From the IMG/VR virus record IMGVR_UViG_3300028559_000034, positions 4,533-68,532 of that record: 64,000 nt of DNA, one strand, 5' to 3'. The position numbers and the translations under genes are program-made. Below the pieces are notes generated by a model that ran no database searches, had not been told where the DNA came from, and worked only from the letters and a program-made list of their open reading frames with translations. Shown here piece after piece: positions 1-64,000 of the stretch. Within the stretch, counting starts at the first letter, position 1. Each line of letters begins with the position of its first letter. The DNA is from a virus.

Positions 1-263
1 ACAGAAGCCTTATTATAATTAGCTTTAATAGCTAAAAATGTAGAATTATCTCCTAGACCTAAGTGATTAAGTAAATAATTTGTTTGACCTGGTTTTAAAA
101 TTACTCTACTTTTTAATAATTGTTTATAAGGAATTCTAATATCTCCACCAATTAATCTCTCTACCGTATTAACACCTTCAATAGCTACAAAATCTGAATT
201 TTGTATTTTAATATATTGACTTTTATTACCGAAAATTGATGTTCCTGGACAACCGATACACAT
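1..263 (-). CDS. Hypothetical, probably structural, protein (runs off the window edge)
   Basis: ATG at 263; hand translation MCIGCPGTSIFGNKSQYIKIQNSDF... is open to base 1; TAATATATA motif upstream at 285-293. Confidence 0.7.
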   Translation of the reverse strand, partial: MCIGCPGTSIFGNKSQYIKIQNSDFVAIEGVNTVERLIGGDIRIPYKQLLKSRVILKPGQTNYLLNHLGLGDNSTFLAIKANYNKAS

Positions 264-314
264 ATGTTAGTTTTATATTTAAGATATATATTAAATTAAG
301 AAACTTAAATTATA

Positions 315-3059
315 TCAATATTGAGTATCTTTAATGTCTATAAGGTATTTTTCCGAAACAGGAATTTGATCTAATTCATTTATTCTTGTTATTCTAATCA
401 TCTGTCCTTTATTTATATCTAAATAAGGATTATTAGATAAAATTGAAGAAGCTGTTGAATGTATTGTTAACGGTAATTGTCCTGTACCATAATCAACAAA
501 ATCCGTATTACTTGTTATATCCAATCTAATTAATGATGAAGTAGGACCAACATAATTAACTAAATATTGTCCTGAAAAATCAAAAACTGAGCTGGTTCCA
601 ATAAATAAATTATTTAATGTATAAGAATCTCCTTCCTTTATAGAATTATAAACCACATTCGAATTAGAATTCAATACAAATTCTAATAAATTATTAGATG
701 TTAAGGTAATATTACTATTTAAATCAATATTGAAATCAAAACTTTTCCAAGTTTTTGCAGAATTAGGTTGATTTGTTGTTTTATTATAGAATACCGGTAA
801 ATCAATATCACTTATTATCAATGTTTCAATTTGTGTTTCATCAGTTGCTGATGCTGTTGCTATACCTAACGGATTTATTGTAGATATATAAATATCTAAC
901 TTCTTATTCTCTGTTGATAAATCACTACCACTAATTAATATATCTACACTCTGTCTAAATTCTAAATCTGAAGTTAATATAAGTTTTAAATTGTTATTAT
1001 TAGGTAATATTAACGATACCTCATCATTATTAATAACATGTGCCATAAAATCTTTATATCTAGGAACATTTATATTTACTGGAATTATACCAGAGGTATT
1101 ATACATATCAGTTGTATTATAAACTTCTATTGATTTATATTTTCTATCTATACTATTATATTTTATACTTGGTGGTGTTGTCTGTGAATTAACCTCAATT
1201 TCAATAGTATCAGAAGATTCAGATTGTAAAGTAGAATAAAGTTTTAATAAAGATTCTAAATTAGATATTTTAGAATTTATAGTTGCAAAATCTTTTTGAG
1301 AATATAATAATTGTTTTAGATTTAATACTTCAGCTTTAATTGATGAATGTTCACTTATAATATTTAAAAAACTATCATTAACTGAAGCTAATCTTTTCAT
1401 TGCCTCATTAAATAAATTCATACTAAATAATGAATTGATTGCTTCTGGATTATAAGCATCAACAGGATTATCGTGTATAATATTAAAATTTAAATTAAGT
1501 CCAAAAGCATAAGCAGTCCCATCTTGATTGCCATTTGCTACTAATTTTTTATATGTTGGAAATCTTAATCCAATTTCAGAATCTTTTGGATTATTATCTG
1601 GATTATCTAAAAAAGATATACCATATAAATTAGTTTTTTTATTTCCAGTTGTGTCCTCAACAGTATAATACCACAATATAGCATTAAATTCAAAATCCTT
1701 TGGAGGAGTGTTATTAACTTCTAATGCGTTAAATTGATCAAAATTAGATAGTGACCTATCTTTTAAATTCATTTTAACATAGTGACTAGTATCAAAATCT
1801 AAAATTATACCATCAACAGATGAACCATCAACAATTGGTGCATTTATATCTCCACTAACTCCAAAATAGTCTCCACTTCTTCTTAAAGAATCTCCATTTG
1901 CTGATTCATAAGTAAAATCCTCTGTATCAAAATGTCCAAAATAAGAACCAGGGTAATTTTGAGGAGAACTCACAATTAGTGATGAAAATAGTTCAGCTCC
2001 AACAATTTCTGGTTGATACTGGTTAGGTATAATTGGAAATATCATACCTGGTTTATAATTTACATCTGCTACTGTTCTAAATAAAATATCTGGAGTCTGC
2101 CCAGTATGATCTGGAATATGTGCATAAACTTGTGTATAAGCTTTATTAGCTTCTTGAACATTTGATACACCATTTACTTCTCCAATATATTTAACTAATT
2201 TATGATAAACTATTTTAGCGATACCATTTAGTCCAGTAGTTGTACTTATTATAGTTGGAAAATCAACTAAAACATCATGTGTATCATTTGTATTTACAGA
2301 AACCGAAAGTACTTTTAATTGAATCGGACCTAACCATTCAGTAGTTCCTATTCCAAACACATCTTCTATTAAAGGCAAATCGTTTATAGAATTTACTTCT
2401 ATAACATCACCAGATCTAAAATTTGTTATACTATTTAATACTATTTTTAAAGCCTGGTCACCTGCCACTAAAAATTGACCATCAACTGGTGAAGAAGATG
2501 AAGTAACTTCTGTTATAAGATATTCACTAATTTCTCGTTCTTTCCAAAGATATTCTCTAAAATATGTATCATCTGCTAAATTATTTCTTTGAAATTCATT
2601 TAAACTATCAATATATTCATCTTGTGGTAAAGCTGGTTCTAGACTAATAAGTCCTAGTTTTTTACACCATTTATAAAATATTTTTTCAGCAGTTGTCTCA
2701 AGTGCAGTATTATCATAATAATACTCAGTATTATTTAATCTAGATTCTCGAACTGTAATTTCATGATTAGCTACATAATTTCGAAGAGATTCGATAACCT
2801 GTTCTGAAAATGTGGGAGGTTGTGTTGCTGATAGTGTTGAAAATGTAGCAAAATCCCAATATATATTTTCTGAAGCAGTACCACCTATATTATTCTCATC
2901 AACTAAATTTTGAATTGGTAAATCCAATAAAACATATTTAGAAAAATACATTTTATAATTTGAATTTTGATGTGCTGCTGATATATCTTCGGCAGCGCCT
3001 GGAAAAGCATAAAATGATGTTCCATTTTGTTTTAGTGTTTTGTACAAGGGGCAAACCAT
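315..3059 (-). CDS. Large hypothetical protein, likely virion/baseplate structural (914 aa)
   Basis: Long N/S/T-rich ORF co-oriented with other structural genes; no enzymatic motif recognised. Confidence 0.55.
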   Translation of the reverse strand: MVCPLYKTLKQNGTSFYAFPGAAEDISAAHQNSNYKMYFSKYVLLDLPIQNLVDENNIGGTASENIYWDFATFSTLSATQPPTFSEQVIESLRNYVANHEITVRESRLNNTEYYYDNTALETTAEKIFYKWCKKLGLISLEPALPQDEYIDSLNEFQRNNLADDTYFREYLWKEREISEYLITEVTSSSSPVDGQFLVAGDQALKIVLNSITNFRSGDVIEVNSINDLPLIEDVFGIGTTEWLGPIQLKVLSVSVNTNDTHDVLVDFPTIISTTTGLNGIAKIVYHKLVKYIGEVNGVSNVQEANKAYTQVYAHIPDHTGQTPDILFRTVADVNYKPGMIFPIIPNQYQPEIVGAELFSSLIVSSPQNYPGSYFGHFDTEDFTYESANGDSLRRSGDYFGVSGDINAPIVDGSSVDGIILDFDTSHYVKMNLKDRSLSNFDQFNALEVNNTPPKDFEFNAILWYYTVEDTTGNKKTNLYGISFLDNPDNNPKDSEIGLRFPTYKKLVANGNQDGTAYAFGLNLNFNIIHDNPVDAYNPEAINSLFSMNLFNEAMKRLASVNDSFLNIISEHSSIKAEVLNLKQLLYSQKDFATINSKISNLESLLKLYSTLQSESSDTIEIEVNSQTTPPSIKYNSIDRKYKSIEVYNTTDMYNTSGIIPVNINVPRYKDFMAHVINNDEVSLILPNNNNLKLILTSDLEFRQSVDILISGSDLSTENKKLDIYISTINPLGIATASATDETQIETLIISDIDLPVFYNKTTNQPNSAKTWKSFDFNIDLNSNITLTSNNLLEFVLNSNSNVVYNSIKEGDSYTLNNLFIGTSSVFDFSGQYLVNYVGPTSSLIRLDITSNTDFVDYGTGQLPLTIHSTASSILSNNPYLDINKGQMIRITRINELDQIPVSEKYLIDIKDTQY

Positions 3060-3104
3060 ATTTTAATATATATTTAATTATATATAAAAAAAAATAAATC
3101 TTCT

Positions 3105-4163
3105 ATGATAAAAAATAACGAATCAAAAGTAGAGATTACAAATAGAAATATTAAATATTATACTGATAAAAATTACATATGTGATATTGGTGATACTATT
3201 ACAATTGATATTTCTACTATGCCAGAAATGTCACATAATAAAGTGATTGCTATATGTGAGATATGTTTATCTGAAAATGAATTATGTTTTTCAAAATATA
3301 ATAAAAATAAAAATCGTCAGGGATTCTATTCTTGTAAAAAGTGTTCGGGTAAGAAGAGAAAAATTACAAATATTATAAAATATGGAATAGAATCTACATT
3401 TCAAAGAGATGATATTAAAGAAAATAATAGAAAATGGATGTCATCTTTAGAATTTAAAGAAAAATCTAAGGAGTCTTTACTTAAAAAATATGGTGTTGAA
3501 TCATATTCAAAAACTGATTCTTTTAAAGAAAAAATGTCTAATTTTAATATTGAAAATAGAGAGTATTTAAGAAATAAAAGAGAATTAACTTGCTTAGAAA
3601 AATATGGATATAAATCTATTTTAGAAATTCCAGAGTTTAAAGAAAAAGCTATGTTTGAAAAATATGGAGCAAGTTATTCATTTCATGTTACTGATATTAA
3701 AGAGAAAATACAGAATATAAATTTAGAAAAATTTGGACATATATCCCCATTGGGAAATAAAGATGTTCAGGATAAAATAAAAGAAAGGTTTATATATAAG
3801 TCAATTGAAAAAGAATCTAAATTTTATGGTAACTCATATTTGATAAATAAGTATCAAATATATAAAAGAAAAGTTCAATATCATACCTACAAGATTAAAA
3901 AGGATATATTTAATACTTGGAATGGAATAGATTATTATGATAATGAATATATCAAGGACAATTTATTATTAGATAAAAATAATCCAGGATTTCCAACAAT
4001 TGACCATAAAGTATCTTCATTTTATGGATTTATGAATAATATTGATACATTTGAAATTTCGGATATTAAAAATCTCTGTATAACAAAAAGATCTAATAAT
4101 ATATTAAAATCTATTATTAGTGAAGAAACATTTAAAGAAAAAATCTTATTGGATAGTAAATAG
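3105..4163 (+). CDS. Putative HNH homing endonuclease with Zn ribbon and KYG repeats
   Basis: CxxC pairs (CEIC, CKKC), repeated (E/K)K(Y/F)G units, C-terminal TIDHKVS...NLCITKRSNN HNH-like motif; antisense to the flanking structural gene. Confidence 0.65.
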   Translation: MIKNNESKVEITNRNIKYYTDKNYICDIGDTITIDISTMPEMSHNKVIAICEICLSENELCFSKYNKNKNRQGFYSCKKCSGKKRKITNIIKYGIESTFQRDDIKENNRKWMSSLEFKEKSKESLLKKYGVESYSKTDSFKEKMSNFNIENREYLRNKRELTCLEKYGYKSILEIPEFKEKAMFEKYGASYSFHVTDIKEKIQNINLEKFGHISPLGNKDVQDKIKERFIYKSIEKESKFYGNSYLINKYQIYKRKVQYHTYKIKKDIFNTWNGIDYYDNEYIKDNLLLDKNNPGFPTIDHKVSSFYGFMNNIDTFEISDIKNLCITKRSNNILKSIISEETFKEKILLDSK

Positions 4164-4206
4164 TATTAAATATTAAACAAATTATATTATAATATATATA
4201 ATTTTA

Positions 4207-4653
4207 ATGATTAATGATTTATTTTATATAATTGGGTTATTTATACTTATAATTTCTTTTTCAAATGCTGTTAATTTTATTAAATTTACTAAAATAAGAA
4301 GATGGGTTTTATCATATAAAAAAGTTACTGGAAATGATGTATTAAAAAAAGATTTTAAATCTAATCAAGAATATAATATTTTTACAATTTATTCTTTATT
4401 TTTAGTAATAGAATCTATTTGGTTTATAATAGGTCTTATATCAAATAGTTGGTATGTATTTCTACTATTATTATTTATAAGTTTGATTTTAATACTTATA
4501 AATATGTATTTTGAATACAATATTGTATTCAAAATATTTGGATTTATATTTTCATTTTTAAAATTTCCAGTGATATTATTTTTGATTTTAAATCATTTTC
4601 ATTTTCACTTAGATATATTTACTTACTTAGAAAATTGCTTAACAAATTCCTGA
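4207..4653 (+). CDS. Hypothetical membrane protein
   Basis: About four hydrophobic segments; TAATATATA at 4190-4198. Confidence 0.65.
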   Translation: MINDLFYIIGLFILIISFSNAVNFIKFTKIRRWVLSYKKVTGNDVLKKDFKSNQEYNIFTIYSLFLVIESIWFIIGLISNSWYVFLLLLFISLILILINMYFEYNIVFKIFGFIFSFLKFPVILFLILNHFHFHLDIFTYLENCLTNS

Positions 4654-4982
4654 ACGGATACCAATGTTCCTTTAATAACATATTCATATAAACCTAAAGC
4701 ACCTACTTCAGAAGGAGGATTATCATAAAAGTTAATATCATTAAGGCATTCATCAATTTGATTTCTATATTTTAAATAAAAATCATAAATATCAGATTCA
4801 TTAATTAATCCTTCTATTTTAACTTCATTTGGATCTTTAAGAAAAGAATCTATAAACGATTTAAACTCTCCTCCAGATTTTTCAATAGTAGATTCGATTA
4901 ATGATTTAACTTCATCAATTACTTCTTGAAATTTATTAGCCTCAATAGCTTCTGTAAACTTTCTTATTCTTATGTTTTTCAT
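4623..4982 (-). CDS. Hypothetical protein with leader motif (MKNIRIRKFTE)
   Basis: 119-aa ORF directly downstream of the 1828-aa gene. Confidence 0.7.
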   Translation of the reverse strand: MKNIRIRKFTEAIEANKFQEVIDEVKSLIESTIEKSGGEFKSFIDSFLKDPNEVKIEGLINESDIYDFYLKYRNQIDECLNDINFYDNPPSEVGALGLYEYVIKGTLVSVQEFVKQFSK

Positions 4983-4992
4983 ATCTTATATA

Positions 4993-7900
4993 TTATCCCC
5001 AGATACCAGAAAAATTACCATGATACCAAATACCACCATTAAAATAACCACCATCAAAAATACCATTAAACCAAATACCACTATTCCAAGTTGAATCTTT
5101 AAAAGTAGAAACACATTTTATACCAGTATCTATTATACCAGTATTTACTGATAAAATATCTGATAATCTTACATCAACAAAAACATCTGTAGTATTTGTA
5201 TCCTCATTTATTGTAGTATCTAATATTTTATACTTTTTAGGATCATCAGTTGTACCAAATACTGAATATGTTCCAGATTCGAATTTATCAACAATATTAA
5301 AAGTATCTCCAATATTAAATCTATATATACCGTCTAGTCTAAAATCATTATATGTATTATTAGCTCTTATTCTTATAATATCAATTTCATTTAAAATACC
5401 ACCCTGCCATAGTGAAGAATTAAATTCTATATTATAAACATTACCACCATAGAAAGTACCACCACTAAATATACCTGTATACCAAGTAGAATATTTATGT
5501 ATCTCCGAAACATCAGGTAATCCTCTATCATTTAAATTTAAAAATGAATGAAATTCTCCTTTTATAAATCGGCCACCATTCCAAATAGAATTTCTACTAT
5601 TAAATGATTTTGTTCCAAATCTTGATTTTGTATTTACCAACTCATTAAATTCACCATCATACCAGAAACCGTTTTGGAAATCTCCGCCTAAAAACTTACC
5701 ATCTAACCAATAAGATAAGCTACTATCAGTATTAAATAATCCATTGTTCCAAGTACCAAGTACCCAAATTCCACCTGAAAAGATACCATTGTTCCAAGTA
5801 CCATCATTCCATGTTCCATCAAACCATCTACCATTGTTCCAAGTACCATCATACCATCTACCAGAATACCATGTACCATTTTCCCAAGTTCCTCCAAACC
5901 ATCTACCACCATACCATACTGAACTATATTCATTAGTTGAAGCATTATCAACCTTAACAGTTAGTAAATTATCTGTAATTATCTTAGAAGTCCATTTTCC
6001 AGAATACCAATCCCCGGATTTCCAATATCCAGATATCCAAGTTCCTCCAAACCATCTACCACCTTCCCAAGTTCCTTGATACCAAACTAAATTTTGGTCA
6101 GAATCTAATCCTATTATAGCATTTGATACTTCAGCATCTAAAATCCAAAAGAAATCTTCTGTTAATCTTACTAAATCTAATCCATCAATAAGTCTAAATC
6201 TATATTTTTTAAAATCTATATTTTTTAAGAAAAATTTATTAATATCTAAATCATAGTTTTCAGGCAATATTTGAATAGATTGTTTAACTTTTTTATCACC
6301 AACACCTAAGTCAAATATATCAATTGGTTCAAAATTTAAAAATGGATCTTTTTTTGTATATAATACAACTAATTCATCTTGTGAAAATCCAGTCCAAGGT
6401 ATATTAATTTCTATTGCAGTATCATCTAAATATTTAATAACATGATATCCTAATAATTGTGGCCAATAAGACATTGTTCCAACAATATCAATATTTACGC
6501 CATCTCCATCTTTTAATCCATGTGGTACAGTAAATGAAAACTGATATTTAGAATTAACAGATTGTAAAACAGTTGCTGGTAATTCAAATTCATTTTGTAA
6601 TTTTGTAATTTGAATAGCTAATTCATATTTATAATCAGTATAAACAATACCAGTTAAATCGTCAACTATATCACAATCTGACAATAATACTTTTGTATAA
6701 GAATCAGTTGGTATTTTAAAATTAATATTATTTTCATAATTCGTATAATAATAACCTGGTTCAATTGAAATCTCAGACCATTTTAAACCTTCATTATCCT
6801 CATATGGTCTTTGCAATCCATTTATATATTGTAGATCATCTGATATTTGTTGAAGTGTTCTTCTACTATGAATAGAGACTGATGATATTGTATTAGTTCC
6901 TGATAATTTATCGTGAAATACCATAACATAATATGGTTCTGTTCCAGAATTATCATAATACTTATCAATTATAAGTAATCGTTTGGTTACGTATTGATTA
7001 AATTCTGGATCTGGAGGCCATGAAAGACCCTCTTTTATTGTCACATCAACAAAGGTCCACAACATAAATGAATCCCAAATTGGTTTCAAATTAATTCCAA
7101 AATATATTTTATTTGTTTCTAATTGTCCTGAATATGTTCCATTTATAAAATCTAAATAAACTATATTATCATTTACGACTAATGAGTCTGATATTCCAGA
7201 ATCTGGCCCTGGAATATCATCATATTTTGGCAAAGCTAAAAATTCTTTATTAGGAACATACCTAGACTGATCTATAAAATTTAAATAACTTAATAAGTTA
7301 TATGTTGGTGTGTAACCAAAATTTAAAAATCCAGATGGATATAATATATCTTCTTCTATTAAGAAACCATTTGTATTTAATATTTCTACATTTGCTTGTA
7401 AATTATAATAAGCTGAAAACTGACTATATTTACCAGTCACTTGAAAAGATTGAGTTATACCTATTGGTGAAGATATAGGGTTTGGATAATAGTCAGTAAT
7501 AGATTCAATATCATAAGCATTTGATATATAATGTTTTTTAAAATTTTCTAAAAATAATGAATTATAATCTATTTCTGTTATTGTTAATACTATATCAGCA
7601 TTACCTCCAACAACACTTGTTGTTAGAATATTTATTGTATCACCAACAGAAAATCCAAATCCTGGTTCATTTAATATGATAGATGATAAATTCTTTGAAC
7701 CATCGATTTCAATATCAAATTTTGCCATAGATCCTGTGTTGCTTGTTGAATTAATAGCAACATATGATCCAGAATTATAAGATGTTCCCGAGCTAGTAAT
7801 TAAAAAAGATTTAACACCACCAGTTTTAGTAGGATATCTATTTAAATTTCTTATTTCTAAAGAATCTGTTAATTTACCATATTTTAAATTATTAAAAATA

Positions 7901-10479
7901 TTCTCATTAAAATCTGTATAGAAATATTGATAATATGTAGTATTAAATCCAATAGTTTCGGAAAATATTTTATTTATAATAAATTTTCCACTGAATAAAT
8001 TACAATCAATATGAATAACATCTCCTTTTTCTGGAGCACTTTGTGTTGTTCCTATTGTAATTGCCCAAATTCCTAAAAATCCATAAAAATATAATGGATA
8101 AAGAGTAGATGGTGATGTTATAGATGTTAACTGTTCTCTAAATCTGTTGCTTGTTGATGGCATTAAATTTTGAATATCTGTATAATCACAAGTAATATCT
8201 GATGTTGAATAAGTAAAAACTCCAGATAGATAATCAGAGCTTTTAAAATCAAAAGATGGCTCTACTTTAAATCCATCACTTAAATGTGTATAATATTCAA
8301 ATGTTTTTAATCTATCTTTCCAATATGTAATCCAATTATTATCATAATAACTGTGAGTAGTAGATGTTACTGAGTCATAAACAGAATTTGAATTTTGTCT
8401 AAATGATATTTGTGTTTCAGTTACTGAATTAGAATCTATAAGATAACTAACCGGAACAATATATCTACTTGGTAGTCTATATTGTCCATAATCATCAAAC
8501 CAATACAATTTTGAACCTGCATCATAATCCATAAATAACAATCTTGGTTTAAGATTTGAAAAGAATTTATTATCATAAACATTAGAAAATGTACCATAAA
8601 TTAAACTTTCTTGCCACAATGAATTATTTCCCGTGATAACTAAACTATCATCATAATTATAAATTGAATTAATTCCAGATTGTGTATAAAAATTTGAATA
8701 GGTTACACTAAATATATTTGATTCAGTGCTTGAAAAAGTTCCTGATAGTGGATTAACTTGATAAATTGATTCAAATGAACTTAAGAATAAACTTGAAGTG
8801 GATGAGATATATCGAATACTACTTATATCACTAAATGTTGGATTTCCCAAGAAAATAAAATTGAAATCACTTACTGAATTTTCAATATCATATAAATATA
8901 AATTATCATTCTTAGCACTAATTGCGACAAAACTACTAGTCCCAGTATATAAAAGTGAAGATGTTGAAAAATATTCTAAATCCGTAATATCATCAACTAA
9001 TAAATACTCATCATCAGAATCGACAAACTTTGAAACTCGTCTTTTATAAGCTGTCCAATTACCAGATTCATATAAAAAATCTATAAATACTCCATTATCA
9101 CCACCAACATAAAACCTATCAATAAATTGATAAATAACTACATTAAAATTATACCCATCAAAATCAATAATATTAATTCTTTTCCAATTATATCCACCAT
9201 TATCAGTTATCCATAATTGATTAAATTTCCCAACAACAACTCCTCTAGATTCATTAAAAAATGATATAGATGTTAGTGTTGTTAAAACTGATCCATCATC
9301 TCTATAAACTCTAGGATCCTTAGGAATACCTGGTTTTGGATCAGCTAATAATTCTAATAATTTAATCTTTTCAATTTTAAAATTAACTTTATTAACTTTT
9401 AATAAAGTTCCATCATCTCCACAAATCCAATAATTACTTTCAGTTTCTGATATAGATCTTAGATTTACTTTATATTTTGAATTAATAATATTTGTCTTTC
9501 CTTCCTGATGACAGATAATTATACCAAACTCTCCAATTGTTATATTTCTTTCTGGTATTGTGTAAGTTATATCATCTATAATGAATGATTGTGTTCCATG
9601 TTTTAGCGTATCATATAAGGATAATTCATACAAATTATTATAATCCATTCTATTTCTTAGAACATAATTATGTCGTTCTATGAAATACATAGTTTCACTT
9701 TTGGAATATTCTGGGAAAAATCCATTTTTTAATCTATGTAAAGACCACTGTGTTTCTCGATTAATAGTTCCAAGTTTAACACAAATTGAATATTTAATTA
9801 TATTTTCATATAAATCTAAATCTGTTGTTCTCACTAATTTTTCCTTAGTATAAGTGTAAATACCATTCGTTGAATTATAAATAATATATGAGATATTATT
9901 TCCTATGGTTTCCTTTATTTGATAATGTCCATCAAAATAAGTATCTGGATCAACTGATGAATCTAAAGTTATTATAGTATATTGATTTTTAACTAAAATA
10001 CGATGGCCTTCTTTTACAACAATACCATCAATTTGTAATCCTACTAATTTTTTAGAAATATCGGGTATAATATCAGTTGTTGATACATCAACATATAATA
10101 AATTTTTTATTTGATCATCTATTAATCTTTTTGGTGTAAATAGATTTTTCAAAGTCATACCATATTCTGGTAGAAATTTTTCTTTAAAATCATAAAGAAC
10201 TTCTGTCGATGTTATAGAAGCTCTATTTTTTATTGGATTTATATAAGGTGATACATAAGGACTTAAAGCTGTTGAATAGTTATAATTTTTAGATTGATAA
10301 TTTGTTAAAATATCATAGATATTGCCTAAATCATCCATTCTTACAAATGTAGATGCACTTAAAACTCTTTGATAAAATCTTAGAAATTTTAAATCCTGTT
10401 TTAATGATTGATAATCAGAAACTTCTAATGTATCAATATTAGGAGTCCATTTTTTAGTATCGTTATTTAATATCCACAT
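4993..10479 (-). CDS. Giant virion structural protein (1828 aa): beta-propeller-like region plus C-terminal W-x-x-G-x pentapeptide repeats
   Basis: DG..VKEG.RILVKNQ...NGIY tail-protein-like motif, BNR-like T-DNGG-NW unit, long (W/F)xxGx repeat tract. Confidence 0.65.
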   Translation of the reverse strand: MWILNNDTKKWTPNIDTLEVSDYQSLKQDLKFLRFYQRVLSASTFVRMDDLGNIYDILTNYQSKNYNYSTALSPYVSPYINPIKNRASITSTEVLYDFKEKFLPEYGMTLKNLFTPKRLIDDQIKNLLYVDVSTTDIIPDISKKLVGLQIDGIVVKEGHRILVKNQYTIITLDSSVDPDTYFDGHYQIKETIGNNISYIIYNSTNGIYTYTKEKLVRTTDLDLYENIIKYSICVKLGTINRETQWSLHRLKNGFFPEYSKSETMYFIERHNYVLRNRMDYNNLYELSLYDTLKHGTQSFIIDDITYTIPERNITIGEFGIIICHQEGKTNIINSKYKVNLRSISETESNYWICGDDGTLLKVNKVNFKIEKIKLLELLADPKPGIPKDPRVYRDDGSVLTTLTSISFFNESRGVVVGKFNQLWITDNGGYNWKRINIIDFDGYNFNVVIYQFIDRFYVGGDNGVFIDFLYESGNWTAYKRRVSKFVDSDDEYLLVDDITDLEYFSTSSLLYTGTSSFVAISAKNDNLYLYDIENSVSDFNFIFLGNPTFSDISSIRYISSTSSLFLSSFESIYQVNPLSGTFSSTESNIFSVTYSNFYTQSGINSIYNYDDSLVITGNNSLWQESLIYGTFSNVYDNKFFSNLKPRLLFMDYDAGSKLYWFDDYGQYRLPSRYIVPVSYLIDSNSVTETQISFRQNSNSVYDSVTSTTHSYYDNNWITYWKDRLKTFEYYTHLSDGFKVEPSFDFKSSDYLSGVFTYSTSDITCDYTDIQNLMPSTSNRFREQLTSITSPSTLYPLYFYGFLGIWAITIGTTQSAPEKGDVIHIDCNLFSGKFIINKIFSETIGFNTTYYQYFYTDFNENIFNNLKYGKLTDSLEIRNLNRYPTKTGGVKSFLITSSGTSYNSGSYVAINSTSNTGSMAKFDIEIDGSKNLSSIILNEPGFGFSVGDTINILTTSVVGGNADIVLTITEIDYNSLFLENFKKHYISNAYDIESITDYYPNPISSPIGITQSFQVTGKYSQFSAYYNLQANVEILNTNGFLIEEDILYPSGFLNFGYTPTYNLLSYLNFIDQSRYVPNKEFLALPKYDDIPGPDSGISDSLVVNDNIVYLDFINGTYSGQLETNKIYFGINLKPIWDSFMLWTFVDVTIKEGLSWPPDPEFNQYVTKRLLIIDKYYDNSGTEPYYVMVFHDKLSGTNTISSVSIHSRRTLQQISDDLQYINGLQRPYEDNEGLKWSEISIEPGYYYTNYENNINFKIPTDSYTKVLLSDCDIVDDLTGIVYTDYKYELAIQITKLQNEFELPATVLQSVNSKYQFSFTVPHGLKDGDGVNIDIVGTMSYWPQLLGYHVIKYLDDTAIEINIPWTGFSQDELVVLYTKKDPFLNFEPIDIFDLGVGDKKVKQSIQILPENYDLDINKFFLKNIDFKKYRFRLIDGLDLVRLTEDFFWILDAEVSNAIIGLDSDQNLVWYQGTWEGGRWFGGTWISGYWKSGDWYSGKWTSKIITDNLLTVKVDNASTNEYSSVWYGGRWFGGTWENGTWYSGRWYDGTWNNGRWFDGTWNDGTWNNGIFSGGIWVLGTWNNGLFNTDSSLSYWLDGKFLGGDFQNGFWYDGEFNELVNTKSRFGTKSFNSRNSIWNGGRFIKGEFHSFLNLNDRGLPDVSEIHKYSTWYTGIFSGGTFYGGNVYNIEFNSSLWQGGILNEIDIIRIRANNTYNDFRLDGIYRFNIGDTFNIVDKFESGTYSVFGTTDDPKKYKILDTTINEDTNTTDVFVDVRLSDILSVNTGIIDTGIKCVSTFKDSTWNSGIWFNGIFDGGYFNGGIWYHGNFSGIWG
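5005..6090 (-). repeat. Coding pentapeptide (15-bp period) repeat, (W/F)-x-x-G-x
   Basis: e.g. WYGGRWFGGTWENGTWYSGRWYDGTWNNGRWFDGTWNDGTWNNG; boundaries approximate. Confidence 0.85.
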
Positions 10480-10481
10480 AT

Positions 10482-10697
10482 TTATTTTTTAACTTTTAAT
10501 TTCCACATAACTGTTTTACTATTAACATCAATTGAATTACTAGCAATAGTTACTTTTGATTTAAAAAGAATTTGTTTTATCTCATCTATAAATTCATCAT
10601 ATTTATAGATGTCTGAAATATAATCACCAATATCAATTGTAAACTGATTTTTTTCAGAAAAAATCAAATCATAAACTAAATCATTTTTATTCTTCAT
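10482..10697 (-). CDS. Hypothetical protein (71 aa)
   Basis: Tightly packed ORF; TAATATATA on - strand at 10702-10710. Confidence 0.7.
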   Translation of the reverse strand: MKNKNDLVYDLIFSEKNQFTIDIGDYISDIYKYDEFIDEIKQILFKSKVTIASNSIDVNSKTVMWKLKVKK

Positions 10698-10726
10698 GAA
10701 CTATATATTAAGTATGTTCATTTTAA

Positions 10727-12598
10727 TTAGAAGGTAGTGTGTTCAGATCTATATTTATCGTAACGATTTGCTAACTCAATTAAAAATTTATTTCTAACTA
10801 TATCTTCGTTTTTAAATTCAAATATGTATAAATCTGCCATATCTTTTGTCATTCCTATAAAATCAATATAACCAGAATCTTTTTTTCTAACATCATATTG
10901 AGATGTATCACCCATCATGACAGCTTTAGAATCTTTACCGAGACGTGTTGCCCATAACATTAGTTGCTTTATTGAGGCATTCTGACAGTTATGAACTAAT
11001 ATATTTTCAACAAAATAATTATGATTACCATCAACCTCTATATTATATACATAATCCGTTTCGGAATTCTCTATATTTACTATATCAGTTGTTGATAGGT
11101 TTTCATTATATGATATTTTATATAAATTAATATCAAATTTATTAATATTACCGTTCATCTTGTAGGACATTGATGGAGGTATATAATTTGAGATTATACT
11201 AAACATTTTTAAAGAATTTATTCTATTTAAACATAATATAATGCCCTTTGATGTTTTGTAAATATTACTATCTAAATTGAATTTATTTTTCAATATTGAT
11301 GATAATATACTCACCTCTTCATGACTCATGGAATTGGTTGAGAATGTTACGCTTCCGCTTGATTTTGAAACGGATCCATCATCCATATACCAAATAGCTA
11401 AGGTTCTTTCTGTGAACCATCTATTAACTCCGCTACTTATAAATTTTTTTGACTCTTTGTAAATGGAGTTATAAAACTCATTTGATATATTTATTGATTT
11501 TGTTTGAAACCCACATTGTGCCTCTCCAGTATATCCGGATTTTAAAAAGTTTCTATATGATGATATTCCTTCAAAAATAGACTTTTTAAAATTCATATAA
11601 TCATATTGTTTAATAGAGTGATTCGTTGATAACCTATATGACTTTTTAACTTGTTTATTTGATAATAATGATGAATCACCTAAACACATTCCTAAAATTA
11701 TATCATATGAGTCATTTGTAATAATTGTTGAATTATTTGTACCCATTTCTTTATATCTACAAATACTATCACCCACTTTTAAATTATTAACCTCTGACCA
11801 TATAATTTCACCATCTTTAAAAACAGAAAATGGATGATTTTTTGTTGTTTTTATTGGTTTTAATTTATCTTTTGTGTATATTTTAGTTATATTTTTTATT
11901 CCATTTTCAAAAACACCAGTTACTTTTTTATTTTCCAAAATTCTCATTTCTTCATTCCAACTAGAAACATATACGTCTTTTCCAGATTTAAACATATTAA
12001 CAATATCTTTTATTCGAATGTAGTTAAAAGAACCCTTAGTACCGTGTTTTGTGACAACTCTCGTATCACCTGTAAAGCACTCGTCCAATAACATTACACA
12101 ATTATCATAAGTAGATCCTCTCATATAAGCGAGTGGTTCAAAAACTATAATCTCCGTAGCAAATAACCAATCAATTGTTGGTTTATCTAATATTTTACAA
12201 AAATTAGTATAATATGATTGTTTATATGGATCAGTTTTTTCAGAAATATTTCCGGGTAAAAGTCCAATTTGCTCGCCACTTTCCTGTATTGGCTTAGTAA
12301 TAATAATTTTATCTACTTTTTTATCAGCTAAAAGGGCTAAGGCAGTATAACAACTTGTAAATGTTTTAGAAGTACCAGCCGGACCGTGTACAACTGTTAA
12401 TGTATTATTTCTTATTCCTTTATATAAATCATTTTGTTTTTCGGTTAATCTAACATCATTACTTTGGAATGATTCCTTACTTAGAGAGATGGCCTTTTTT
12501 TGCCTTTTTTCTAATTCATGATTACGAACCTCATCTTGTATTTCTTTTAGAGCTTGCGTTTTAAGTGATACTTTATTTCTTTGAGATTGTCTTGCCAT
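10727..12598 (-). CDS. phoH: PhoH-family ATPase containing an intein
   Basis: Walker A variant GPAGTSKT, G.LPG, EPLAYMRGST, LLDE|CQN, TRLG...GD..QYD. Confidence 0.93.
   Translation of the reverse strand: MARQSQRNKVSLKTQALKEIQDEVRNHELEKRQKKAISLSKESFQSNDVRLTEKQNDLYKGIRNNTLTVVHGPAGTSKTFTSCYTALALLADKKVDKIIITKPIQESGEQIGLLPGNISEKTDPYKQSYYTNFCKILDKPTIDWLFATEIIVFEPLAYMRGSTYDNCVMLLDECFTGDTRVVTKHGTKGSFNYIRIKDIVNMFKSGKDVYVSSWNEEMRILENKKVTGVFENGIKNITKIYTKDKLKPIKTTKNHPFSVFKDGEIIWSEVNNLKVGDSICRYKEMGTNNSTIITNDSYDIILGMCLGDSSLLSNKQVKKSYRLSTNHSIKQYDYMNFKKSIFEGISSYRNFLKSGYTGEAQCGFQTKSINISNEFYNSIYKESKKFISSGVNRWFTERTLAIWYMDDGSVSKSSGSVTFSTNSMSHEEVSILSSILKNKFNLDSNIYKTSKGIILCLNRINSLKMFSIISNYIPPSMSYKMNGNINKFDINLYKISYNENLSTTDIVNIENSETDYVYNIEVDGNHNYFVENILVHNCQNASIKQLMLWATRLGKDSKAVMMGDTSQYDVRKKDSGYIDFIGMTKDMADLYIFEFKNEDIVRNKFLIELANRYDKYRSEHTTF
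10988..12079 (-). mobile_element. Intein (364 aa) with LAGLIDADG homing endonuclease
   Basis: Starts CFTGDT, block B TKNHPF, motifs ILGMCLGDS and LAIWYMDDG, ends VYNIEV...YFVENILVHN followed by Cys+1. Confidence 0.93.
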
Positions 12599-12647
12599 AT
12601 TAATCGACTTTTTATTGTATATATTCTTATCGATATGTGCCTAAACA

Positions 12648-12674
12648 AAAAAACCTCAAAAATTGAGGTTTTTT
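12648..12674. terminator. Rho-independent terminator hairpin
   Basis: aaaaaacctcaa-aaa-ttgaggtttttt at the 3' end of the 13608-12673 gene. Confidence 0.75.
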
Positions 12675-13608
12675 AAAAATCATCTACTGATTCTTCTTCT
12701 TGTTTTTCCAATGACCCATCATTTTGTATGAGTACATAGTCAAAATTGAAAAGATCTGAATTAGAAAGTATTCCTTTTTTATAATCTAAAAATTTAAATG
12801 TATCAATATAAGGATAAGTTGACATTTTCCAATTTTGCAATTGAATTTGTAATTTTAAATCCTTAACACCATCAGTGGTTATAAATAGTCTTCCTGATTT
12901 TGAAGATTGTTCAGATTTAAATATATATCCATTTTCAGTTGCCCATTGTTTAAAAGATGTTACTTCATGATCATAATAAGTATAGATTCTATCCATAACT
13001 TTATATGATTTTCCATCTTTATCAACAGAATTTTCCCACAAAAGAGCTCTAGCCCTTACCTTACCAGATTTTTCATCAATATGAACTAACATCTTAACCA
13101 AATCTGGATTTTCTGCATAAATATCCATAAATCTATTTTTATCACCATATCTCATACAGGAATTCCAAATAGTTCCACATCTATAACCATTAGGTGAAAA
13201 ATAATTATAATCTAAATACCATTTTTTAATTTCTGGTCCTGAAATAATTTTAAATTTACTAATATCATTATCAAAATAGCTTTTAAATAAATTAACAAAT
13301 TCTTCGATAAGACTATCATTTATATGATAACTTTGTAAAACTTCTTTTTTAATAAATTTTTTGACAAATCTTCCTATTTTTATTTCTGTTCTATATTTTT
13401 CTTCACTAAATCCATTACTCAATGATAATTTAGATTTAGGAACAAATGAAACAGTATCAAATTCATCAACTACTACTTTAATAAAATTTCCTTCATTTTT
13501 TATAAATGTTGAGCTCCCATTAAATAATAAATTAGATATTATATGAAGGTTTCTAGTATCTTCAATAAAGTTACAAAAATTTTCATCAAAGTTGAGTCTT
13601 TCAAACAT
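12673..13608 (-). CDS. Conserved phage protein with SCM motif; paralog of 30375-31571
   Basis: GTIWNSCMRY...IYAENPD.VKML...RALLW...MDRIY...YPYIDT; the same motif order occurs in the 398-aa ORF. Confidence 0.75.
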   Translation of the reverse strand: MFERLNFDENFCNFIEDTRNLHIISNLLFNGSSTFIKNEGNFIKVVVDEFDTVSFVPKSKLSLSNGFSEEKYRTEIKIGRFVKKFIKKEVLQSYHINDSLIEEFVNLFKSYFDNDISKFKIISGPEIKKWYLDYNYFSPNGYRCGTIWNSCMRYGDKNRFMDIYAENPDLVKMLVHIDEKSGKVRARALLWENSVDKDGKSYKVMDRIYTYYDHEVTSFKQWATENGYIFKSEQSSKSGRLFITTDGVKDLKLQIQLQNWKMSTYPYIDTFKFLDYKKGILSNSDLFNFDYVLIQNDGSLEKQEEESVDDF

Positions 13609-13620
13609 AATATATACTAT

Positions 13621-13833
13621 ATGAATTTTTTACTTGAGTTTAAGAATTATTATAAAGAAGGTGACATTGTTCTAATAGAATACTGGTATAACGGAATGAT
13701 AACGTGTGTAATGATAACTAACATAACTGGTAGAAAATACAAAGTTACTCATAATATTCCTCAATCGAAAATATTTAATGCTCCTGATGAAAATATAAAG
13801 TATTCTGATATTATAGATCATTTTAATCAATAG
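13621..13833 (+). CDS. Small SH3/KOW-like hypothetical protein (70 aa)
   Basis: ATG at 13621 (MNFLLEFKNYYKEGDIVLI) follows TAATATATA at 13608-13616; the track start at 13543 overlaps the divergent gene. Confidence 0.65.
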   Translation: MNFLLEFKNYYKEGDIVLIEYWYNGMITCVMITNITGRKYKVTHNIPQSKIFNAPDENIKYSDIIDHFNQ

Positions 13834-14995
13834 AATATAAAGAATTAATCATTACTTCATAAACATCTCTATCATTTGGATCATTTAAATCTAAATATTG
13901 TTCTTTTATAATTTCAATTTCTTCTCTAGAAATTGAAGTATTTAAAAACTTTTCTTTAATAGGTTCATACTTTGAAGTATAATCTATTCTTTCTTCTACT
14001 TCAAATCCTTTAACAACATTATTTCTAACATCTAATAATTCTGATCCATTGGCATAATAGATTTTATTAGTTTTTTTGTTACCACGTCTAGTTTTTTGTC
14101 TTTGATAATCATCATCATAATTATCATAATTATCATATTGATTGAAATTGGAATTGTTCCAAGTCCTATTTTTACTACTATTCCAAGATGTTGTTGTTGT
14201 TCTTCCACCATATTTAGATTTATTCCAATCATCCCACTTAGATTCTGTTTTGGTCATATCACGTCTAGTAGGAAGATTTTCCCAGTCGATGAAAAGACAA
14301 GCATTTGATAAATCTATAAGATGTTTAATATCTTGGTGTTCATTATGAGTATGTTCTAAATAATATCCAACAGAAATATTAGTACATTCTGGAATTACTG
14401 ATGTAAACTCAGCAGAATCTGTGTAAACTCCAGTATCATCTATTTTATAATTAAGTCCTCTTTTATTAAGTTGATTTGATAACTCTCTTCCAAATTCATC
14501 AGAACAAGTTCTTGTAAAAGATTGATGTGTAATAACTGATGTTGTACCTCTACGATCAAAAGAAATTATTCTATCATATAGACCTTTAACCTCTACGAAT
14601 TTTGCGGCAAGACCTGAACCAATACAACCTACTTCTTCACCAATAAAGAAATAATAAAGACCTGGTATATTATGTTTCATCATCCATAACATAATAGTAA
14701 CACCAGCTTTATCATCAGCACCAAGTATTGATGTTTTGTCAGTTCTAATAATATTTCCGTCAATGAAATGTTTTACTTTAGTTTGATTCTTACAAGCAGT
14801 ATCAAAATGGGATGCAAATATAGTTCTACTGTTACCTATTTTTAGAAAATAATTACCCTGACTATCCTTATTAAGTGATTTTGGTAATACTCCAATATCT
14901 TGCATTTCTACAACAAAATCATCTTCATATCCGTATGGATAAGTCTTAGATGTAAGCTTAAGGAATGTTGATTTTATAAATGTTTCTTTATTCAT
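13823..14995 (-). CDS. M28/M20-type zinc peptidase with low-complexity C-terminus
   Basis: SHFDT, LGADDKAG, GEEVG, SFDRR, YTDSA, NISVGY..EH metal-ligand motifs. Confidence 0.85.
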   Translation of the reverse strand: MNKETFIKSTFLKLTSKTYPYGYEDDFVVEMQDIGVLPKSLNKDSQGNYFLKIGNSRTIFASHFDTACKNQTKVKHFIDGNIIRTDKTSILGADDKAGVTIMLWMMKHNIPGLYYFFIGEEVGCIGSGLAAKFVEVKGLYDRIISFDRRGTTSVITHQSFTRTCSDEFGRELSNQLNKRGLNYKIDDTGVYTDSAEFTSVIPECTNISVGYYLEHTHNEHQDIKHLIDLSNACLFIDWENLPTRRDMTKTESKWDDWNKSKYGGRTTTTSWNSSKNRTWNNSNFNQYDNYDNYDDDYQRQKTRRGNKKTNKIYYANGSELLDVRNNVVKGFEVEERIDYTSKYEPIKEKFLNTSISREEIEIIKEQYLDLNDPNDRDVYEVMINSLYSID

Positions 14996-15003
14996 TATGA
15001 ATA

Positions 15004-15035
15004 CAAATATAAGTTAAAAATCTGTAATATCCAAA
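15004..15035 (-). promoter_or_regulatory. Bacteroidota-type sigma70 promoter
   Basis: TTTG (15035-15032), 20-nt spacer, TATATTTG (15011-15004), just upstream of ATG 14995. Confidence 0.75.
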
Positions 15036-15141
15036 TTTATATCAGAAATGTTATTAGACAAAGTTTTTATAACAAACCTAAATATAATAAAAATATAAAC
15101 AAACAGATAGATAAACAATATATATTTTAGATGTTCGCACA

Positions 15142-15201
15142 TCTTATGTCGAGTGTTCTTGTGACACTATTGAGAGTTTGAAAAGACTCAAAGATATAAG
15201 A
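15142..15201 (+). ncRNA. Candidate structured 5' leader RNA (three-way junction)
   Basis: P1 TCTTATGTC/GATATAAGA; P2 AGTGT/ACACT; P3 GAGTTT-GAAA-AGACTC; ends 20 nt before ATG 15222. Confidence 0.45.
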
Positions 15202-15221
15202 CTAAAATAAAAAGAATAACT

Positions 15222-16160
15222 ATGATAGTTAAACAAAAAAAAGGCACTAATTTGCCTAGTGCATGGATTGTAAATCCAAAAGACAAAGGCAGAAAATCAA
15301 TTAAAGGAGATAAAATATATCTCGATGATAATCAAGAATTTGAAATAGAAATTCAAAATCCACTAAAAGAATCTGTATTAGCTGATATCCGTTTAAACGG
15401 AAATTCAATTTGCAAAACTGGCTTAGTAATAAAGCCCGGACAAAGAATATATTTAGATTGTTTTGTTGATGATAAAAAGAAGTTTATATTTCAAACTTAT
15501 CAGGTAGACGGTACTCAAGAATCACTTGACGCAATTGTTGATAATGGATTAATGGAAGTTTTTTTCTATAAAGAACAAGCAGTAACTTTACAAAATTGGA
15601 ATGATAGATTTCATAAAGTAATAATTCACGAATATCATCCAGTTTATTATCCTGTATATCCAAAATGGTACACTAATTTTCCATACTATGGAACAACAGG
15701 TACAATAACAACAAGTTCAACAACAAATTCATTATATGGTGGTGTATTAAACAATGGAAGTTATGGATCATCTTTTACCAATTGTTCATTAACATCTGGT
15801 AGTAATTACTATAATTCACCAGTTGGTGGATCACTTGAGACTGGTAGAGTAGAGAAAGGTGAAAAATCTAATCAACAATTTGTTGACGTTGATATGGAGT
15901 TTGAAAAGAACTACATACACCACCTTGTTTATCAACTTCTTCCAAGTTCGAGAAAACCAAAAGACATAAATGATATTTCAAAATCTAAGAAGATTATGGA
16001 AAAGTTAAAATCAAATAAACCACAATTAAATGATATCTTAAAAAGAGAGTCAGAAGATGTAATTGAGTTAATAAAAAAGTTAGGTGATTTACATTCAGCT
16101 GGTATTCTAACAGATGAAGAGTTTTCAAATAAGAAATCAGAATTACTTAGTAAAATATAA
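15222..16160 (+). CDS. Hypothetical protein with C-terminal SHOCT domain
   Basis: C-terminus IKKLGDLHSAGILTDEEFSNKKSELL is SHOCT-like; beta-rich N-terminal domain. Confidence 0.75.
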   Translation: MIVKQKKGTNLPSAWIVNPKDKGRKSIKGDKIYLDDNQEFEIEIQNPLKESVLADIRLNGNSICKTGLVIKPGQRIYLDCFVDDKKKFIFQTYQVDGTQESLDAIVDNGLMEVFFYKEQAVTLQNWNDRFHKVIIHEYHPVYYPVYPKWYTNFPYYGTTGTITTSSTTNSLYGGVLNNGSYGSSFTNCSLTSGSNYYNSPVGGSLETGRVEKGEKSNQQFVDVDMEFEKNYIHHLVYQLLPSSRKPKDINDISKSKKIMEKLKSNKPQLNDILKRESEDVIELIKKLGDLHSAGILTDEEFSNKKSELLSKI

Positions 16161-16180
16161 AATTTATAAAGCGAAAATCT

Positions 16181-16209
16181 AAAAGAGAGTCATTTGACTC
16201 TCTTTTTTT
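16181..16209 (+). terminator. Rho-independent terminator
   Basis: aaaagagagtca-tt-tgactctctttt followed by a T run. Confidence 0.8.
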
Positions 16210-16220
16210 ATATATACTAT

Positions 16221-17621
16221 ATGAGATTAAAAAAGTATCTTCAGTTTATTAATGAGTCTTTAAATGACAATTCAACGTATTGGATTGATGAAGAACAAAT
16301 TAAAGATATTTTCAGATATATTACTGATGAAGGATATCCATTAAGTATTACAAAAGTATTTTTTGGCCATGTTGGATACTCAGATCATGGTCATAAGTAT
16401 CATAACCCAAATAAAAACTCAGAAGATAATAAATTAGTCTTGTTTGATATAAATCAAGATGATGTATTATTAAGAGGTGAGAGTTATATGCCTGGATACA
16501 GAATAGCAATTGTCATAAGCCAAGATAAAGGCGATGATATTACTGACGAATTTCAAAGTGCTGTCTCTCAGTTAAAAGGAGAGGGATATGTAATTGACAC
16601 AGTTGAAGACGAAGATGGTAAAACTAATTTAGAAAATATACACCTTTTGGATGGTTCTATTATAACCTGGATTCCAGAGACTCCAAATAAACCATTTACT
16701 ACTGATCCAGATGAAATGTCAGATGGTGATGTTTATATTAGTTCTTCTGAACTTGTTATTTCAATTCATCAACCAGAAGAGGTTAAATTCACCGAGAAAA
16801 TGTTGGCTGAAATTTATGAATGGAAATGTGACAGAATCGAAGGAGATAAAATATATTGTCATGTTGACATTGATGATATGGCAAGTTCAGTTCTTTCAAG
16901 AAGAGATTACGAGAGATGGGGCACAATGTTAGAAGAAGGTCTTGATATAGGAGACTATTATGGGGATGGATATTATCCAGATATAAGTAGTGTTTTCCAA
17001 TACACCTTAAAAAACGAAGCTGCTAAACTATTAGTCAAAGCAATGATTAAAGAATTAGGTGGATTAGAATCAACTCTAACAGAACTTGAAGGTGAGGAAA
17101 TCCATGAAAGTTTAACTGATAAATCTGAAGATGAGGTTATTGATATACTCCTAAAAGAAATATTTCGTAGAGGGTTAGATAAGTTAAGTAAAGACTCCGA
17201 GATAATGGGTACAGTTAGAGAAACTATATCAGATTGGGAAAGGCAGGCACATTGTGATGCAAATTGGGAAGAACTGATATCTGAATTTGATGAAGTTGTA
17301 TCCGAAGTAACAGAATATACTAAAAAATTTGATAAAGAAGTTGAAAGATACTATTTTAATAAAATTCCTGGTACTGAAAATAAAGAAAAAGTCTACTACA
17401 AAACTAATGTTACACACTATGAATTACCATTTCAAGATAAGTGGATTGAAGATTATGGTAAATCATTAAAAGGATACTCACTTGATGCTTTATTTAAAGA
17501 GTGGTGTTCAGATTCTTATCAAGACTACAAATTAGAGCCAAGATTTGGTGACTATGGTCACGTTGACTCTGATGATCTTAACAAAGAGATTATATCAATA
17601 TTAAACTACAATTTAAAGTAA
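16221..17621 (+). CDS. Acidic hypothetical protein with leader MRLKKYLQFINES
   Basis: ATG 16221 follows TTTATATATA; the track start at 16194 lies inside the terminator. Confidence 0.75.
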   Translation: MRLKKYLQFINESLNDNSTYWIDEEQIKDIFRYITDEGYPLSITKVFFGHVGYSDHGHKYHNPNKNSEDNKLVLFDINQDDVLLRGESYMPGYRIAIVISQDKGDDITDEFQSAVSQLKGEGYVIDTVEDEDGKTNLENIHLLDGSIITWIPETPNKPFTTDPDEMSDGDVYISSSELVISIHQPEEVKFTEKMLAEIYEWKCDRIEGDKIYCHVDIDDMASSVLSRRDYERWGTMLEEGLDIGDYYGDGYYPDISSVFQYTLKNEAAKLLVKAMIKELGGLESTLTELEGEEIHESLTDKSEDEVIDILLKEIFRRGLDKLSKDSEIMGTVRETISDWERQAHCDANWEELISEFDEVVSEVTEYTKKFDKEVERYYFNKIPGTENKEKVYYKTNVTHYELPFQDKWIEDYGKSLKGYSLDALFKEWCSDSYQDYKLEPRFGDYGHVDSDDLNKEIISILNYNLK

Positions 17622-17804
17622 TCCTAAAGTTCCTTTAGCCGCAAGATACTGTTTTTCTGAAAGAACTTTATATTCCTTATTACCAAGAGTTTCTTTTTTA
17701 CAGTATTTGGAAGCAAGACTTTTTTTCAAGGAAATAAGAAAGGCGTTCTCACCTTCATATTTCTTAATCAATTTATTAAGTTCGATTTTTTCTGAGATTT
17801 CCAT
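17613..17804 (-). CDS. Hypothetical protein (63 aa)
   Basis: ORF with its own host-type promoter. Confidence 0.7.
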   Translation of the reverse strand: MEISEKIELNKLIKKYEGENAFLISLKKSLASKYCKKETLGNKEYKVLSEKQYLAAKGTLGLL

Positions 17805-17808
17805 AACA

Positions 17809-17839
17809 CAAATATAGAAATAATTATTGAATATTCAAA
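17809..17839 (-). promoter_or_regulatory. Bacteroidota-type promoter
   Basis: TTTG (17839-17836), 19-nt spacer, TATATTTG (17816-17809). Confidence 0.7.
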
Positions 17840-18393
17840 TAATCTTTCATTTGTTGAATCATATATTCAGTTATCACATCAGATGCATTTATTGAGTTTA
17901 AATATTTAACATCAATTTTTACAGATTGACTTTTTTTCTCAGCCAATGATCCATCACCTTTAGCAATAACCTCATGATATTCTCTTTCTGTTAATTGAAT
18001 TATACAAGGGTGATATTTAGAAGAATGTGACTTTGAAACGAATAATGGTTTCATAAATTCTATTTTATATTCTGGACTAACAACAATTCCAGCTTCTTCT
18101 TCTAATTCCCTAAGAATTGCTCTTTCAGGAGACTCTCCTGATTCAATACAACCACTTAAAATAGTAACATGAAAATCTTGACCATCAACATATTTAAATG
18201 TAGGAATATATTCATGTCTTAGTATAATTTGATTCGAATCTATAAGATATGGTATACAAACTACAAAATCTGATTCTTTAATTATTGTCCAATCCTCATA
18301 GTTGATAACTTTCATATACTTATTTGAAAATAATATATCATCTTTATCTTCCTTAAATTCTGATTTTGGCTTTAATTTTGTAAATTTTTCCAT
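17824..18393 (-). CDS. NUDIX hydrolase (ADP-ribose pyrophosphatase-like)
   Basis: Nudix box GCIESGESPERAILRELEEEAG. Confidence 0.9.
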   Translation of the reverse strand: MEKFTKLKPKSEFKEDKDDILFSNKYMKVINYEDWTIIKESDFVVCIPYLIDSNQIILRHEYIPTFKYVDGQDFHVTILSGCIESGESPERAILRELEEEAGIVVSPEYKIEFMKPLFVSKSHSSKYHPCIIQLTEREYHEVIAKGDGSLAEKKSQSVKIDVKYLNSINASDVITEYMIQQMKDYLNIQ

Positions 18394-18449
18394 AAAAATA
18401 AATAATCCTTTTCTGTATATATTAGAAAAGGATTATTTAAATTATTTAT

Positions 18450-19211
18450 TTACTCAGAATCAGAGGAAGAACTTACTTTTCTATCCATCAACATAGGAAG
18501 AACTTCTTTTTCGTAATAAGAATCAAAACCCTCAAGCATCGATGAAATACTTGTTCCGGTATCAAGACCAATAACTTCATCAATCAATCCAAATTTTAAT
18601 GCTTCATCAGAATTATACCAACGGTCACGACGAGAGAACTCCAACACTTCATCAAATGTTTTACCACAATTCTTTGCTAACATTTTGAAAAGAACATAAT
18701 TATATTTTTCGGCCTCCATTTGATTTATACGAGTGTCTTGAACATTACCTTGATTTCCGTGACTAAGTTGGTGTGTCATAACTTTTGAAAAAATCAAAGA
18801 AGATCTTTTACCTTTAGTTCCAGAACTAAGTAATACTGAACCCATACTTGCACACATCCCAATATTGATTGTTGCAACGTCAGAGCTTATATAATTCATT
18901 AGATCAACAATTCCAAGTCCACAAAGAACTGAACCACCTGGCGAGTTAATATAAAGTGAAATATCTCTCTTCTCAACAGAATCAAGAAAAAGCAATTGTG
19001 CTTGAACAATATCAGACATATGTTGGTTTACTGGACCAGATACCCAAATTATTCTATCTTTAAGCAACCTACTAAAAACATCCATTTGTGTAACATGCAT
19101 TTGTCTTTCTTCGAGAATATAAGGTGTTAATGAGTTTTCAAACCTATCAAGGTTAAGTGATGATATCCCTTCACTAAGGGCAAATTTTTTAAATTCTGTT
19201 CCTATATTCAT
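18450..19211 (-). CDS. clpP: ATP-dependent Clp protease proteolytic subunit
   Basis: MDVFSRLLKDRII, QLLFL, YINSPGGSV, CASMG (catalytic Ser), MTHQ (His), RDRW..A..FGLID. Confidence 0.95.
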   Translation of the reverse strand: MNIGTEFKKFALSEGISSLNLDRFENSLTPYILEERQMHVTQMDVFSRLLKDRIIWVSGPVNQHMSDIVQAQLLFLDSVEKRDISLYINSPGGSVLCGLGIVDLMNYISSDVATINIGMCASMGSVLLSSGTKGKRSSLIFSKVMTHQLSHGNQGNVQDTRINQMEAEKYNYVLFKMLAKNCGKTFDEVLEFSRRDRWYNSDEALKFGLIDEVIGLDTGTSISSMLEGFDSYYEKEVLPMLMDRKVSSSSDSE

Positions 19212-19258
19212 AATTATTAATTTTAATAAAGATTATAGGTTTAATTTAATGAAAGTTT

Positions 19259-19415
19259 TTAGAGATTGGTAAATTTACTTTTTGAAGTATTTGGAGATAC
19301 TTTTGTATTTTCTAAAAATTGTTTATATAAAAAGATAGTACTTGATTATCCTATCAGAGTAGTTTAAATATTTCAATTTTTGATTACAAATTTCGTAATA
19401 ATCTGTTTTTTTCAT
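19259..19415 (-). pseudogene. Internally deleted, frameshifted tyrosine recombinase remnant
   Basis: Reads MKKTDYYEICNQKLKYLNYSDRIIKYYLFI*, then KQFLENTKVSP and ILQKVNLPI in other frames; resembles the N-terminal SAM-like domain and C-terminal tail of integrases (recognised from memory). Confidence 0.45.
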
Positions 19416-19434
19416 ACGTGAAATATATAATCTA

Positions 19435-19787
19435 GTTAGTGATAATAATTATAATGTATCAATAATATCTTTCATTCTTTTAACACAGGAAAAGATTTTC
19501 CCAAAATATTCTGCTCTTTCATTTTCATCCATATGTTCCCAATTATCCCACTCATCTCCAAAATATCCATAAGGAAAATCTGGATTAGAATCATCTTTTT
19601 CTGAAATATTCCATCTCATTTTAGGCAATTCAGATATTATTGATTTTAATTTTTTAATATTACTAACATCAGATATATTCAATTCTGAGTTTTCGTTAAA
19701 TCTCTTAATTCTATTGTTCTCCATAAGTTTCGTTTTTCAATTTAAGTTTATATATTAAATCTCAGAACTAAATACGTTAGTGATAAT
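19435..19787 (+). repeat. 12-bp direct repeat GTTAGTGATAAT flanking one gene
   Basis: Exact copies at 19435-19446 and 19776-19787. Confidence 0.75.
19449..19724 (-). CDS. Hypothetical protein with leader MENNRIKRFNENS
   Basis: 91-aa ORF; TAATATATA at 19749-19757. Confidence 0.75.
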   Translation of the reverse strand: MENNRIKRFNENSELNISDVSNIKKLKSIISELPKMRWNISEKDDSNPDFPYGYFGDEWDNWEHMDENERAEYFGKIFSCVKRMKDIIDTL

Positions 19788-19835
19788 TAATACACTTCCT
19801 CTTTAATAAAAAGGGTTGTTTTTAAAATTAAATTT

Positions 19836-20240
19836 CTAATATCCAAATCTATCATCAGAATTCAAAAGATCATCAAATTCATCTTCTGGTAAATAATCAA
19901 ACTCCCCAATAATAGTATTAACAACACTAAGTGCTCTATCATAATTTGAATAATTATCTAAAACTTCAGATAATATATCACTCATTTCCTTTAAGGATTT
20001 TGCTGATAAATCTTTAATAATAGACTTAATATCCATAACCTCGTATGGTCCTTTATCATCAAAACTATAACTACCAAACATCTCAATAGCAGTATCGATT
20101 TTTTTCATTATAGTATCTGTTAATTTATTTACAGAAATAGATTTTTGACTTTTTCTGCTTTCTATTTCAGATAGTAAAGCATCTGTTGGTACATCTTTTA
20201 GGAAATTACTCCAACTTTTTATATGTGTTTTATTTTTCAT
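19836..20240 (-). CDS. Hypothetical protein (leader MKNKTHIKSWSNFL)
   Basis: 134-aa acidic ORF. Confidence 0.7.
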   Translation of the reverse strand: MKNKTHIKSWSNFLKDVPTDALLSEIESRKSQKSISVNKLTDTIMKKIDTAIEMFGSYSFDDKGPYEVMDIKSIIKDLSAKSLKEMSDILSEVLDNYSNYDRALSVVNTIIGEFDYLPEDEFDDLLNSDDRFGY

Positions 20241-20281
20241 TTTTTATATATTTAAATCTCCGATAGTATAAACAATAAAAT

Positions 20282-20503
20282 TTAATTCCACAACCTCCAC
20301 CAAAAACTTTTGTTCTTTCTTTCTTGTTCAAGTTGTTCAACATATTTCATTAATTTATCTATATTGTATGTTTCACCACCTATATTGTAATTATCACAAT
20401 CACCTAAACAACTTCTATAAGTTATATGTAAATCATTATCAGAACAAAAGTTTTTTATCTGTTCTCTAAATTGTGTTCTAAATCCACCCGATATTGTTAC
20501 CAT
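20282..20503 (-). CDS. Hypothetical protein (73 aa)
   Basis: ORF in a co-directional run. Confidence 0.65.
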   Translation of the reverse strand: MVTISGGFRTQFREQIKNFCSDNDLHITYRSCLGDCDNYNIGGETYNIDKLMKYVEQLEQERKNKSFWWRLWN

Positions 20504-20525
20504 ATTTAAACTAGTAATTTTTTAA

Positions 20526-20768
20526 TTATTTTTTAATTATCATAAAATTATGATGCTCAAGATATTCTATATTATTTATTAGTTTATCCACTTCTAAAAA
20601 TTCTTTAATGTCTTCTATCTCTTTAAACCTACCTTCTCTAATCCAGTTGTTACCATAACCACCGTTCATAGATATCTTGTGTCCTAATTCGTAAAATAAT
20701 TTATCACCATCAGAGATTTGTTTAATATCTCTCATTGGTATCATGTTTGGTAAAATTTGGGTAATCAT
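20526..20768 (-). CDS. Hypothetical protein (80 aa)
   Basis: ORF in a co-directional run. Confidence 0.65.
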   Translation of the reverse strand: MITQILPNMIPMRDIKQISDGDKLFYELGHKISMNGGYGNNWIREGRFKEIEDIKEFLEVDKLINNIEYLEHHNFMIIKK

Positions 20769-20777
20769 AATTTCTTT

Positions 20778-21044
20778 TATTTATTTAACATCAACCATTC
20801 TATTTCTTTGTTAAGTTTATCCTTTGATGCTTGAGGTAGTTCTAATTTTGATAAAAATTCACATTTTTCATATTCCTCTTATTAGTTCCACACTCTCTTT
20901 TTAAGAAAGAATAATCACCATCTTTCAAAAGATAATACACATCATCAAATGTTTTAAAACTATTCGCAATTTTAATCACCTTTCATCACAATTTTTATTT
21001 GGCAAATCTAAATATTCTTTTTTCAAATAACCGATACGTTTCAT
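20778..21044 (-). pseudogene. Frameshifted small gene remnant
   Basis: Protein-like pieces in shifting frames (MKRIGYLKKEYLDL..., VIKIANSFKTFDDVYYLL..., EEYEKCEFLSKLELP...*) fill an otherwise ORF-less gap. Confidence 0.4.
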
Positions 21045-21055
21045 AATATTAAGTT

Positions 21056-21820
21056 TCATATATGTTTATTTTTAAATCCTATATTTGGTATGGATTTATT
21101 TATTATTTTAAGTAAATCCTCTTTTGATAGTGAATATAATTTTTGTAAATTATTTAAATTTACCTGATATGTTTTAGAATCCGGGGCCCCCCTTTCATGC
21201 CAAAGATGATAGCAAGTCGTACCCATTTGTTCATAACAATTAAGGAATACTTTTGATTTGTGAGATTGATAATCATCTTCTCCACCCCAACCATAGAATG
21301 AATTTTCATCCCATCCACCTATCTTAATTATAGATTCTTTTCTATACATAATTATACCACCTGCTAAACAAATTTTTTGTATATCTGTTTCTCCTCTACC
21401 TGGTCTACTTATTTTAGCCATTTGGTCTAAATTCATATTGACTTCATTAGGATTTAAGTCGATAACTCTACTATAAGGTGATACACACTCATAATTATCT
21501 AATTGCTTTAGAGCTTCTATCATCTTATGTGGATCCATAATTAAGTCACAATCTCCAAAAACTATTGTGTTTGTTGTTGAATATTGTAAACCAACATTAA
21601 AAGCCCACGCCTTATTAAAAGGAATATCTGATTTTGTAAAGATATATTTTATACCTTTAAGTGTGAAACTTGGTAGTTTAGGAGATTTATCTTGTTCTAC
21701 TATTATTATTTCTACTCCTCCAAATCCTGATACCCAATCTAATACTCTTCTTAAATTGTGTATTCTATCATTTCTATGTTTGTATGCTATTATAAATGTG
21801 AATAAATGTGAATGTGCCAA
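21056..21820 (-). CDS. GT-A glycosyltransferase (GT2/GT7 galactosyltransferase-like)
   Basis: IIIVEQD, FNKAWAFNVG, DCD (DxD), GGWDE..YGWGGEDD, HLWH; TTG start. Confidence 0.88.
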   Translation of the reverse strand: MAHSHLFTFIIAYKHRNDRIHNLRRVLDWVSGFGGVEIIIVEQDKSPKLPSFTLKGIKYIFTKSDIPFNKAWAFNVGLQYSTTNTIVFGDCDLIMDPHKMIEALKQLDNYECVSPYSRVIDLNPNEVNMNLDQMAKISRPGRGETDIQKICLAGGIIMYRKESIIKIGGWDENSFYGWGGEDDYQSHKSKVFLNCYEQMGTTCYHLWHERGAPDSKTYQVNLNNLQKLYSLSKEDLLKIINKSIPNIGFKNKHI

Positions 21821-21888
21821 ATTTAATTTTCTATTTTATATTAAAAAATTATTTATTTGTTGAATATATTAAATATAGAAAAAGATAT

Positions 21889-22425
21889 TTAGATAGATAT
21901 TCTTATCTTATCATATTTCATTAAAAGATTGTACATTTTATCAAATTCAACGTCAACATTAGCAACTCTTCTTTCCATCCATCTATTATTTGAAAAACAT
22001 TCAACAATCATTCCTTTCTTAAAATCTTCTTTCTTCTTTGGAAAGAAGTATAATTGTTTATCAACAAAAGAAAATGATAGTCCTTCATGTATATAAGATT
22101 TATTATTGGAATCTGTATTAAACATTAATATAGCTAGTTGTCTCTCTTGACCATTTCTAAAAATTCTAACAGGTGTTAATTCATCTTTATACTTAACTAT
22201 AATAGAATCTTGATCAAAGTGTTCCATAATATGGAGACAATCATTTCTTAATTGATTATGATCTAAAGAATTAAAAGCTAATAGAGAATCTCCAAATTTA
22301 TCCTGATAATACTCTTTAATATCAAGTAAAAAATATTCTCTAGAATATAAATATGAGGTTAAGCTTTTGATATTATCAGATGATAATAAAATATATGATA
22401 TCTGAGCATTTTTCAAATCTAACAT
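21889..22425 (-). CDS. Hypothetical protein
   Basis: 178-aa ORF; TAATATATA at 22430-22438. Confidence 0.7.
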   Translation of the reverse strand: MLDLKNAQISYILLSSDNIKSLTSYLYSREYFLLDIKEYYQDKFGDSLLAFNSLDHNQLRNDCLHIMEHFDQDSIIVKYKDELTPVRIFRNGQERQLAILMFNTDSNNKSYIHEGLSFSFVDKQLYFFPKKKEDFKKGMIVECFSNNRWMERRVANVDVEFDKMYNLLMKYDKIRISI

Positions 22426-22440
22426 AGTCTATATATTAAC

Positions 22441-22590
22441 TTAAACAATCACATAAATTTTTAATAAATCGTAAATTGATAGATTCTTAATTGAAGAAAA
22501 ATAATCACATGCTTGTTCGTATTGATAACAATCAAATTTTAAAATCACATCAATATCATTATGAATTTGTTTTAGATAAAATGTTTTCAT
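22441..22590 (-). CDS. Small hypothetical protein (49 aa)
   Basis: Hand translation MKTFYLKQIHNDIDVILKFDCYQYEQACDYFSSIKNLSIYDLLKIYVIV*; fills the gap. Confidence 0.55.
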   Translation of the reverse strand: MKTFYLKQIHNDIDVILKFDCYQYEQACDYFSSIKNLSIYDLLKIYVIV

Positions 22591-22617
22591 AATATTATAT
22601 ATTTATATAAGTAAAAA

Positions 22618-23832
22618 TTATTTATCAAAATGTTCGAAAATTTCATTAAAAAAGATATTTGATACAATATCTTTCCATTTTTTTTGAACAATTATAGAAT
22701 CGTGTACAGTAATTATTTTTATATCCATATTTAAATCCATAATTCGTCTTATTACACAATTAAATATTAAGTTAGACTCGGCTTTTTGTAAATCATAAGC
22801 TAATATCTTATAATCACTATTTTCTTTTTTATATAATTTTATAAAATTATGAATACTTGGAAATAATGATTGAAATAATTTATCAGATTTAGAATTTATT
22901 CTATTATGACCAAATAATACCTTATATGTTAATTTTTTAGCTTCTGATTTATCCTTTATTTCTAAATTATCAATCAAATATTGATAATAATTACCACCTT
23001 TAACTAAAATTGAAAATAGTTTAAATTCATCTTCTTTAACCCATCTTGTATCAGAATCTTTAATAAGCTTACATAAAAATAAAGGTTGACTATTATTAAT
23101 ATCAATTTCACAAGTTTCTTCATCATCTATTAAAAGACAATTTTTACGAATAAAAGATTTAAGAATTGTGAAATTTGTATGCATCCTACCATATGAATCA
23201 AAATGATAAAATATATGTTTGTCATTTATTGAATCTACTGAATATTTATTTCTATTATAAATATCAATATCATCATTTTTAAGAAGATCTAAATAAAAAA
23301 TAGATCTTTCAAATTGAATTTTAACGCTATATAAATCTGAAACTAATTTAGATTTTATATCTTTATGTATTATACTAGATTTATCTAATTCAAATTGAAG
23401 ATGTTTTACAATATATTTTTTTATTAAAACTTTATCAAAATTTTTATATCTATAAATATGACTAGTTAGAATATTTTCATTTAATCCATATATTCTTGAA
23501 TTGGATCCTTTAAGGTAATTTTTCTGAAGTTTTAAAATATCATTATCTCTTAAAAAATTTATATAATAATTATATAAATATCCATATTTATCCTTTAATA
23601 TAACAGAAGATAATATAAAAGAATTTTCTTTTTTAAAATAATATTTTAATAGTAAATTATGAACTATATCAATAATATAAGCTGTTTTTAACTTATGTTC
23701 TTTATATTGAAAGTTTGTATTTTTTGACAACTCTACTAGGACTTCTGGTAAAAATTGTAAGCTGTTTTTTTTGTTACGAGGTGATACCTTTAACATCACA
23801 TTATTAAGGCAAATATTCTTATCTAAAACCAT
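22618..23832 (-). CDS. Family-A polymerase palm-like protein
   Basis: GRMHT, EIDINNSQP (motif A-like), K...YKVLFG (motif B-like), LQKAES, TVHDSII (motif C-like). Confidence 0.6.
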   Translation of the reverse strand: MVLDKNICLNNVMLKVSPRNKKNSLQFLPEVLVELSKNTNFQYKEHKLKTAYIIDIVHNLLLKYYFKKENSFILSSVILKDKYGYLYNYYINFLRDNDILKLQKNYLKGSNSRIYGLNENILTSHIYRYKNFDKVLIKKYIVKHLQFELDKSSIIHKDIKSKLVSDLYSVKIQFERSIFYLDLLKNDDIDIYNRNKYSVDSINDKHIFYHFDSYGRMHTNFTILKSFIRKNCLLIDDEETCEIDINNSQPLFLCKLIKDSDTRWVKEDEFKLFSILVKGGNYYQYLIDNLEIKDKSEAKKLTYKVLFGHNRINSKSDKLFQSLFPSIHNFIKLYKKENSDYKILAYDLQKAESNLIFNCVIRRIMDLNMDIKIITVHDSIIVQKKWKDIVSNIFFNEIFEHFDK

Positions 23833-23861
23833 ATAGATTATATTCTATAATTTGTATTAGA

Positions 23862-25175
23862 TTACTTTTTAGATTTAAATTTTCCTTTCTTTTTATCAGA
23901 AGTCGGATCTTTCTCAAAAGTATCATAAATATCAGGATAAACTTGTCCATCAGCATCTTTATCATAGGCAATAGAGAAGAAATCTCCAAAATCCAAAAGA
24001 CCACCTCTAGTAAGATCAGTCTCTTTTAATTTATTTAAAAAAATATCAAGTAGAGTATCTATTTTTTCAATAAATAAATTAAAAAGTATAATCGTATTTT
24101 CAGTAAAAATACCAATCGGCTTTTTTCTTTTCTTATTAAAAGATCCAAGTATCACTTTAAAAATATATTCTAATTTATCTGATTCCCCAATAATCTCATT
24201 AGTCATTTTATTAGGAATTAATTCTTTATTTATTTTGAACTTATCTTTATCAAAAAATTCTGGTATAGTGAAATCAAAATTTAATAAATCCTCTTTAACA
24301 TCACTAACATAAACATTAAAAAGCTTACAAATTAAGTAAATATATGCCTCATCTCTTCTAACACCTTTAATTTTAATTTCATCTATATTAATACTTTGAC
24401 AAAAATTTAAAAAATTAAAAAGAATTAAAGTATATACTTCAACAAATTCAGTTGAATTTTCAGAGCTAATTCTTTGATAAAGAGGATTTAAAATTTCAAA
24501 AGTAATATTATTATTTGATGCTGTTCTAATAACAATTTTTTGAAGATTTTTTTGAAAATCTTCATCCATTAAAAATGATCCTTCTGATTGAGGATTAAGT
24601 ATTTTATAGAAAAAGAATGAAAAAGACTTTTCACCAAAAACATATTCTAAATCTTTTTCAGAAGTATTAAGAAAATATTTAAGAGCCTCTTTCATTTGAT
24701 CGGATAATCTTCCTTCAAAAATAACAGGCAAACAATCAACATTAAATAATCTAGAATACTCTCTTAATTCATCTATATCATACTGATATTTTCCATTTTT
24801 ACAAATAGATGCCAACACCAATCCATTTTTAGGAACTCTACTATATTCAATATTAGCGGGTTGATTATCTGGAAAATATTCAAAACAAAACCACCAATTC
24901 TTTGGCATTAATCCTTTTATTCTATTATCAAATGTATTAAAATAATTTATAGATGGATTATAATAATTTTGCATAGCTAAATCAATTAGATTAATAGCCT
25001 CACTTGATATAGATTTAGGTTTTATTATAAAAGAATTGCCGTTCCAATTAACCCAAATTTTAGATCCTTGGACATCTTCATAGACGATTATATCATCACT
25101 GAATATATCATCTAAAACTTTATCATCTTGTCCATTTAATGTGATTAATTTACTCATATCATTATTATAATCCAC
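23862..25175 (-). CDS. RNA-ligase-fold protein with degenerate active site
   Basis: VYEDVQGSKI in place of E-K-x-(D/H)-G; FEYF, LPVIFEG, IVIR follow in ligase order. Confidence 0.5.
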   Translation of the reverse strand: MDYNNDMSKLITLNGQDDKVLDDIFSDDIIVYEDVQGSKIWVNWNGNSFIIKPKSISSEAINLIDLAMQNYYNPSINYFNTFDNRIKGLMPKNWWFCFEYFPDNQPANIEYSRVPKNGLVLASICKNGKYQYDIDELREYSRLFNVDCLPVIFEGRLSDQMKEALKYFLNTSEKDLEYVFGEKSFSFFFYKILNPQSEGSFLMDEDFQKNLQKIVIRTASNNNITFEILNPLYQRISSENSTEFVEVYTLILFNFLNFCQSINIDEIKIKGVRRDEAYIYLICKLFNVYVSDVKEDLLNFDFTIPEFFDKDKFKINKELIPNKMTNEIIGESDKLEYIFKVILGSFNKKRKKPIGIFTENTIILFNLFIEKIDTLLDIFLNKLKETDLTRGGLLDFGDFFSIAYDKDADGQVYPDIYDTFEKDPTSDKKKGKFKSKK

Positions 25176-25272
25176 TTTTATTATTTTGTTTTTATCTACT
25201 TGTATAAAGATTAGAAAATCTTTAATATTTCAAATACTATTTTTAATATATATAAAAAAATGATGTTCGATA

Positions 25273-26349
25273 ATGAGATTTAAAAAATTTGAAGAATTCC
25301 AAGAAAAGGATCTCGAACCTATTAAATCATTCTATTTAAAAGATGAATTGAATCCAAAGATTTGGAGTAATTTTGAACTTGATGAAAAAGTGAGGGAAAA
25401 TCTATTACAAATTGCTCAAGATTTTTATAACTCAACTGAATTAGAAGCTGATGTTAAAGACATTATACTAACAGGATCTTTGGCTAATTATAATTGGTCT
25501 GAAAAATATTCAGACTATGATTTACATATATTAATTGATTTTGATGATGTTGATGATAATATAGAATTAGTTAAAAAATTTGTAGATGGTGCTAAGAAAA
25601 ATTGGAATGATGGACATGATATTAAAATTAAAGGATATGAAGTAGAAATTTATATACAAGATATTGATGAACCACATAAATCTAGTGGTGTTTTTTCAGT
25701 AAAGAAAAATAAATGGAAAGTAAAGCCAACAAAAGTAGAATTTATTCCTGATGAAGATGCTATATCCGAAAAATCTAAATCAATAATGATGTCTATTGAC
25801 TCTATTGAAGAACAAGTTGATAATGATAAATATTCTGAATTTAAAGAAAAAATTGATAAAGTTTGGAATAAAATAAAAAGACAAAGACAATCTGGATTAG
25901 AAGAAGGTGGTGAATTTGGATTAGGAAATCTTGTTTTTAAATTATTAAGAAGAAATGGATATCTTGGTAAGATAATGGAACTTAAAAGATATGCTTATGA
26001 TAAACAATTTGAATCAATTAACGAGTGGTATGATGACACTATTTTAAACTTTTTCTATGAACTAGACAAATTTTCTAAAAAATGTGATGAAGATAGTGAT
26101 GAAAGTTGGTCACAGTTTTTAAATTATACCTATAAAGAAGATAGTCATATAATAGAAATTGAATATGGTGGATCTGGGTATTCAGAAGGATTCCATCAAG
26201 ATTGGATCATAGACTTTAGTGATATAGAAGAAATAGTTGTTAAAAGAAGAGAAAGCCACAGTGGACCAGAAGGAAGTAATGAATATGAAGATGATATGAA
26301 ATTTTCATCTTTTGAAGAATTATTACAAGAAATAAAAGAATATTTTTAA
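25273..26349 (+). CDS. Pol-beta-superfamily nucleotidyltransferase with leader MRFKKFEEFQE
   Basis: LTGSLANYNWS..SDYDLH (GS...DxD) and EVEIYIQD; extra acidic C-terminal domain after FESINE. Confidence 0.82.
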   Translation: MRFKKFEEFQEKDLEPIKSFYLKDELNPKIWSNFELDEKVRENLLQIAQDFYNSTELEADVKDIILTGSLANYNWSEKYSDYDLHILIDFDDVDDNIELVKKFVDGAKKNWNDGHDIKIKGYEVEIYIQDIDEPHKSSGVFSVKKNKWKVKPTKVEFIPDEDAISEKSKSIMMSIDSIEEQVDNDKYSEFKEKIDKVWNKIKRQRQSGLEEGGEFGLGNLVFKLLRRNGYLGKIMELKRYAYDKQFESINEWYDDTILNFFYELDKFSKKCDEDSDESWSQFLNYTYKEDSHIIEIEYGGSGYSEGFHQDWIIDFSDIEEIVVKRRESHSGPEGSNEYEDDMKFSSFEELLQEIKEYF

Positions 26350-26350
26350 T

Positions 26351-27040
26351 ATGATAAGAATAGCCGAAATAGAACAAACATTTAAAGACATCTTTGAGGA
26401 AGAAGAAGGATTAGTACAGTCAGTTGAAACAACTTATGAAATGTCAGGTAATGAAGAATTTTATAAATTAGTTATATCAATACACAGTCTATCGATAGAA
26501 GATACTCTAATAATACATACTAAATTTATTTTCAAAACGGATTTAGAAAAAAGAAATATTATTGATAATTCTTTTATTTACTTATATGATATAAATTGTA
26601 ACTATCATAAAGTGGATTTTACTAATATAGTTAATATGAAAAATAAAATAGAAGACATTATAGAATCTAATGATTTCGGAGAAGATATTCAAATTCTTTC
26701 AGATTTTATAGAAGCACCTGCAATGTTTTTAAATTATTATATGAGAAGAGCTAAAATTACAGATTATTCAATTTTTGATGTAAAATATGAGCCTAAATTT
26801 AAAACCACACCATGTGATAAAACTACATTTGATTTTGAAATAGATGTAAATAATAATTATAAAATTCTTTTATCAATCTATAAAATAGATAGAAAAAGTG
26901 ATGAGGAAAGTAATGATACATATAGATATCAATTTAAATTTATGGAGGATATTGAAACCATCGAAAATGATACTATAAGAAATATACACTTTACAATTGG
27001 TTCAAATATTGCTAGAATATTAGATAAAAAATTAAAATAA
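26351..27040 (+). CDS. Hypothetical protein
   Basis: 229-aa ORF in a tightly packed operon. Confidence 0.75.
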   Translation: MIRIAEIEQTFKDIFEEEEGLVQSVETTYEMSGNEEFYKLVISIHSLSIEDTLIIHTKFIFKTDLEKRNIIDNSFIYLYDINCNYHKVDFTNIVNMKNKIEDIIESNDFGEDIQILSDFIEAPAMFLNYYMRRAKITDYSIFDVKYEPKFKTTPCDKTTFDFEIDVNNNYKILLSIYKIDRKSDEESNDTYRYQFKFMEDIETIENDTIRNIHFTIGSNIARILDKKLK

Positions 27041-27041
27041 T

Positions 27042-27860
27042 ATGAGAAGATTAAAACACTTTTTTGAAAGCTCATACGTAAGAAACAACTCAAAAACTGA
27101 AGAACTTATTAAGTCTATTTGGTTTATAACCGAAGATGAAATATTTGAATCATTTTCTGAATTACATGATGGAATAGATGTAGATATTAGTATCAATTTC
27201 TATTTAAAAGGTAAGAATTTTAAATATGAATTAAATAAAGATTCGACTATCGATACACCACAAGGTCAATTAAATTTAGAAAGAATAGAAGCTTATGCTG
27301 CATCGGGATTAACACCTTATTTTGAAATAGATATCATAAAGAATAATAAAAAAGAAAGTGATAGAAAAATGCATGCTTATGCAATCGAATCTTTACATCA
27401 AATAGAAGAATATTCTTTATTTGACATAAAAAGAGGATTAGGATATTTAAAACTATATCTTAAATTAGATGATAATAGTCAGCAATATAAATCATTTTAT
27501 CATAAAAAATCAGCACGTTCATTTAATTCTTTATTTTCAGAATTTAGAAAATATGGATATGATGTAGTTGTTAGTAGATCTTTTGCAAAAGATAATAAAT
27601 TAAATCTAATGTATTCAAATGGTTCTAAAAAATTATATTATATAACATTAGAAAAAACTAATAAAATTGAACTAAAGATGATAGATGAACTATCAACTAT
27701 TAAATCAGAATTAATAAATTTAAAAAATCAATTAAATAGACTACCTGATATATATCATATTGATGAGTTGTTTGATATTAAAACGGTAGAAGATAAAGAT
27801 AGACCATCAATGAAAGGTCAAATTCTAACACAATTTACATTATATGTTTATGAAAAATAA
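27042..27860 (+). CDS. Hypothetical protein with leader MRRLKHFFES
   Basis: 272-aa ORF. Confidence 0.75.
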   Translation: MRRLKHFFESSYVRNNSKTEELIKSIWFITEDEIFESFSELHDGIDVDISINFYLKGKNFKYELNKDSTIDTPQGQLNLERIEAYAASGLTPYFEIDIIKNNKKESDRKMHAYAIESLHQIEEYSLFDIKRGLGYLKLYLKLDDNSQQYKSFYHKKSARSFNSLFSEFRKYGYDVVVSRSFAKDNKLNLMYSNGSKKLYYITLEKTNKIELKMIDELSTIKSELINLKNQLNRLPDIYHIDELFDIKTVEDKDRPSMKGQILTQFTLYVYEK

Positions 27861-28560
27861 AATATTAAAATTTATAGAGTTATTAAAAGAAGCTCATGAA
27901 GATGATGAATTAGATCTAAAAGATATAACTCTAGATTTAAGTGACGAATTAATAGAATTTGAAATACATAAAGGATATTTTAGTAAGCAAGCATTAGATA
28001 AAGGTCAAGTTGGTGAAAAAGTTTTAAATATTTTACATAATACTCCAATTTATGAAGATGATAAATATTGTTTTTGTATTCAAATACAATTAAACCAATT
28101 AAAAGATACTCTCAAATTAGGAGATAGATTTGGCAAAAGAAGACTTATTAAAGATAAAAAAATATTTATAATATTTAGGGAATTATATCAAATATCAGAA
28201 AGATATGATAATTGTTTTATACATATAAATGATGGATCTGGATCACTTGCATATTATCCATCTATATACTTATTTATATTATTAGAAACTGATGTAGATA
28301 AAAGTGTTACTAAGATAATGCAGGTATTCAAAGAAATTAAAAGTAGGAATTCATCATCAAAAAGTGATTTTAGTAATACCACCAAAGTTAGATTAGAAGA
28401 TGATAAAATAGTAATAACATCACTAAGTTGGGATTATACAGATAGAAAATTTAGAGGACTAATTAAAGATATCGATCTAAGTGATTTTAATATTGAGAAA
28501 ACTGAAGAAGGAACTCCTTTAAGTGGATCAGTAATAAATACAATAAGTAAAAAAATATAA
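27850..28560 (+). CDS. Hypothetical protein with leader MKNKILKFIELLKE
   Basis: Second ATG chosen because it starts the shared leader. Confidence 0.7.
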   Translation: MKNKILKFIELLKEAHEDDELDLKDITLDLSDELIEFEIHKGYFSKQALDKGQVGEKVLNILHNTPIYEDDKYCFCIQIQLNQLKDTLKLGDRFGKRRLIKDKKIFIIFRELYQISERYDNCFIHINDGSGSLAYYPSIYLFILLETDVDKSVTKIMQVFKEIKSRNSSSKSDFSNTTKVRLEDDKIVITSLSWDYTDRKFRGLIKDIDLSDFNIEKTEEGTPLSGSVINTISKKI

Positions 28561-28568
28561 TAATAAAA

Positions 28569-29012
28569 ATGAATTATTTAAAAAAATATAAATTATTTAA
28601 TGAGTCTATTGATGATATAAAAGATAGTCTTTTAGAATTAAAAGATGATGATTGGATTGTACAACATGAAAAATTTGATATTTCTAGTGACTTTGCATTC
28701 ACTGATGAATTTTTAATATTTAAAAGAGGTAAAAGTGGATACTATCTAGATAACACCGAATGTGAGCTTTTTAATATTAACGAAGTTATAAATAATGTAA
28801 TAAGATTTGTAAATATGTGTAAAATTGATGATTATAAATATAGAATTATAACAAATGATGGTCAATACACACTTGATATTACAAAAAAAATAAATGAGTT
28901 AGATCAAGTTGATATTAGTGATGTTGTTGGGAATACACATCTTCATTTTAAGAAAAAAACTAATATTGACCTAGAAAATATTAAATTCATTTCATGTCAA
29001 ATATTAAAATAA
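28569..29012 (+). CDS. Hypothetical protein with leader MNYLKKYKLFNES
   Basis: 147-aa ORF. Confidence 0.75.
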   Translation: MNYLKKYKLFNESIDDIKDSLLELKDDDWIVQHEKFDISSDFAFTDEFLIFKRGKSGYYLDNTECELFNINEVINNVIRFVNMCKIDDYKYRIITNDGQYTLDITKKINELDQVDISDVVGNTHLHFKKKTNIDLENIKFISCQILK

Positions 29013-29039
29013 AACCCATCTAAAGATGGGTTTTATTTT
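29006..29039. terminator. Bidirectional terminator
   Basis: aaaataaaacccatc-taaa-gatgggttttatttt between convergent genes. Confidence 0.85.
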
Positions 29040-29046
29040 TTATCTT

Positions 29047-29724
29047 TTAATTTAGTAATTCAATTTTACCTCGACTAAAATCTTTAAAAGAACATTGTTT
29101 ACCAGTTTCGTGATCTACAACTAAATCTTCTTTTATTCTATAAGATCTTTTCTTATTTGATCTAGAACCCTTACCAACCTGATCTAATCGATTTTGATAA
29201 GATTTCTTATTCCATTTTTCTTCTTCAATAGATCTTAATTTCTCTTCAAGTCTTTGAAAAGCCAAATCTTCATTCTTTTTTTGATCTCTAGTATCTTGAC
29301 ATTTAATTTGAATACCAGTTGGCTTATGTGTTAATATAACACAACTAGATACTTTATTAACATTTTGGCCACCAGCACCACTACTTCGAGTATATTGTTT
29401 AGTGACTTCATTACGATTAAAATTATATTCTAATTTATCGCTTGGATCAATTATCGCAACTGTAATTATTGAAGTTTGTGTTCTACCATTTTTTTCAGTT
29501 GGTGGAATACGTAGCCAACGATGTGGTCCACTTTCATTTTTGAAGAATGTTTTAACTTTTTTACCAGTAATTCAGATAGATGAGAATCCATCTCTATTAA
29601 TAACTTCATAATTAAAGTTATTAACTCGTGATGTTTTGAGATAAATATCTCTTAAATCTTCTACAAGAAGTTTTGAATCTTGTCCGCCTTCAGCGGCTCT
29701 TATTTCTATAATAATTTGCTCCAT
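29047..29724 (-). CDS. RF1-like class I peptide chain release factor lacking domain 1, with in-frame TGA at codon 51
   Basis: Hand translation: [20 protein letters not shown]...[40 protein letters not shown]...[34 protein letters not shown]...RSNKKRSY. One frame of 225 codons plus stop; TGA at 29574-29572. Confidence 0.9.
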
Positions 29725-29820
29725 GACTTTATTTTTTAATTTTTAGACAATAAATTGTTTGTAAGTGATTTTTTACTCACTTTACGCTAATAGTTATGTA
29801 GTCATAGTTTCATAATAATA

Positions 29821-29852
29821 CAAATATATAGTTTTATATATTAAGATCCAAA
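29821..29852 (-). promoter_or_regulatory. Bacteroidota-type promoter for the release factor transcript
   Basis: TTTG (29852-29849), 20-nt spacer, TATATTTG (29828-29821). Confidence 0.7.
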
Positions 29853-29907
29853 TAGTTGTTCTAATAAAAAATATATTAAGATCCAAATAGTTGTTCTAAT
29901 AAAAAAT
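29836..29907. repeat. 35-bp tandem duplication
   Basis: atatattaagatccaaatagttgttctaataaaaa at 29836-29870 and 29871-29905. Confidence 0.9.
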
Positions 29908-30334
29908 CTCTTTTAATCTCTTTAGGTAAAAGATCCACAATTTGGTTCTTTCCTTGAAGTGGATTTTGATCCCTACTAGAAATATCAAATATTAATTTTA
30001 ATCTTTCATCTTTTGACGTATTTGTATCATAATAAAATCTCCTCTTTCCAAGACTTACACCTGATTTATTCTCAAGCCAAATCTTATCTATAAGGTGATT
30101 TTTTACTAAACACCATAAAATATAATTATTACTATACTTTAATATCCAAAATGAGTCAGACTTAGGATGAATCTTTTCAATTTTAACAGAAACTCTTTTC
30201 CCATCTCTATACTCAAATTTAGTATCTTCATTATCAAGCATCATAATAGATTCATAAGTGATAGGATTATATCCTGGCTTATGAAAATTAGTTTTCTTAA
30301 AACCTAAATCTTTAAGTTTTTTATGAGCATTCAT
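29876..30334 (-). CDS. Hypothetical protein
   Basis: 152-aa ORF; TATATTTG at 30346-30339. Confidence 0.75.
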   Translation of the reverse strand: MNAHKKLKDLGFKKTNFHKPGYNPITYESIMMLDNEDTKFEYRDGKRVSVKIEKIHPKSDSFWILKYSNNYILWCLVKNHLIDKIWLENKSGVSLGKRRFYYDTNTSKDERLKLIFDISSRDQNPLQGKNQIVDLLPKEIKRDFLLEQLFGS

Positions 30335-30374
30335 TTTACAAATATAATTATTTATATATAGTTATATATAGTTT

Positions 30375-31571
30375 ATGAAAAGAATTTTAGAATATTTTGA
30401 TTTTATATCAGAAAGACTTTTACTAGAGAATTTAATACTAGAATCAAATGTAGTGTATTCTCCAAAATTTAAGAAAATTTTATCAAAAATGAAAGAGAGT
30501 AATATCTCACAATCTCTTTTAGAAATTGAAGAAAAAGATTTAGAAATACCTGTAAATTTCTTTGATATTAAAATAGATAATGATAATGTCATATCATTTA
30601 CAAATGATAGAGTAGCTCAAGCAATTCTTAATAATGATAAAGAATTGGTTAAATGGACAGGAAATCGTGGAGCATGGCTAACAAATTCTAATGCTAATGC
30701 TAATATTTTTAAAATACTTGGATATAATCCAGTAATAGGATCTCCAGTATATCAACCAAGTAGAACAGAAATTGGAGAGGTTATCAATAGATACTTATCT
30801 GCTAAAACTAATAAGAATTGGTGTTATGTAAAATTTGAAGGAGGAGAAGGTGTTTATAATTCTGAAAGATTAACAGATGCAAAAGAAGATTTAAGAAAAA
30901 AAGTTTTCAATACAAGTCGTCAAGAAATAAGAATAGGAAGAGCTATAAGAGTTTTATTAAATGCTAAAGGTTTAAAATTTACAGATGCTGAAATAGAAGG
31001 ATTCGTAAATGAATTTAGAAGTATATTATCAGTTATGAATAATGTATTCTCAAGATTTGAATTAGTAGATGGTGAAGATCTTTTATTTTGGTATAATAAA
31101 AAAAATTATGAATTTCCAGATATGGGTAATTTAGGAACATCTTGTCAAGCAGTCGGTAGAAGAGATTGGCTGGAAATTTATATTGATAATCCGGATACAG
31201 TCAAATTACTTATTTTAAAATCATTTGATAATCCAGATAAAATAATTGGTAGATCACTTATTTGGAACTTAGAAAATGGTGATAAACTAATGGATTCTAT
31301 TTATGTTAGTAAAGATTCAGATAGAAATGTTTTTAAAGAACTAGCTAAAAGTAGAGGATATATAATAAGAGAAGATAATTATTATGAAACATATGTGGCT
31401 TACACAAAAATAAAACCCAATGGATATGATTCATATCCTTCTATAGATAATATGAGATATTGGGATAAATCAACTGGAAAATTAAGCACAAATAGTTTCC
31501 CAGGATCTAGTGTGATAATTTGGAGTGAAGAAAATGAAGATATGGATGATGAAGATTATGATGAAGATTAA
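30375..31571 (+). CDS. SCM-family paralog with leader MKRILEYFDFISE
   Basis: GNLGTSCQA...IYIDNPD.VKLL...GRSLIW...MDSIY...YPSIDN. Confidence 0.75.
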   Translation: MKRILEYFDFISERLLLENLILESNVVYSPKFKKILSKMKESNISQSLLEIEEKDLEIPVNFFDIKIDNDNVISFTNDRVAQAILNNDKELVKWTGNRGAWLTNSNANANIFKILGYNPVIGSPVYQPSRTEIGEVINRYLSAKTNKNWCYVKFEGGEGVYNSERLTDAKEDLRKKVFNTSRQEIRIGRAIRVLLNAKGLKFTDAEIEGFVNEFRSILSVMNNVFSRFELVDGEDLLFWYNKKNYEFPDMGNLGTSCQAVGRRDWLEIYIDNPDTVKLLILKSFDNPDKIIGRSLIWNLENGDKLMDSIYVSKDSDRNVFKELAKSRGYIIREDNYYETYVAYTKIKPNGYDSYPSIDNMRYWDKSTGKLSTNSFPGSSVIIWSEENEDMDDEDYDED

Positions 31572-31612
31572 TAAAATATATTTTAATATATAGAATAAAT
31601 AAAACCTAATAT

Positions 31613-32071
31613 ATGCACAAAGATAATACACCAATATTTAATGTAGGAGACAGAAAAGTAGTTAATTTTAAAGATTTTTCAAAAGATATAGAATCTGAAA
31701 AAAATGCATTATTAAAAATTAAAAGACAGAGTAAACCAAATTCTGAAAGACAAAAATTAATTGGCAATCCTAAAAATAAATATAATAAGGTAACTCATAA
31801 AATGGACTGGAATCTTAGTCCAGATATGATTAAAGATAAAATTGATGCTATTGAAGAACTAGATGAATCAAAAATTAATGAATCTAGTATGGATGATAAT
31901 GTATATAATGATCTTAAGCAATCTTCTCAATATAGAAAATTAGTTGATGATTTCAGAAATGCTATAAGAAAATTTGAAAGTAATATCTCAAATATATATG
32001 ATGAAGGAGATACAGATCAAAATATGGCATTTCAATCTGTTATTCAAGATGCTATAGATGAAGCTCAATAA
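31613..32071 (+). CDS. Hypothetical protein
   Basis: 152 aa; TAATATATA at 31584-31592; internal KINES site. Confidence 0.7.
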   Translation: MHKDNTPIFNVGDRKVVNFKDFSKDIESEKNALLKIKRQSKPNSERQKLIGNPKNKYNKVTHKMDWNLSPDMIKDKIDAIEELDESKINESSMDDNVYNDLKQSSQYRKLVDDFRNAIRKFESNISNIYDEGDTDQNMAFQSVIQDAIDEAQ

Positions 32072-32803
32072 TCATTCTAATAAATTATCAATTCTTTTGT
32101 TTCTTAAAAAAGGTTTATATATGGAATAACTAATTGAATTTACATTATCAATAATATAAGTTAATTTTGGATTTATAATATTATAATATAATATGAATCC
32201 AACTTTGAGTACTGGAGAAAATGTAGATTCTTGTGTAATATTTATTTTTATATCAGATATATCATACTGAACATCATCATAAGATAATAAAAAATCAGCA
32301 TCCCACCTCATAAATGAATCAATATAAACATCAACATTACCAAATAGATTTCCATATTTTGTAAAAGTATTAAATTGGTTTAATGACAATACAAGTGGTT
32401 CAGTATTATAAACTGGTGAATCCATAATATAATCTGAACATATTCTAGCATTTGTAATAATATTAGGTAAATTAATATTTTTAATTTCAGTAATAATTTT
32501 TCTAGAATTATCAATTATTGACATATAATTACTATTTGAATGATTTAAAATATCAATAAAGTTAATATCTCCTTTAGACTTTATATCAGATAAAATAACT
32601 TTTAAAGTATATTGCTTAATCTCATTAGTAATTTTTTCTCTTAATAAGTTATAATACACTTCTTCTGTATCCATCACAGATGGTGATAGAGTAACTGATA
32701 AAGTATATTTTTGATAATTTGTAATATTAGATTTTACTCGATTAAAAGGTAGATCGATATCTATTTTTTTAAAAGCATTTTTAAAAAATTCTTCTATATC
32801 CAT
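32072..32803 (-). CDS. Truncated, divergent major capsid protein paralog
   Basis: Aligns by eye to the C-terminal half of the 574-aa MCP: IITN/AVTN, YGNLFGNVDVYIDSFMRWD/VGQIGDISIYVDPYMKYN, ITQESTFSP/VISEATFAP. Confidence 0.65.
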   Translation of the reverse strand: MDIEEFFKNAFKKIDIDLPFNRVKSNITNYQKYTLSVTLSPSVMDTEEVYYNLLREKITNEIKQYTLKVILSDIKSKGDINFIDILNHSNSNYMSIIDNSRKIITEIKNINLPNIITNARICSDYIMDSPVYNTEPLVLSLNQFNTFTKYGNLFGNVDVYIDSFMRWDADFLLSYDDVQYDISDIKINITQESTFSPVLKVGFILYYNIINPKLTYIIDNVNSISYSIYKPFLRNKRIDNLLE

Positions 32804-33750
32804 TAAAATTTAATTCCATTTTCGTCATAATTCATGATAAGTAGTTCGATACCCTTAGATTGTTGTTTTTTAACATCAGCATTATTACCACCTTGAGCAG
32901 AACTTCTGAATACTTCTTTTTCAGTCCACCTATATTTATCTCTTGGTAATAATTCTTCCAGTAATGGAAAATAATAATATGATAATGACCATCTACATTT
33001 TGTAGTTTTAATTAATTCTAATAATCGTCTGTGTGATGCTGGACCAAATACACCCTCAGAATCTGATCCATACCAAAATAATCTCTTAGCATCATCTTCA
33101 CCCTTAGCCTCATTAAATCTGGCATATGGTGGATCTAAATAAAGATAAGTATCTTCTGAATCATATTTCAATATTAATTCCTCAAAATCTGTGCTATAAA
33201 ATTCTGTAATTGAACGTAATTTATTTGTATAAGTATTATTTTTTAACTTCTTAATGAGGACTTCTAATTTTAGACGATCTTTATCTTTTTTATAACCGTT
33301 AAATCCTGCCCCACGAGGGTAAACAGAATTGTGAGCCGATGTAATTAAAAAAGCATAAATGGCTGCCTTTTCAAAATCTCCTATCTCAAAATTCATATCA
33401 TCAAGAAAATTATTTTTAGTATATTCCTTATAGACTGATTTATAAAAATCCCATTTATTTAATACATTTTTTTCACTAGTATAAAGAATATTAAATGGTT
33501 TAGATATATTTTCTAAATAAGTAACAAATTTTTCAGGATCTGAGCAACATTTATATAAGTTAACCTGGTGTTTATTTTTATCATTATAGATAACTTGTTC
33601 AAATTTAAGAGAATTATCATCCATATAAGTTCCCATAGCTCCAGAGAAGGGTTCTATATATGTTTTTATTCCTGTTTTAGGAATTTTTTTATTAATAAAT
33701 TCCATAAAAACATTTGAGGACTTACCTCCAAAATAAGCTATGACTGACAT
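32803..33750 (-). CDS. DNA adenine methyltransferase (Dam/D12-like)
   Basis: YFGGKS, YIEPFSG, YND.N, YLDPPY, ELLIMNY. Confidence 0.9.
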   Translation of the reverse strand: MSVIAYFGGKSSNVFMEFINKKIPKTGIKTYIEPFSGAMGTYMDDNSLKFEQVIYNDKNKHQVNLYKCCSDPEKFVTYLENISKPFNILYTSEKNVLNKWDFYKSVYKEYTKNNFLDDMNFEIGDFEKAAIYAFLITSAHNSVYPRGAGFNGYKKDKDRLKLEVLIKKLKNNTYTNKLRSITEFYSTDFEELILKYDSEDTYLYLDPPYARFNEAKGEDDAKRLFWYGSDSEGVFGPASHRRLLELIKTTKCRWSLSYYYFPLLEELLPRDKYRWTEKEVFRSSAQGGNNADVKKQQSKGIELLIMNYDENGIKF

Positions 33751-33848
33751 TTCTTTCTATATTTATTTTTTAATACTTATTATAAATAAAAAAAAATAAA
33801 AAGTTTTTGGAAATCACTGGGTAGATGTCTTAACATAATATATAAAAT

Positions 33849-34487
33849 ATGATAATATATAAAGTAACAAATAATATAAATGGTAAAATCTATATCGGAC
33901 AAACTATAAATAGTCTTGATAAAAGATGGAAAAGACATACATGGAAATGCACTATAAATAAAATATCAATGGCCATAACAAAAGCAATATCAAAATATGG
34001 CAAAGAAAACTTCACGATAGAAGAAATAGATAAAGCGGATAGCATAAAAGAACTAAATGAGAAAGAGATCCATTATATAAAATTATATAATTCATTATCA
34101 CCAAATGGATATAATTTAACAACAGGTGGTGATAATAAAAGATTATCAGATGAAACAAAAAATAAAATATCAAACTCAAACAAAGGAAAAAAAGCTTCAG
34201 AGGAAACAAGGAAAAGGTTATCAGACTCACACAAAGGTATTAAAATGTCAGAAATGACTAAGATAAAGTTGAGGTTGATAAATAAAGGAAAAAAACCATC
34301 AGAAAATACAATAAAAGGATCTATTCAACACAATCAAAAGACATACACATTAAAGAGTCCAAGTGGTGAGATAGTTACCTTTACCAACATGAAAGAATTT
34401 TGCAAAGAAAATAACCTATGTAATTCAAAATTATGTCTGGTTGCATCTGGTAAAAGAAAAAATCACAAAGGATGGACACTTCCCTAA
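33849..34487 (+). CDS. GIY-YIG homing endonuclease with NUMOD3-like repeats
   Basis: IIYKVTN.INGKIYIGQT...R...E...GYN; S(D/E)ET(K/R)xK/R repeats. Confidence 0.9.
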   Translation: MIIYKVTNNINGKIYIGQTINSLDKRWKRHTWKCTINKISMAITKAISKYGKENFTIEEIDKADSIKELNEKEIHYIKLYNSLSPNGYNLTTGGDNKRLSDETKNKISNSNKGKKASEETRKRLSDSHKGIKMSEMTKIKLRLINKGKKPSENTIKGSIQHNQKTYTLKSPSGEIVTFTNMKEFCKENNLCNSKLCLVASGKRKNHKGWTLP

Positions 34488-34996
34488 TCTTTTGATAACA
34501 AAAAGTTTTCCAACGAAGGTCTCTGATTTGATTTTGATTCTTCTCTAACCCTCATCAGTATTTTACCTAAATTATTTTTACCCCTACCATCACATGGTCC
34601 ACAAGTACAAACTCCAAAAAAGTTATCATGCCACCAGTTACCCTCAATTAATTCTTGATCACCAGTAGATAACAACATTTCTTTTAATTCAGTATGTTTA
34701 AATTTCTCACGAACTCCAAATAACATAACATCTAATTTAACATTATCCCAGTCTTTTCTAACTTTAATTATTCTACCAAATTGCTTAACTTTACCAGCTT
34801 GTTCAGCTGGCATTTTAGCAATAAGTTCTCTACAATCCATCATAGAAATATACTTACCATCAATTTGTTGATCGTTTTTAACTTTCATAGCTACGTAGTA
34901 GTGTTCTACAGTTGGGTAAGTAATGCCCTGGTGTTCTATTTTAGCGGGATAAAAGTTAGAAAGAAAACGATATCTCCCAGAAAATGATTCTATCAT
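34484..34996 (-). CDS. NADAR-family (YbiA-like) protein
   Basis: FLSNFY, YPTVEHYY..MK, KF...L...LLSTG...LIEGN.WHD.FFG, G.NNLGKILM.VRE. Confidence 0.92.
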   Translation of the reverse strand: MIESFSGRYRFLSNFYPAKIEHQGITYPTVEHYYVAMKVKNDQQIDGKYISMMDCRELIAKMPAEQAGKVKQFGRIIKVRKDWDNVKLDVMLFGVREKFKHTELKEMLLSTGDQELIEGNWWHDNFFGVCTCGPCDGRGKNNLGKILMRVREESKSNQRPSLENFLLSKD

Positions 34997-35047
34997 GATT
35001 ATTATATTAGATATAAATAAATATGTTTTTAATTAATATATAAGATT

Positions 35048-35401
35048 ATGAAATATATAAAAAAATTTGAAAATAAAGAAATTAGTGATGAATTTGAAGA
35101 AATAAGATCAATTTTAAGAGATTTAAAGGATGAATACACCTATATGGAAGGTCAAATATTTCTACCTGAAAAAGAAACAGACCAAATTGAAATTCACTTA
35201 GAATGTGAAAATATTTTTAGCGAAGATGTGAAAAAAGGAAAGGGAAATTTGAAGTACCAAAAATCTAAAATGGAATTTATTGATCTGATTATAAAAACCA
35301 TAGAAAGATTAGAATTGGCATTGGATAAGAAAACATTCGTTCAAAACTTATGGAATTGGGACCACTGGCAAGATACTAAAATAAAAATATTTATTTATTA
35401 A
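35048..35401 (+). CDS. Hypothetical protein with leader MKYIKKFENKE
   Basis: 117 aa; TAATATATA at 35034-35042. Confidence 0.75.
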   Translation: MKYIKKFENKEISDEFEEIRSILRDLKDEYTYMEGQIFLPEKETDQIEIHLECENIFSEDVKKGKGNLKYQKSKMEFIDLIIKTIERLELALDKKTFVQNLWNWDHWQDTKIKIFIY

Positions 35402-35405
35402 AACA

Positions 35406-35433
35406 GAAACACCAACCTTTTGGTTGGTGTTTC
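35406..35433. terminator. Terminator hairpin between the tmRNA and a convergent gene
   Basis: gaaacaccaacc-tttt-ggttggtgtttc, perfect 12-bp stem. Confidence 0.8.
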
Positions 35434-35439
35434 GTTTAG

Positions 35440-35799
35440 TGGAGGCGCCGACGATGAAATCGGGTCTTCCTCAGTTAAAAACAATTAATCATTCACAAGC
35501 TTAGAAAGTTTTTCTTTAACTTACAAAATAGAAAGTTGTTTCGACTCAAAAACACTCTAACAAAAAACTATCATTATTTACTGTTATGATTCAGTATGAA
35601 TTTTATGAAAGTATCAATTAAGCTACTTCAAGCTCATTCACAACGAGCAAATTGTTTTGTAGAGCAGCTACTAAATCTTCACTGGTTCCTACTTCTGTAA
35701 CGTTTCCGTTTACGATTTTGATAATTTATTTTAATCGGACTTTATCAAACCGATGCTTGCTTAATCACCTTTACTCTGCGAATCAATTCACTCGCCCCC
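35440..35799 (-). ncRNA. ssrA: tmRNA (360 nt)
   Basis: 5' GGGGGCG pairs with 3' CGCCTCC-A with a G3:U wobble (Ala identity); T-arm CCGAT-TTCATC-GTCGG; internal tag frame 35707-35618; CCA not encoded. Confidence 0.88.
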
Positions 35800-35809
35800 A
35801 TTTATTTTA

Positions 35810-35840
35810 CAAATATATATATAATATTTTAAATATCAAA
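35810..35840 (-). promoter_or_regulatory. Bacteroidota-type promoter for tmRNA
   Basis: TTTG (35840-35837), 19-nt spacer, TATATTTG (35817-35810). Confidence 0.75.
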
Positions 35841-35849
35841 AAAGTTTAT

Positions 35850-36266
35850 TTAAAATGGAGCTTTATTTTTATTCTCATCGTAATAAAAAGAAAAAGATAA
35901 AATAGGAATATACTCTTTACTCTCATATAATTCAACTTCCAATTGATATTGTGGTAAAATATCTTTTTTCATCTTATTAATAACAATATCAAAAGTTTTC
36001 ACAATATTTTTGAATTTTTCTTTTCTTTGAAGAAAAACATATACTGATATATCTAAGTCAGATCTTTCTACACTTGTTGTTATTCCATTACCATTTAAAA
36101 AAGTCCTAATTAAATAACAAAGATGATCCTCGACATCACCATCTTCTTCATAATTAACATCTTCTTCTTCATTAGGTAAATCATTATCTTCATAAGTTTC
36201 ATCATCAAGATATTCAAAGTGTTCCTTAATTTTTATATTCTCTATTTTTATGTTTTTTACAATCAT
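35850..36266 (-). CDS. Acidic hypothetical protein
   Basis: 138 aa; start overlaps the stop of the upstream peptidase. Confidence 0.7.
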   Translation of the reverse strand: MIVKNIKIENIKIKEHFEYLDDETYEDNDLPNEEEDVNYEEDGDVEDHLCYLIRTFLNGNGITTSVERSDLDISVYVFLQRKEKFKNIVKTFDIVINKMKKDILPQYQLEVELYESKEYIPILSFSFYYDENKNKAPF

Positions 36267-37624
36267 TATTTTAATTCTATTTTTATAAATTGATCTTCAA
36301 AATAAACATCAGGATCTATTTTATATTTATCTAATAGTAAATTCATCATTTGTAAGTCCTCATAAACAGTTAAAACATCCGGATCATCCACCTCTATTTT
36401 TATATAAGCAGTTCCATACTCACTAACCATTTTAGTCTCTAAAGTAAATGCTGCTGCTTTAAAATCTGATATAAATTTACCATATTTTCTAAGAACTTCT
36501 TCGTCAAATCCAACTTTTTTAACCGTTGGTAAGTTTTCCCAATCTACTTTTAAACAAGCCTCTGCTAATCTTATTAAATATGATATATTTTGACGTTCAT
36601 CAACTGTATGTTCAGAAAAATAACCAACAGATATATTTGTACATTCCGGAATCTTATCTATAAAAGAAGCAGAATCAGTATAAACGCCAGTTGGATCTAA
36701 AGATATTTTTAATCCAGATTTATTTAATTCTTTAGCAAGAGCAGTTGCAAATTCGTTAGAACAACATTGTCTACCTAATTGACTTGTAATAACCGAAAAG
36801 TAATTTCTTCTATCAAATGATACACATCTTTTAACATTTTTTAAATGCTCAATATTTTCAAATATATCAGCAACTTTGTTAGATCCAATACCTCCTCTCT
36901 CTTCACCAATAAAGAAATAGTAAATTCCTGGTATATTATATTCCATCATATATAACATGACAGCAACACCAGACTTATCATCAGCTCCCAAAATTGAAGT
37001 ACTATCAGTAACAAATATTTCATCACCATCAACAATAGTACTATATAAAACAACATTACTTTGTTTTCTGTCTGCTGTATCTAAATGAGATGTAAACATT
37101 GTTTCTGATTTTCCAATTATTTTATAATAATTACCAAATTCGTCTTTTTGTAATCCACTAGGTAGAAATTTAACTACTTCTTCCTCATGTCCATGAGGAT
37201 ATGTTTTAGTAGTAAATGATATAAAAGTAGATCTTACATCTTTAGGATTAAAAGTAAATTTTGGTATTTCAACTTTTTTAAATGTAGGTTTATCAATTTT
37301 ATTAACTGGTCTCCTTCCATTTTTTAAATTATTATAACTTTGACCAAAATCAAATATCTGTTTTCTATCAAAGAAGCTAGAACCATCATCACCAGTGAAA
37401 AAATATTTAATATAATTACCAATCTTCATTGATTGAATTTTACCATTAATAGTAACATCAAAATTCCAATCAAACTTAGAAACATCTACTAATTCTATTT
37501 TTAATTCATTTCTTAACGAATAATCTCCTTCCATTCTCATAAGAGCCTCAGCTATAGGACCTCCTATATCATCAATTATATCATATAATTTACCAGTAAA
37601 TCTTATATAAATTGTTTTATTCAT
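36266..37624 (-). CDS. M28/M20-type zinc peptidase with extra N-terminal domain; paralog of 13823-14995
   Basis: SHLDT, LGADDKSG, GEERG, SFDRR, YTDSA, NISVGY..EH. Confidence 0.85.
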   Translation of the reverse strand: MNKTIYIRFTGKLYDIIDDIGGPIAEALMRMEGDYSLRNELKIELVDVSKFDWNFDVTINGKIQSMKIGNYIKYFFTGDDGSSFFDRKQIFDFGQSYNNLKNGRRPVNKIDKPTFKKVEIPKFTFNPKDVRSTFISFTTKTYPHGHEEEVVKFLPSGLQKDEFGNYYKIIGKSETMFTSHLDTADRKQSNVVLYSTIVDGDEIFVTDSTSILGADDKSGVAVMLYMMEYNIPGIYYFFIGEERGGIGSNKVADIFENIEHLKNVKRCVSFDRRNYFSVITSQLGRQCCSNEFATALAKELNKSGLKISLDPTGVYTDSASFIDKIPECTNISVGYFSEHTVDERQNISYLIRLAEACLKVDWENLPTVKKVGFDEEVLRKYGKFISDFKAAAFTLETKMVSEYGTAYIKIEVDDPDVLTVYEDLQMMNLLLDKYKIDPDVYFEDQFIKIELK

Positions 37625-37647
37625 AATTTATTTAGTTTTTATATATA

Positions 37648-38046
37648 TTAATTATCAACTATAACTTCTTGAGAATTTTTATAATCAACAATTACTTGAC
37701 CGGGTTTCATATCCGATGTTTTTTTAACAAACTTAGCTTTACAATAGACTATTTTAGATTTAACACCCTTTGGTACCTTTGAATTCTTAGCCGCTAATTT
37801 AGAAACTTCTTTTATTAATTCTGGCGAAGGCAACTTATCTTTAACTCTTATAATTATATGACTGCCTGGAACACCAGCAGCATGAAACCATAAATCATCT
37901 TCATTAGCCATTTTTGTTGTTAAATAATCATTAGATAAAGCATCTTTTCCTATAATAATAGTAAAATCATCTATAATTAAAGTTTTTAAGTTTGGAAATT
38001 TATCAGATTTAGACTCATAAAAATTACAATATCTTTTTATTTTCAT
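37648..38046 (-). CDS. Stand-alone NFACT RNA-binding (DUF814) domain protein with leader MKIKRYCNFYES
   Basis: IIIGKDA.SND.LT, DLWFHA..VPGSHIII, A..S, VKK.....PGQV. Confidence 0.88.
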   Translation of the reverse strand: MKIKRYCNFYESKSDKFPNLKTLIIDDFTIIIGKDALSNDYLTTKMANEDDLWFHAAGVPGSHIIIRVKDKLPSPELIKEVSKLAAKNSKVPKGVKSKIVYCKAKFVKKTSDMKPGQVIVDYKNSQEVIVDN

Positions 38047-38074
38047 AAAGTATATATTATTTTTTAAAAATATA

Positions 38075-38467
38075 ATTATTGTAAAGAAGAAACCAAATAT
38101 TAAAAAACTAATAGGAAATTCAGAACTAATAAATATTACGGAAGACGAAGAATATGAAATTAAATGTGATTTATGTGAAAAAAATCACAGAATTGAAAGA
38201 AAAGTTCTAGATCAGAGAGTATATCTTGGTTTAGATTGGAGAAGTTGTATAAGCTATTCATTTAATGTCTCAAATGGAGAAATCGATGTTAGAAATTTTA
38301 TTAAAAGTATTTATAATGGGCCAATAATTTATAATGATAGAAAATTAATAGGATCTGAAATTGATATATTTATACCAGAATTTAAAATAGGATTTGAATA
38401 TAATGGACTATATTGGCATTCTGAAATAAATAAAAAGAAGGATTATCATTATTCTAAATATAATTAA
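38075..38467 (+). pseudogene. Truncated PD-(D/E)xK-type homing endonuclease remnant
   Basis: Open frame with no ATG: ...KCDLC...SNGEIDV...EIDIFIPEFKIGFEYNGLYWHSE...DYHYSKYN*; ends abruptly at the terminator. Confidence 0.7.
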
Positions 38468-38502
38468 AACAAAAAACCCTCCATTGGAGGGTTTTTTGTT
38501 TT
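38466..38502. terminator. Terminator downstream of the major capsid gene
   Basis: aaaacaaaaaaccctcc-att-ggagggttttttgtttt. Confidence 0.88.
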
Positions 38503-38519
38503 GGTTCTTATAAACTCTA

Positions 38520-40244
38520 TTAGTTTAAATATTGAGCTGTATCAGTAACAACAATTGTCATATATTGTTTCTCTGGGAAGAAACCAACATCTGCGATTGC
38601 ATATCTTGAACGTAATAACATTCTTGGAGCAAAAGTAGCTTCAGAAATTACACTGATAGACTGAGCCATCAAGTAAGGAATGAAGATGATACCTGGTTGA
38701 TCTGGGTTATTCTTTCTACCGATTACAATTCTGTTATCGTTATATTTCATATAAGGATCAACATAGATAGAAATATCACCAATTTGACCAACTGGATATA
38801 ATTGACCTTGACCAGTAATTTTAGATTTAAATGGATTGATTGTGTATCCTGCGATATCCATAAGAGATGCTGCAAGACCTCCATTAGTTACAGCGAACTG
38901 AGCTGGACCAACACGACCTTCTGTTGCGATAAAGTTAGAAGCGTGAACCATCTTAGTGATCAACTTACGTTGAACAGCGTGAGTAGTTTCACCTCCTACA
39001 GATGATACGTATGAAGTATTTAAGTCAAATATTGTTGATGCTGTTGTACCCACAGTAGTTACACCTAATCCTGTATTAATAGGAGATGTATTTCTGTTTA
39101 AAGATCCTAGTGAGAAAATTTTATCAACAATTTGTCTTGAAATTGTTTGAGACAATTCGTTAACAAGGATAGATTCCATTTTTTGAACGATATCCATACC
39201 AGTATTAGCTTTAATATCTTCAATTTCTGTTCTTCTAAGTGCAGTTGATACTTCGATAGTACCTACAGCAACTGTTTTAGAAGAAACTTTAGGTCCGATA
39301 ATACCTGAATAGCTATTATCATCAGCTTGACGACTCATTGGATAATCACCAGATGAAGTTGAAGAAGCCCAATTTGCAGAGAAACCTGGAAGGTGATCTT
39401 CAAGAGCTGATACTAAGTCAATAGTTACAGTTCCAGTAAGTACTTGAGTACCAATGTTTGTAATTTGACTAGTCATAGATGCAGTTGCATTAAATGTATT
39501 TAATTGAGCTTCGTAAGAAAGTGAACTCAAAGCTGAATAACCACCTGAACCAAAAGCATTTACTTGTCTGTAAGCTTTGAACATTGGATAACCATCAACA
39601 CGAGAGAAACCTAAGAATTCAACAATACCATTTTTATTAGTTGGCTCTGATGTATAAAATGCACCAGCTGCAGGAGCTCCTGATATAGAAGAAGATGTTG
39701 CGATTGTAGCAAAAACTCTACCTCCTCTAAGACCACCTGATGTAAGTGTAAATCCTGAAGTTGTTGTAGCGTAAGTTGATACAGTACCAATAGCTGTTGA
39801 TAAGTTAGTAGCACCAGTGATTTTAAATACTTGTGGTCTAGCGTTAGCATCAGTTGTGTTTACGTCATCATATTGAAAATCAATATAAAGTAAATCAATT
39901 TTTGGACCTGGACTAGGTTTAACAGCAACAAGGTCAAGACCAATTGTTTGAGCTGCGATTTTCATAGCTACTGGAAGAAGGTTTTGTCCTAAATCTCCAG
40001 AACCGATTGTACCACCCCATGAGCTACCATTTAATGTACCAGCTGGTGTATTACCACCAATAACTGGATTTAAAACAGCACCCATACCAGCTGTAGTTGC
40101 GTTAGCGTAAGCATTTTCGTTAATTGAGTGGAATTCAGCATATTCTGACATCCATTCTACTCTATCACCGGTAACACCCATGTTTTCCAAAACTGGAGAC
40201 CATTTCTTAACCGCTTTTTGTTTGTCTATTCTAATGTGTGACAT
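38520..40244 (-). CDS. gp23: Major capsid protein (T4 gp23-like)
   Basis: KKWSPVLE, DLVAVKP, NELSQTI, IYVDPY, FIPY, TFAPRMLLRSRY; follows the protease/scaffold and precedes a strong terminator. Confidence 0.9.
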   Translation of the reverse strand: MSHIRIDKQKAVKKWSPVLENMGVTGDRVEWMSEYAEFHSINENAYANATTAGMGAVLNPVIGGNTPAGTLNGSSWGGTIGSGDLGQNLLPVAMKIAAQTIGLDLVAVKPSPGPKIDLLYIDFQYDDVNTTDANARPQVFKITGATNLSTAIGTVSTYATTTSGFTLTSGGLRGGRVFATIATSSSISGAPAAGAFYTSEPTNKNGIVEFLGFSRVDGYPMFKAYRQVNAFGSGGYSALSSLSYEAQLNTFNATASMTSQITNIGTQVLTGTVTIDLVSALEDHLPGFSANWASSTSSGDYPMSRQADDNSYSGIIGPKVSSKTVAVGTIEVSTALRRTEIEDIKANTGMDIVQKMESILVNELSQTISRQIVDKIFSLGSLNRNTSPINTGLGVTTVGTTASTIFDLNTSYVSSVGGETTHAVQRKLITKMVHASNFIATEGRVGPAQFAVTNGGLAASLMDIAGYTINPFKSKITGQGQLYPVGQIGDISIYVDPYMKYNDNRIVIGRKNNPDQPGIIFIPYLMAQSISVISEATFAPRMLLRSRYAIADVGFFPEKQYMTIVVTDTAQYLN

Positions 40245-40279
40245 ATTTATTTTTAGTTTTTTTTATCTACTTTTGTAGA

Positions 40280-42397
40280 TTATAGATTTTTAAATCTTTC
40301 CATTATTGCATTTAATTCTTTTTCAGATATTTTGTCTTCTTGAATTAAGCTTTCATGTGATACTAATTTCTTAGTAACTGATTCATTTTTTCTGAGATTT
40401 CTAGTCATCCAGAAGTGTTCAACTTGTGATTCTGTCGTTAATACTTCAGATGGATAAAGTCTAGCTTGTGATAAGATAGATTTTCTATTATTCTCATTTA
40501 ATTGGTTCCAGATTGGCTTGATATTCTCAGGCATTAATCTGATTACTCTTTCTTCAAGAGATTCATTCTTTGAACTTAAAGCCTCAGATATTAATCCTAA
40601 CACCTCTTTTGGTGTAAAGAAACTTTTTTCGTTTATGTAAAGTGTAACAGTTTCTTGATCTTCATTTGTTAATGAATAAAAACTGTCAACCTGAGCTTTA
40701 TTTAAGAATTTTAAGAAATGTAGATCGGATGTTTCAACAGCTTTACGTTTTTTAGCTTCTTCGATCAATTTATCAATAGATTTAGATAATTCAGTATCTG
40801 AATTACCCTCATATTCATTATTTTCTTCTTCACTATTTTCATCATTGTATTCTTCTTCACTATCTTCATCATTATTGAAATCTTCTAATTTAGGAGTTTC
40901 ATCAGCTGAAGGAGATTCTTCCGAATCATTCCAATTTTGTTCCTCTTGTTCTTCTTGTTCTTCTTCTTCATAAGAATCAAAACCAGCTGATTTAAGAGTA
41001 GGTAACATTTCTTCATTATCACCATCGGATTCGAATAATTTATTACCATTTAATTTTTCAACTATTAATCCTTGATAAGAAATTGACTTATCAAGATTTT
41101 CAGCAACATATTCTGAGTAAGCGATATTATCATCAAGATTCTCAGCGATATATTCTGAATAAGCAATATTTCCTTCAACATGCTCAGATAAATATTCTGA
41201 ATAAGCAATTGAATTATCAAGGTGTTCTGCTAAATATTCTGAATAAGAAATATTCTTATCAAGATTTTCAGCGATATATTCTGAATAAGCGATATTCTTA
41301 TCAAGATTTTCAGCGATATATTCTGAATAAGCGATATTCTTATCAAGATTTTCAGCGATATATTCTGAATAAGAAATATTTTTGTCTAAGTTTTCAGCAA
41401 TATATTCTGAATAAGAAATATTTCTATCAAGATTTTCAGCTAAGTATTCAGAATATTCAATATTCTTATCAAGATTTTCAGCTACATATTCACTATAATT
41501 TATTACTTTTTCAAGATTTTCAGCTAAATAATCATTATGTTTAATTAATTTTTCAGCTGTTGTTTTTAATGAAGTATTTTCATTAACCATTACTTGTACT
41601 TTTTCAGCTAAATAATCTAAATATTTAACTATTTGAGAATTTGTATCATTTAGATTTTCATAATACTCTAATAATTGTTCTAATTTTTTAGGATTTAAAT
41701 TACCTTTATTAAGTGCAGTACGAACTTCTTTCTTTGTAGAAGCTAACTCATTAATAAGATACTTAGAATAATCAGTTAATTGTTTTTTTGTAACTATATC
41801 ATTAGTGTTCATATTGAATAGATCATTTATTTTAGACTCATCGGACATTTCATATATCCTAAAGTTAGCTTTATTTGAGAATCCGAAAGATTCATTAAGA
41901 ACTTTGACACTCATTTTTGCAGATGCAAAACCTGGATCTGCTACAATATCATATGTAAAAAGCTTTTTAAGTGTTACTGTACCATCAGATTCAGTAATAC
42001 CAGCTGCTCTCGAAGAGACAAATATTGGACAACCATCATTAACTAAAGCTTTCGCTTCTTTACCCCAATGTGTACTAAGTAATCTAATTTCACCTTCGAC
42101 TCTGTTATTTTCTTTAATATAGTTTGCCTTTGTAATTATGTGTGATGCTCTTGATAAAGATGTATCAAAAACATCTGGATGATCAAATTCTCCATAGACT
42201 ACGCCCATGTTTTGAATTCTTTCATTCATTTCTTGTAAACAAGGAAGAAATTTATTAGCAGTATATACTCTTTCATTTCGATTTTTAATATCAAATTCTG
42301 TGAATATACCACCTAAAATATGTTGATCCTGTCCTCTTGAACTTTCTGATAAATTCAAAGAATTAGTTGAGTTTTCAACAATAAGAATTGGCTTCAT
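40280..42397 (-). CDS. gp21: Prohead protease (gp21-like) fused to scaffold/core region
   Basis: GIF....KNRN.RVY, GEFDHP, VSSRAAG, YDIVADPGF; then coiled coil, 11-aa repeats and an acidic tract. Confidence 0.88.
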   Translation of the reverse strand: MKPILIVENSTNSLNLSESSRGQDQHILGGIFTEFDIKNRNERVYTANKFLPCLQEMNERIQNMGVVYGEFDHPDVFDTSLSRASHIITKANYIKENNRVEGEIRLLSTHWGKEAKALVNDGCPIFVSSRAAGITESDGTVTLKKLFTYDIVADPGFASAKMSVKVLNESFGFSNKANFRIYEMSDESKINDLFNMNTNDIVTKKQLTDYSKYLINELASTKKEVRTALNKGNLNPKKLEQLLEYYENLNDTNSQIVKYLDYLAEKVQVMVNENTSLKTTAEKLIKHNDYLAENLEKVINYSEYVAENLDKNIEYSEYLAENLDRNISYSEYIAENLDKNISYSEYIAENLDKNIAYSEYIAENLDKNIAYSEYIAENLDKNISYSEYLAEHLDNSIAYSEYLSEHVEGNIAYSEYIAENLDDNIAYSEYVAENLDKSISYQGLIVEKLNGNKLFESDGDNEEMLPTLKSAGFDSYEEEEQEEQEEQNWNDSEESPSADETPKLEDFNNDEDSEEEYNDENSEEENNEYEGNSDTELSKSIDKLIEEAKKRKAVETSDLHFLKFLNKAQVDSFYSLTNEDQETVTLYINEKSFFTPKEVLGLISEALSSKNESLEERVIRLMPENIKPIWNQLNENNRKSILSQARLYPSEVLTTESQVEHFWMTRNLRKNESVTKKLVSHESLIQEDKISEKELNAIMERFKNL
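41085..41530 (-). repeat. 33-bp coding tandem repeat (NI[SA]YSEY[IL]AENLDK), about 13 copies
   Basis: Visible in both DNA and translation; boundaries approximate. Confidence 0.9.
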
Positions 42398-42546
42398 TAA
42401 TTATTTTATTTTTAGTATATATGCTTATTAAAAAAACATAAAAAATAAGGGTGGATTTTTTATAGGATATGTATTAGTCAAGTAAATTAAAACTTACAGA
42501 GATATAATATTTTTTATATATAAACCAAAAAAATCAACGGTTTTTT

Positions 42547-42912
42547 ATGATTATTACAAGAGAAATTAAAATTAAAATAATTGAATCTAACTTTTCATAT
42601 TTTGAAAATTTAGGATATGATATTTCTATTGGTGATGAATTAATAATTCCAACTGAATTATTATCAAAAGGATCACATCACATAATAGAATGTGAATGTG
42701 ATGGATGTGGAATTAAAAAAGAAGTGATCTATAAAAACTATATTAAGTATGGAAATATTTGGGGGATATACTATTGTAGAAAGTGTTCTGAGTATAAAAG
42801 AAAAGAAACATTAAATAAAAATTATGGATGTGAATATCCAATTCAAAATAAAAAAATTTTTAAAAAAATGAAACAAACTATCTCTGAAAAGAAAAAAGTA
42901 TATGGTAGTTAA
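42547..42912 (+). CDS. Zn-ribbon protein resembling the N-terminus of the 3105-4163 endonuclease, no nuclease domain
   Basis: SH..I.CECDGC...YYCRKC...K.YG, matching SHNKVIAICEIC...YSCKKC...KYG. Confidence 0.65.
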   Translation: MIITREIKIKIIESNFSYFENLGYDISIGDELIIPTELLSKGSHHIIECECDGCGIKKEVIYKNYIKYGNIWGIYYCRKCSEYKRKETLNKNYGCEYPIQNKKIFKKMKQTISEKKKVYGS

Positions 42913-43348
42913 TGTTAAATTAGAAAATCTTCACAATCTTGAATGTTTTAGAAACATACTAGATAAGTATAGAGATTATAAATCAATCTATAGAGAATTA
43001 AAAATAAATTCTGTATTAGGTAATAAATCTGAACTAGAAATTAATGATATTATTCCCCCAATAATGGGATTTATGGAATATAATAGCTCAACTTTTACTA
43101 ATAATTTAAATAATTTAACATTTATTATAAATTCAATGATTTTTGTCATAGATAAAGATTTAAATGTTATTAAAATATCATTAGATATTAAAATATTAGA
43201 AAATTTTTCAAATATTCTAACTGAAAAAACACAAAGTGAAATAGAAAATTTAATAGATTTTAGACCTATATTATTATATTCATATGATTATTATGAAATA
43301 ACAGGCTTTCAAGCATGTAGTAAAGAAAGTAAATCTATTTATAATTAA
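42902..43348 (+). CDS. Hypothetical protein
   Basis: 148-aa ORF overlapping the upstream stop. Confidence 0.65.
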   Translation: MVVNVKLENLHNLECFRNILDKYRDYKSIYRELKINSVLGNKSELEINDIIPPIMGFMEYNSSTFTNNLNNLTFIINSMIFVIDKDLNVIKISLDIKILENFSNILTEKTQSEIENLIDFRPILLYSYDYYEITGFQACSKESKSIYN

Positions 43349-45082
43349 TTAAAATTCAAATTCTGATCCGCCACCTGGCTCTCCACCACCAGGCTCTCCA
43401 CCTGAATCGGGACTAGGTGAATCTGGAGTTGTAGGTGAATCTGGAGTTGTAGGCGAATCCGGAGTTGTTTGAGAACCATCACCTCCAGCAAAGTCTCCAC
43501 CACCTCCACCAGTATCTGAAATTCCATCACCAGGAGTAGCTTCTGATGTACCACCACCAGCAGAATCCTTAATCCAATATCTTTTATTCTCTTCTTTCTC
43601 TTCTGATGATAATTTTAAAACATGATCTACTAAATATTCTATATGAAAATAAGGAGTACCATCAGCCTTTTGAATCCCCGTATAAGAACCAAGAATTTCT
43701 ATTTTTTTAGACATATTACCAAGTTTTTTCCACTCTTCAAATAATTGATTTGATATGAAATCAATATCAATTTGATTCAAAATTATCTCATCATCTTTAA
43801 GTTCTGGAAATTCGACCAACATTTGTAATTTGAGCGGTTTAACTATTAATTCTTTAAAATTAGCTCTCAATCTATTAACAAAGTTAGAAAATTTAGCCTC
43901 ATCTCTAGTCATCTCAGCAGCATCAGTAAATACATTACCACCACCATTATCACCTTCAAATCTTTGAACAGGAATTTTAGAAGCTCTTTTTAATATATTA
44001 TAAAACCACTTTAACATAGTATCTTCATTTAGATCTGTTCCTTGTGGAGACATTAATTCCATATTAGGAGTACCAGCATCACCCTCAGGAAACCAAATTT
44101 GTTTATTATAGGGTAAATGTTTAGTACCATTAATTTGTAAAGTACCTAGTGAATCATCCCATTCAACCTCTTCTGAATAATCATTTATTAATTGTCCAAT
44201 TTGTTCTTCAGCTTTTTGTCTTGATAAACCTTTAACTGGAATAGTAAATTTTTGATAAACAGTAGCATTAACAATATTAAACATAATTTTAGTCTGTTCA
44301 ATAATTTTCATCTGATTATATGGCTTTATTAATCCTTCAACATAAGAGGTTTCAGAATAATCATTTTGTGTTGAATATGAAATAAATATTAATTGTGAAT
44401 CTAAGAATATTCTTCTTAATTGTGGATCTTCTGGATATTGAATCCATAGATGACCTATAGCAGGTTCGAAAGCTGGAACAAGTGTTTCTGGTCGTAGCCT
44501 ATTAAAATGTATAATATTTTTCTTTTTATCATCCCAAACAATTTCCATTGCAACATATCCATCAATAAGAAAATCTTTCATTAAATTCCAAGCAGATACT
44601 GAATCTGAAAATCCATATCTATTATAAATTTTTTCAAAATATTCTTGATATTTATCTCTAATATCTTCCGAATAATCAGTAGATATATTTTTTGGTTTAC
44701 AAAAATCTTTGTCAGAGTAAATTACAGACTCATCACAAACACTAGAAACAAAATCTCTAATTTCATCTTTAATAGAATATTCTCTCAATATTCTTCTTTT
44801 ATCAGAATAAGATCTATCTAAATAAGGTATCGATTTTCTGTTTAAAACAGAAGCTACGGCTCTTCTACTGAAAAAATCATACATAGAATTGCCCTGTTGA
44901 GAATATGGATCTTCATTGATACCAACACCAACTTGATTTCTCATAATCATGTCATCATAGTTCATTCCCCATGAAGATAAATTTCTAAGTATTCTACTAA
45001 AAAGACCTTTATTTTCAACCGCACTATTCATCGATTGAACATTATTATTATTTTGATTTAAAGGATTATAAGTTGATGCCAT
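43349..45082 (-). CDS. gp20: Portal protein (T4 gp20-like)
   Basis: FLIDG, SYVEG..KPYNQ...E, WFP, L.RASKIP..RF, E.TRDE.KF.NFV.RLR..F; tail with PDSPTT repeats. Confidence 0.88.
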   Translation of the reverse strand: MASTYNPLNQNNNNVQSMNSAVENKGLFSRILRNLSSWGMNYDDMIMRNQVGVGINEDPYSQQGNSMYDFFSRRAVASVLNRKSIPYLDRSYSDKRRILREYSIKDEIRDFVSSVCDESVIYSDKDFCKPKNISTDYSEDIRDKYQEYFEKIYNRYGFSDSVSAWNLMKDFLIDGYVAMEIVWDDKKKNIIHFNRLRPETLVPAFEPAIGHLWIQYPEDPQLRRIFLDSQLIFISYSTQNDYSETSYVEGLIKPYNQMKIIEQTKIMFNIVNATVYQKFTIPVKGLSRQKAEEQIGQLINDYSEEVEWDDSLGTLQINGTKHLPYNKQIWFPEGDAGTPNMELMSPQGTDLNEDTMLKWFYNILKRASKIPVQRFEGDNGGGNVFTDAAEMTRDEAKFSNFVNRLRANFKELIVKPLKLQMLVEFPELKDDEIILNQIDIDFISNQLFEEWKKLGNMSKKIEILGSYTGIQKADGTPYFHIEYLVDHVLKLSSEEKEENKRYWIKDSAGGGTSEATPGDGISDTGGGGGDFAGGDGSQTTPDSPTTPDSPTTPDSPSPDSGGEPGGGEPGGGSEFEF

Positions 45083-45143
45083 TAAATTTTGAAATTTTTA
45101 AGGTATATATTAAATACAACAGTTCCCTAAAATCCTTATAATT

Positions 45144-45173
45144 TTTGTATGTTAAATTAAAATATTATATTTG
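45144..45173 (+). promoter_or_regulatory. Bacteroidota-type promoter
   Basis: TTTG (45144-45147), 18-nt spacer, TATATTTG (45166-45173), ATG at 45179. Confidence 0.6.
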
Positions 45174-45178
45174 TAGAT

Positions 45179-45511
45179 ATGAGTAGAACAATAATAACAA
45201 AAAGTAAGTCACAATTCATGACGAGTATAAATTCTGAAAATATGCTTGGTGAATTATGTTATGAAGCCAACGTAAAATATTACGAAGAAATATGGCCCGA
45301 CATTACATATTATAAGTTAGCTTATTCAATGACTAAAGAAGAATCTATTCAGGCTGCTAATGGATTAAAGGCCTTGGCTGAAAAAGTTGATGAAATTTTC
45401 CCTAGATATAAAAGGTATTTGGGTAAAGAAGTTACACCTTCTGAATTCAAACAAATCATTTTGTGGTATGCTGAAGATTTTGAAAAAAGTAAAGGTTATA
45501 AATGTATTTAA
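45179..45511 (+). CDS. Hypothetical protein
   Basis: 110-aa ORF with a host-type promoter inside the structural module. Confidence 0.7.
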   Translation: MSRTIITKSKSQFMTSINSENMLGELCYEANVKYYEEIWPDITYYKLAYSMTKEESIQAANGLKALAEKVDEIFPRYKRYLGKEVTPSEFKQIILWYAEDFEKSKGYKCI

Positions 45512-45512
45512 T

Positions 45513-46205
45513 TTATTTTCTAAAATTATTGTAGCTACTTTGAAGCCTTTTTATATGATTAACTAATAAATCATACTTGTTAGATATTTCAGAACTAACA
45601 TCATAGAATTCACTGAGAATAGATACCACCATCTCTTGATGTCGTTTTTCTCTTGTTTTTAATTTAGTAGTCCAAATTTCTATTAATTTTTTTGGATCAT
45701 ATTTATTTTTTGGATGTGATGAATATAAAAACCTTGGTAATAACTCTAAATTAATTCTATGAACAAGACTAATTTGTATAGCATTATATTCAACGATAGA
45801 ATATTCAAATCCATATTTTAATAATTCTGTATAAACTCCTGTAAAATCTGCTTTTAAAGTTGAATTTTTCTCAAAGTCTTGTTCAGATATAAATTTATCA
45901 AAAATGGTTCCTCTAATTTCTATTGGTATAAAATTGAAATTTAATCCTAAAATAATTATCATATCTTTAACTTTTCTATAATCTACACAGAAGATAGGAG
46001 AATATTTCATCCAATTAGATTGATCATGATAATGTAAAAAATAAAAATTTCCAATAGAAATATCTGAAATATCTATCGCTTCACACATTTCATCCGTTTT
46101 TGAGTACTTTTCATACATAAATAATGTATTATTTTTATAGAAATCAACTATATCTGTTCCAAAAACTTTTTGACTTAATTCTATTCTTTCTTGCAGAGCA
46201 CCCAT
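45513..46205 (-). CDS. Probable DNA end protector (T4 gp2-like)
   Basis: G.FY..HY...P.F.V...GLNF..IP...R pattern; adjacent to the gp4-like gene. Confidence 0.55.
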   Translation of the reverse strand: MGALQERIELSQKVFGTDIVDFYKNNTLFMYEKYSKTDEMCEAIDISDISIGNFYFLHYHDQSNWMKYSPIFCVDYRKVKDMIIILGLNFNFIPIEIRGTIFDKFISEQDFEKNSTLKADFTGVYTELLKYGFEYSIVEYNAIQISLVHRINLELLPRFLYSSHPKNKYDPKKLIEIWTTKLKTREKRHQEMVVSILSEFYDVSSEISNKYDLLVNHIKRLQSSYNNFRK

Positions 46206-46222
46206 ATAAGATATATATTAAT

Positions 46223-46753
46223 ATGTTAAATAGTGCACCTAAAAATAAAAATTATCACCAAGGCAATTTTATACCCAAAAACAAAGATAAAGTATTGAAA
46301 TTAAACTCAAATGGCGGTATCTATTATAGAAGTTCTTGGGAATTAAAAATAATGACTTGGTTAGATAGTAGTGAAAAAGTTTCTATATGGGGAGCAGAAT
46401 GTATAACTATACCCTATCAAATGACACATTTTGATAATGGTGATATTAAAGTAAAAACTCATAATTATTATCCGGATTTTTATTATGAGATGAAGTTAGA
46501 TAATATAGTAGTAAAAAAAGTAATTGCAGAAGTAAAGCCTAAAAAAGAATTTGAAATGGTAGTTGCTTTACAAGAAAATAAATTAGAAATACCAAAGCCT
46601 ACTACAGTTAAAAAACTTAAAAATTTTGAATATGATTTAAAAATGGCTCAGAAAAATAGAGATAAATGGAATACGATGATTAAGTTTTGCGACAAAAAAG
46701 GATGGGAATTTATTGTTATAACAGAGGATCATCTGAAAAGATTTAACTTATAA
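46223..46753 (+). CDS. gp4: Head completion nuclease (T4 gp4-like, TnsA fold)
   Basis: YRSSWE, W..E...IPY, YYPDF, EVKP, N.DKW...FC..KGW.F...TE; ATG 46223 avoids overlap with the divergent gene. Confidence 0.85.
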   Translation: MLNSAPKNKNYHQGNFIPKNKDKVLKLNSNGGIYYRSSWELKIMTWLDSSEKVSIWGAECITIPYQMTHFDNGDIKVKTHNYYPDFYYEMKLDNIVVKKVIAEVKPKKEFEMVVALQENKLEIPKPTTVKKLKNFEYDLKMAQKNRDKWNTMIKFCDKKGWEFIVITEDHLKRFNL

Positions 46754-47057
46754 TAAAACAAAATAAAATCATTAATTTTAAAATAATATAAGTCATATCC
46801 TGTTTATTTTTAAACGGATTTAAAAATATCCATCTAAAAATAATTAATAATATTAAGAATAATGATATTTTTATATTATAAAACATCATCATTATTATCC
46901 ACACTAAATATAGAATATCTATAAAATAATAAATAATATCAAAAAGAACAATGTACTTTGATTTATAATCACGACTAATAGTTTTTAGTAGTAATCGATT
47001 ACGATTAAATAGATAATAAAATGTAGATAATATAAATAATATACTAAGATATTTCAT
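46743..47057 (-). CDS. Hypothetical membrane protein
   Basis: Three to four hydrophobic segments. Confidence 0.6.
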   Translation of the reverse strand: MKYLSILFILSTFYYLFNRNRLLLKTISRDYKSKYIVLFDIIYYFIDILYLVWIIMMMFYNIKISLFLILLIIFRWIFLNPFKNKQDMTYIILKLMILFCFIIS

Positions 47058-47349
47058 TTGGCTTAAAAATTATTTCCTCCATCAAAATTAAATTATTTTT
47101 TTCAAATTCTAATAATCTTAAATATCCGGATTGATTTAGTTCATCATATAATTTATTAGATATAAAACACTCTAATGGATTACCAATTATCCTATCATAC
47201 TCATTAGGAATATCATCTCCTCTATCTTTATAGATATTTTTTATATAATTATCTAATTCTTCTCTATTTAAATGAATAGAGCATCCATCAGGCCGAACAC
47301 CCCATCCTCTTTCAGATTCTTCCCAAAATTGGAAAATACATTTATTCAT
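47044..47349 (-). CDS. Hypothetical protein ([14 protein letters not shown] motif)
   Basis: 101-aa ORF with overlapping operon junctions. Confidence 0.75.
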
Positions 47350-48271
47350 AATTTGAATTTAAAAAATGATTATAAGTTATTTTTATACCATCAGATAAAG
47401 ATGTTTTATGTCTCCATCCTAAGTCATGTAGTTTAGAAACATCCAAAAGTTTACGAAAGGTTCCATCTGGTTGAGATTTATCAAATTTAATATTACAATT
47501 ACTTCCAATTACTTCCATTATTAAATGTGAAAGATCTCGTATAGAAATATCTTGACCGGTCCCAACATTAATAATATCCGAATCATCATAAGAATTCATT
47601 AAAAATATACAAGCGTCTGCTAAATCATCAACATATAAAAATTCTCTTCTTGGATCACCAGAACCCCAAACAGTAACATCAAGATTATTAAATTTAGATT
47701 CGTGAAATTTTCTAATCAAAGCAGGTAAAACATGAGATGTCATCAAATCATAATTATCATTTGGACCATAAAGATTAGTAGGCATAACCGAAATGAATTT
47801 AGTACCATATTGTTGATTAAAACTTTGACACATTTTAATTCCAGCAATTTTAGCAATCGCATAAGCATCATTTGTTGGTTCTAAATATCCACTCAATAAA
47901 AATTCTTCCTTAATTGGTTGTGGTGATAATTTTGGATAAATACAAGATGATCCCAAAAATAAAAGTTTTTTAACATTTGATTGATAAGAATTTTGAATAA
48001 TATTTGTTTGAATCATTAAATTTTGATAAATAAAATCCGCTTTAAAATCATTATTAGACTTTATACCACCAACTTTTGCAGCTGCTAAAAAAACATATTC
48101 CGGATTTTCAGTTTCAAAGAATAATTTAACTTGATTTTGATTGGTCAAATCCAAATCTAATTTTGGTTTAGTAATGATATTATTATATCCTTGATTTATC
48201 AAATTTCTAATAATAGCTGACCCAACCATACCATTATGGCCAGCAACATATATTTTAGAATCTTTTTTCAT
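47342..48271 (-). CDS. fcl: GDP-L-fucose synthase
   Basis: [63 protein letters not shown]. Confidence 0.95.
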
Positions 48272-48279
48272 TTTAAAAA

Positions 48280-48645
48280 TTATAGAGAATGTAAACCCTG
48301 ACCATCATTAGATCCCTCAATAGAAATAACTTTTATTAAATTATCATTATCTCCTCTTTTCTTATATAGTTCATTAAATCCTTTAGCTATTCCTCTTTTG
48401 AAGACTTCTGTAAAATAAGCAAAAGCATTTATAGACTTTTCTTCATTAAAATTGTACCAATTTTGGAACATATCTAGAAGACCTGATTGATAACAATCGT
48501 TTTTATCATCAATTGACCAATATCTCATTTTTTTAATTGTTTCTTTAGCTAAAAGCTCTAGCATTTTTTCAGCCTTTTTAGTTAGTCGACCCTGTGACTT
48601 TGACACAATCATTTCAACATATAGGTCTTTATTATTTAAATAGAT
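48280..48645 (-). CDS. gp55: Late-transcription sigma factor (T4 gp55-like), probable non-AUG start
   Basis: NF...KS.NAFAYFT motif; the in-frame N-terminal motif YLNNKDL lies upstream of the first ATG (48612), preceded by ATC at 48645. Confidence 0.72.
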
Positions 48646-48774
48646 AATATTGGAATTATTTTTTCGAATAAAAAACTTTTCTTAGATTTTTTATTTAATG
48701 AAATTAATTTATAAATGTAAAACATATCTTTAATGTTATATATCAAGTATAATAGTGAGTTGTAAAAAGGAATA

Positions 48775-48809
48775 AAAAAAACCACAAATTTTAAAATTTG
48801 TGGTTTTTT
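48775..48809. terminator. Terminator hairpin
   Basis: aaaaaaccacaaatt-ttaa-aatttgtggtttttt. Confidence 0.75.
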
Positions 48810-48826
48810 ATAATTAAATTATCAAA

Positions 48827-50110
48827 TTATCCTTTAATTCTTTCTTTATATTGTAATTCCTTAATTGCTTGTAATTCAAAACTAAGATTATTTTCTCTTT
48901 TCTTCAAGTTACTTAAAGCTTCTTTCAAAACTTGTGTAACGCCAATAATTTTTACAGAACTTTCAACTTTATTGATATTAAATTTAACATCTTCTAATTT
49001 TAAAGTAATTTCTCTTTCTTTATCTTCCAATTTCTTTTTAGTAACTAATTCTTTTGATAATTTATTTTCGAAGAAATATGTTAAATCATAATTTAATTCA
49101 TTTCTTACTTCATTTACTAACTCAAGAGCTGATTCGTATTTAAAAAAAGAATTACCATATCTTTCATCACAACGATAAATAAATGTATTTTTTTTATAAT
49201 TAAATGCAAAAACTTCCAAAGTAGGATTAATTAAGTTACTAACTCTTTTAACTACATCAAGTTCTACAAAAGAATCAATATTTTTAGAAACTTCAACTAA
49301 TAAAGGATAGAAATTTTTATTAACAATAGGAACAACTGGTGAAGAGAATAAGCTTTCCAAAGTTGTTTCTTCATTTAATTCATCCTCATTAATAAATATT
49401 CCTCCTTTTGATGATACGGATAAACCAACTGTTAAATATTCTGAAATTCTAAAATCAATTCTAGATTCATTGATTACACAAAACTGCATAGCAGTTTGTA
49501 ATGTTCTTAAAGTACGAAGTCTTTCTTCATCTTTAATATTATTTTCTAATAATGTTTTTTCAATTGAATTTTCTGATAATACAAACCAAGAATCATTTAT
49601 AAATGCCAAATGACCATCTTCAACTTGTTCAACAATAGTATAAACGGATTCTCCTTTTCCACCACTTAATAAGTTAGCTCTTTGCTCAGGTGACTTAGAT
49701 AAATTGTGAACAAATAATTTAATTTCCGGAACCCAATCATAGACAGATAATTCATTAAGAATTTTAGACATTCTATCTTGATCAGTCTCAAGTGTAATAG
49801 TCTGTAATAAAACATTAATTGGATGTCTGTAAAGTTCTCCTTGATTTTTAGAATTTAAAACATTATATAAGTTCTTTAACTCATATAAAAGTTCATAATT
49901 TTTCATATCATCATTAAGACTTTCTAAAAAAGATTTAACTTTTTTATCATAAGTAAATGATTTAAGTCTTTCATTTAATGAAAGAATAACTTGTTTTTCT
50001 GATAATTCATTTGTGGAATTTAAATGTCCCTCAATTACATATTCAACGTCAGATTGTTCAAAAGACAATGACTTTTTGAAGTTAAACAACTCAAGTTTAA
50101 GGTTCTTCAT
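48827..50110 (-). CDS. Hypothetical protein, probably late/structural, C-terminal coiled coil
   Basis: 427 aa; TAATATATA at 50138-50146; followed by a terminator. Confidence 0.7.
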   Translation of the reverse strand: MKNLKLELFNFKKSLSFEQSDVEYVIEGHLNSTNELSEKQVILSLNERLKSFTYDKKVKSFLESLNDDMKNYELLYELKNLYNVLNSKNQGELYRHPINVLLQTITLETDQDRMSKILNELSVYDWVPEIKLFVHNLSKSPEQRANLLSGGKGESVYTIVEQVEDGHLAFINDSWFVLSENSIEKTLLENNIKDEERLRTLRTLQTAMQFCVINESRIDFRISEYLTVGLSVSSKGGIFINEDELNEETTLESLFSSPVVPIVNKNFYPLLVEVSKNIDSFVELDVVKRVSNLINPTLEVFAFNYKKNTFIYRCDERYGNSFFKYESALELVNEVRNELNYDLTYFFENKLSKELVTKKKLEDKEREITLKLEDVKFNINKVESSVKIIGVTQVLKEALSNLKKRENNLSFELQAIKELQYKERIKG

Positions 50111-50172
50111 ACTTTAGTATTTATTTTTTATATAATCTATATATTACAATTAAAAAGTCTATTTTTTCATTT

Positions 50173-51180
50173 TTATTTTTTAAAATCATTTAAATTTTCG
50201 GGATTATCTCGTAAATTTGCACTAGAAATAGGATATAAATTATTAAACCATCTCGTTTTATAAGGATAAACAACATCTCCTGTATTTTGTGAGAAAGATA
50301 TTACACCATTATGATTAATATTCTTACTAACTGTTATCTCAGAATCTATAATATTTATAGATGTAACATAAGTTCCATTTGGAATACCATCACCAATCAA
50401 TTGATTGCCTATACCAATTTCAGATATAGATGTAATTTTTTTATTTTCTCCTATAATATTTTTTGAAAAAATAGGACCTACTTTAATGATATTTGTAGCT
50501 TGTCCATCTACAATAACCGAAGTCCCAAGTGTTTCAATTTTAATATCTTTATTAGATGTGAAGGCAGGATAATAAGTTTGTACTTCAAGTGATAATGTTA
50601 ATTTAATTTCATTACTACTTTTTAAGTTTTTTTCTCTTGTTATCTCAATAGCATCAGTATCTGGCATAGTTAATACCGCATCAATATTCATATAATTATG
50701 TTCAAAGTATATAAATTTATATAACCAAAGAGTATTCATTATTTCCTGAGAACATTTAAAAACATCTATCTCACTTTTTAATAAAATAACTAAATCATAT
50801 GTAACAGTTATTGGAATTGCTCTTACCTGCCTAAGAAGTCTTTTAACTTCAACATTATCTTCAACTACAGATCTAAGCCAAACATTAGGATTTCTAAATT
50901 CATCACTTTTAATATTAAAATTATTAAAAGTTAAATGTCCTCTAGGAATTTGATCAGTGTTTAACTCAACATATCTATTTTCAGAAACTATATCATCTTG
51001 AAAAGAATCTAATAAAAATCTTTCATCACCAGTCAATGAGTAATATATAGGAACATTTACATTAATATCTCCAGATGTGAAGTTGTTTATCCAATTTAGT
51101 CTACCTTCTAGAGTATCTAAAACACATATTGTTAAGTCTCTAAAGAAAACTTCATTATAATTAAACTTTTGTCCTATCAT
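50173..51180 (-). CDS. Tail completion/sheath stabiliser (T4 gp15-like)
   Basis: VPIYY...ERFL...IPRG...P.TVTYDL.I...QEI pattern. Confidence 0.6.
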   Translation of the reverse strand: MIGQKFNYNEVFFRDLTICVLDTLEGRLNWINNFTSGDINVNVPIYYSLTGDERFLLDSFQDDIVSENRYVELNTDQIPRGHLTFNNFNIKSDEFRNPNVWLRSVVEDNVEVKRLLRQVRAIPITVTYDLVILLKSEIDVFKCSQEIMNTLWLYKFIYFEHNYMNIDAVLTMPDTDAIEITREKNLKSSNEIKLTLSLEVQTYYPAFTSNKDIKIETLGTSVIVDGQATNIIKVGPIFSKNIIGENKKITSISEIGIGNQLIGDGIPNGTYVTSINIIDSEITVSKNINHNGVISFSQNTGDVVYPYKTRWFNNLYPISSANLRDNPENLNDFKK

Positions 51181-51218
51181 GAGAGTATATATAAAAACAT
51201 TTTCTTTTCAATAAAATT

Positions 51219-52187
51219 ATGATAAAAAATTTACTACTTTGGGAAAAATATAGACCGAAAAATATAAATGATATAATACTATTACCAAGAATTAAATCAT
51301 ATTTTGAAAATGGTATTAATAAAAATTATATTTTCTATGGAAATTATGGAACTGGTAAAACATCATTAGCCAGAATACTAATTGGTAAATATTCTAAAGA
51401 TAAAGCTTTCTTAGAAATAAATAGCTCACTTTATACATCAATAGATGTATTGAGAAGTGATGTTGAAAAATTTTGTAAAACTCAACCTATATTAGAGACT
51501 GATGATCCAATAAAATATATTTTTCTAGATGAATTTGAAAGAGTTTCTCCACAATATCAAGATGCGTTAAAAGGATTTATTGAAGCTTATCATAAAAATG
51601 TTAGATTTATTTTAACAACTAATCATATAAATAAAATTTCAGATGGTATAAAATCAAGATTTACTTGTATAAATTTTGATTGTCAAAATACACAAGAAGA
51701 GAAATTATTAAAACAGGAGATTTATAAAAAAATAAAAAACATTGTATCACCTAAAGAAGAAATAGAAATTTCAAAAGATTATTTAGTAAATATAATAAAT
51801 AAAAGATTTCCGGATTTTAGAGGAATATTTGTAGAACTACAAAACTTCAAAGACACTGGTAATATTCATACTATAACATCTAATGTATCGAATAAACTAA
51901 AATTAGATTTATATAATATTTTATATGATAAAAGTATGAGTTATGAAAATATATATCACTTTATTATGGAAAATTTTGGACCAGAAAAAATAGATATTAT
52001 AATAACATTATTAGGTAAAAATTTTGTAGACTGGTCAATTCAAGAAAAAAAAGAGAATATTAGTAAATTATTTGAATTAAATTATATACTATCTGATTAT
52101 TCATCAAAACTTGAAACAAATACTGATCCTATAATTTTAGGATTAACAATAGTTGGAAAATTTAGAGATATTCTAATTGAAAAGTAA
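51219..52187 (+). CDS. gp44: Clamp loader ATPase subunit (T4 gp44/RFC-like)
   Basis: WEKYRP, GNYGTGKTS, FLDEFE, Q.ALKG.IE, RFILTTN, SRF, FPDFR. Confidence 0.92.
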   Translation: MIKNLLLWEKYRPKNINDIILLPRIKSYFENGINKNYIFYGNYGTGKTSLARILIGKYSKDKAFLEINSSLYTSIDVLRSDVEKFCKTQPILETDDPIKYIFLDEFERVSPQYQDALKGFIEAYHKNVRFILTTNHINKISDGIKSRFTCINFDCQNTQEEKLLKQEIYKKIKNIVSPKEEIEISKDYLVNIINKRFPDFRGIFVELQNFKDTGNIHTITSNVSNKLKLDLYNILYDKSMSYENIYHFIMENFGPEKIDIIITLLGKNFVDWSIQEKKENISKLFELNYILSDYSSKLETNTDPIILGLTIVGKFRDILIEK

Positions 52188-52206
52188 TTTTTAAATATAT
52201 ACCAAT

Positions 52207-52584
52207 ATGGCAGAATTCGATTTCAAAGATCATTATATTGGTTATAAAGGACATCCTAGATTTATTATCAACAAAATTGTTGAAGATGATGTAATAAGAG
52301 TAATTATTCAAAAATATGAAATGCTTTTATTCACAAATAAAGGAGACCTATTAGGTGATCCAGACTTTGGATGCGATCTAACTAAATTGTTATTTCAAAC
52401 TAGAATATCTGCTGAAGGAGTTAAAAAGATTATAATTGAACAAATAAGAAAATATATATCAGAATTGTCAACAACCAATTTTCAATTAGAAGTATCCTTT
52501 TTTCAAGATCCTGAAAATTATCAGGATGTACTACAAATAGATTTTCAATTAGCTGATTATGAAGTCTATGCTATAATATCATAA
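52207..52584 (+). CDS. gp25: Baseplate wedge protein (gp25-like)
   Basis: LLFTNKG....PDFGCDL..LLF, I..QI..YI.E. Confidence 0.75.
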   Translation: MAEFDFKDHYIGYKGHPRFIINKIVEDDVIRVIIQKYEMLLFTNKGDLLGDPDFGCDLTKLLFQTRISAEGVKKIIIEQIRKYISELSTTNFQLEVSFFQDPENYQDVLQIDFQLADYEVYAIIS

Positions 52585-52587
52585 ATT

Positions 52588-55500
52588 TTAAGGATAATAA
52601 GACTGTGTTATAGTCAAACCACCAGAAGTTGAATTAGTACCAAGTGTTAATCCAGATGAATCTATCAATAGTGTATCTGTTTCAGCCAACAAACCGTCAC
52701 TAATTCTGTATCTAAGAACATACGATTGAGTAGCTGAATTTGTTAAATCATTATAATAAGTAACAAGCATAATATTTGGTCCCCAATTTAAAGCAGTTGT
52801 TCTATTTTGGTAATATACATATCCAAATGAACCAATTGCTGAATTAAATCCATCAACAACTGTTTCAAAATTATTACCAAAATTATAGTTATCAGAAGTT
52901 TCAATTAAATTAAATCCATGTTGTGAGAATGTTGACCACCTAAATTCTTGTGGAGTAGAACCATAAATACTCCAATCAGCAAATGATTGAGTGTATGAAG
53001 TTATTAATGAGAAGTTATTACTAGTTCTATTATAAATAGTATAGTATTGAGGATTTAAACTACCAAAAGTTGAAAATGTCAATCCATAATTTAAACCAGT
53101 TGCTAATTTAGCAAGAATGTTATAATTAACCGGAACCAACCCTTGATTATTTGTAGTATTAACAGTATCTTTCCAATATGCTTTACCACCAACCGCAACC
53201 TCTCCACGAATTTCAACAGATACAGTTCCATTAGCAACCAAATTACCTGTCCAATTTAATTCATTTCCAATAATATAAGCTGAACCGATACTAGATACAA
53301 CATAAGAGTTTTGAATATATGAAAAATCACCATCTAATTCAATTCTAAAACTATTTGTAGTAAAACTAGAACTATTTCCAATAACATATGGATATCCGTG
53401 TTGAATACGTGGGTAGATAATATTATTAATACTATCTAAATAAGGTCTATCTGTATAATTTCCATATGGATCATTAAATCCTGATGTAAAAGGATATGAG
53501 AGCATTGTTAATTCAGCAACCTTAGAAACATCAGCATAAACCATAGGAAGTGTAGCATCTCGATATTTTTTTGTAGTTAAATTACTAAATGATTCAATTT
53601 CTTGAATATCAAGTATACCTTTTATTTCAAAATTCTTTCTATCTCTATAAATCATACCATATCCGTTATCGGAAGTAACCTCAATAACTAAATATGGAGT
53701 TATATTAGAATCGATTGTAAAATTAAAAGGATTTAAATTATTTACTTGTCTATATTCAGATATTTTATCAACAGGTGTTAAGTTAATCTCTTTCCATTCC
53801 GAAATATTTAACCAATTATAACCAACTCCCTCATCCAAAATTGGAGAAACAATTGAATTAGTTGCACCTCCTTGTTCAGTCCAAATGTATATTAATTTAT
53901 TATATTTAATAATATCACCAATTCTGTAAATTGATCCGTATATCCATGTTTCAGCATTTTCAAATTTTCTTGGATTATTAGTAATATTGTTATTAATTAC
54001 AGATTCATATAATTTATCATAATAAACAACTCTCTCACCTATTTGATAATTTCTAAATGCATACCATTCTCTATAAATTTCATATGTTCTAATATCAATT
54101 GTATAATAATCTGGTAATAAACTTGATTTTGGAGTTCCACTTATATAAAAATCCAAAACACAATTATAAACACTAGATCCACTATTAACTGGAAGTAAGT
54201 AAGCCTCATTTAAATCGAAAATAATTGGAGTAAAATTTTGACTAACATTAAATATTTGAGCATCGACAGATTGATGTATTATTGTTGTACCACTAACAAA
54301 ATCTGCTCTACCAGTTATATCAAGAATTTTATGAGTAATTGGTATTATATTTTTTTGTAACCAATATTTAAGTCCTTGTAATTTCTTTTGTACTTCTTCT
54401 AAAGTATAATATAAAATATTATTACCCTCATTATCTGTAATTCTAAATGTTAAATTAAATAAATTTGTATCTTCAAATTTAGGATTGGGAAAAGTATGTT
54501 TGATGAAATCATTATCTTTCCATCCTTCAGTATTATTATCAAATATATCTGGTATTTCTACTTTAAATAATTTATAATAATTTTCAGATTCTATTTCTAT
54601 ATTTCTATAATATTCATATAATTCTAAATCATTATATCCAAAATAGTTTATAGCATTAATTATTGCCTTGTAACTACCAATATAAGGATATATTAGATTT
54701 TTCATCATTAACATCTCTTTTCTCTTTGAATTAAGATAACTCCAATCGATTCCTTCTTCTTTTATATCATATTCTTTAAAAATATAAACGTCATCTGAGG
54801 ATATCAATTTACCAACATTATTTAACTCTGTATGATATCTAATATCTTCTATTTCTGTTTGACCCAAAATATTAAATCTTCCTAATTCTCTATTCCAGAT
54901 CTTAAATCTACAAGATAAATATGTACTAATATTAATTTTTGGAAAATTATTAATTATTGTTGTTTCAAAATCTAAAGAATCGACTTCTTTAAAATAATCA
55001 ACAATAATTTCTCTACTAAAAATATTTCTTATTTTTAAAAGATATCCATTATTATTTGAAATATATTGTTTTTTATTATTTGTAGTATCTTTAATAAAAA
55101 TAGCAAGGTGTTGTCCAACTTTTAGTCCTCTAAAGTTACCTTCAATATCAGAGGTAAATAAACTAGTTGAATTATCATTTAGTGATATTTTACCATATCT
55201 ATCACCTGTAAATTCATCAAATATATTTTCAAATGTAATAATATCATTATTAATAGAAGTAGTTGTAATTGTAAAATCTACTTCTTCTTTTTTATAAAGC
55301 TGTAGAATACTTCTAAGACCACCTTCATCAGATGAATTATATCCTAGGAACAATTGAATAGGCTCAGGAACAACACTAACATCAGTATTATCATCAATAA
55401 ATTCTAAATCATTCTCAATATAATCAAAAATAGTCTGTTGATATTCAGGATAAGAAACTTTAGTAATATCTCTATTAGCCTTTCTATTAAGAACAACTGT

Positions 55501-58500
55501 CTCTAATGGTTTTGGACCATTATATGATAATATACCACTTGTTGATAATTGATCTCCACTAAAATCATACATAAAAAATTGAGGAACGTTATCAGAAAAC
55601 CACTTCCAATATAGACTAACTGTTGGACTTCCATTGAAATTTTCACGAGGTCTTCTTATATATTCTCTAACATTTAACCAAAGATAATCTCGATCAATAT
55701 ATTCCGGATTTAAAGTGCCATAAAAATTATCAGTTGAAGAAGTTGGAGAAACTGATTCTATTTGAAAAGAACTGCTTAAATAAACTTGAACTTCAACAAC
55801 CTGTTCGGTGTCAGGTTGTATAGCCCAAATACTCTTTCTATCTGGATTATAAATTAATTTTGTTAATCTACCACCAGAAAATGGTTCAGAGTGTTTCTGT
55901 TGACCGGTTGCTGTATCAATTGTTAATATCTGCGAATTTGCACCAATATACATATCTCCATCAAATTGATTTAAAGCAATATTACCATAATCCAATGTAG
56001 ATGCGGTATAATATAAACTATCAGTATCAACAAATAAAGATGAGAATATCAAATCTGTTGATGAATTCATCGAACTATTAAAATTATTAAACAATAATGA
56101 ATCAAAATTACCAGTAGAAACAGATGCAATATCAATTATAGAATTATTATCAATTTTTTTCAAATTTGAACCATCCTCAAAAACATAAATAGATTCATTT
56201 TCTGGATCATATGACAATGAATGACTAAATGACAATATTGCATAAACTGTATTAACACTTCTTGATGTACCATCAATTCTATAAACGCCACCATTAGTAC
56301 CAACATACATATCTCCCTCAAAATCATTAAATGCCATATTATAAGTGAAATATGTTGATGTATTGACTGTTGTAATTGAATCGGTTGTATCATAAATATT
56401 AATAAATGTTCCATTTTCAAAAGAAACATAAATATCACCATTATTATTATTCAATTTTATATCATAAGCATTTGATGTGAATGAATAAGATGCTATTAAT
56501 AAATTTACATAAGGATCAATTTTATAAAGTGTATTTCTAGAAAGAGCATATACATAATTTGTTATATTATTAAAACAAAGTCCTATACTATTTGTCAATC
56601 CTATTATATCAATATCAGAAACATTTAATCCATAAATAGAATCATATACTCTTATCTTATCACCTAGAACATAAATATAATTTGTAGGTTGTATATAAAC
56701 TAAATCTACCATACCAGTAATTCCATCATATTGATAAGGAATATAAGTATTTGACCAAATATATTCTATACTAAAAGCTGGATCAAATTGTTCTTTATCA
56801 TACATACCTTGTAAAAGATTTGGAACCCAAGCTGGTGGACAACCGGTCTGACCAAATCCTATTGTAAACGCAACAGTTGCAAATGCTGAATTATTACATA
56901 AAGAATCTGTCAATCCCCAAAAAGGACCTTCATAACTTAAATTAATAATATCAGGGTTTAAATAAAGAGAATTAAATTCAATATTTTGTAATGTATAATA
57001 TGTCTTATTAATACCAATTATTTGACCAGTTGCAAATCCAACTTCTTCAAGTGATTGACCACTAGCGGTTCCTAATATTATTTCATTAGATGTTATTAAA
57101 GCACCATGATTACCACTATATTTTTTTATAATTCTATAAGTTTCAATTCCTGGAAGAGATGATTTACCAACGTTAATTTTTAAATTAACTCTTTGTATTT
57201 GTTTTTTAACATTAAATTTAAGAGCACTAGCTGAATTACTAACATATATTCCAAAATCGTTTATAGTCTCAGCCCAACTTTCAGTCCAGTTTGAAAGAGT
57301 AGTCTGAATATCAGTATCAAATAATTCTTCATAAACTCTACCATTAACACTAACTGATAGGAATTTACCCATATCATAGAATGAAACAACAGTATGTTCT
57401 ATATAGAAATCTGCAGTTGTTCCAACCTGTACACTAAAATCAATAGGAACATTAGGAAAATCGGTACTTAAACTTATAGAGTTATAATATACTGATGAAT
57501 ATCCAACTGTTAAAAGAGTTGGCATTATACCAAGAGTATTTAATTTTAAAAAATGTCTAGTTAGCCAATTTCTTAAAGTTCGATCTATGGTTCTTTGCAT
57601 ATCAACAACTCCAGAAGAATATATCCAAGCAACTCTTTCACCATAAACCATTTTATTAATTTTAATAATAATACCAAATTCATCAATATCAGTAAAAACT
57701 ATATTATATTCCCAATTACTTGAATAATCATAATTAAATTCCTTAACCAATCTTTCATAGGTTTCTATACATTTTTCATATACATATTTGACACCACCAA
57801 TACTATATGATGGACCTACTTCATCATAATAATAATTTACTTTTAAATAATTAGTAGGATATATTAAATCTGCTTTTAATTTATAATCATCATAATATAA
57901 ATCTACATTAAATAATTTAAGTTCTGATTTAAACCTCTCAGCAGCAAATGCTAAAGTTATTTCAGATGATTGTGTATATGATTGTGTAAAATAAATATGA
58001 TCTTTTGTTAAATAAATCTCACCAGCAACTAATGATTCATTTGTTATTGTTCCTGAAGATGATGATGGTTCGATAGGTAAATATGTTGGTGTTGACCAAA
58101 ATAGTGTAGATGATGTATCTCCAGTAGGAGATATAGCCAAACTTTCAGAGGCCCCTGACCAAGTATAGGATTGAATACATTGATATATTTGATTATTCCA
58201 AATAACTTGACTACCAGTTGCGTAATATGTTAGATTAACATTACCAGTAAATGTTTTAATTCCACTAACTTTGAAGAAATCCGAATTTAAAGTAGAATTC
58301 GGAACTTTAAATTCTATACCAGGAGTTAATATGTCTGGTATTGGATCCGAAAATTCTAATATTTTAGAAGTAGAATCAAAATTAATGGGTCCTCTATAAA
58401 CCCTTGGTAAGTCAGTTCTAGTAATAACTTCAATTATTAAAGTTGAATCAGTAGGTATAGATTGTAAGTCATATTCAAAATGCACTATATCTACTATATT

Positions 58501-59217
58501 AGGATTTTTAATTGTTACAATTTCAACATCATCATATCTACCAGTTTTACTATAATTATCATTCTTTTGAGTATTAACTAAATTTAGCTTTCTATATTGG
58601 TATAATCGATCATAAAAAGTTGGCTCATTCCATAATGATAAAGTATCTTTAAGTTGTGGTGTTATATAGTTATAGATACCTATAATATCAACACCAGTTA
58701 TAGTAAGATCCTCGTAACTTGATGTAAGACCATAATAACCACTATATGTGCTTTCAAATAATAAGTTATTCATTGAAGAAACTATTAATATGGCACCTTT
58801 TTTAGAACTAACAACAGAGTAAATTCTATTATTATCCGTAAATTCAAATATCGGAGAATTAAATCTAATAAATGTTCCTAATTTAAACTTAGATTCTATA
58901 TTTTTACCATAAATCCATTTTGAGAAATAATCTTGCTCTTGATTAACAGGTTCTATTTTAGTTACTGACTGAGTAGATACACCTTGATAAAAATGAAAAC
59001 CATATTCATTAAATAATTGAAATCTTCTAAGACTTAAATTAGATTGATCTTCATATTCAAATGTAGGTATCTTCTCAAATAAATACAAAGCCTGTGTTTT
59101 AAAGGTATCACTTGAATTTTCCGGGAATAAAATATCACCCTCATATCTTTCGGATGTTTCATTGTAATAAAAATTTAAAGGATTTCCTTCTTTATCGAAG
59201 AATAATAAGTTTTGCAT
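52588..59217 (-). CDS. Giant baseplate/tail structural protein (2209 aa) with beta-propeller
   Basis: YncE-like repeats, baseplate-wedge-like IGSYKAIINAINYFGY, W...Y.IG..V.Y modules. Confidence 0.65.
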   Translation of the reverse strand: MQNLLFFDKEGNPLNFYYNETSERYEGDILFPENSSDTFKTQALYLFEKIPTFEYEDQSNLSLRRFQLFNEYGFHFYQGVSTQSVTKIEPVNQEQDYFSKWIYGKNIESKFKLGTFIRFNSPIFEFTDNNRIYSVVSSKKGAILIVSSMNNLLFESTYSGYYGLTSSYEDLTITGVDIIGIYNYITPQLKDTLSLWNEPTFYDRLYQYRKLNLVNTQKNDNYSKTGRYDDVEIVTIKNPNIVDIVHFEYDLQSIPTDSTLIIEVITRTDLPRVYRGPINFDSTSKILEFSDPIPDILTPGIEFKVPNSTLNSDFFKVSGIKTFTGNVNLTYYATGSQVIWNNQIYQCIQSYTWSGASESLAISPTGDTSSTLFWSTPTYLPIEPSSSSGTITNESLVAGEIYLTKDHIYFTQSYTQSSEITLAFAAERFKSELKLFNVDLYYDDYKLKADLIYPTNYLKVNYYYDEVGPSYSIGGVKYVYEKCIETYERLVKEFNYDYSSNWEYNIVFTDIDEFGIIIKINKMVYGERVAWIYSSGVVDMQRTIDRTLRNWLTRHFLKLNTLGIMPTLLTVGYSSVYYNSISLSTDFPNVPIDFSVQVGTTADFYIEHTVVSFYDMGKFLSVSVNGRVYEELFDTDIQTTLSNWTESWAETINDFGIYVSNSASALKFNVKKQIQRVNLKINVGKSSLPGIETYRIIKKYSGNHGALITSNEIILGTASGQSLEEVGFATGQIIGINKTYYTLQNIEFNSLYLNPDIINLSYEGPFWGLTDSLCNNSAFATVAFTIGFGQTGCPPAWVPNLLQGMYDKEQFDPAFSIEYIWSNTYIPYQYDGITGMVDLVYIQPTNYIYVLGDKIRVYDSIYGLNVSDIDIIGLTNSIGLCFNNITNYVYALSRNTLYKIDPYVNLLIASYSFTSNAYDIKLNNNNGDIYVSFENGTFINIYDTTDSITTVNTSTYFTYNMAFNDFEGDMYVGTNGGVYRIDGTSRSVNTVYAILSFSHSLSYDPENESIYVFEDGSNLKKIDNNSIIDIASVSTGNFDSLLFNNFNSSMNSSTDLIFSSLFVDTDSLYYTASTLDYGNIALNQFDGDMYIGANSQILTIDTATGQQKHSEPFSGGRLTKLIYNPDRKSIWAIQPDTEQVVEVQVYLSSSFQIESVSPTSSTDNFYGTLNPEYIDRDYLWLNVREYIRRPRENFNGSPTVSLYWKWFSDNVPQFFMYDFSGDQLSTSGILSYNGPKPLETVVLNRKANRDITKVSYPEYQQTIFDYIENDLEFIDDNTDVSVVPEPIQLFLGYNSSDEGGLRSILQLYKKEEVDFTITTTSINNDIITFENIFDEFTGDRYGKISLNDNSTSLFTSDIEGNFRGLKVGQHLAIFIKDTTNNKKQYISNNNGYLLKIRNIFSREIIVDYFKEVDSLDFETTIINNFPKINISTYLSCRFKIWNRELGRFNILGQTEIEDIRYHTELNNVGKLISSDDVYIFKEYDIKEEGIDWSYLNSKRKEMLMMKNLIYPYIGSYKAIINAINYFGYNDLELYEYYRNIEIESENYYKLFKVEIPDIFDNNTEGWKDNDFIKHTFPNPKFEDTNLFNLTFRITDNEGNNILYYTLEEVQKKLQGLKYWLQKNIIPITHKILDITGRADFVSGTTIIHQSVDAQIFNVSQNFTPIIFDLNEAYLLPVNSGSSVYNCVLDFYISGTPKSSLLPDYYTIDIRTYEIYREWYAFRNYQIGERVVYYDKLYESVINNNITNNPRKFENAETWIYGSIYRIGDIIKYNKLIYIWTEQGGATNSIVSPILDEGVGYNWLNISEWKEINLTPVDKISEYRQVNNLNPFNFTIDSNITPYLVIEVTSDNGYGMIYRDRKNFEIKGILDIQEIESFSNLTTKKYRDATLPMVYADVSKVAELTMLSYPFTSGFNDPYGNYTDRPYLDSINNIIYPRIQHGYPYVIGNSSSFTTNSFRIELDGDFSYIQNSYVVSSIGSAYIIGNELNWTGNLVANGTVSVEIRGEVAVGGKAYWKDTVNTTNNQGLVPVNYNILAKLATGLNYGLTFSTFGSLNPQYYTIYNRTSNNFSLITSYTQSFADWSIYGSTPQEFRWSTFSQHGFNLIETSDNYNFGNNFETVVDGFNSAIGSFGYVYYQNRTTALNWGPNIMLVTYYNDLTNSATQSYVLRYRISDGLLAETDTLLIDSSGLTLGTNSTSGGLTITQSYYP

Positions 59218-59301
59218 CTACTAATCAAATACTATTTTGAATATATATAAAAACTTTAATTCTTGATGGGGAATTAATATATAATAAAAATTCAAATATT
59301 T

Positions 59302-59883
59302 ATGAAATATCTTAAAAAATTTAATGAGGATGAGGTTGTTATATCAGAGCATCTTCAATACCATGTTAATAATGATATATCTATTACTGAAAATATTTTC
59401 AGATATGGATCAGAATCTTATTTTAATCTTTTAAAGGAATCTAGAGAACTATATGATAAAGGATTAGTTGAATTATCAGGACACGATAAAGAACTTTTTG
59501 AAAATTCAGATATTGGTCGATTTATAGTATTCGAAGGAGAATTAGTACCATTAGATTTACCATTGGAGATTATGATGGAGATTAATGAGGCAGAATATAA
59601 AGGTAGAGAGGTTGATTTAAATCATCCAACAAGAAGCTCAGGTCCTAAAAAGTATAAAGTATATGTTAAAAATCCAAAAACTGGAAATGTAAAAGTAGTT
59701 AATTTCGGAGATGTAAGTGGAGGATTGAGTGCTAAAGTATCTGATTCGAAAGCTAGAAAGTCTTTTGCAGCTCGTCATAAATGTAATTTGAAAAAAGATA
59801 AAACCACTCCTGGATTTTGGAGCTGTCGCCTCACAAAATTTGGACATCTTTTTGGCGGACGCACCTATTCCGGTTACTGGTAG
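59302..59883 (+). CDS. Conserved phage protein with leader MKYLKKFNED
   Basis: Basic C-terminal domain KKYKVYVKNPKTGNVKVVNFG...RKSFAARHKC...PGFWSCR; TAATATATA at 59275-59283. Confidence 0.75.
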   Translation: MKYLKKFNEDEVVISEHLQYHVNNDISITENIFRYGSESYFNLLKESRELYDKGLVELSGHDKELFENSDIGRFIVFEGELVPLDLPLEIMMEINEAEYKGREVDLNHPTRSSGPKKYKVYVKNPKTGNVKVVNFGDVSGGLSAKVSDSKARKSFAARHKCNLKKDKTTPGFWSCRLTKFGHLFGGRTYSGYW

Positions 59884-59932
59884 ACAAGAGGAGGTAAAAT
59901 ATTAATATATAATGGTAAATAAAATTATCATT

Positions 59933-61234
59933 ATGCAGATTTATAAAACTACCAACCTAATAAACAATAAAATTTATATAGGCAAAGACACAACATCTGA
60001 TCCTAAATATTTTGGATCAGGATTACTAATTAAGCGAGCCTTCAAAAAATATGGTAGTGAAAACTTCATTAAAGAGGTTATCGACACATCTGATGACTAT
60101 AATGAACTATCTAAAAAAGAAATTTATTGGATATCATTCTATAATTCAACAGATAAAAAAATTGGGTATAATATATCTAATGGTGGTGATGGCGGTGATA
60201 CTCTATCAAATCATCCAGATTTGGAAATAATAAAAGAAAAAATATCAAAAAATAGCCCAAAAAAAGGAAAGACTTATGAGGAAGCTTTCGGTGAGGAAAT
60301 ATCGAAGAAGTATAAAGAGAATCTATCTAAATCAAACACCAGGCATAATTTAGGAAAAAAGCTTGATGAATTATACTCATCAGAAAAATCAGAAAGAATT
60401 AGAAAATCAATTAGTAATAGTAGTAAAATTAATTGGACACCGGAGAGGAAAAAACTACACTCTAATTTTGCTAAAAATAATATATACAAATCTTTGCTAT
60501 CAGATAAATCAATTGAAAAAAATAGAAATTACTTAAATGAAAGATGGTCTAATTGGAGAAATACTGAAATTAAAATTATAGAAAGTCTGAATATAGAAGA
60601 TCTGGTATCTTATTTAAATAAGATACCAAATTCACTTTTTAGTAACAGGAGTGATTTTTATAAGTTTATTGGCAATGATAAACACGAATTGATAAAGAAA
60701 AATTTACTTAAAAATAGAATTCCAAATAAAAATAATGAATCGAATAAAAAGTCTATTATAATTGATAATATCAATTATGAATCAATATCAGATGCCGTAA
60801 AAATTCTAAATATTGATAGGTCTCTAATACGTTCAAGACTAAAATCATCACATTTCAAAAATTATCTTTATCAAGATGATGAACTGAATAAAAAATATAA
60901 AAAATATGAGAACATTGATCCACATCTATCAAAAAAAGAAAAAATATCAATAGATGGTATTATCTATGAATCTATTACGGAAGCTGCAAAATATTTAAAT
61001 AAATCAAATGATTATATCAATTGGAGATTAAACTCAAAATCCTATCCAGATTGGTTTTACCTAAATAAGGAAGTGGAATTAAAAGAAACCGGTGATCCAA
61101 AGATGAAAAAGGTTTCAATAATAGGAAATGAATATGATTCAATTGCTGATGCTGTAGTTAAGTCCGGAATAGACAGACAAATAATGAGATATAGATTGAG
61201 ATCAAATAATTATCCTGATTATTTTTATATATAG
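59933..61234 (+). CDS. GIY-YIG homing endonuclease with three C-terminal NUMOD1-like repeats
   Basis: MQIYKTTNLINNKIYIG...YFGSG...E...GYN; 3x I....Y(E/D)SI..A...RL.S. Alternative start at 59912. Confidence 0.9.
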   Translation: MQIYKTTNLINNKIYIGKDTTSDPKYFGSGLLIKRAFKKYGSENFIKEVIDTSDDYNELSKKEIYWISFYNSTDKKIGYNISNGGDGGDTLSNHPDLEIIKEKISKNSPKKGKTYEEAFGEEISKKYKENLSKSNTRHNLGKKLDELYSSEKSERIRKSISNSSKINWTPERKKLHSNFAKNNIYKSLLSDKSIEKNRNYLNERWSNWRNTEIKIIESLNIEDLVSYLNKIPNSLFSNRSDFYKFIGNDKHELIKKNLLKNRIPNKNNESNKKSIIIDNINYESISDAVKILNIDRSLIRSRLKSSHFKNYLYQDDELNKKYKKYENIDPHLSKKEKISIDGIIYESITEAAKYLNKSNDYINWRLNSKSYPDWFYLNKEVELKETGDPKMKKVSIIGNEYDSIADAVVKSGIDRQIMRYRLRSNNYPDYFYI

Positions 61235-61240
61235 TCTAAT

Positions 61241-61633
61241 ATGAAACATTTAAAATCATATAAAATATTTGAGTCTGTCGATAGAAAATTTATGAATGAA
61301 TTTCTATATGATTTTGGATTATTTATAACTCTAAATCTGTCACAAGTTACTAAAATGGGGATTGATGAAAATGCTACTAAAGAGTTAGTATTAATGTCTC
61401 AAAGACTTAGACAACCATTAATAAATGGAATGAATTATAGTGAACTAACTAAAGATGTTAATTCAATATATAAAAATCCAAAAATGACATCAGCTTTAGT
61501 TGATCAAATAAGAAATTTACTAACTTATATAGAACCAAGAATACAAAAATTTGTAAAGGAATGTGATTATAAAAAAAATTGGCTAACTAAAATTAATAAA
61601 TTTAAAGAAAATTATAAAATAATTATATCATGA
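61241..61633 (+). CDS. Hypothetical protein with leader MKHLKSYKIFES
   Basis: First of an ATGA-coupled run. Confidence 0.75.
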   Translation: MKHLKSYKIFESVDRKFMNEFLYDFGLFITLNLSQVTKMGIDENATKELVLMSQRLRQPLINGMNYSELTKDVNSIYKNPKMTSALVDQIRNLLTYIEPRIQKFVKECDYKKNWLTKINKFKENYKIIIS

Positions 61634-61983
61634 GAATTAAAAAATTCAACGAATCAAATTCGGATAAATTAGATCAACCATATATTAAATTCATTTTTGA
61701 AGAATTTTTAGATAAAGATGAAAATGAAATACATTTTGATGAGGATAAAAATTCGTATTTTGAAATTTTTATAACAGAACCTTTAATTATAACAGATTCT
61801 GAAATAAATTTTGAAGATTATGAGAAAAATATTGAAGATTTATTAAATTTTTCAAAAACTTTAAAATCTTGTATAGATAAAGTCAAAGAAGAATATCCAG
61901 ATATTAATGTCAACTTTGATTTTGAAAGTGTCGAAGTTGGATCAAAAATTAAAAGAGATTTACATCTATCATTTTATTTATGA
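61630..61983 (+). CDS. Hypothetical protein with leader MRIKKFNES (paralog A)
   Basis: ATGA overlap; similar to 62438-62824. Confidence 0.75.
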   Translation: MRIKKFNESNSDKLDQPYIKFIFEEFLDKDENEIHFDEDKNSYFEIFITEPLIITDSEINFEDYEKNIEDLLNFSKTLKSCIDKVKEEYPDINVNFDFESVEVGSKIKRDLHLSFYL

Positions 61984-62441
61984 AATATCTAAATAGTTAT
62001 AAATTATTTGAAAAGTTAAATGAAATAGATCTACCTATTTATAAAGGAGATCCAGAAGAATTAGAAGCAGAAGAATATCTAGAAAATATTCTTTTAGATT
62101 TAAAAGATTTAGAATCAAAATTTTCAGTAGGAGACTCATCAGTAATAAATCAGATGGTTCCTAGTGAAAATTGGTATAAAAATACAGGTGTTGAAAAAGG
62201 ATTTAAAAATTATGTAAGTATATACATTCAAATAATGAAAAAAGAGCATATACAAGAAATTTTAAATATAATAAAACAATGCATTTATTACATGAAAAAT
62301 AATGGTTGGAAATATAGTATTAGAAAAGATATGCAGCATCATATTAATGTGGATGATATATTGAATGTTTTTTCGACTTACCCCGATGATGATTTTAAAC
62401 TTTACTATAAAACAATAAATATAAGCTTTTGGAAAATATGA
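61980..62441 (+). CDS. Hypothetical protein with leader MKYLNSYKLFE (paralog B)
   Basis: ATGA overlap; similar to 62821-63243. Confidence 0.75.
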   Translation: MKYLNSYKLFEKLNEIDLPIYKGDPEELEAEEYLENILLDLKDLESKFSVGDSSVINQMVPSENWYKNTGVEKGFKNYVSIYIQIMKKEHIQEILNIIKQCIYYMKNNGWKYSIRKDMQHHINVDDILNVFSTYPDDDFKLYYKTINISFWKI

Positions 62442-62824
62442 AAATTAAAAAATTTAACGAATCAAAAAAAGAGTTAGACACTGAATATTTAAATTTTGTG
62501 TTTAATGAATTCACTGATAATGGGGCAGAAATAGAAATAGACGAATCTGCAGATCGCACCAAAAAATATTGGCATATCTTTTTAGAAGAGCCTCAATTAA
62601 ATTTGAAATTCAATTCTATTTCTGACTATACAAATAATATAAATGAGGTATATAAATTCTCAAAGGAATTGGAATCTTGTTTTAAAAAATTAGAAGATGA
62701 CAAAATTAATTATGAAATTGTCATTGAAGAAATAATAGATGAAAAAGGTAATTATATATTCAATCAAGGTTCGGAAATGCCAGAAAAAATACAAAGAATA
62801 ATAATAATAATATTTTCAGAATGA
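62438..62824 (+). CDS. Hypothetical protein with leader MKIKKFNES (paralog A')
   Basis: ATG 62438 overlaps the upstream TGA. Confidence 0.75.
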   Translation: MKIKKFNESKKELDTEYLNFVFNEFTDNGAEIEIDESADRTKKYWHIFLEEPQLNLKFNSISDYTNNINEVYKFSKELESCFKKLEDDKINYEIVIEEIIDEKGNYIFNQGSEMPEKIQRIIIIIFSE

Positions 62825-63243
62825 AAAATATATTAAATTTTAAAAAGTTTGAAAATTCAGAGTATGATGATGCTAAAGAAAATTTAGAATTTATTTTATT
62901 AGATATAAAAGATCTAGGATTAAATTATTCAATTTTTGGCAGAAGTAAATTTTTAGACAATCCCGGTGAAACGTGGTATAGAAATACTAAAGTTGAAAAA
63001 GGATTTAAGGAATATATAAGTATATCAATTGGAACAAGAAAAGAATATATAGATGAAATTTTAAATATAATAAAAGAATGTGTTAATTACATGATAAATG
63101 ATGGTTGGAAATATAGTACAAAAATAGATAGAGGTGTTAGTGTGGTTGATATAGATATAGATCGAATAGTTCCTTTATTCAATCAAAATAGAGATATTAC
63201 AAAATATTTAGGACAAATACATATACATTTTTGGAAAATATGA
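62821..63243 (+). CDS. Hypothetical protein with leader MKNILNFKKFENS (paralog B')
   Basis: ATGA overlap. Confidence 0.75.
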   Translation: MKNILNFKKFENSEYDDAKENLEFILLDIKDLGLNYSIFGRSKFLDNPGETWYRNTKVEKGFKEYISISIGTRKEYIDEILNIIKECVNYMINDGWKYSTKIDRGVSVVDIDIDRIVPLFNQNRDITKYLGQIHIHFWKI

Positions 63244-63503
63244 TACTACCATTTAAAGAAGAAGAAATATCAGAAAATACTTTTATTAGAACATTTCATC
63301 AAGATGTTGATTCTGGATATTTATATTGGCATCGTGACTTTGAAGATAGAATAATAGAATCTATTGAGAAAACTAATTGGAAATTTCAATTAGATAATGA
63401 ATTACCAATTGAAATAAATGGTGAAATATTTATACCAAAAGGCATTTATCATAGGTTAATAAAAGGTGATAGTGATTTAAAAATAAAACTAAAGAAATTA
63501 TGA
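63240..63503 (+). CDS. Small cupin-like protein
   Basis: WHRD.E...W.FQ.DNELP...IFIPKG.YHR.IKG. Confidence 0.7.
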   Translation: MILPFKEEEISENTFIRTFHQDVDSGYLYWHRDFEDRIIESIEKTNWKFQLDNELPIEINGEIFIPKGIYHRLIKGDSDLKIKLKKL

Positions 63504-63952
63504 TTAAAAAATATGAAGGATTTTTAAATTTCTTTAAAAAAAATGATAACACATCTGAAATAGTTCAAATAGTTAATGATATAGTTAATGATCTTAATGA
63601 TTTAAATAATGTTGATGTTAAAGCAGCGAAAGAACATATAATAAAAGGAAATGATAGTGAAAAAATTAAAATAGTTTTCGCAGTTTCACTTAATAAAGAT
63701 TCTATAGTTAGTTTTTTAAATGAATTAGAAAATGTTAATTCACATTTAAATTCTGAAAATTTTATAGCAAATTTATGGTTTTTAAATGATAGTGATATGG
63801 ATGGATCAAGTGGTTATATTATTAATAATAAAAATTATTCAAATTTAAATTTGAATATTTTCACAGATCCGAAAATATATAATCAATCACCTGGTCTATA
63901 TTTAGTTGTTAAAAGAATAGATAATAAAAGTAGGTATAGGTTTTCAACATGA
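63500..63952 (+). CDS. Hypothetical protein with leader MIKKYEGF
   Basis: ATGA overlap; 150 aa. Confidence 0.7.
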   Translation: MIKKYEGFLNFFKKNDNTSEIVQIVNDIVNDLNDLNNVDVKAAKEHIIKGNDSEKIKIVFAVSLNKDSIVSFLNELENVNSHLNSENFIANLWFLNDSDMDGSSGYIINNKNYSNLNLNIFTDPKIYNQSPGLYLVVKRIDNKSRYRFST

Positions 63953-64000
63953 GAAAAATCTCTAATATCTAATCCCCATTCCTTTAATTTCTTAACCGAT

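Follow-up and report, generated by a model that had tools for sequence, protein, structure and literature searches.

That huge phages encode tmRNAs, SmpB and release factors (RFs) has already been published: the accessible text of Al-Shayeb et al. 2020 (PMC7162821) reports huge phages with tmRNAs, SmpB, RF1/RF2 and RRF, the tmRNAs having been called by ARAGORN. The available part of a preprint (10.1101/2021.08.26.457843) describes other phages that switch code, with RFs and suppressor tRNAs involved. In bacteria, a survey of 8,164 prfB motifs gives none with TAG and never a programmed shift in prfA (PMC12421855), and every CUU-stop +1 case listed in RECODE is a bacterial prfB (PMC10885494), as far as the accessible portions of these two sources go.

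Here we analysed a window of 64,000 nucleotides from a viral contig that is a fragment (68.5 kb, about 12% complete by CheckV) of a ‘Mahaphage’-type megaphage from lake water. The phage is identified by its major capsid protein (MCP), 66–70% identical to the counterparts in LR745206 and LR756502 (phages of 634–642 kb), and by the gene order MCP – NFACT-R – M28-like – orf – tmRNA – NADAR – methylase, which is kept in both. A preliminary description had read four features of the window as a ribosome-rescue and quality-control toolkit. All four are present (Table 1), the tmRNA being confirmed after extra work, and they are probably separate members of a large megaphage translation and proteostasis gene set, not one co-regulated system: an RF1-type factor apparently gated by read-through, a real tmRNA, an intact ClpP and a small NFACT-R domain protein. 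The new point is the RF gene: judging from its sequence and those of its homologues, a conserved stop codon breaks its frame, and the ribosome has to read through it. We found no description in print of a phage RF gene gated by a conserved recoded stop.

Table 1. Coordinates of the features in the window
Feature	Position	Strand	Evidence
ClpP proteolytic subunit, 253 aa	18450..19211	-	Pfam PF00574 CLP_protease E 4e-54
Hairpin terminator, two-way, just past the RF stop	29006..29039	.	
Class-I release factor of RF1 type lacking domain 1, 225 codons	29047..29724	-	NCBIfam, Pfam, AF2
In-frame TGA, codon 51 of the RF gene, context TCT ATC TGA ATT	29572..29574	-	read directly
TATATTTG box, 97 nt 5′ of the RF start	29821..29828	-	
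Intrinsic terminator immediately 3′ of the tmRNA, 12 pairs then T run	35406..35433	-	
tmRNA (ssrA), ~360 nt	35440..35799	-	Rfam RF00023, ARAGORN -ps80, covariation
tmRNA tag frame: resume codon GGA, 29 codons, TAA	35618..35707	-	Rfam alignment of resume region
TATATTTG box, 10 nt 5′ of the tmRNA 5′ end	35810..35817	-	
Stand-alone NFACT-R protein, 132 aa	37648..38046	-	PF05670 E 1e-16
Strong terminator 3′ of the major capsid gene, between it and NFACT-R	38466..38502	-	
T4 gp23-like major capsid protein (context)	38520..40244	-	Pfam Gp23 E 5e-27

The tmRNA was missed by ARAGORN at default settings, by Rfam at its gathering score and by an Rfam E-value scan over 23 kb. It was picked up by ARAGORN at an 80% threshold and, with 451 bases searched, RF00023 matches it at full length (model positions 1–374), the 27.4 bits falling short of the gathering score (47). 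In the acceptor, the 5′ strand GGGGGCG is paired to CGCCTCC, G3·U70 included, the T-loop is non-canonical, and the 3′ CCA is not encoded, CTA standing in its place. Compensatory changes preserve the 7-bp acceptor and the T-arm in all 15 related tmRNA sequences, and the LR756504 homologue, at 65.2 bits, exceeds the Rfam gathering score. The predicted tag is (A)GNVTEVGTSEDLVAALQNNLLVVNELEVA, its conserved frame varying by synonymous third-base changes and one 3-nt indel among 14 aligned sequences; we take the resume codon to lie where analogy with E. coli places it, and the tag is about three times the length of its E. coli counterpart. These features indicate a real but divergent tmRNA with a tRNA-like domain and a tag frame. 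A TAnnTTTG-type box precedes the gene in both relatives as well. Since default ARAGORN found none of the 15 loci of this family, LR745206, LR756502 and LR756504 among them, such copies may have gone unlisted in Al-Shayeb et al. 2020. Both the tmRNA and SmpB occur in all five related megaphages examined; SmpB is absent from the contig itself, so the pairing of the two rests on the relatives. The tmRNA would be charged with alanine and, with an SmpB encoded at another place in the phage genome, would free stalled ribosomes by adding a tag of about 30 residues.

ClpP carries about 25 additional N-terminal and 35 additional C-terminal residues, and its Ser/His/Asp triad aligns with that of S. pneumoniae ClpP (1y7o), which marks it as a Clp peptidase with intact catalytic residues. 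The NCBIfam ClpP models give 227 and 210 bits, both below their curated cut-offs. The model for the ClpP-related head maturation protease gives only 62 bits, and a gp21-like prohead protease gene (weak match, E 1e-4) separately adjoins the capsid gene; a role for ClpP as the head protease was rejected. An orthologue 63% identical is found in LR745206, and ClpP occurs in four of the five relatives, ClpX in only one. ClpP is a plausible generic partner for the tmRNA route and could degrade tmRNA-tagged chains.

NFACT-R aligns to residues 457–554 of B. subtilis RqcH (E 8e-17) and also matches CCDC25 (E 1e-5). By match it holds the same domain as RqcH/NEMF and stand-alone proteins such as CCDC25, but it differs from RqcH/NEMF in having neither NFACT-N nor a coiled coil. 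Because it stands without NFACT-N, RqcH-type alanine tailing cannot be inferred. Metagenomes hold 130 homologues close to 130 aa in length, including one with 94% identity that lies on a contig of 633,653 bp; in both LR745206 and LR756502 the gene directly follows that of the capsid. To judge by these matches, the gene immediately after the capsid gene encodes a small conserved protein built on a ribosome- or RNA-binding domain. A Bacteroides thetaiotaomicron control genome contained neither NFACT-R nor NFACT-N; if the phage infects a member of Bacteroidota, a partner on the host side may thus be missing.

The toolkit reading, in which the four genes would jointly counter host defences that cut mRNA or tRNA, is only partly supported, and we regard coordination of this kind as unlikely. 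In its favour, tmRNA, SmpB and the RF co-occur in all five relatives and ClpP in four, and the 43–74 tRNA genes per relative would fit a replacement of damaged tRNAs. Against it, NFACT-R is found in only two relatives, RtcB in one and NFACT-N in none, and the genes share neither linkage nor orientation: in relatives, distances of tens to hundreds of kb separate them, as in LR745206 (RF, 48 kb; ClpP, 75 kb; NFACT-R/tmRNA, 202–205 kb). Further, the RF has a codon-reading domain and so is not a stop-independent rescue factor. Three rescue routes had been claimed; the tmRNA route stands, with SmpB in the relatives, while the GGQ-release and NFACT-R/RqcH routes are not supported. Nor was the proposed regulation confirmed. 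Host-type promoters and a late motif had been assigned, but sigma-70-like sites (76 observed, 77.9 expected), TATATTTG (18 against 14.6, not enriched in the window overall) and TATAAATA (37 against 34.2) all occur near their expected counts; the TATATTTG box before the RF is a candidate -7 element of the Bacteroidota type. The 474-nt gap before NFACT-R, where a leader peptide had been proposed, instead contains the terminator of the MCP gene and, on the opposite strand, an endonuclease-like frame that lacks a start, and its Phe_leader matches (35.6 and 29 bits) fall below the gathering score of 55.

The RF was translated with the TGA taken as W (protein P0001). Pfam RF-1 matches it at E 2e-29, and the NCBIfam models give 190 bits for RF1 (cut-off 400), 130 for RF2 and 72.9 for PrfH (cut-off 166.65). 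The PCRF match, the only one in the contig, is limited to profile positions ~99–194, and domain 1 was found neither in the contig nor in the five relatives. The AF2 model (pLDDT 89.5) superposes on ribosome-bound T. thermophilus RF1 with TMq 0.92 and rmsd 1.8 Å, against TMq 0.64 for PrfH. Compared with bacterial RF1 (prfA), the protein has the same domains 2–4, GGQ, P-x-T, best HMM and PDB matches and ribosome-bound fold, but lacks the ~105-residue domain 1, has L at the position of T. thermophilus Q181 and Q at that of H193, and bears an in-frame stop. PrfH is likewise short and without domain 1; ArfB, in contrast to the window RF, consists of a GGQ domain and tail only. An ArfB- or PrfH-like rescue factor was rejected on the PrfH score, the retained codon-reading domain and the lack of an adjacent RtcB. 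With its PPT motif and domains 2–4, the GGQ factor should need a stop codon and should thus be a codon-dependent terminator of RF1 type that lost domain 1, not a rescue factor.

The in-frame TGA of this gene went unmentioned in the preliminary description. No in-frame ATG, GTG or TTG follows it for about 100 codons. TGA stands at the same site in LR756502, LR756501, LR745206 and four IMG/VR contigs, and in 16 of 80 later IMG/VR loci; the following base is C or A in all cases seen. Sense codons at the site encode any of C, K, T, R and S, which leaves the residue itself unconstrained. The wider family is recoded in 64 of 76 distinct phage homologues, either by an in-frame TGA/TAG or by a prfB-like CTT-TGA-C +1 frameshift. 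In all 28 distinct +1 cassettes the stop follows CTT; an SD-like run is present in 24 and the +4 base is C in 21, the stop being TGA (21), TAG (5) or TAA (2).

It is quite unlikely that the factor reads UGA itself, through changed or widened specificity in a true prfB-like self-switch, or acts on non-stop signals like PrfH. The differences from RF1 at the Q181 and H193 positions do make codon specificity uncertain: the universal stacking His (H193) is Gln in 48 of 77 family members and in the window, and the window’s clade has L, V or I in place of Q181. The use of TGA, TAG and TAA across the family also suggests that termination in general is sensed. However, 76 of 77 members retain P-x-T and all 77 retain T194, which by the tripeptide rule means reading of UAA/UAG; the fold is nearer to RF1 than to PrfH, and the RtcB partner of PrfH is not present (RtcB in the one relative is not adjacent to the RF).

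It is very unlikely, too, that phage or host reads TGA as an amino acid (code 4 or 25), which would make the RF codon a sense codon, or that the code changes late in infection through a phage suppressor tRNA. Such switching has precedent in the phages of the preprint cited above, as far as its available part shows; LR756501 has two tRNA(CUA) genes, and on short contigs some gene callers translate the RF straight through. Yet TGA terminates 12 of the 70 called genes, often in ATGA overlaps (coding density 91.5%). The capsid and other matched genes lack an internal TGA here and in two relatives: no other credible gene has one, nor do homologues of 16 window genes matching L001/L002, within the aligned stretches, a single TGA at the NFACT-R end being likely a true stop. 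Among 176 tRNAs in the clusters of three relatives, which cover part of the tRNA regions, neither anticodon UCA nor a UGA-suppressor tRNA was found, and a +1 frameshift at the stop in distant members makes no sense if the stop is a sense codon. The phage uses the standard code, with TGA a normal stop. A decaying pseudogene or an assembly error is hardly credible: the gene is broken under the standard code, and long contigs carry only calls of 128–169 aa, but more than 20 independent contigs share the TGA at this codon, dN/dS on either side of it stays far below 1 (0.09 and 0.16, against L039; purifying selection), and the 225 codons hold no further stops or shifts, GGQ and PPT being conserved in 73–77 of 77 distinct members.

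The TGA thus appears to be under selection. Full-length RF would be made only if the ribosome reads through the in-frame UGA, most likely by a near-cognate tRNA at the weak UGA-A/C context, so RF output should rise when UGA termination by host RF2 is slow. Such a switch would work like prfB, minus self-recognition. By the established rules RF1-type factors do not read UGA, and the switch would therefore sense host RF2 and not itself, a logic that we do not explain with confidence.

The phage is of the same kind as the huge phages in the accessible text of PMC7162821 and has the same tmRNA and SmpB pair. The Lak RF2 and Jade RF1 of recoded phages are likewise phage-encoded class-I release factors; unlike the window RF, the Lak-A1 factor is full length and uninterrupted, with SPY at the RF2 SPF position, and, in the available part of the preprint, the phages that carry the published factors have a stop recoded throughout their genomes, which the present phage does not. 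As in the +1 frameshift of prfB (RF2), a release-factor gene is stopped early in a weak context, and distant phage family members carry the full prfB-like cassette of SD-like run, CTT, TGA, C and +1 frame, with TAG in 5 of 28 cassettes against none of the bacterial prfB motifs in the accessible portion of PMC12421855. The window RF differs from prfB in staying in frame, needing read-through and not a shift, in lacking the SD-like run, in being interrupted in domain 2 and not domain 1, and in encoding an RF1-type protein that should not read its own UGA.

The release factor (RF) gene of this virus indeed lacks domain 1 and retains the GGQ motif, but its product is predicted to be a codon-dependent factor of RF1 type and not the rescue factor first proposed, because of its RF1 scores, its modelled RF1 fold, the presence of PPT (the P-x-T codon-reading motif of RF1) together with GGQ, and the absence of domain 1. 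Translation under the standard code ends after 50 codons, and the next in-frame start comes ~100 codons later, past GGQ; read through the TGA, it encodes 225 aa. NCBIfam scores for this protein are 190 bits for RF1, 130 for RF2 and 73 for PrfH, and the RF1 match (models NF001859 and TIGR00019, prfA) covers only profile positions 105-328 of 347, at 190 bits against a cut-off of 400. Among PDB entries, it is matched best by T. thermophilus RF1 (residues 107-318). An AlphaFold (AF2) model, m85bf3329c357, with a pLDDT of 89.5, aligns to ribosome-bound RF1 with a TMq of 0.92 and an rmsd of 1.8 A, against 0.64 to PrfH, and domains 2, 3 and 4 are modelled with the folds seen in RF1. The model adopts the open ribosome-bound shape; its agreement with the closed conformation found in crystals of free RF1/RF2 is lower (TMq 0.55-0.57).

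Domain 1 is missing from the contig and from all five related megaphages compared, the PCRF match starting only at about position 92-99; each of these relatives has exactly one PCRF match, the domain-1-less RF. Release factors truncated of domain 1 still release peptides in vitro but are not known to respond to RF3. GGQ and PPT are both present in the window RF, and PPT occurs in 73 of 77 distinct family members. Among the T. thermophilus residues that we take to be involved in decoding (G116, E119, Q181, T186, H193 and T194), G116, T186 and T194 are kept, whereas E119 has become D, Q181 L and H193 Q. An identity as PrfH is disfavored by a score of 72.9 bits against a cut-off of 166.65; RtcB is encoded in one of the five relatives, where it does not adjoin the RF.

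The TGA at codon 51 of the RF gene is shared by the window, LR756502, LR756501, LR745206 and four IMG/VR contigs, and some of these genes carry a second TGA nearby. The dN/dS ratio is well below 1 on both sides of the TGA (0.09 and 0.16, for example, against the related sequence L039). The base following the interrupting stop is always C or A; a weak UGA-C context is noted in a recent survey (PMC12421855). Sense codons at this site encode C (TGT), K, T, R or S, and because these versions vary, it seems to be the stop itself, rather than a residue, that is conserved.

The phage uses the standard code. Use of code 4 or 25 throughout the phage is ruled out by the TGA gene ends (12 of 70 called genes), by a coding density of 91.5% and by the lack of internal TGA codons in any other credible gene; a run of seven small genes, all ending in TGA and several with a 4-base ATGA overlap, likewise indicates that TGA works as a stop here. 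No UGA-suppressing tRNA(UCA) was found among 176 tRNAs in 18 regions of three relatives, which represent part of their tRNA regions. All three of the relatives whose tRNA regions were examined encode tRNA-Trp(CCA). A U11-A24 D-stem pair, the configuration of the Hirsh UGA suppressor of E. coli, is present in three of four phage tRNA-Trp(CCA) genes (L015:2321-2392, L018:1034-1105 and L028:1664-1736, in related sequences). Three tRNA-like genes have eight-base anticodon loops (L015:1793-1875, gcca; L028:1744-1834, ttac; L021:865-938, gtag), two of them within a few genes of tRNA-Trp in their cluster, and LR756501 (735 kb) has two adjacent tRNA genes of amber-suppressor type with CTA anticodons (L030, 690585-690737). 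In the protein database (L003-L012), long contigs have the RF as C-terminal pieces of 128-169 aa annotated 'peptide chain release factor 1', whereas short contigs have the full-length protein (225-229 aa), presumably as a result of gene calling under a code in which TGA is sense.

A profile scan of IMG/VR returned 171 relatives of this RF, of which the best 80 were examined. Within these 80, 39 loci lie in one frame and 33 need a +1 shift, while the remaining eight, unclassified by the pattern script, were placed by eye. The one-frame loci comprise 31 with in-frame stops and eight uninterrupted; among the 31, TGA occupies the window's site in 16 and TAG in three, the other in-frame stops being TGA or TAG 31-39 codons before P-x-T. 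At all 28 distinct shift sites from the same best 80 of 171, the stop is preceded by CTT; 24 have a Shine-Dalgarno (SD)-like run and 21 a C after the stop, which is TGA in 21, TAG in five and TAA in two. RF1 outscores RF2 in each of six shift-type genes. With L072, an atypical shortened copy, excluded, a tree of 76 distinct C-terminal parts separates a low-GC clade of 26, including the window and recoded at the window's site, from a clade of 50 recoded 37 codons before P-x-T. In total 64 of the 76 are recoded, and 12 are uninterrupted within the alignable part.

If the full-length RF is made only when a ribosome bypasses the stop, its level would track slow termination there, rising as termination at the internal stop slows. 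Given the RF1-like appearance of the factor and the prevalence of UGA as the interrupting stop, the activity sensed by UGA-interrupted members would be that of host RF2; members interrupted by TAG or TAA would sense RF1 or the factor itself. The P-x-T motif predicts that the window RF reads UAA and UAG and not its own UGA. We put forward tentatively, with rather more doubt than confidence, a widespread phage family of domain-1-less RF1-type factors under programmed recoding at stops within domain 2. Megaphages of low GC, whose hosts are probably Bacteroidota, would achieve this by in-frame UGA/UAG read-through, and higher-GC phages by a re-invented prfB-style SD-CUU-UGA-C +1 frameshift, so that the phage gauges the termination capacity of its host and makes its own factor only when this is short. 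Such a factor would probably act without RF3, and the change of H193 to Q may mean an altered specificity.

The tmRNA also holds up, although its Rfam score is below the gathering value. Default ARAGORN and Rfam gathering-score scans do not detect it, and an E-value scan of 23 kb likewise misses it. Within the gap 35401-35850, the minus strand starts GGGGGCG and ends CGCCTCCA; ARAGORN at an 80% threshold calls a 361-nt tmRNA, and RF00023 aligns over all 374 model positions with 27.4 bits, short of the gathering score of 47 (Rfam, 451 bases). The copy in LR756504 reaches 65.2 bits, above the Rfam cut-off, and syntenic DNA of 71-72% identity is found in LR745206 and LR756502. A candidate in LR756501 (21.1 bits) was rejected for its poor alignment and excluded from later counts. 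Across IMG/VR, 30 stretches match a 17-letter tmRNA pattern, and in ~20 the 3' end is also identical.

The 15 tmRNA sequences compared comprise that of the window, three from phage records and 11 from IMG/VR contigs. All 15 have a 7-bp acceptor stem with every pair formed and G3.U70, the alanine identity pair. Acceptor pair 6:67 is variously C:G, U:A or A:U, and at least seven distinct T-stems occur, each fully paired, with a non-canonical T-loop; RNAalifold on four sequences yields 46 pairs, 16 with compensatory double changes. The tag frame runs 29 codons to TAA; among 14 sequences it varies by synonymous changes and a single 3-nt indel, and ARAGORN's guess VNNDSFLLECF ('Tag not identified') was set aside in its favor. 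By Rfam alignment and by analogy, the resume codon would be GGA. A terminator lies directly 3' of the tmRNA, and a TAnnTTTG-type box, presumably the Bacteroidota -7 element, lies 5' of it in all three close phages, with no enrichment of the box in the window. Scans of the window for sigma-70, TATATTTG and TATAAATA motifs also gave no enrichment, and the host-type promoters and late motif of the preliminary description are not confirmed. Default ARAGORN recovers none of the 15 loci, and it was the tool used for tmRNAs in the 2020 huge-phage study (PMC7162821).

The stand-alone NFACT-R protein is 132 aa long and matches PF05670 (E 1e-16) and RqcH residues 457-554 (E 8e-17). RqcH and NEMF combine NFACT-N, a coiled coil and NFACT-R, whereas the phage protein is NFACT-R alone, and NFACT-N was found in none of the five relatives. 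Metagenomes contain 130 stand-alone homologues of ~130 aa, some on contigs of 227-634 kb, and a 633,653-bp contig encodes one that is 94% identical. The gene directly follows the capsid gene in LR745206 and LR756502. In place of the leader peptide once suggested, the 474 nt upstream of NFACT-R contain the terminator of the capsid gene and, on the opposite strand, a start-less frame of 148 codons; this gap is only ~80 nt in LR745206. Phe_leader, ohsC and other weak Rfam matches were dismissed as chance or terminator hairpins.

The ClpP product (253 aa) is, by its sequence, a real Clp peptidase: it matches Pfam CLP_protease PF00574 (E 4e-54, 183.7 bits against a cut-off of 20.2) and keeps the Ser-His-Asp triad positions in an alignment with S. 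pneumoniae ClpP (1y7o). It falls below the NCBIfam equivalog cut-offs (227.3 bits against 361, and 210.1 against 249). A head protease is ruled out, since the ClpP-related head maturation protease model gives 62 bits, far under the NCBIfam ClpP models, and a separate weak gp21-like prohead protease match exists. The three complete relatives that have ClpP genes carry two or three copies, and LR756501 has none. A role of this ClpP in tmRNA tagging may be envisaged.

The parent contig has 68,532 bases and is ~12% complete; the window has a G+C content of 25%. The gp23-like capsid protein encoded there shares 66-70% identity with its counterparts in LR745206 and LR756502, uncultured phages of 634-642 kb, and is more distant from those of LR756501/3/4 and Lak phages. 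The relatives LR745206/LR756502 and LR756501/3/4 are members of the published 'Mahaphage' clade, the largest of which have Bacteroidetes as predicted hosts (PMC7162821). Lake-water metagenome runs contain DNA near-identical to the window, and no RNA run was listed among those that do. The neighborhood includes a T4-like portal, the prohead protease match, the capsid, PhoH with an intein and several homing endonucleases.

Features of the window, with positions and supporting observations
Feature	Position	Strand	Observations
PhoH-like gene split by intein with LAGLIDADG endonuclease	10727-12598	-	Pfam PhoH, Intein_splicing, LAGLIDADG_2
NUDIX hydrolase	17824-18393	-	adjoins ClpP
ClpP	18450-19211	-	
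Two large genes, 404 and 437 aa	22618-25175	-	64-69% identical to genes of both close relatives; no Pfam, NCBIfam or PHROG family match
Release factor	29047-29724	-	
Mobile endonuclease genes	33849-34487, 59912-61234, 46124-46753	+	GIY-YIG/NUMOD3, I-TevI-like DNA-binding domain, TnsA-like N-terminal domain; GIY-YIG gene without match within 48-kb regions of two close relatives
NADAR-domain gene	34484-34996	-	adjoins tmRNA; kept in both close relatives
tmRNA	35440-35799	-	
M28/PepT-like peptidase	36266-37624	-	between NFACT-R and tmRNA; PHROG peptidase E 3e-67; conserved; second partial copy ~13-24 kb off in both close relatives (L001, L002)
NFACT-R	37648-38046	-	
Stop-to-stop frame, 148 codons	38021-38467	+	between capsid gene and NFACT-R; no usual start codon; C-terminal part by eye resembles PD-(D/E)XK or Vsr-type homing endonuclease, apparently an endonuclease remnant
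Capsid	38520-40244	-	
Seven small genes	61241-63952	+	

The four elements on which a dispersed toolkit for ribosome rescue and quality control had been proposed were thus largely recognized correctly; that interpretation of them finds only partial support and for the most part was known before. SmpB and the domain-1-less RF occur in all five relatives and ClpP in four, whereas NFACT-R was not found in three of the five. SmpB was not found on the 68.5-kb contig itself (~12% of the genome), and a true ClpX was found in only one relative of five. Huge-phage tmRNA, SmpB, release factors and Clp proteases are already known, the first three from one study (PMC7162821), so that the toolkit in itself contributes little; what merits pursuit is the conserved stop in the RF gene together with the recoded phage RF1-type family. 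Moreover, inventories of phage translation genes are incomplete, since these RF genes are split by standard-code callers and this tmRNA family escapes standard tools. A domain-1-less release factor also constitutes a natural experiment on RF3-independent termination.

Among known factors, PrfH differs in its RtcB2 partner, which is not found next to the phage RF, and the Lak-A1 factor differs in being full length and uninterrupted, with SPY at the RF2 motif position. A close parallel is prfB, whose frameshift is the textbook case of a gene sensing its own product. The window RF resembles a prfB-type switch in that a stop has to be bypassed, with no in-frame start for ~100 codons after it. Unlike prfB, it continues in frame 0, without a CUU-U slippery site, an SD-like run or a +1 shift; the prfB-type cassette is a feature of the 28 distinct distant homologues and not of the window gene. 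Release factors of phages with recoded genomes have been reported (preprint 10.1101/2021.08.26.457843). We found no published description of recoding in phage release-factor genes, and the supplements of PMC7162821 and of that preprint may list these genes or tmRNAs. A 2025 survey of 12,753 bacterial genomes found the programmed shift in prfB alone, with no case in prfA and no use of TAG (PMC12421855), and the RECODE CUU-stop cases are all bacterial prfB (PMC10885494). If the proposal is true, a switch of this kind would be seen for the first time outside prfB and for the first time in a gene of RF1 type. The presence of the prfB cassette in a phage family of RF1 type, alongside read-through variants at the homologous position, would indicate that the switch arose anew and can be wired to sense another factor.
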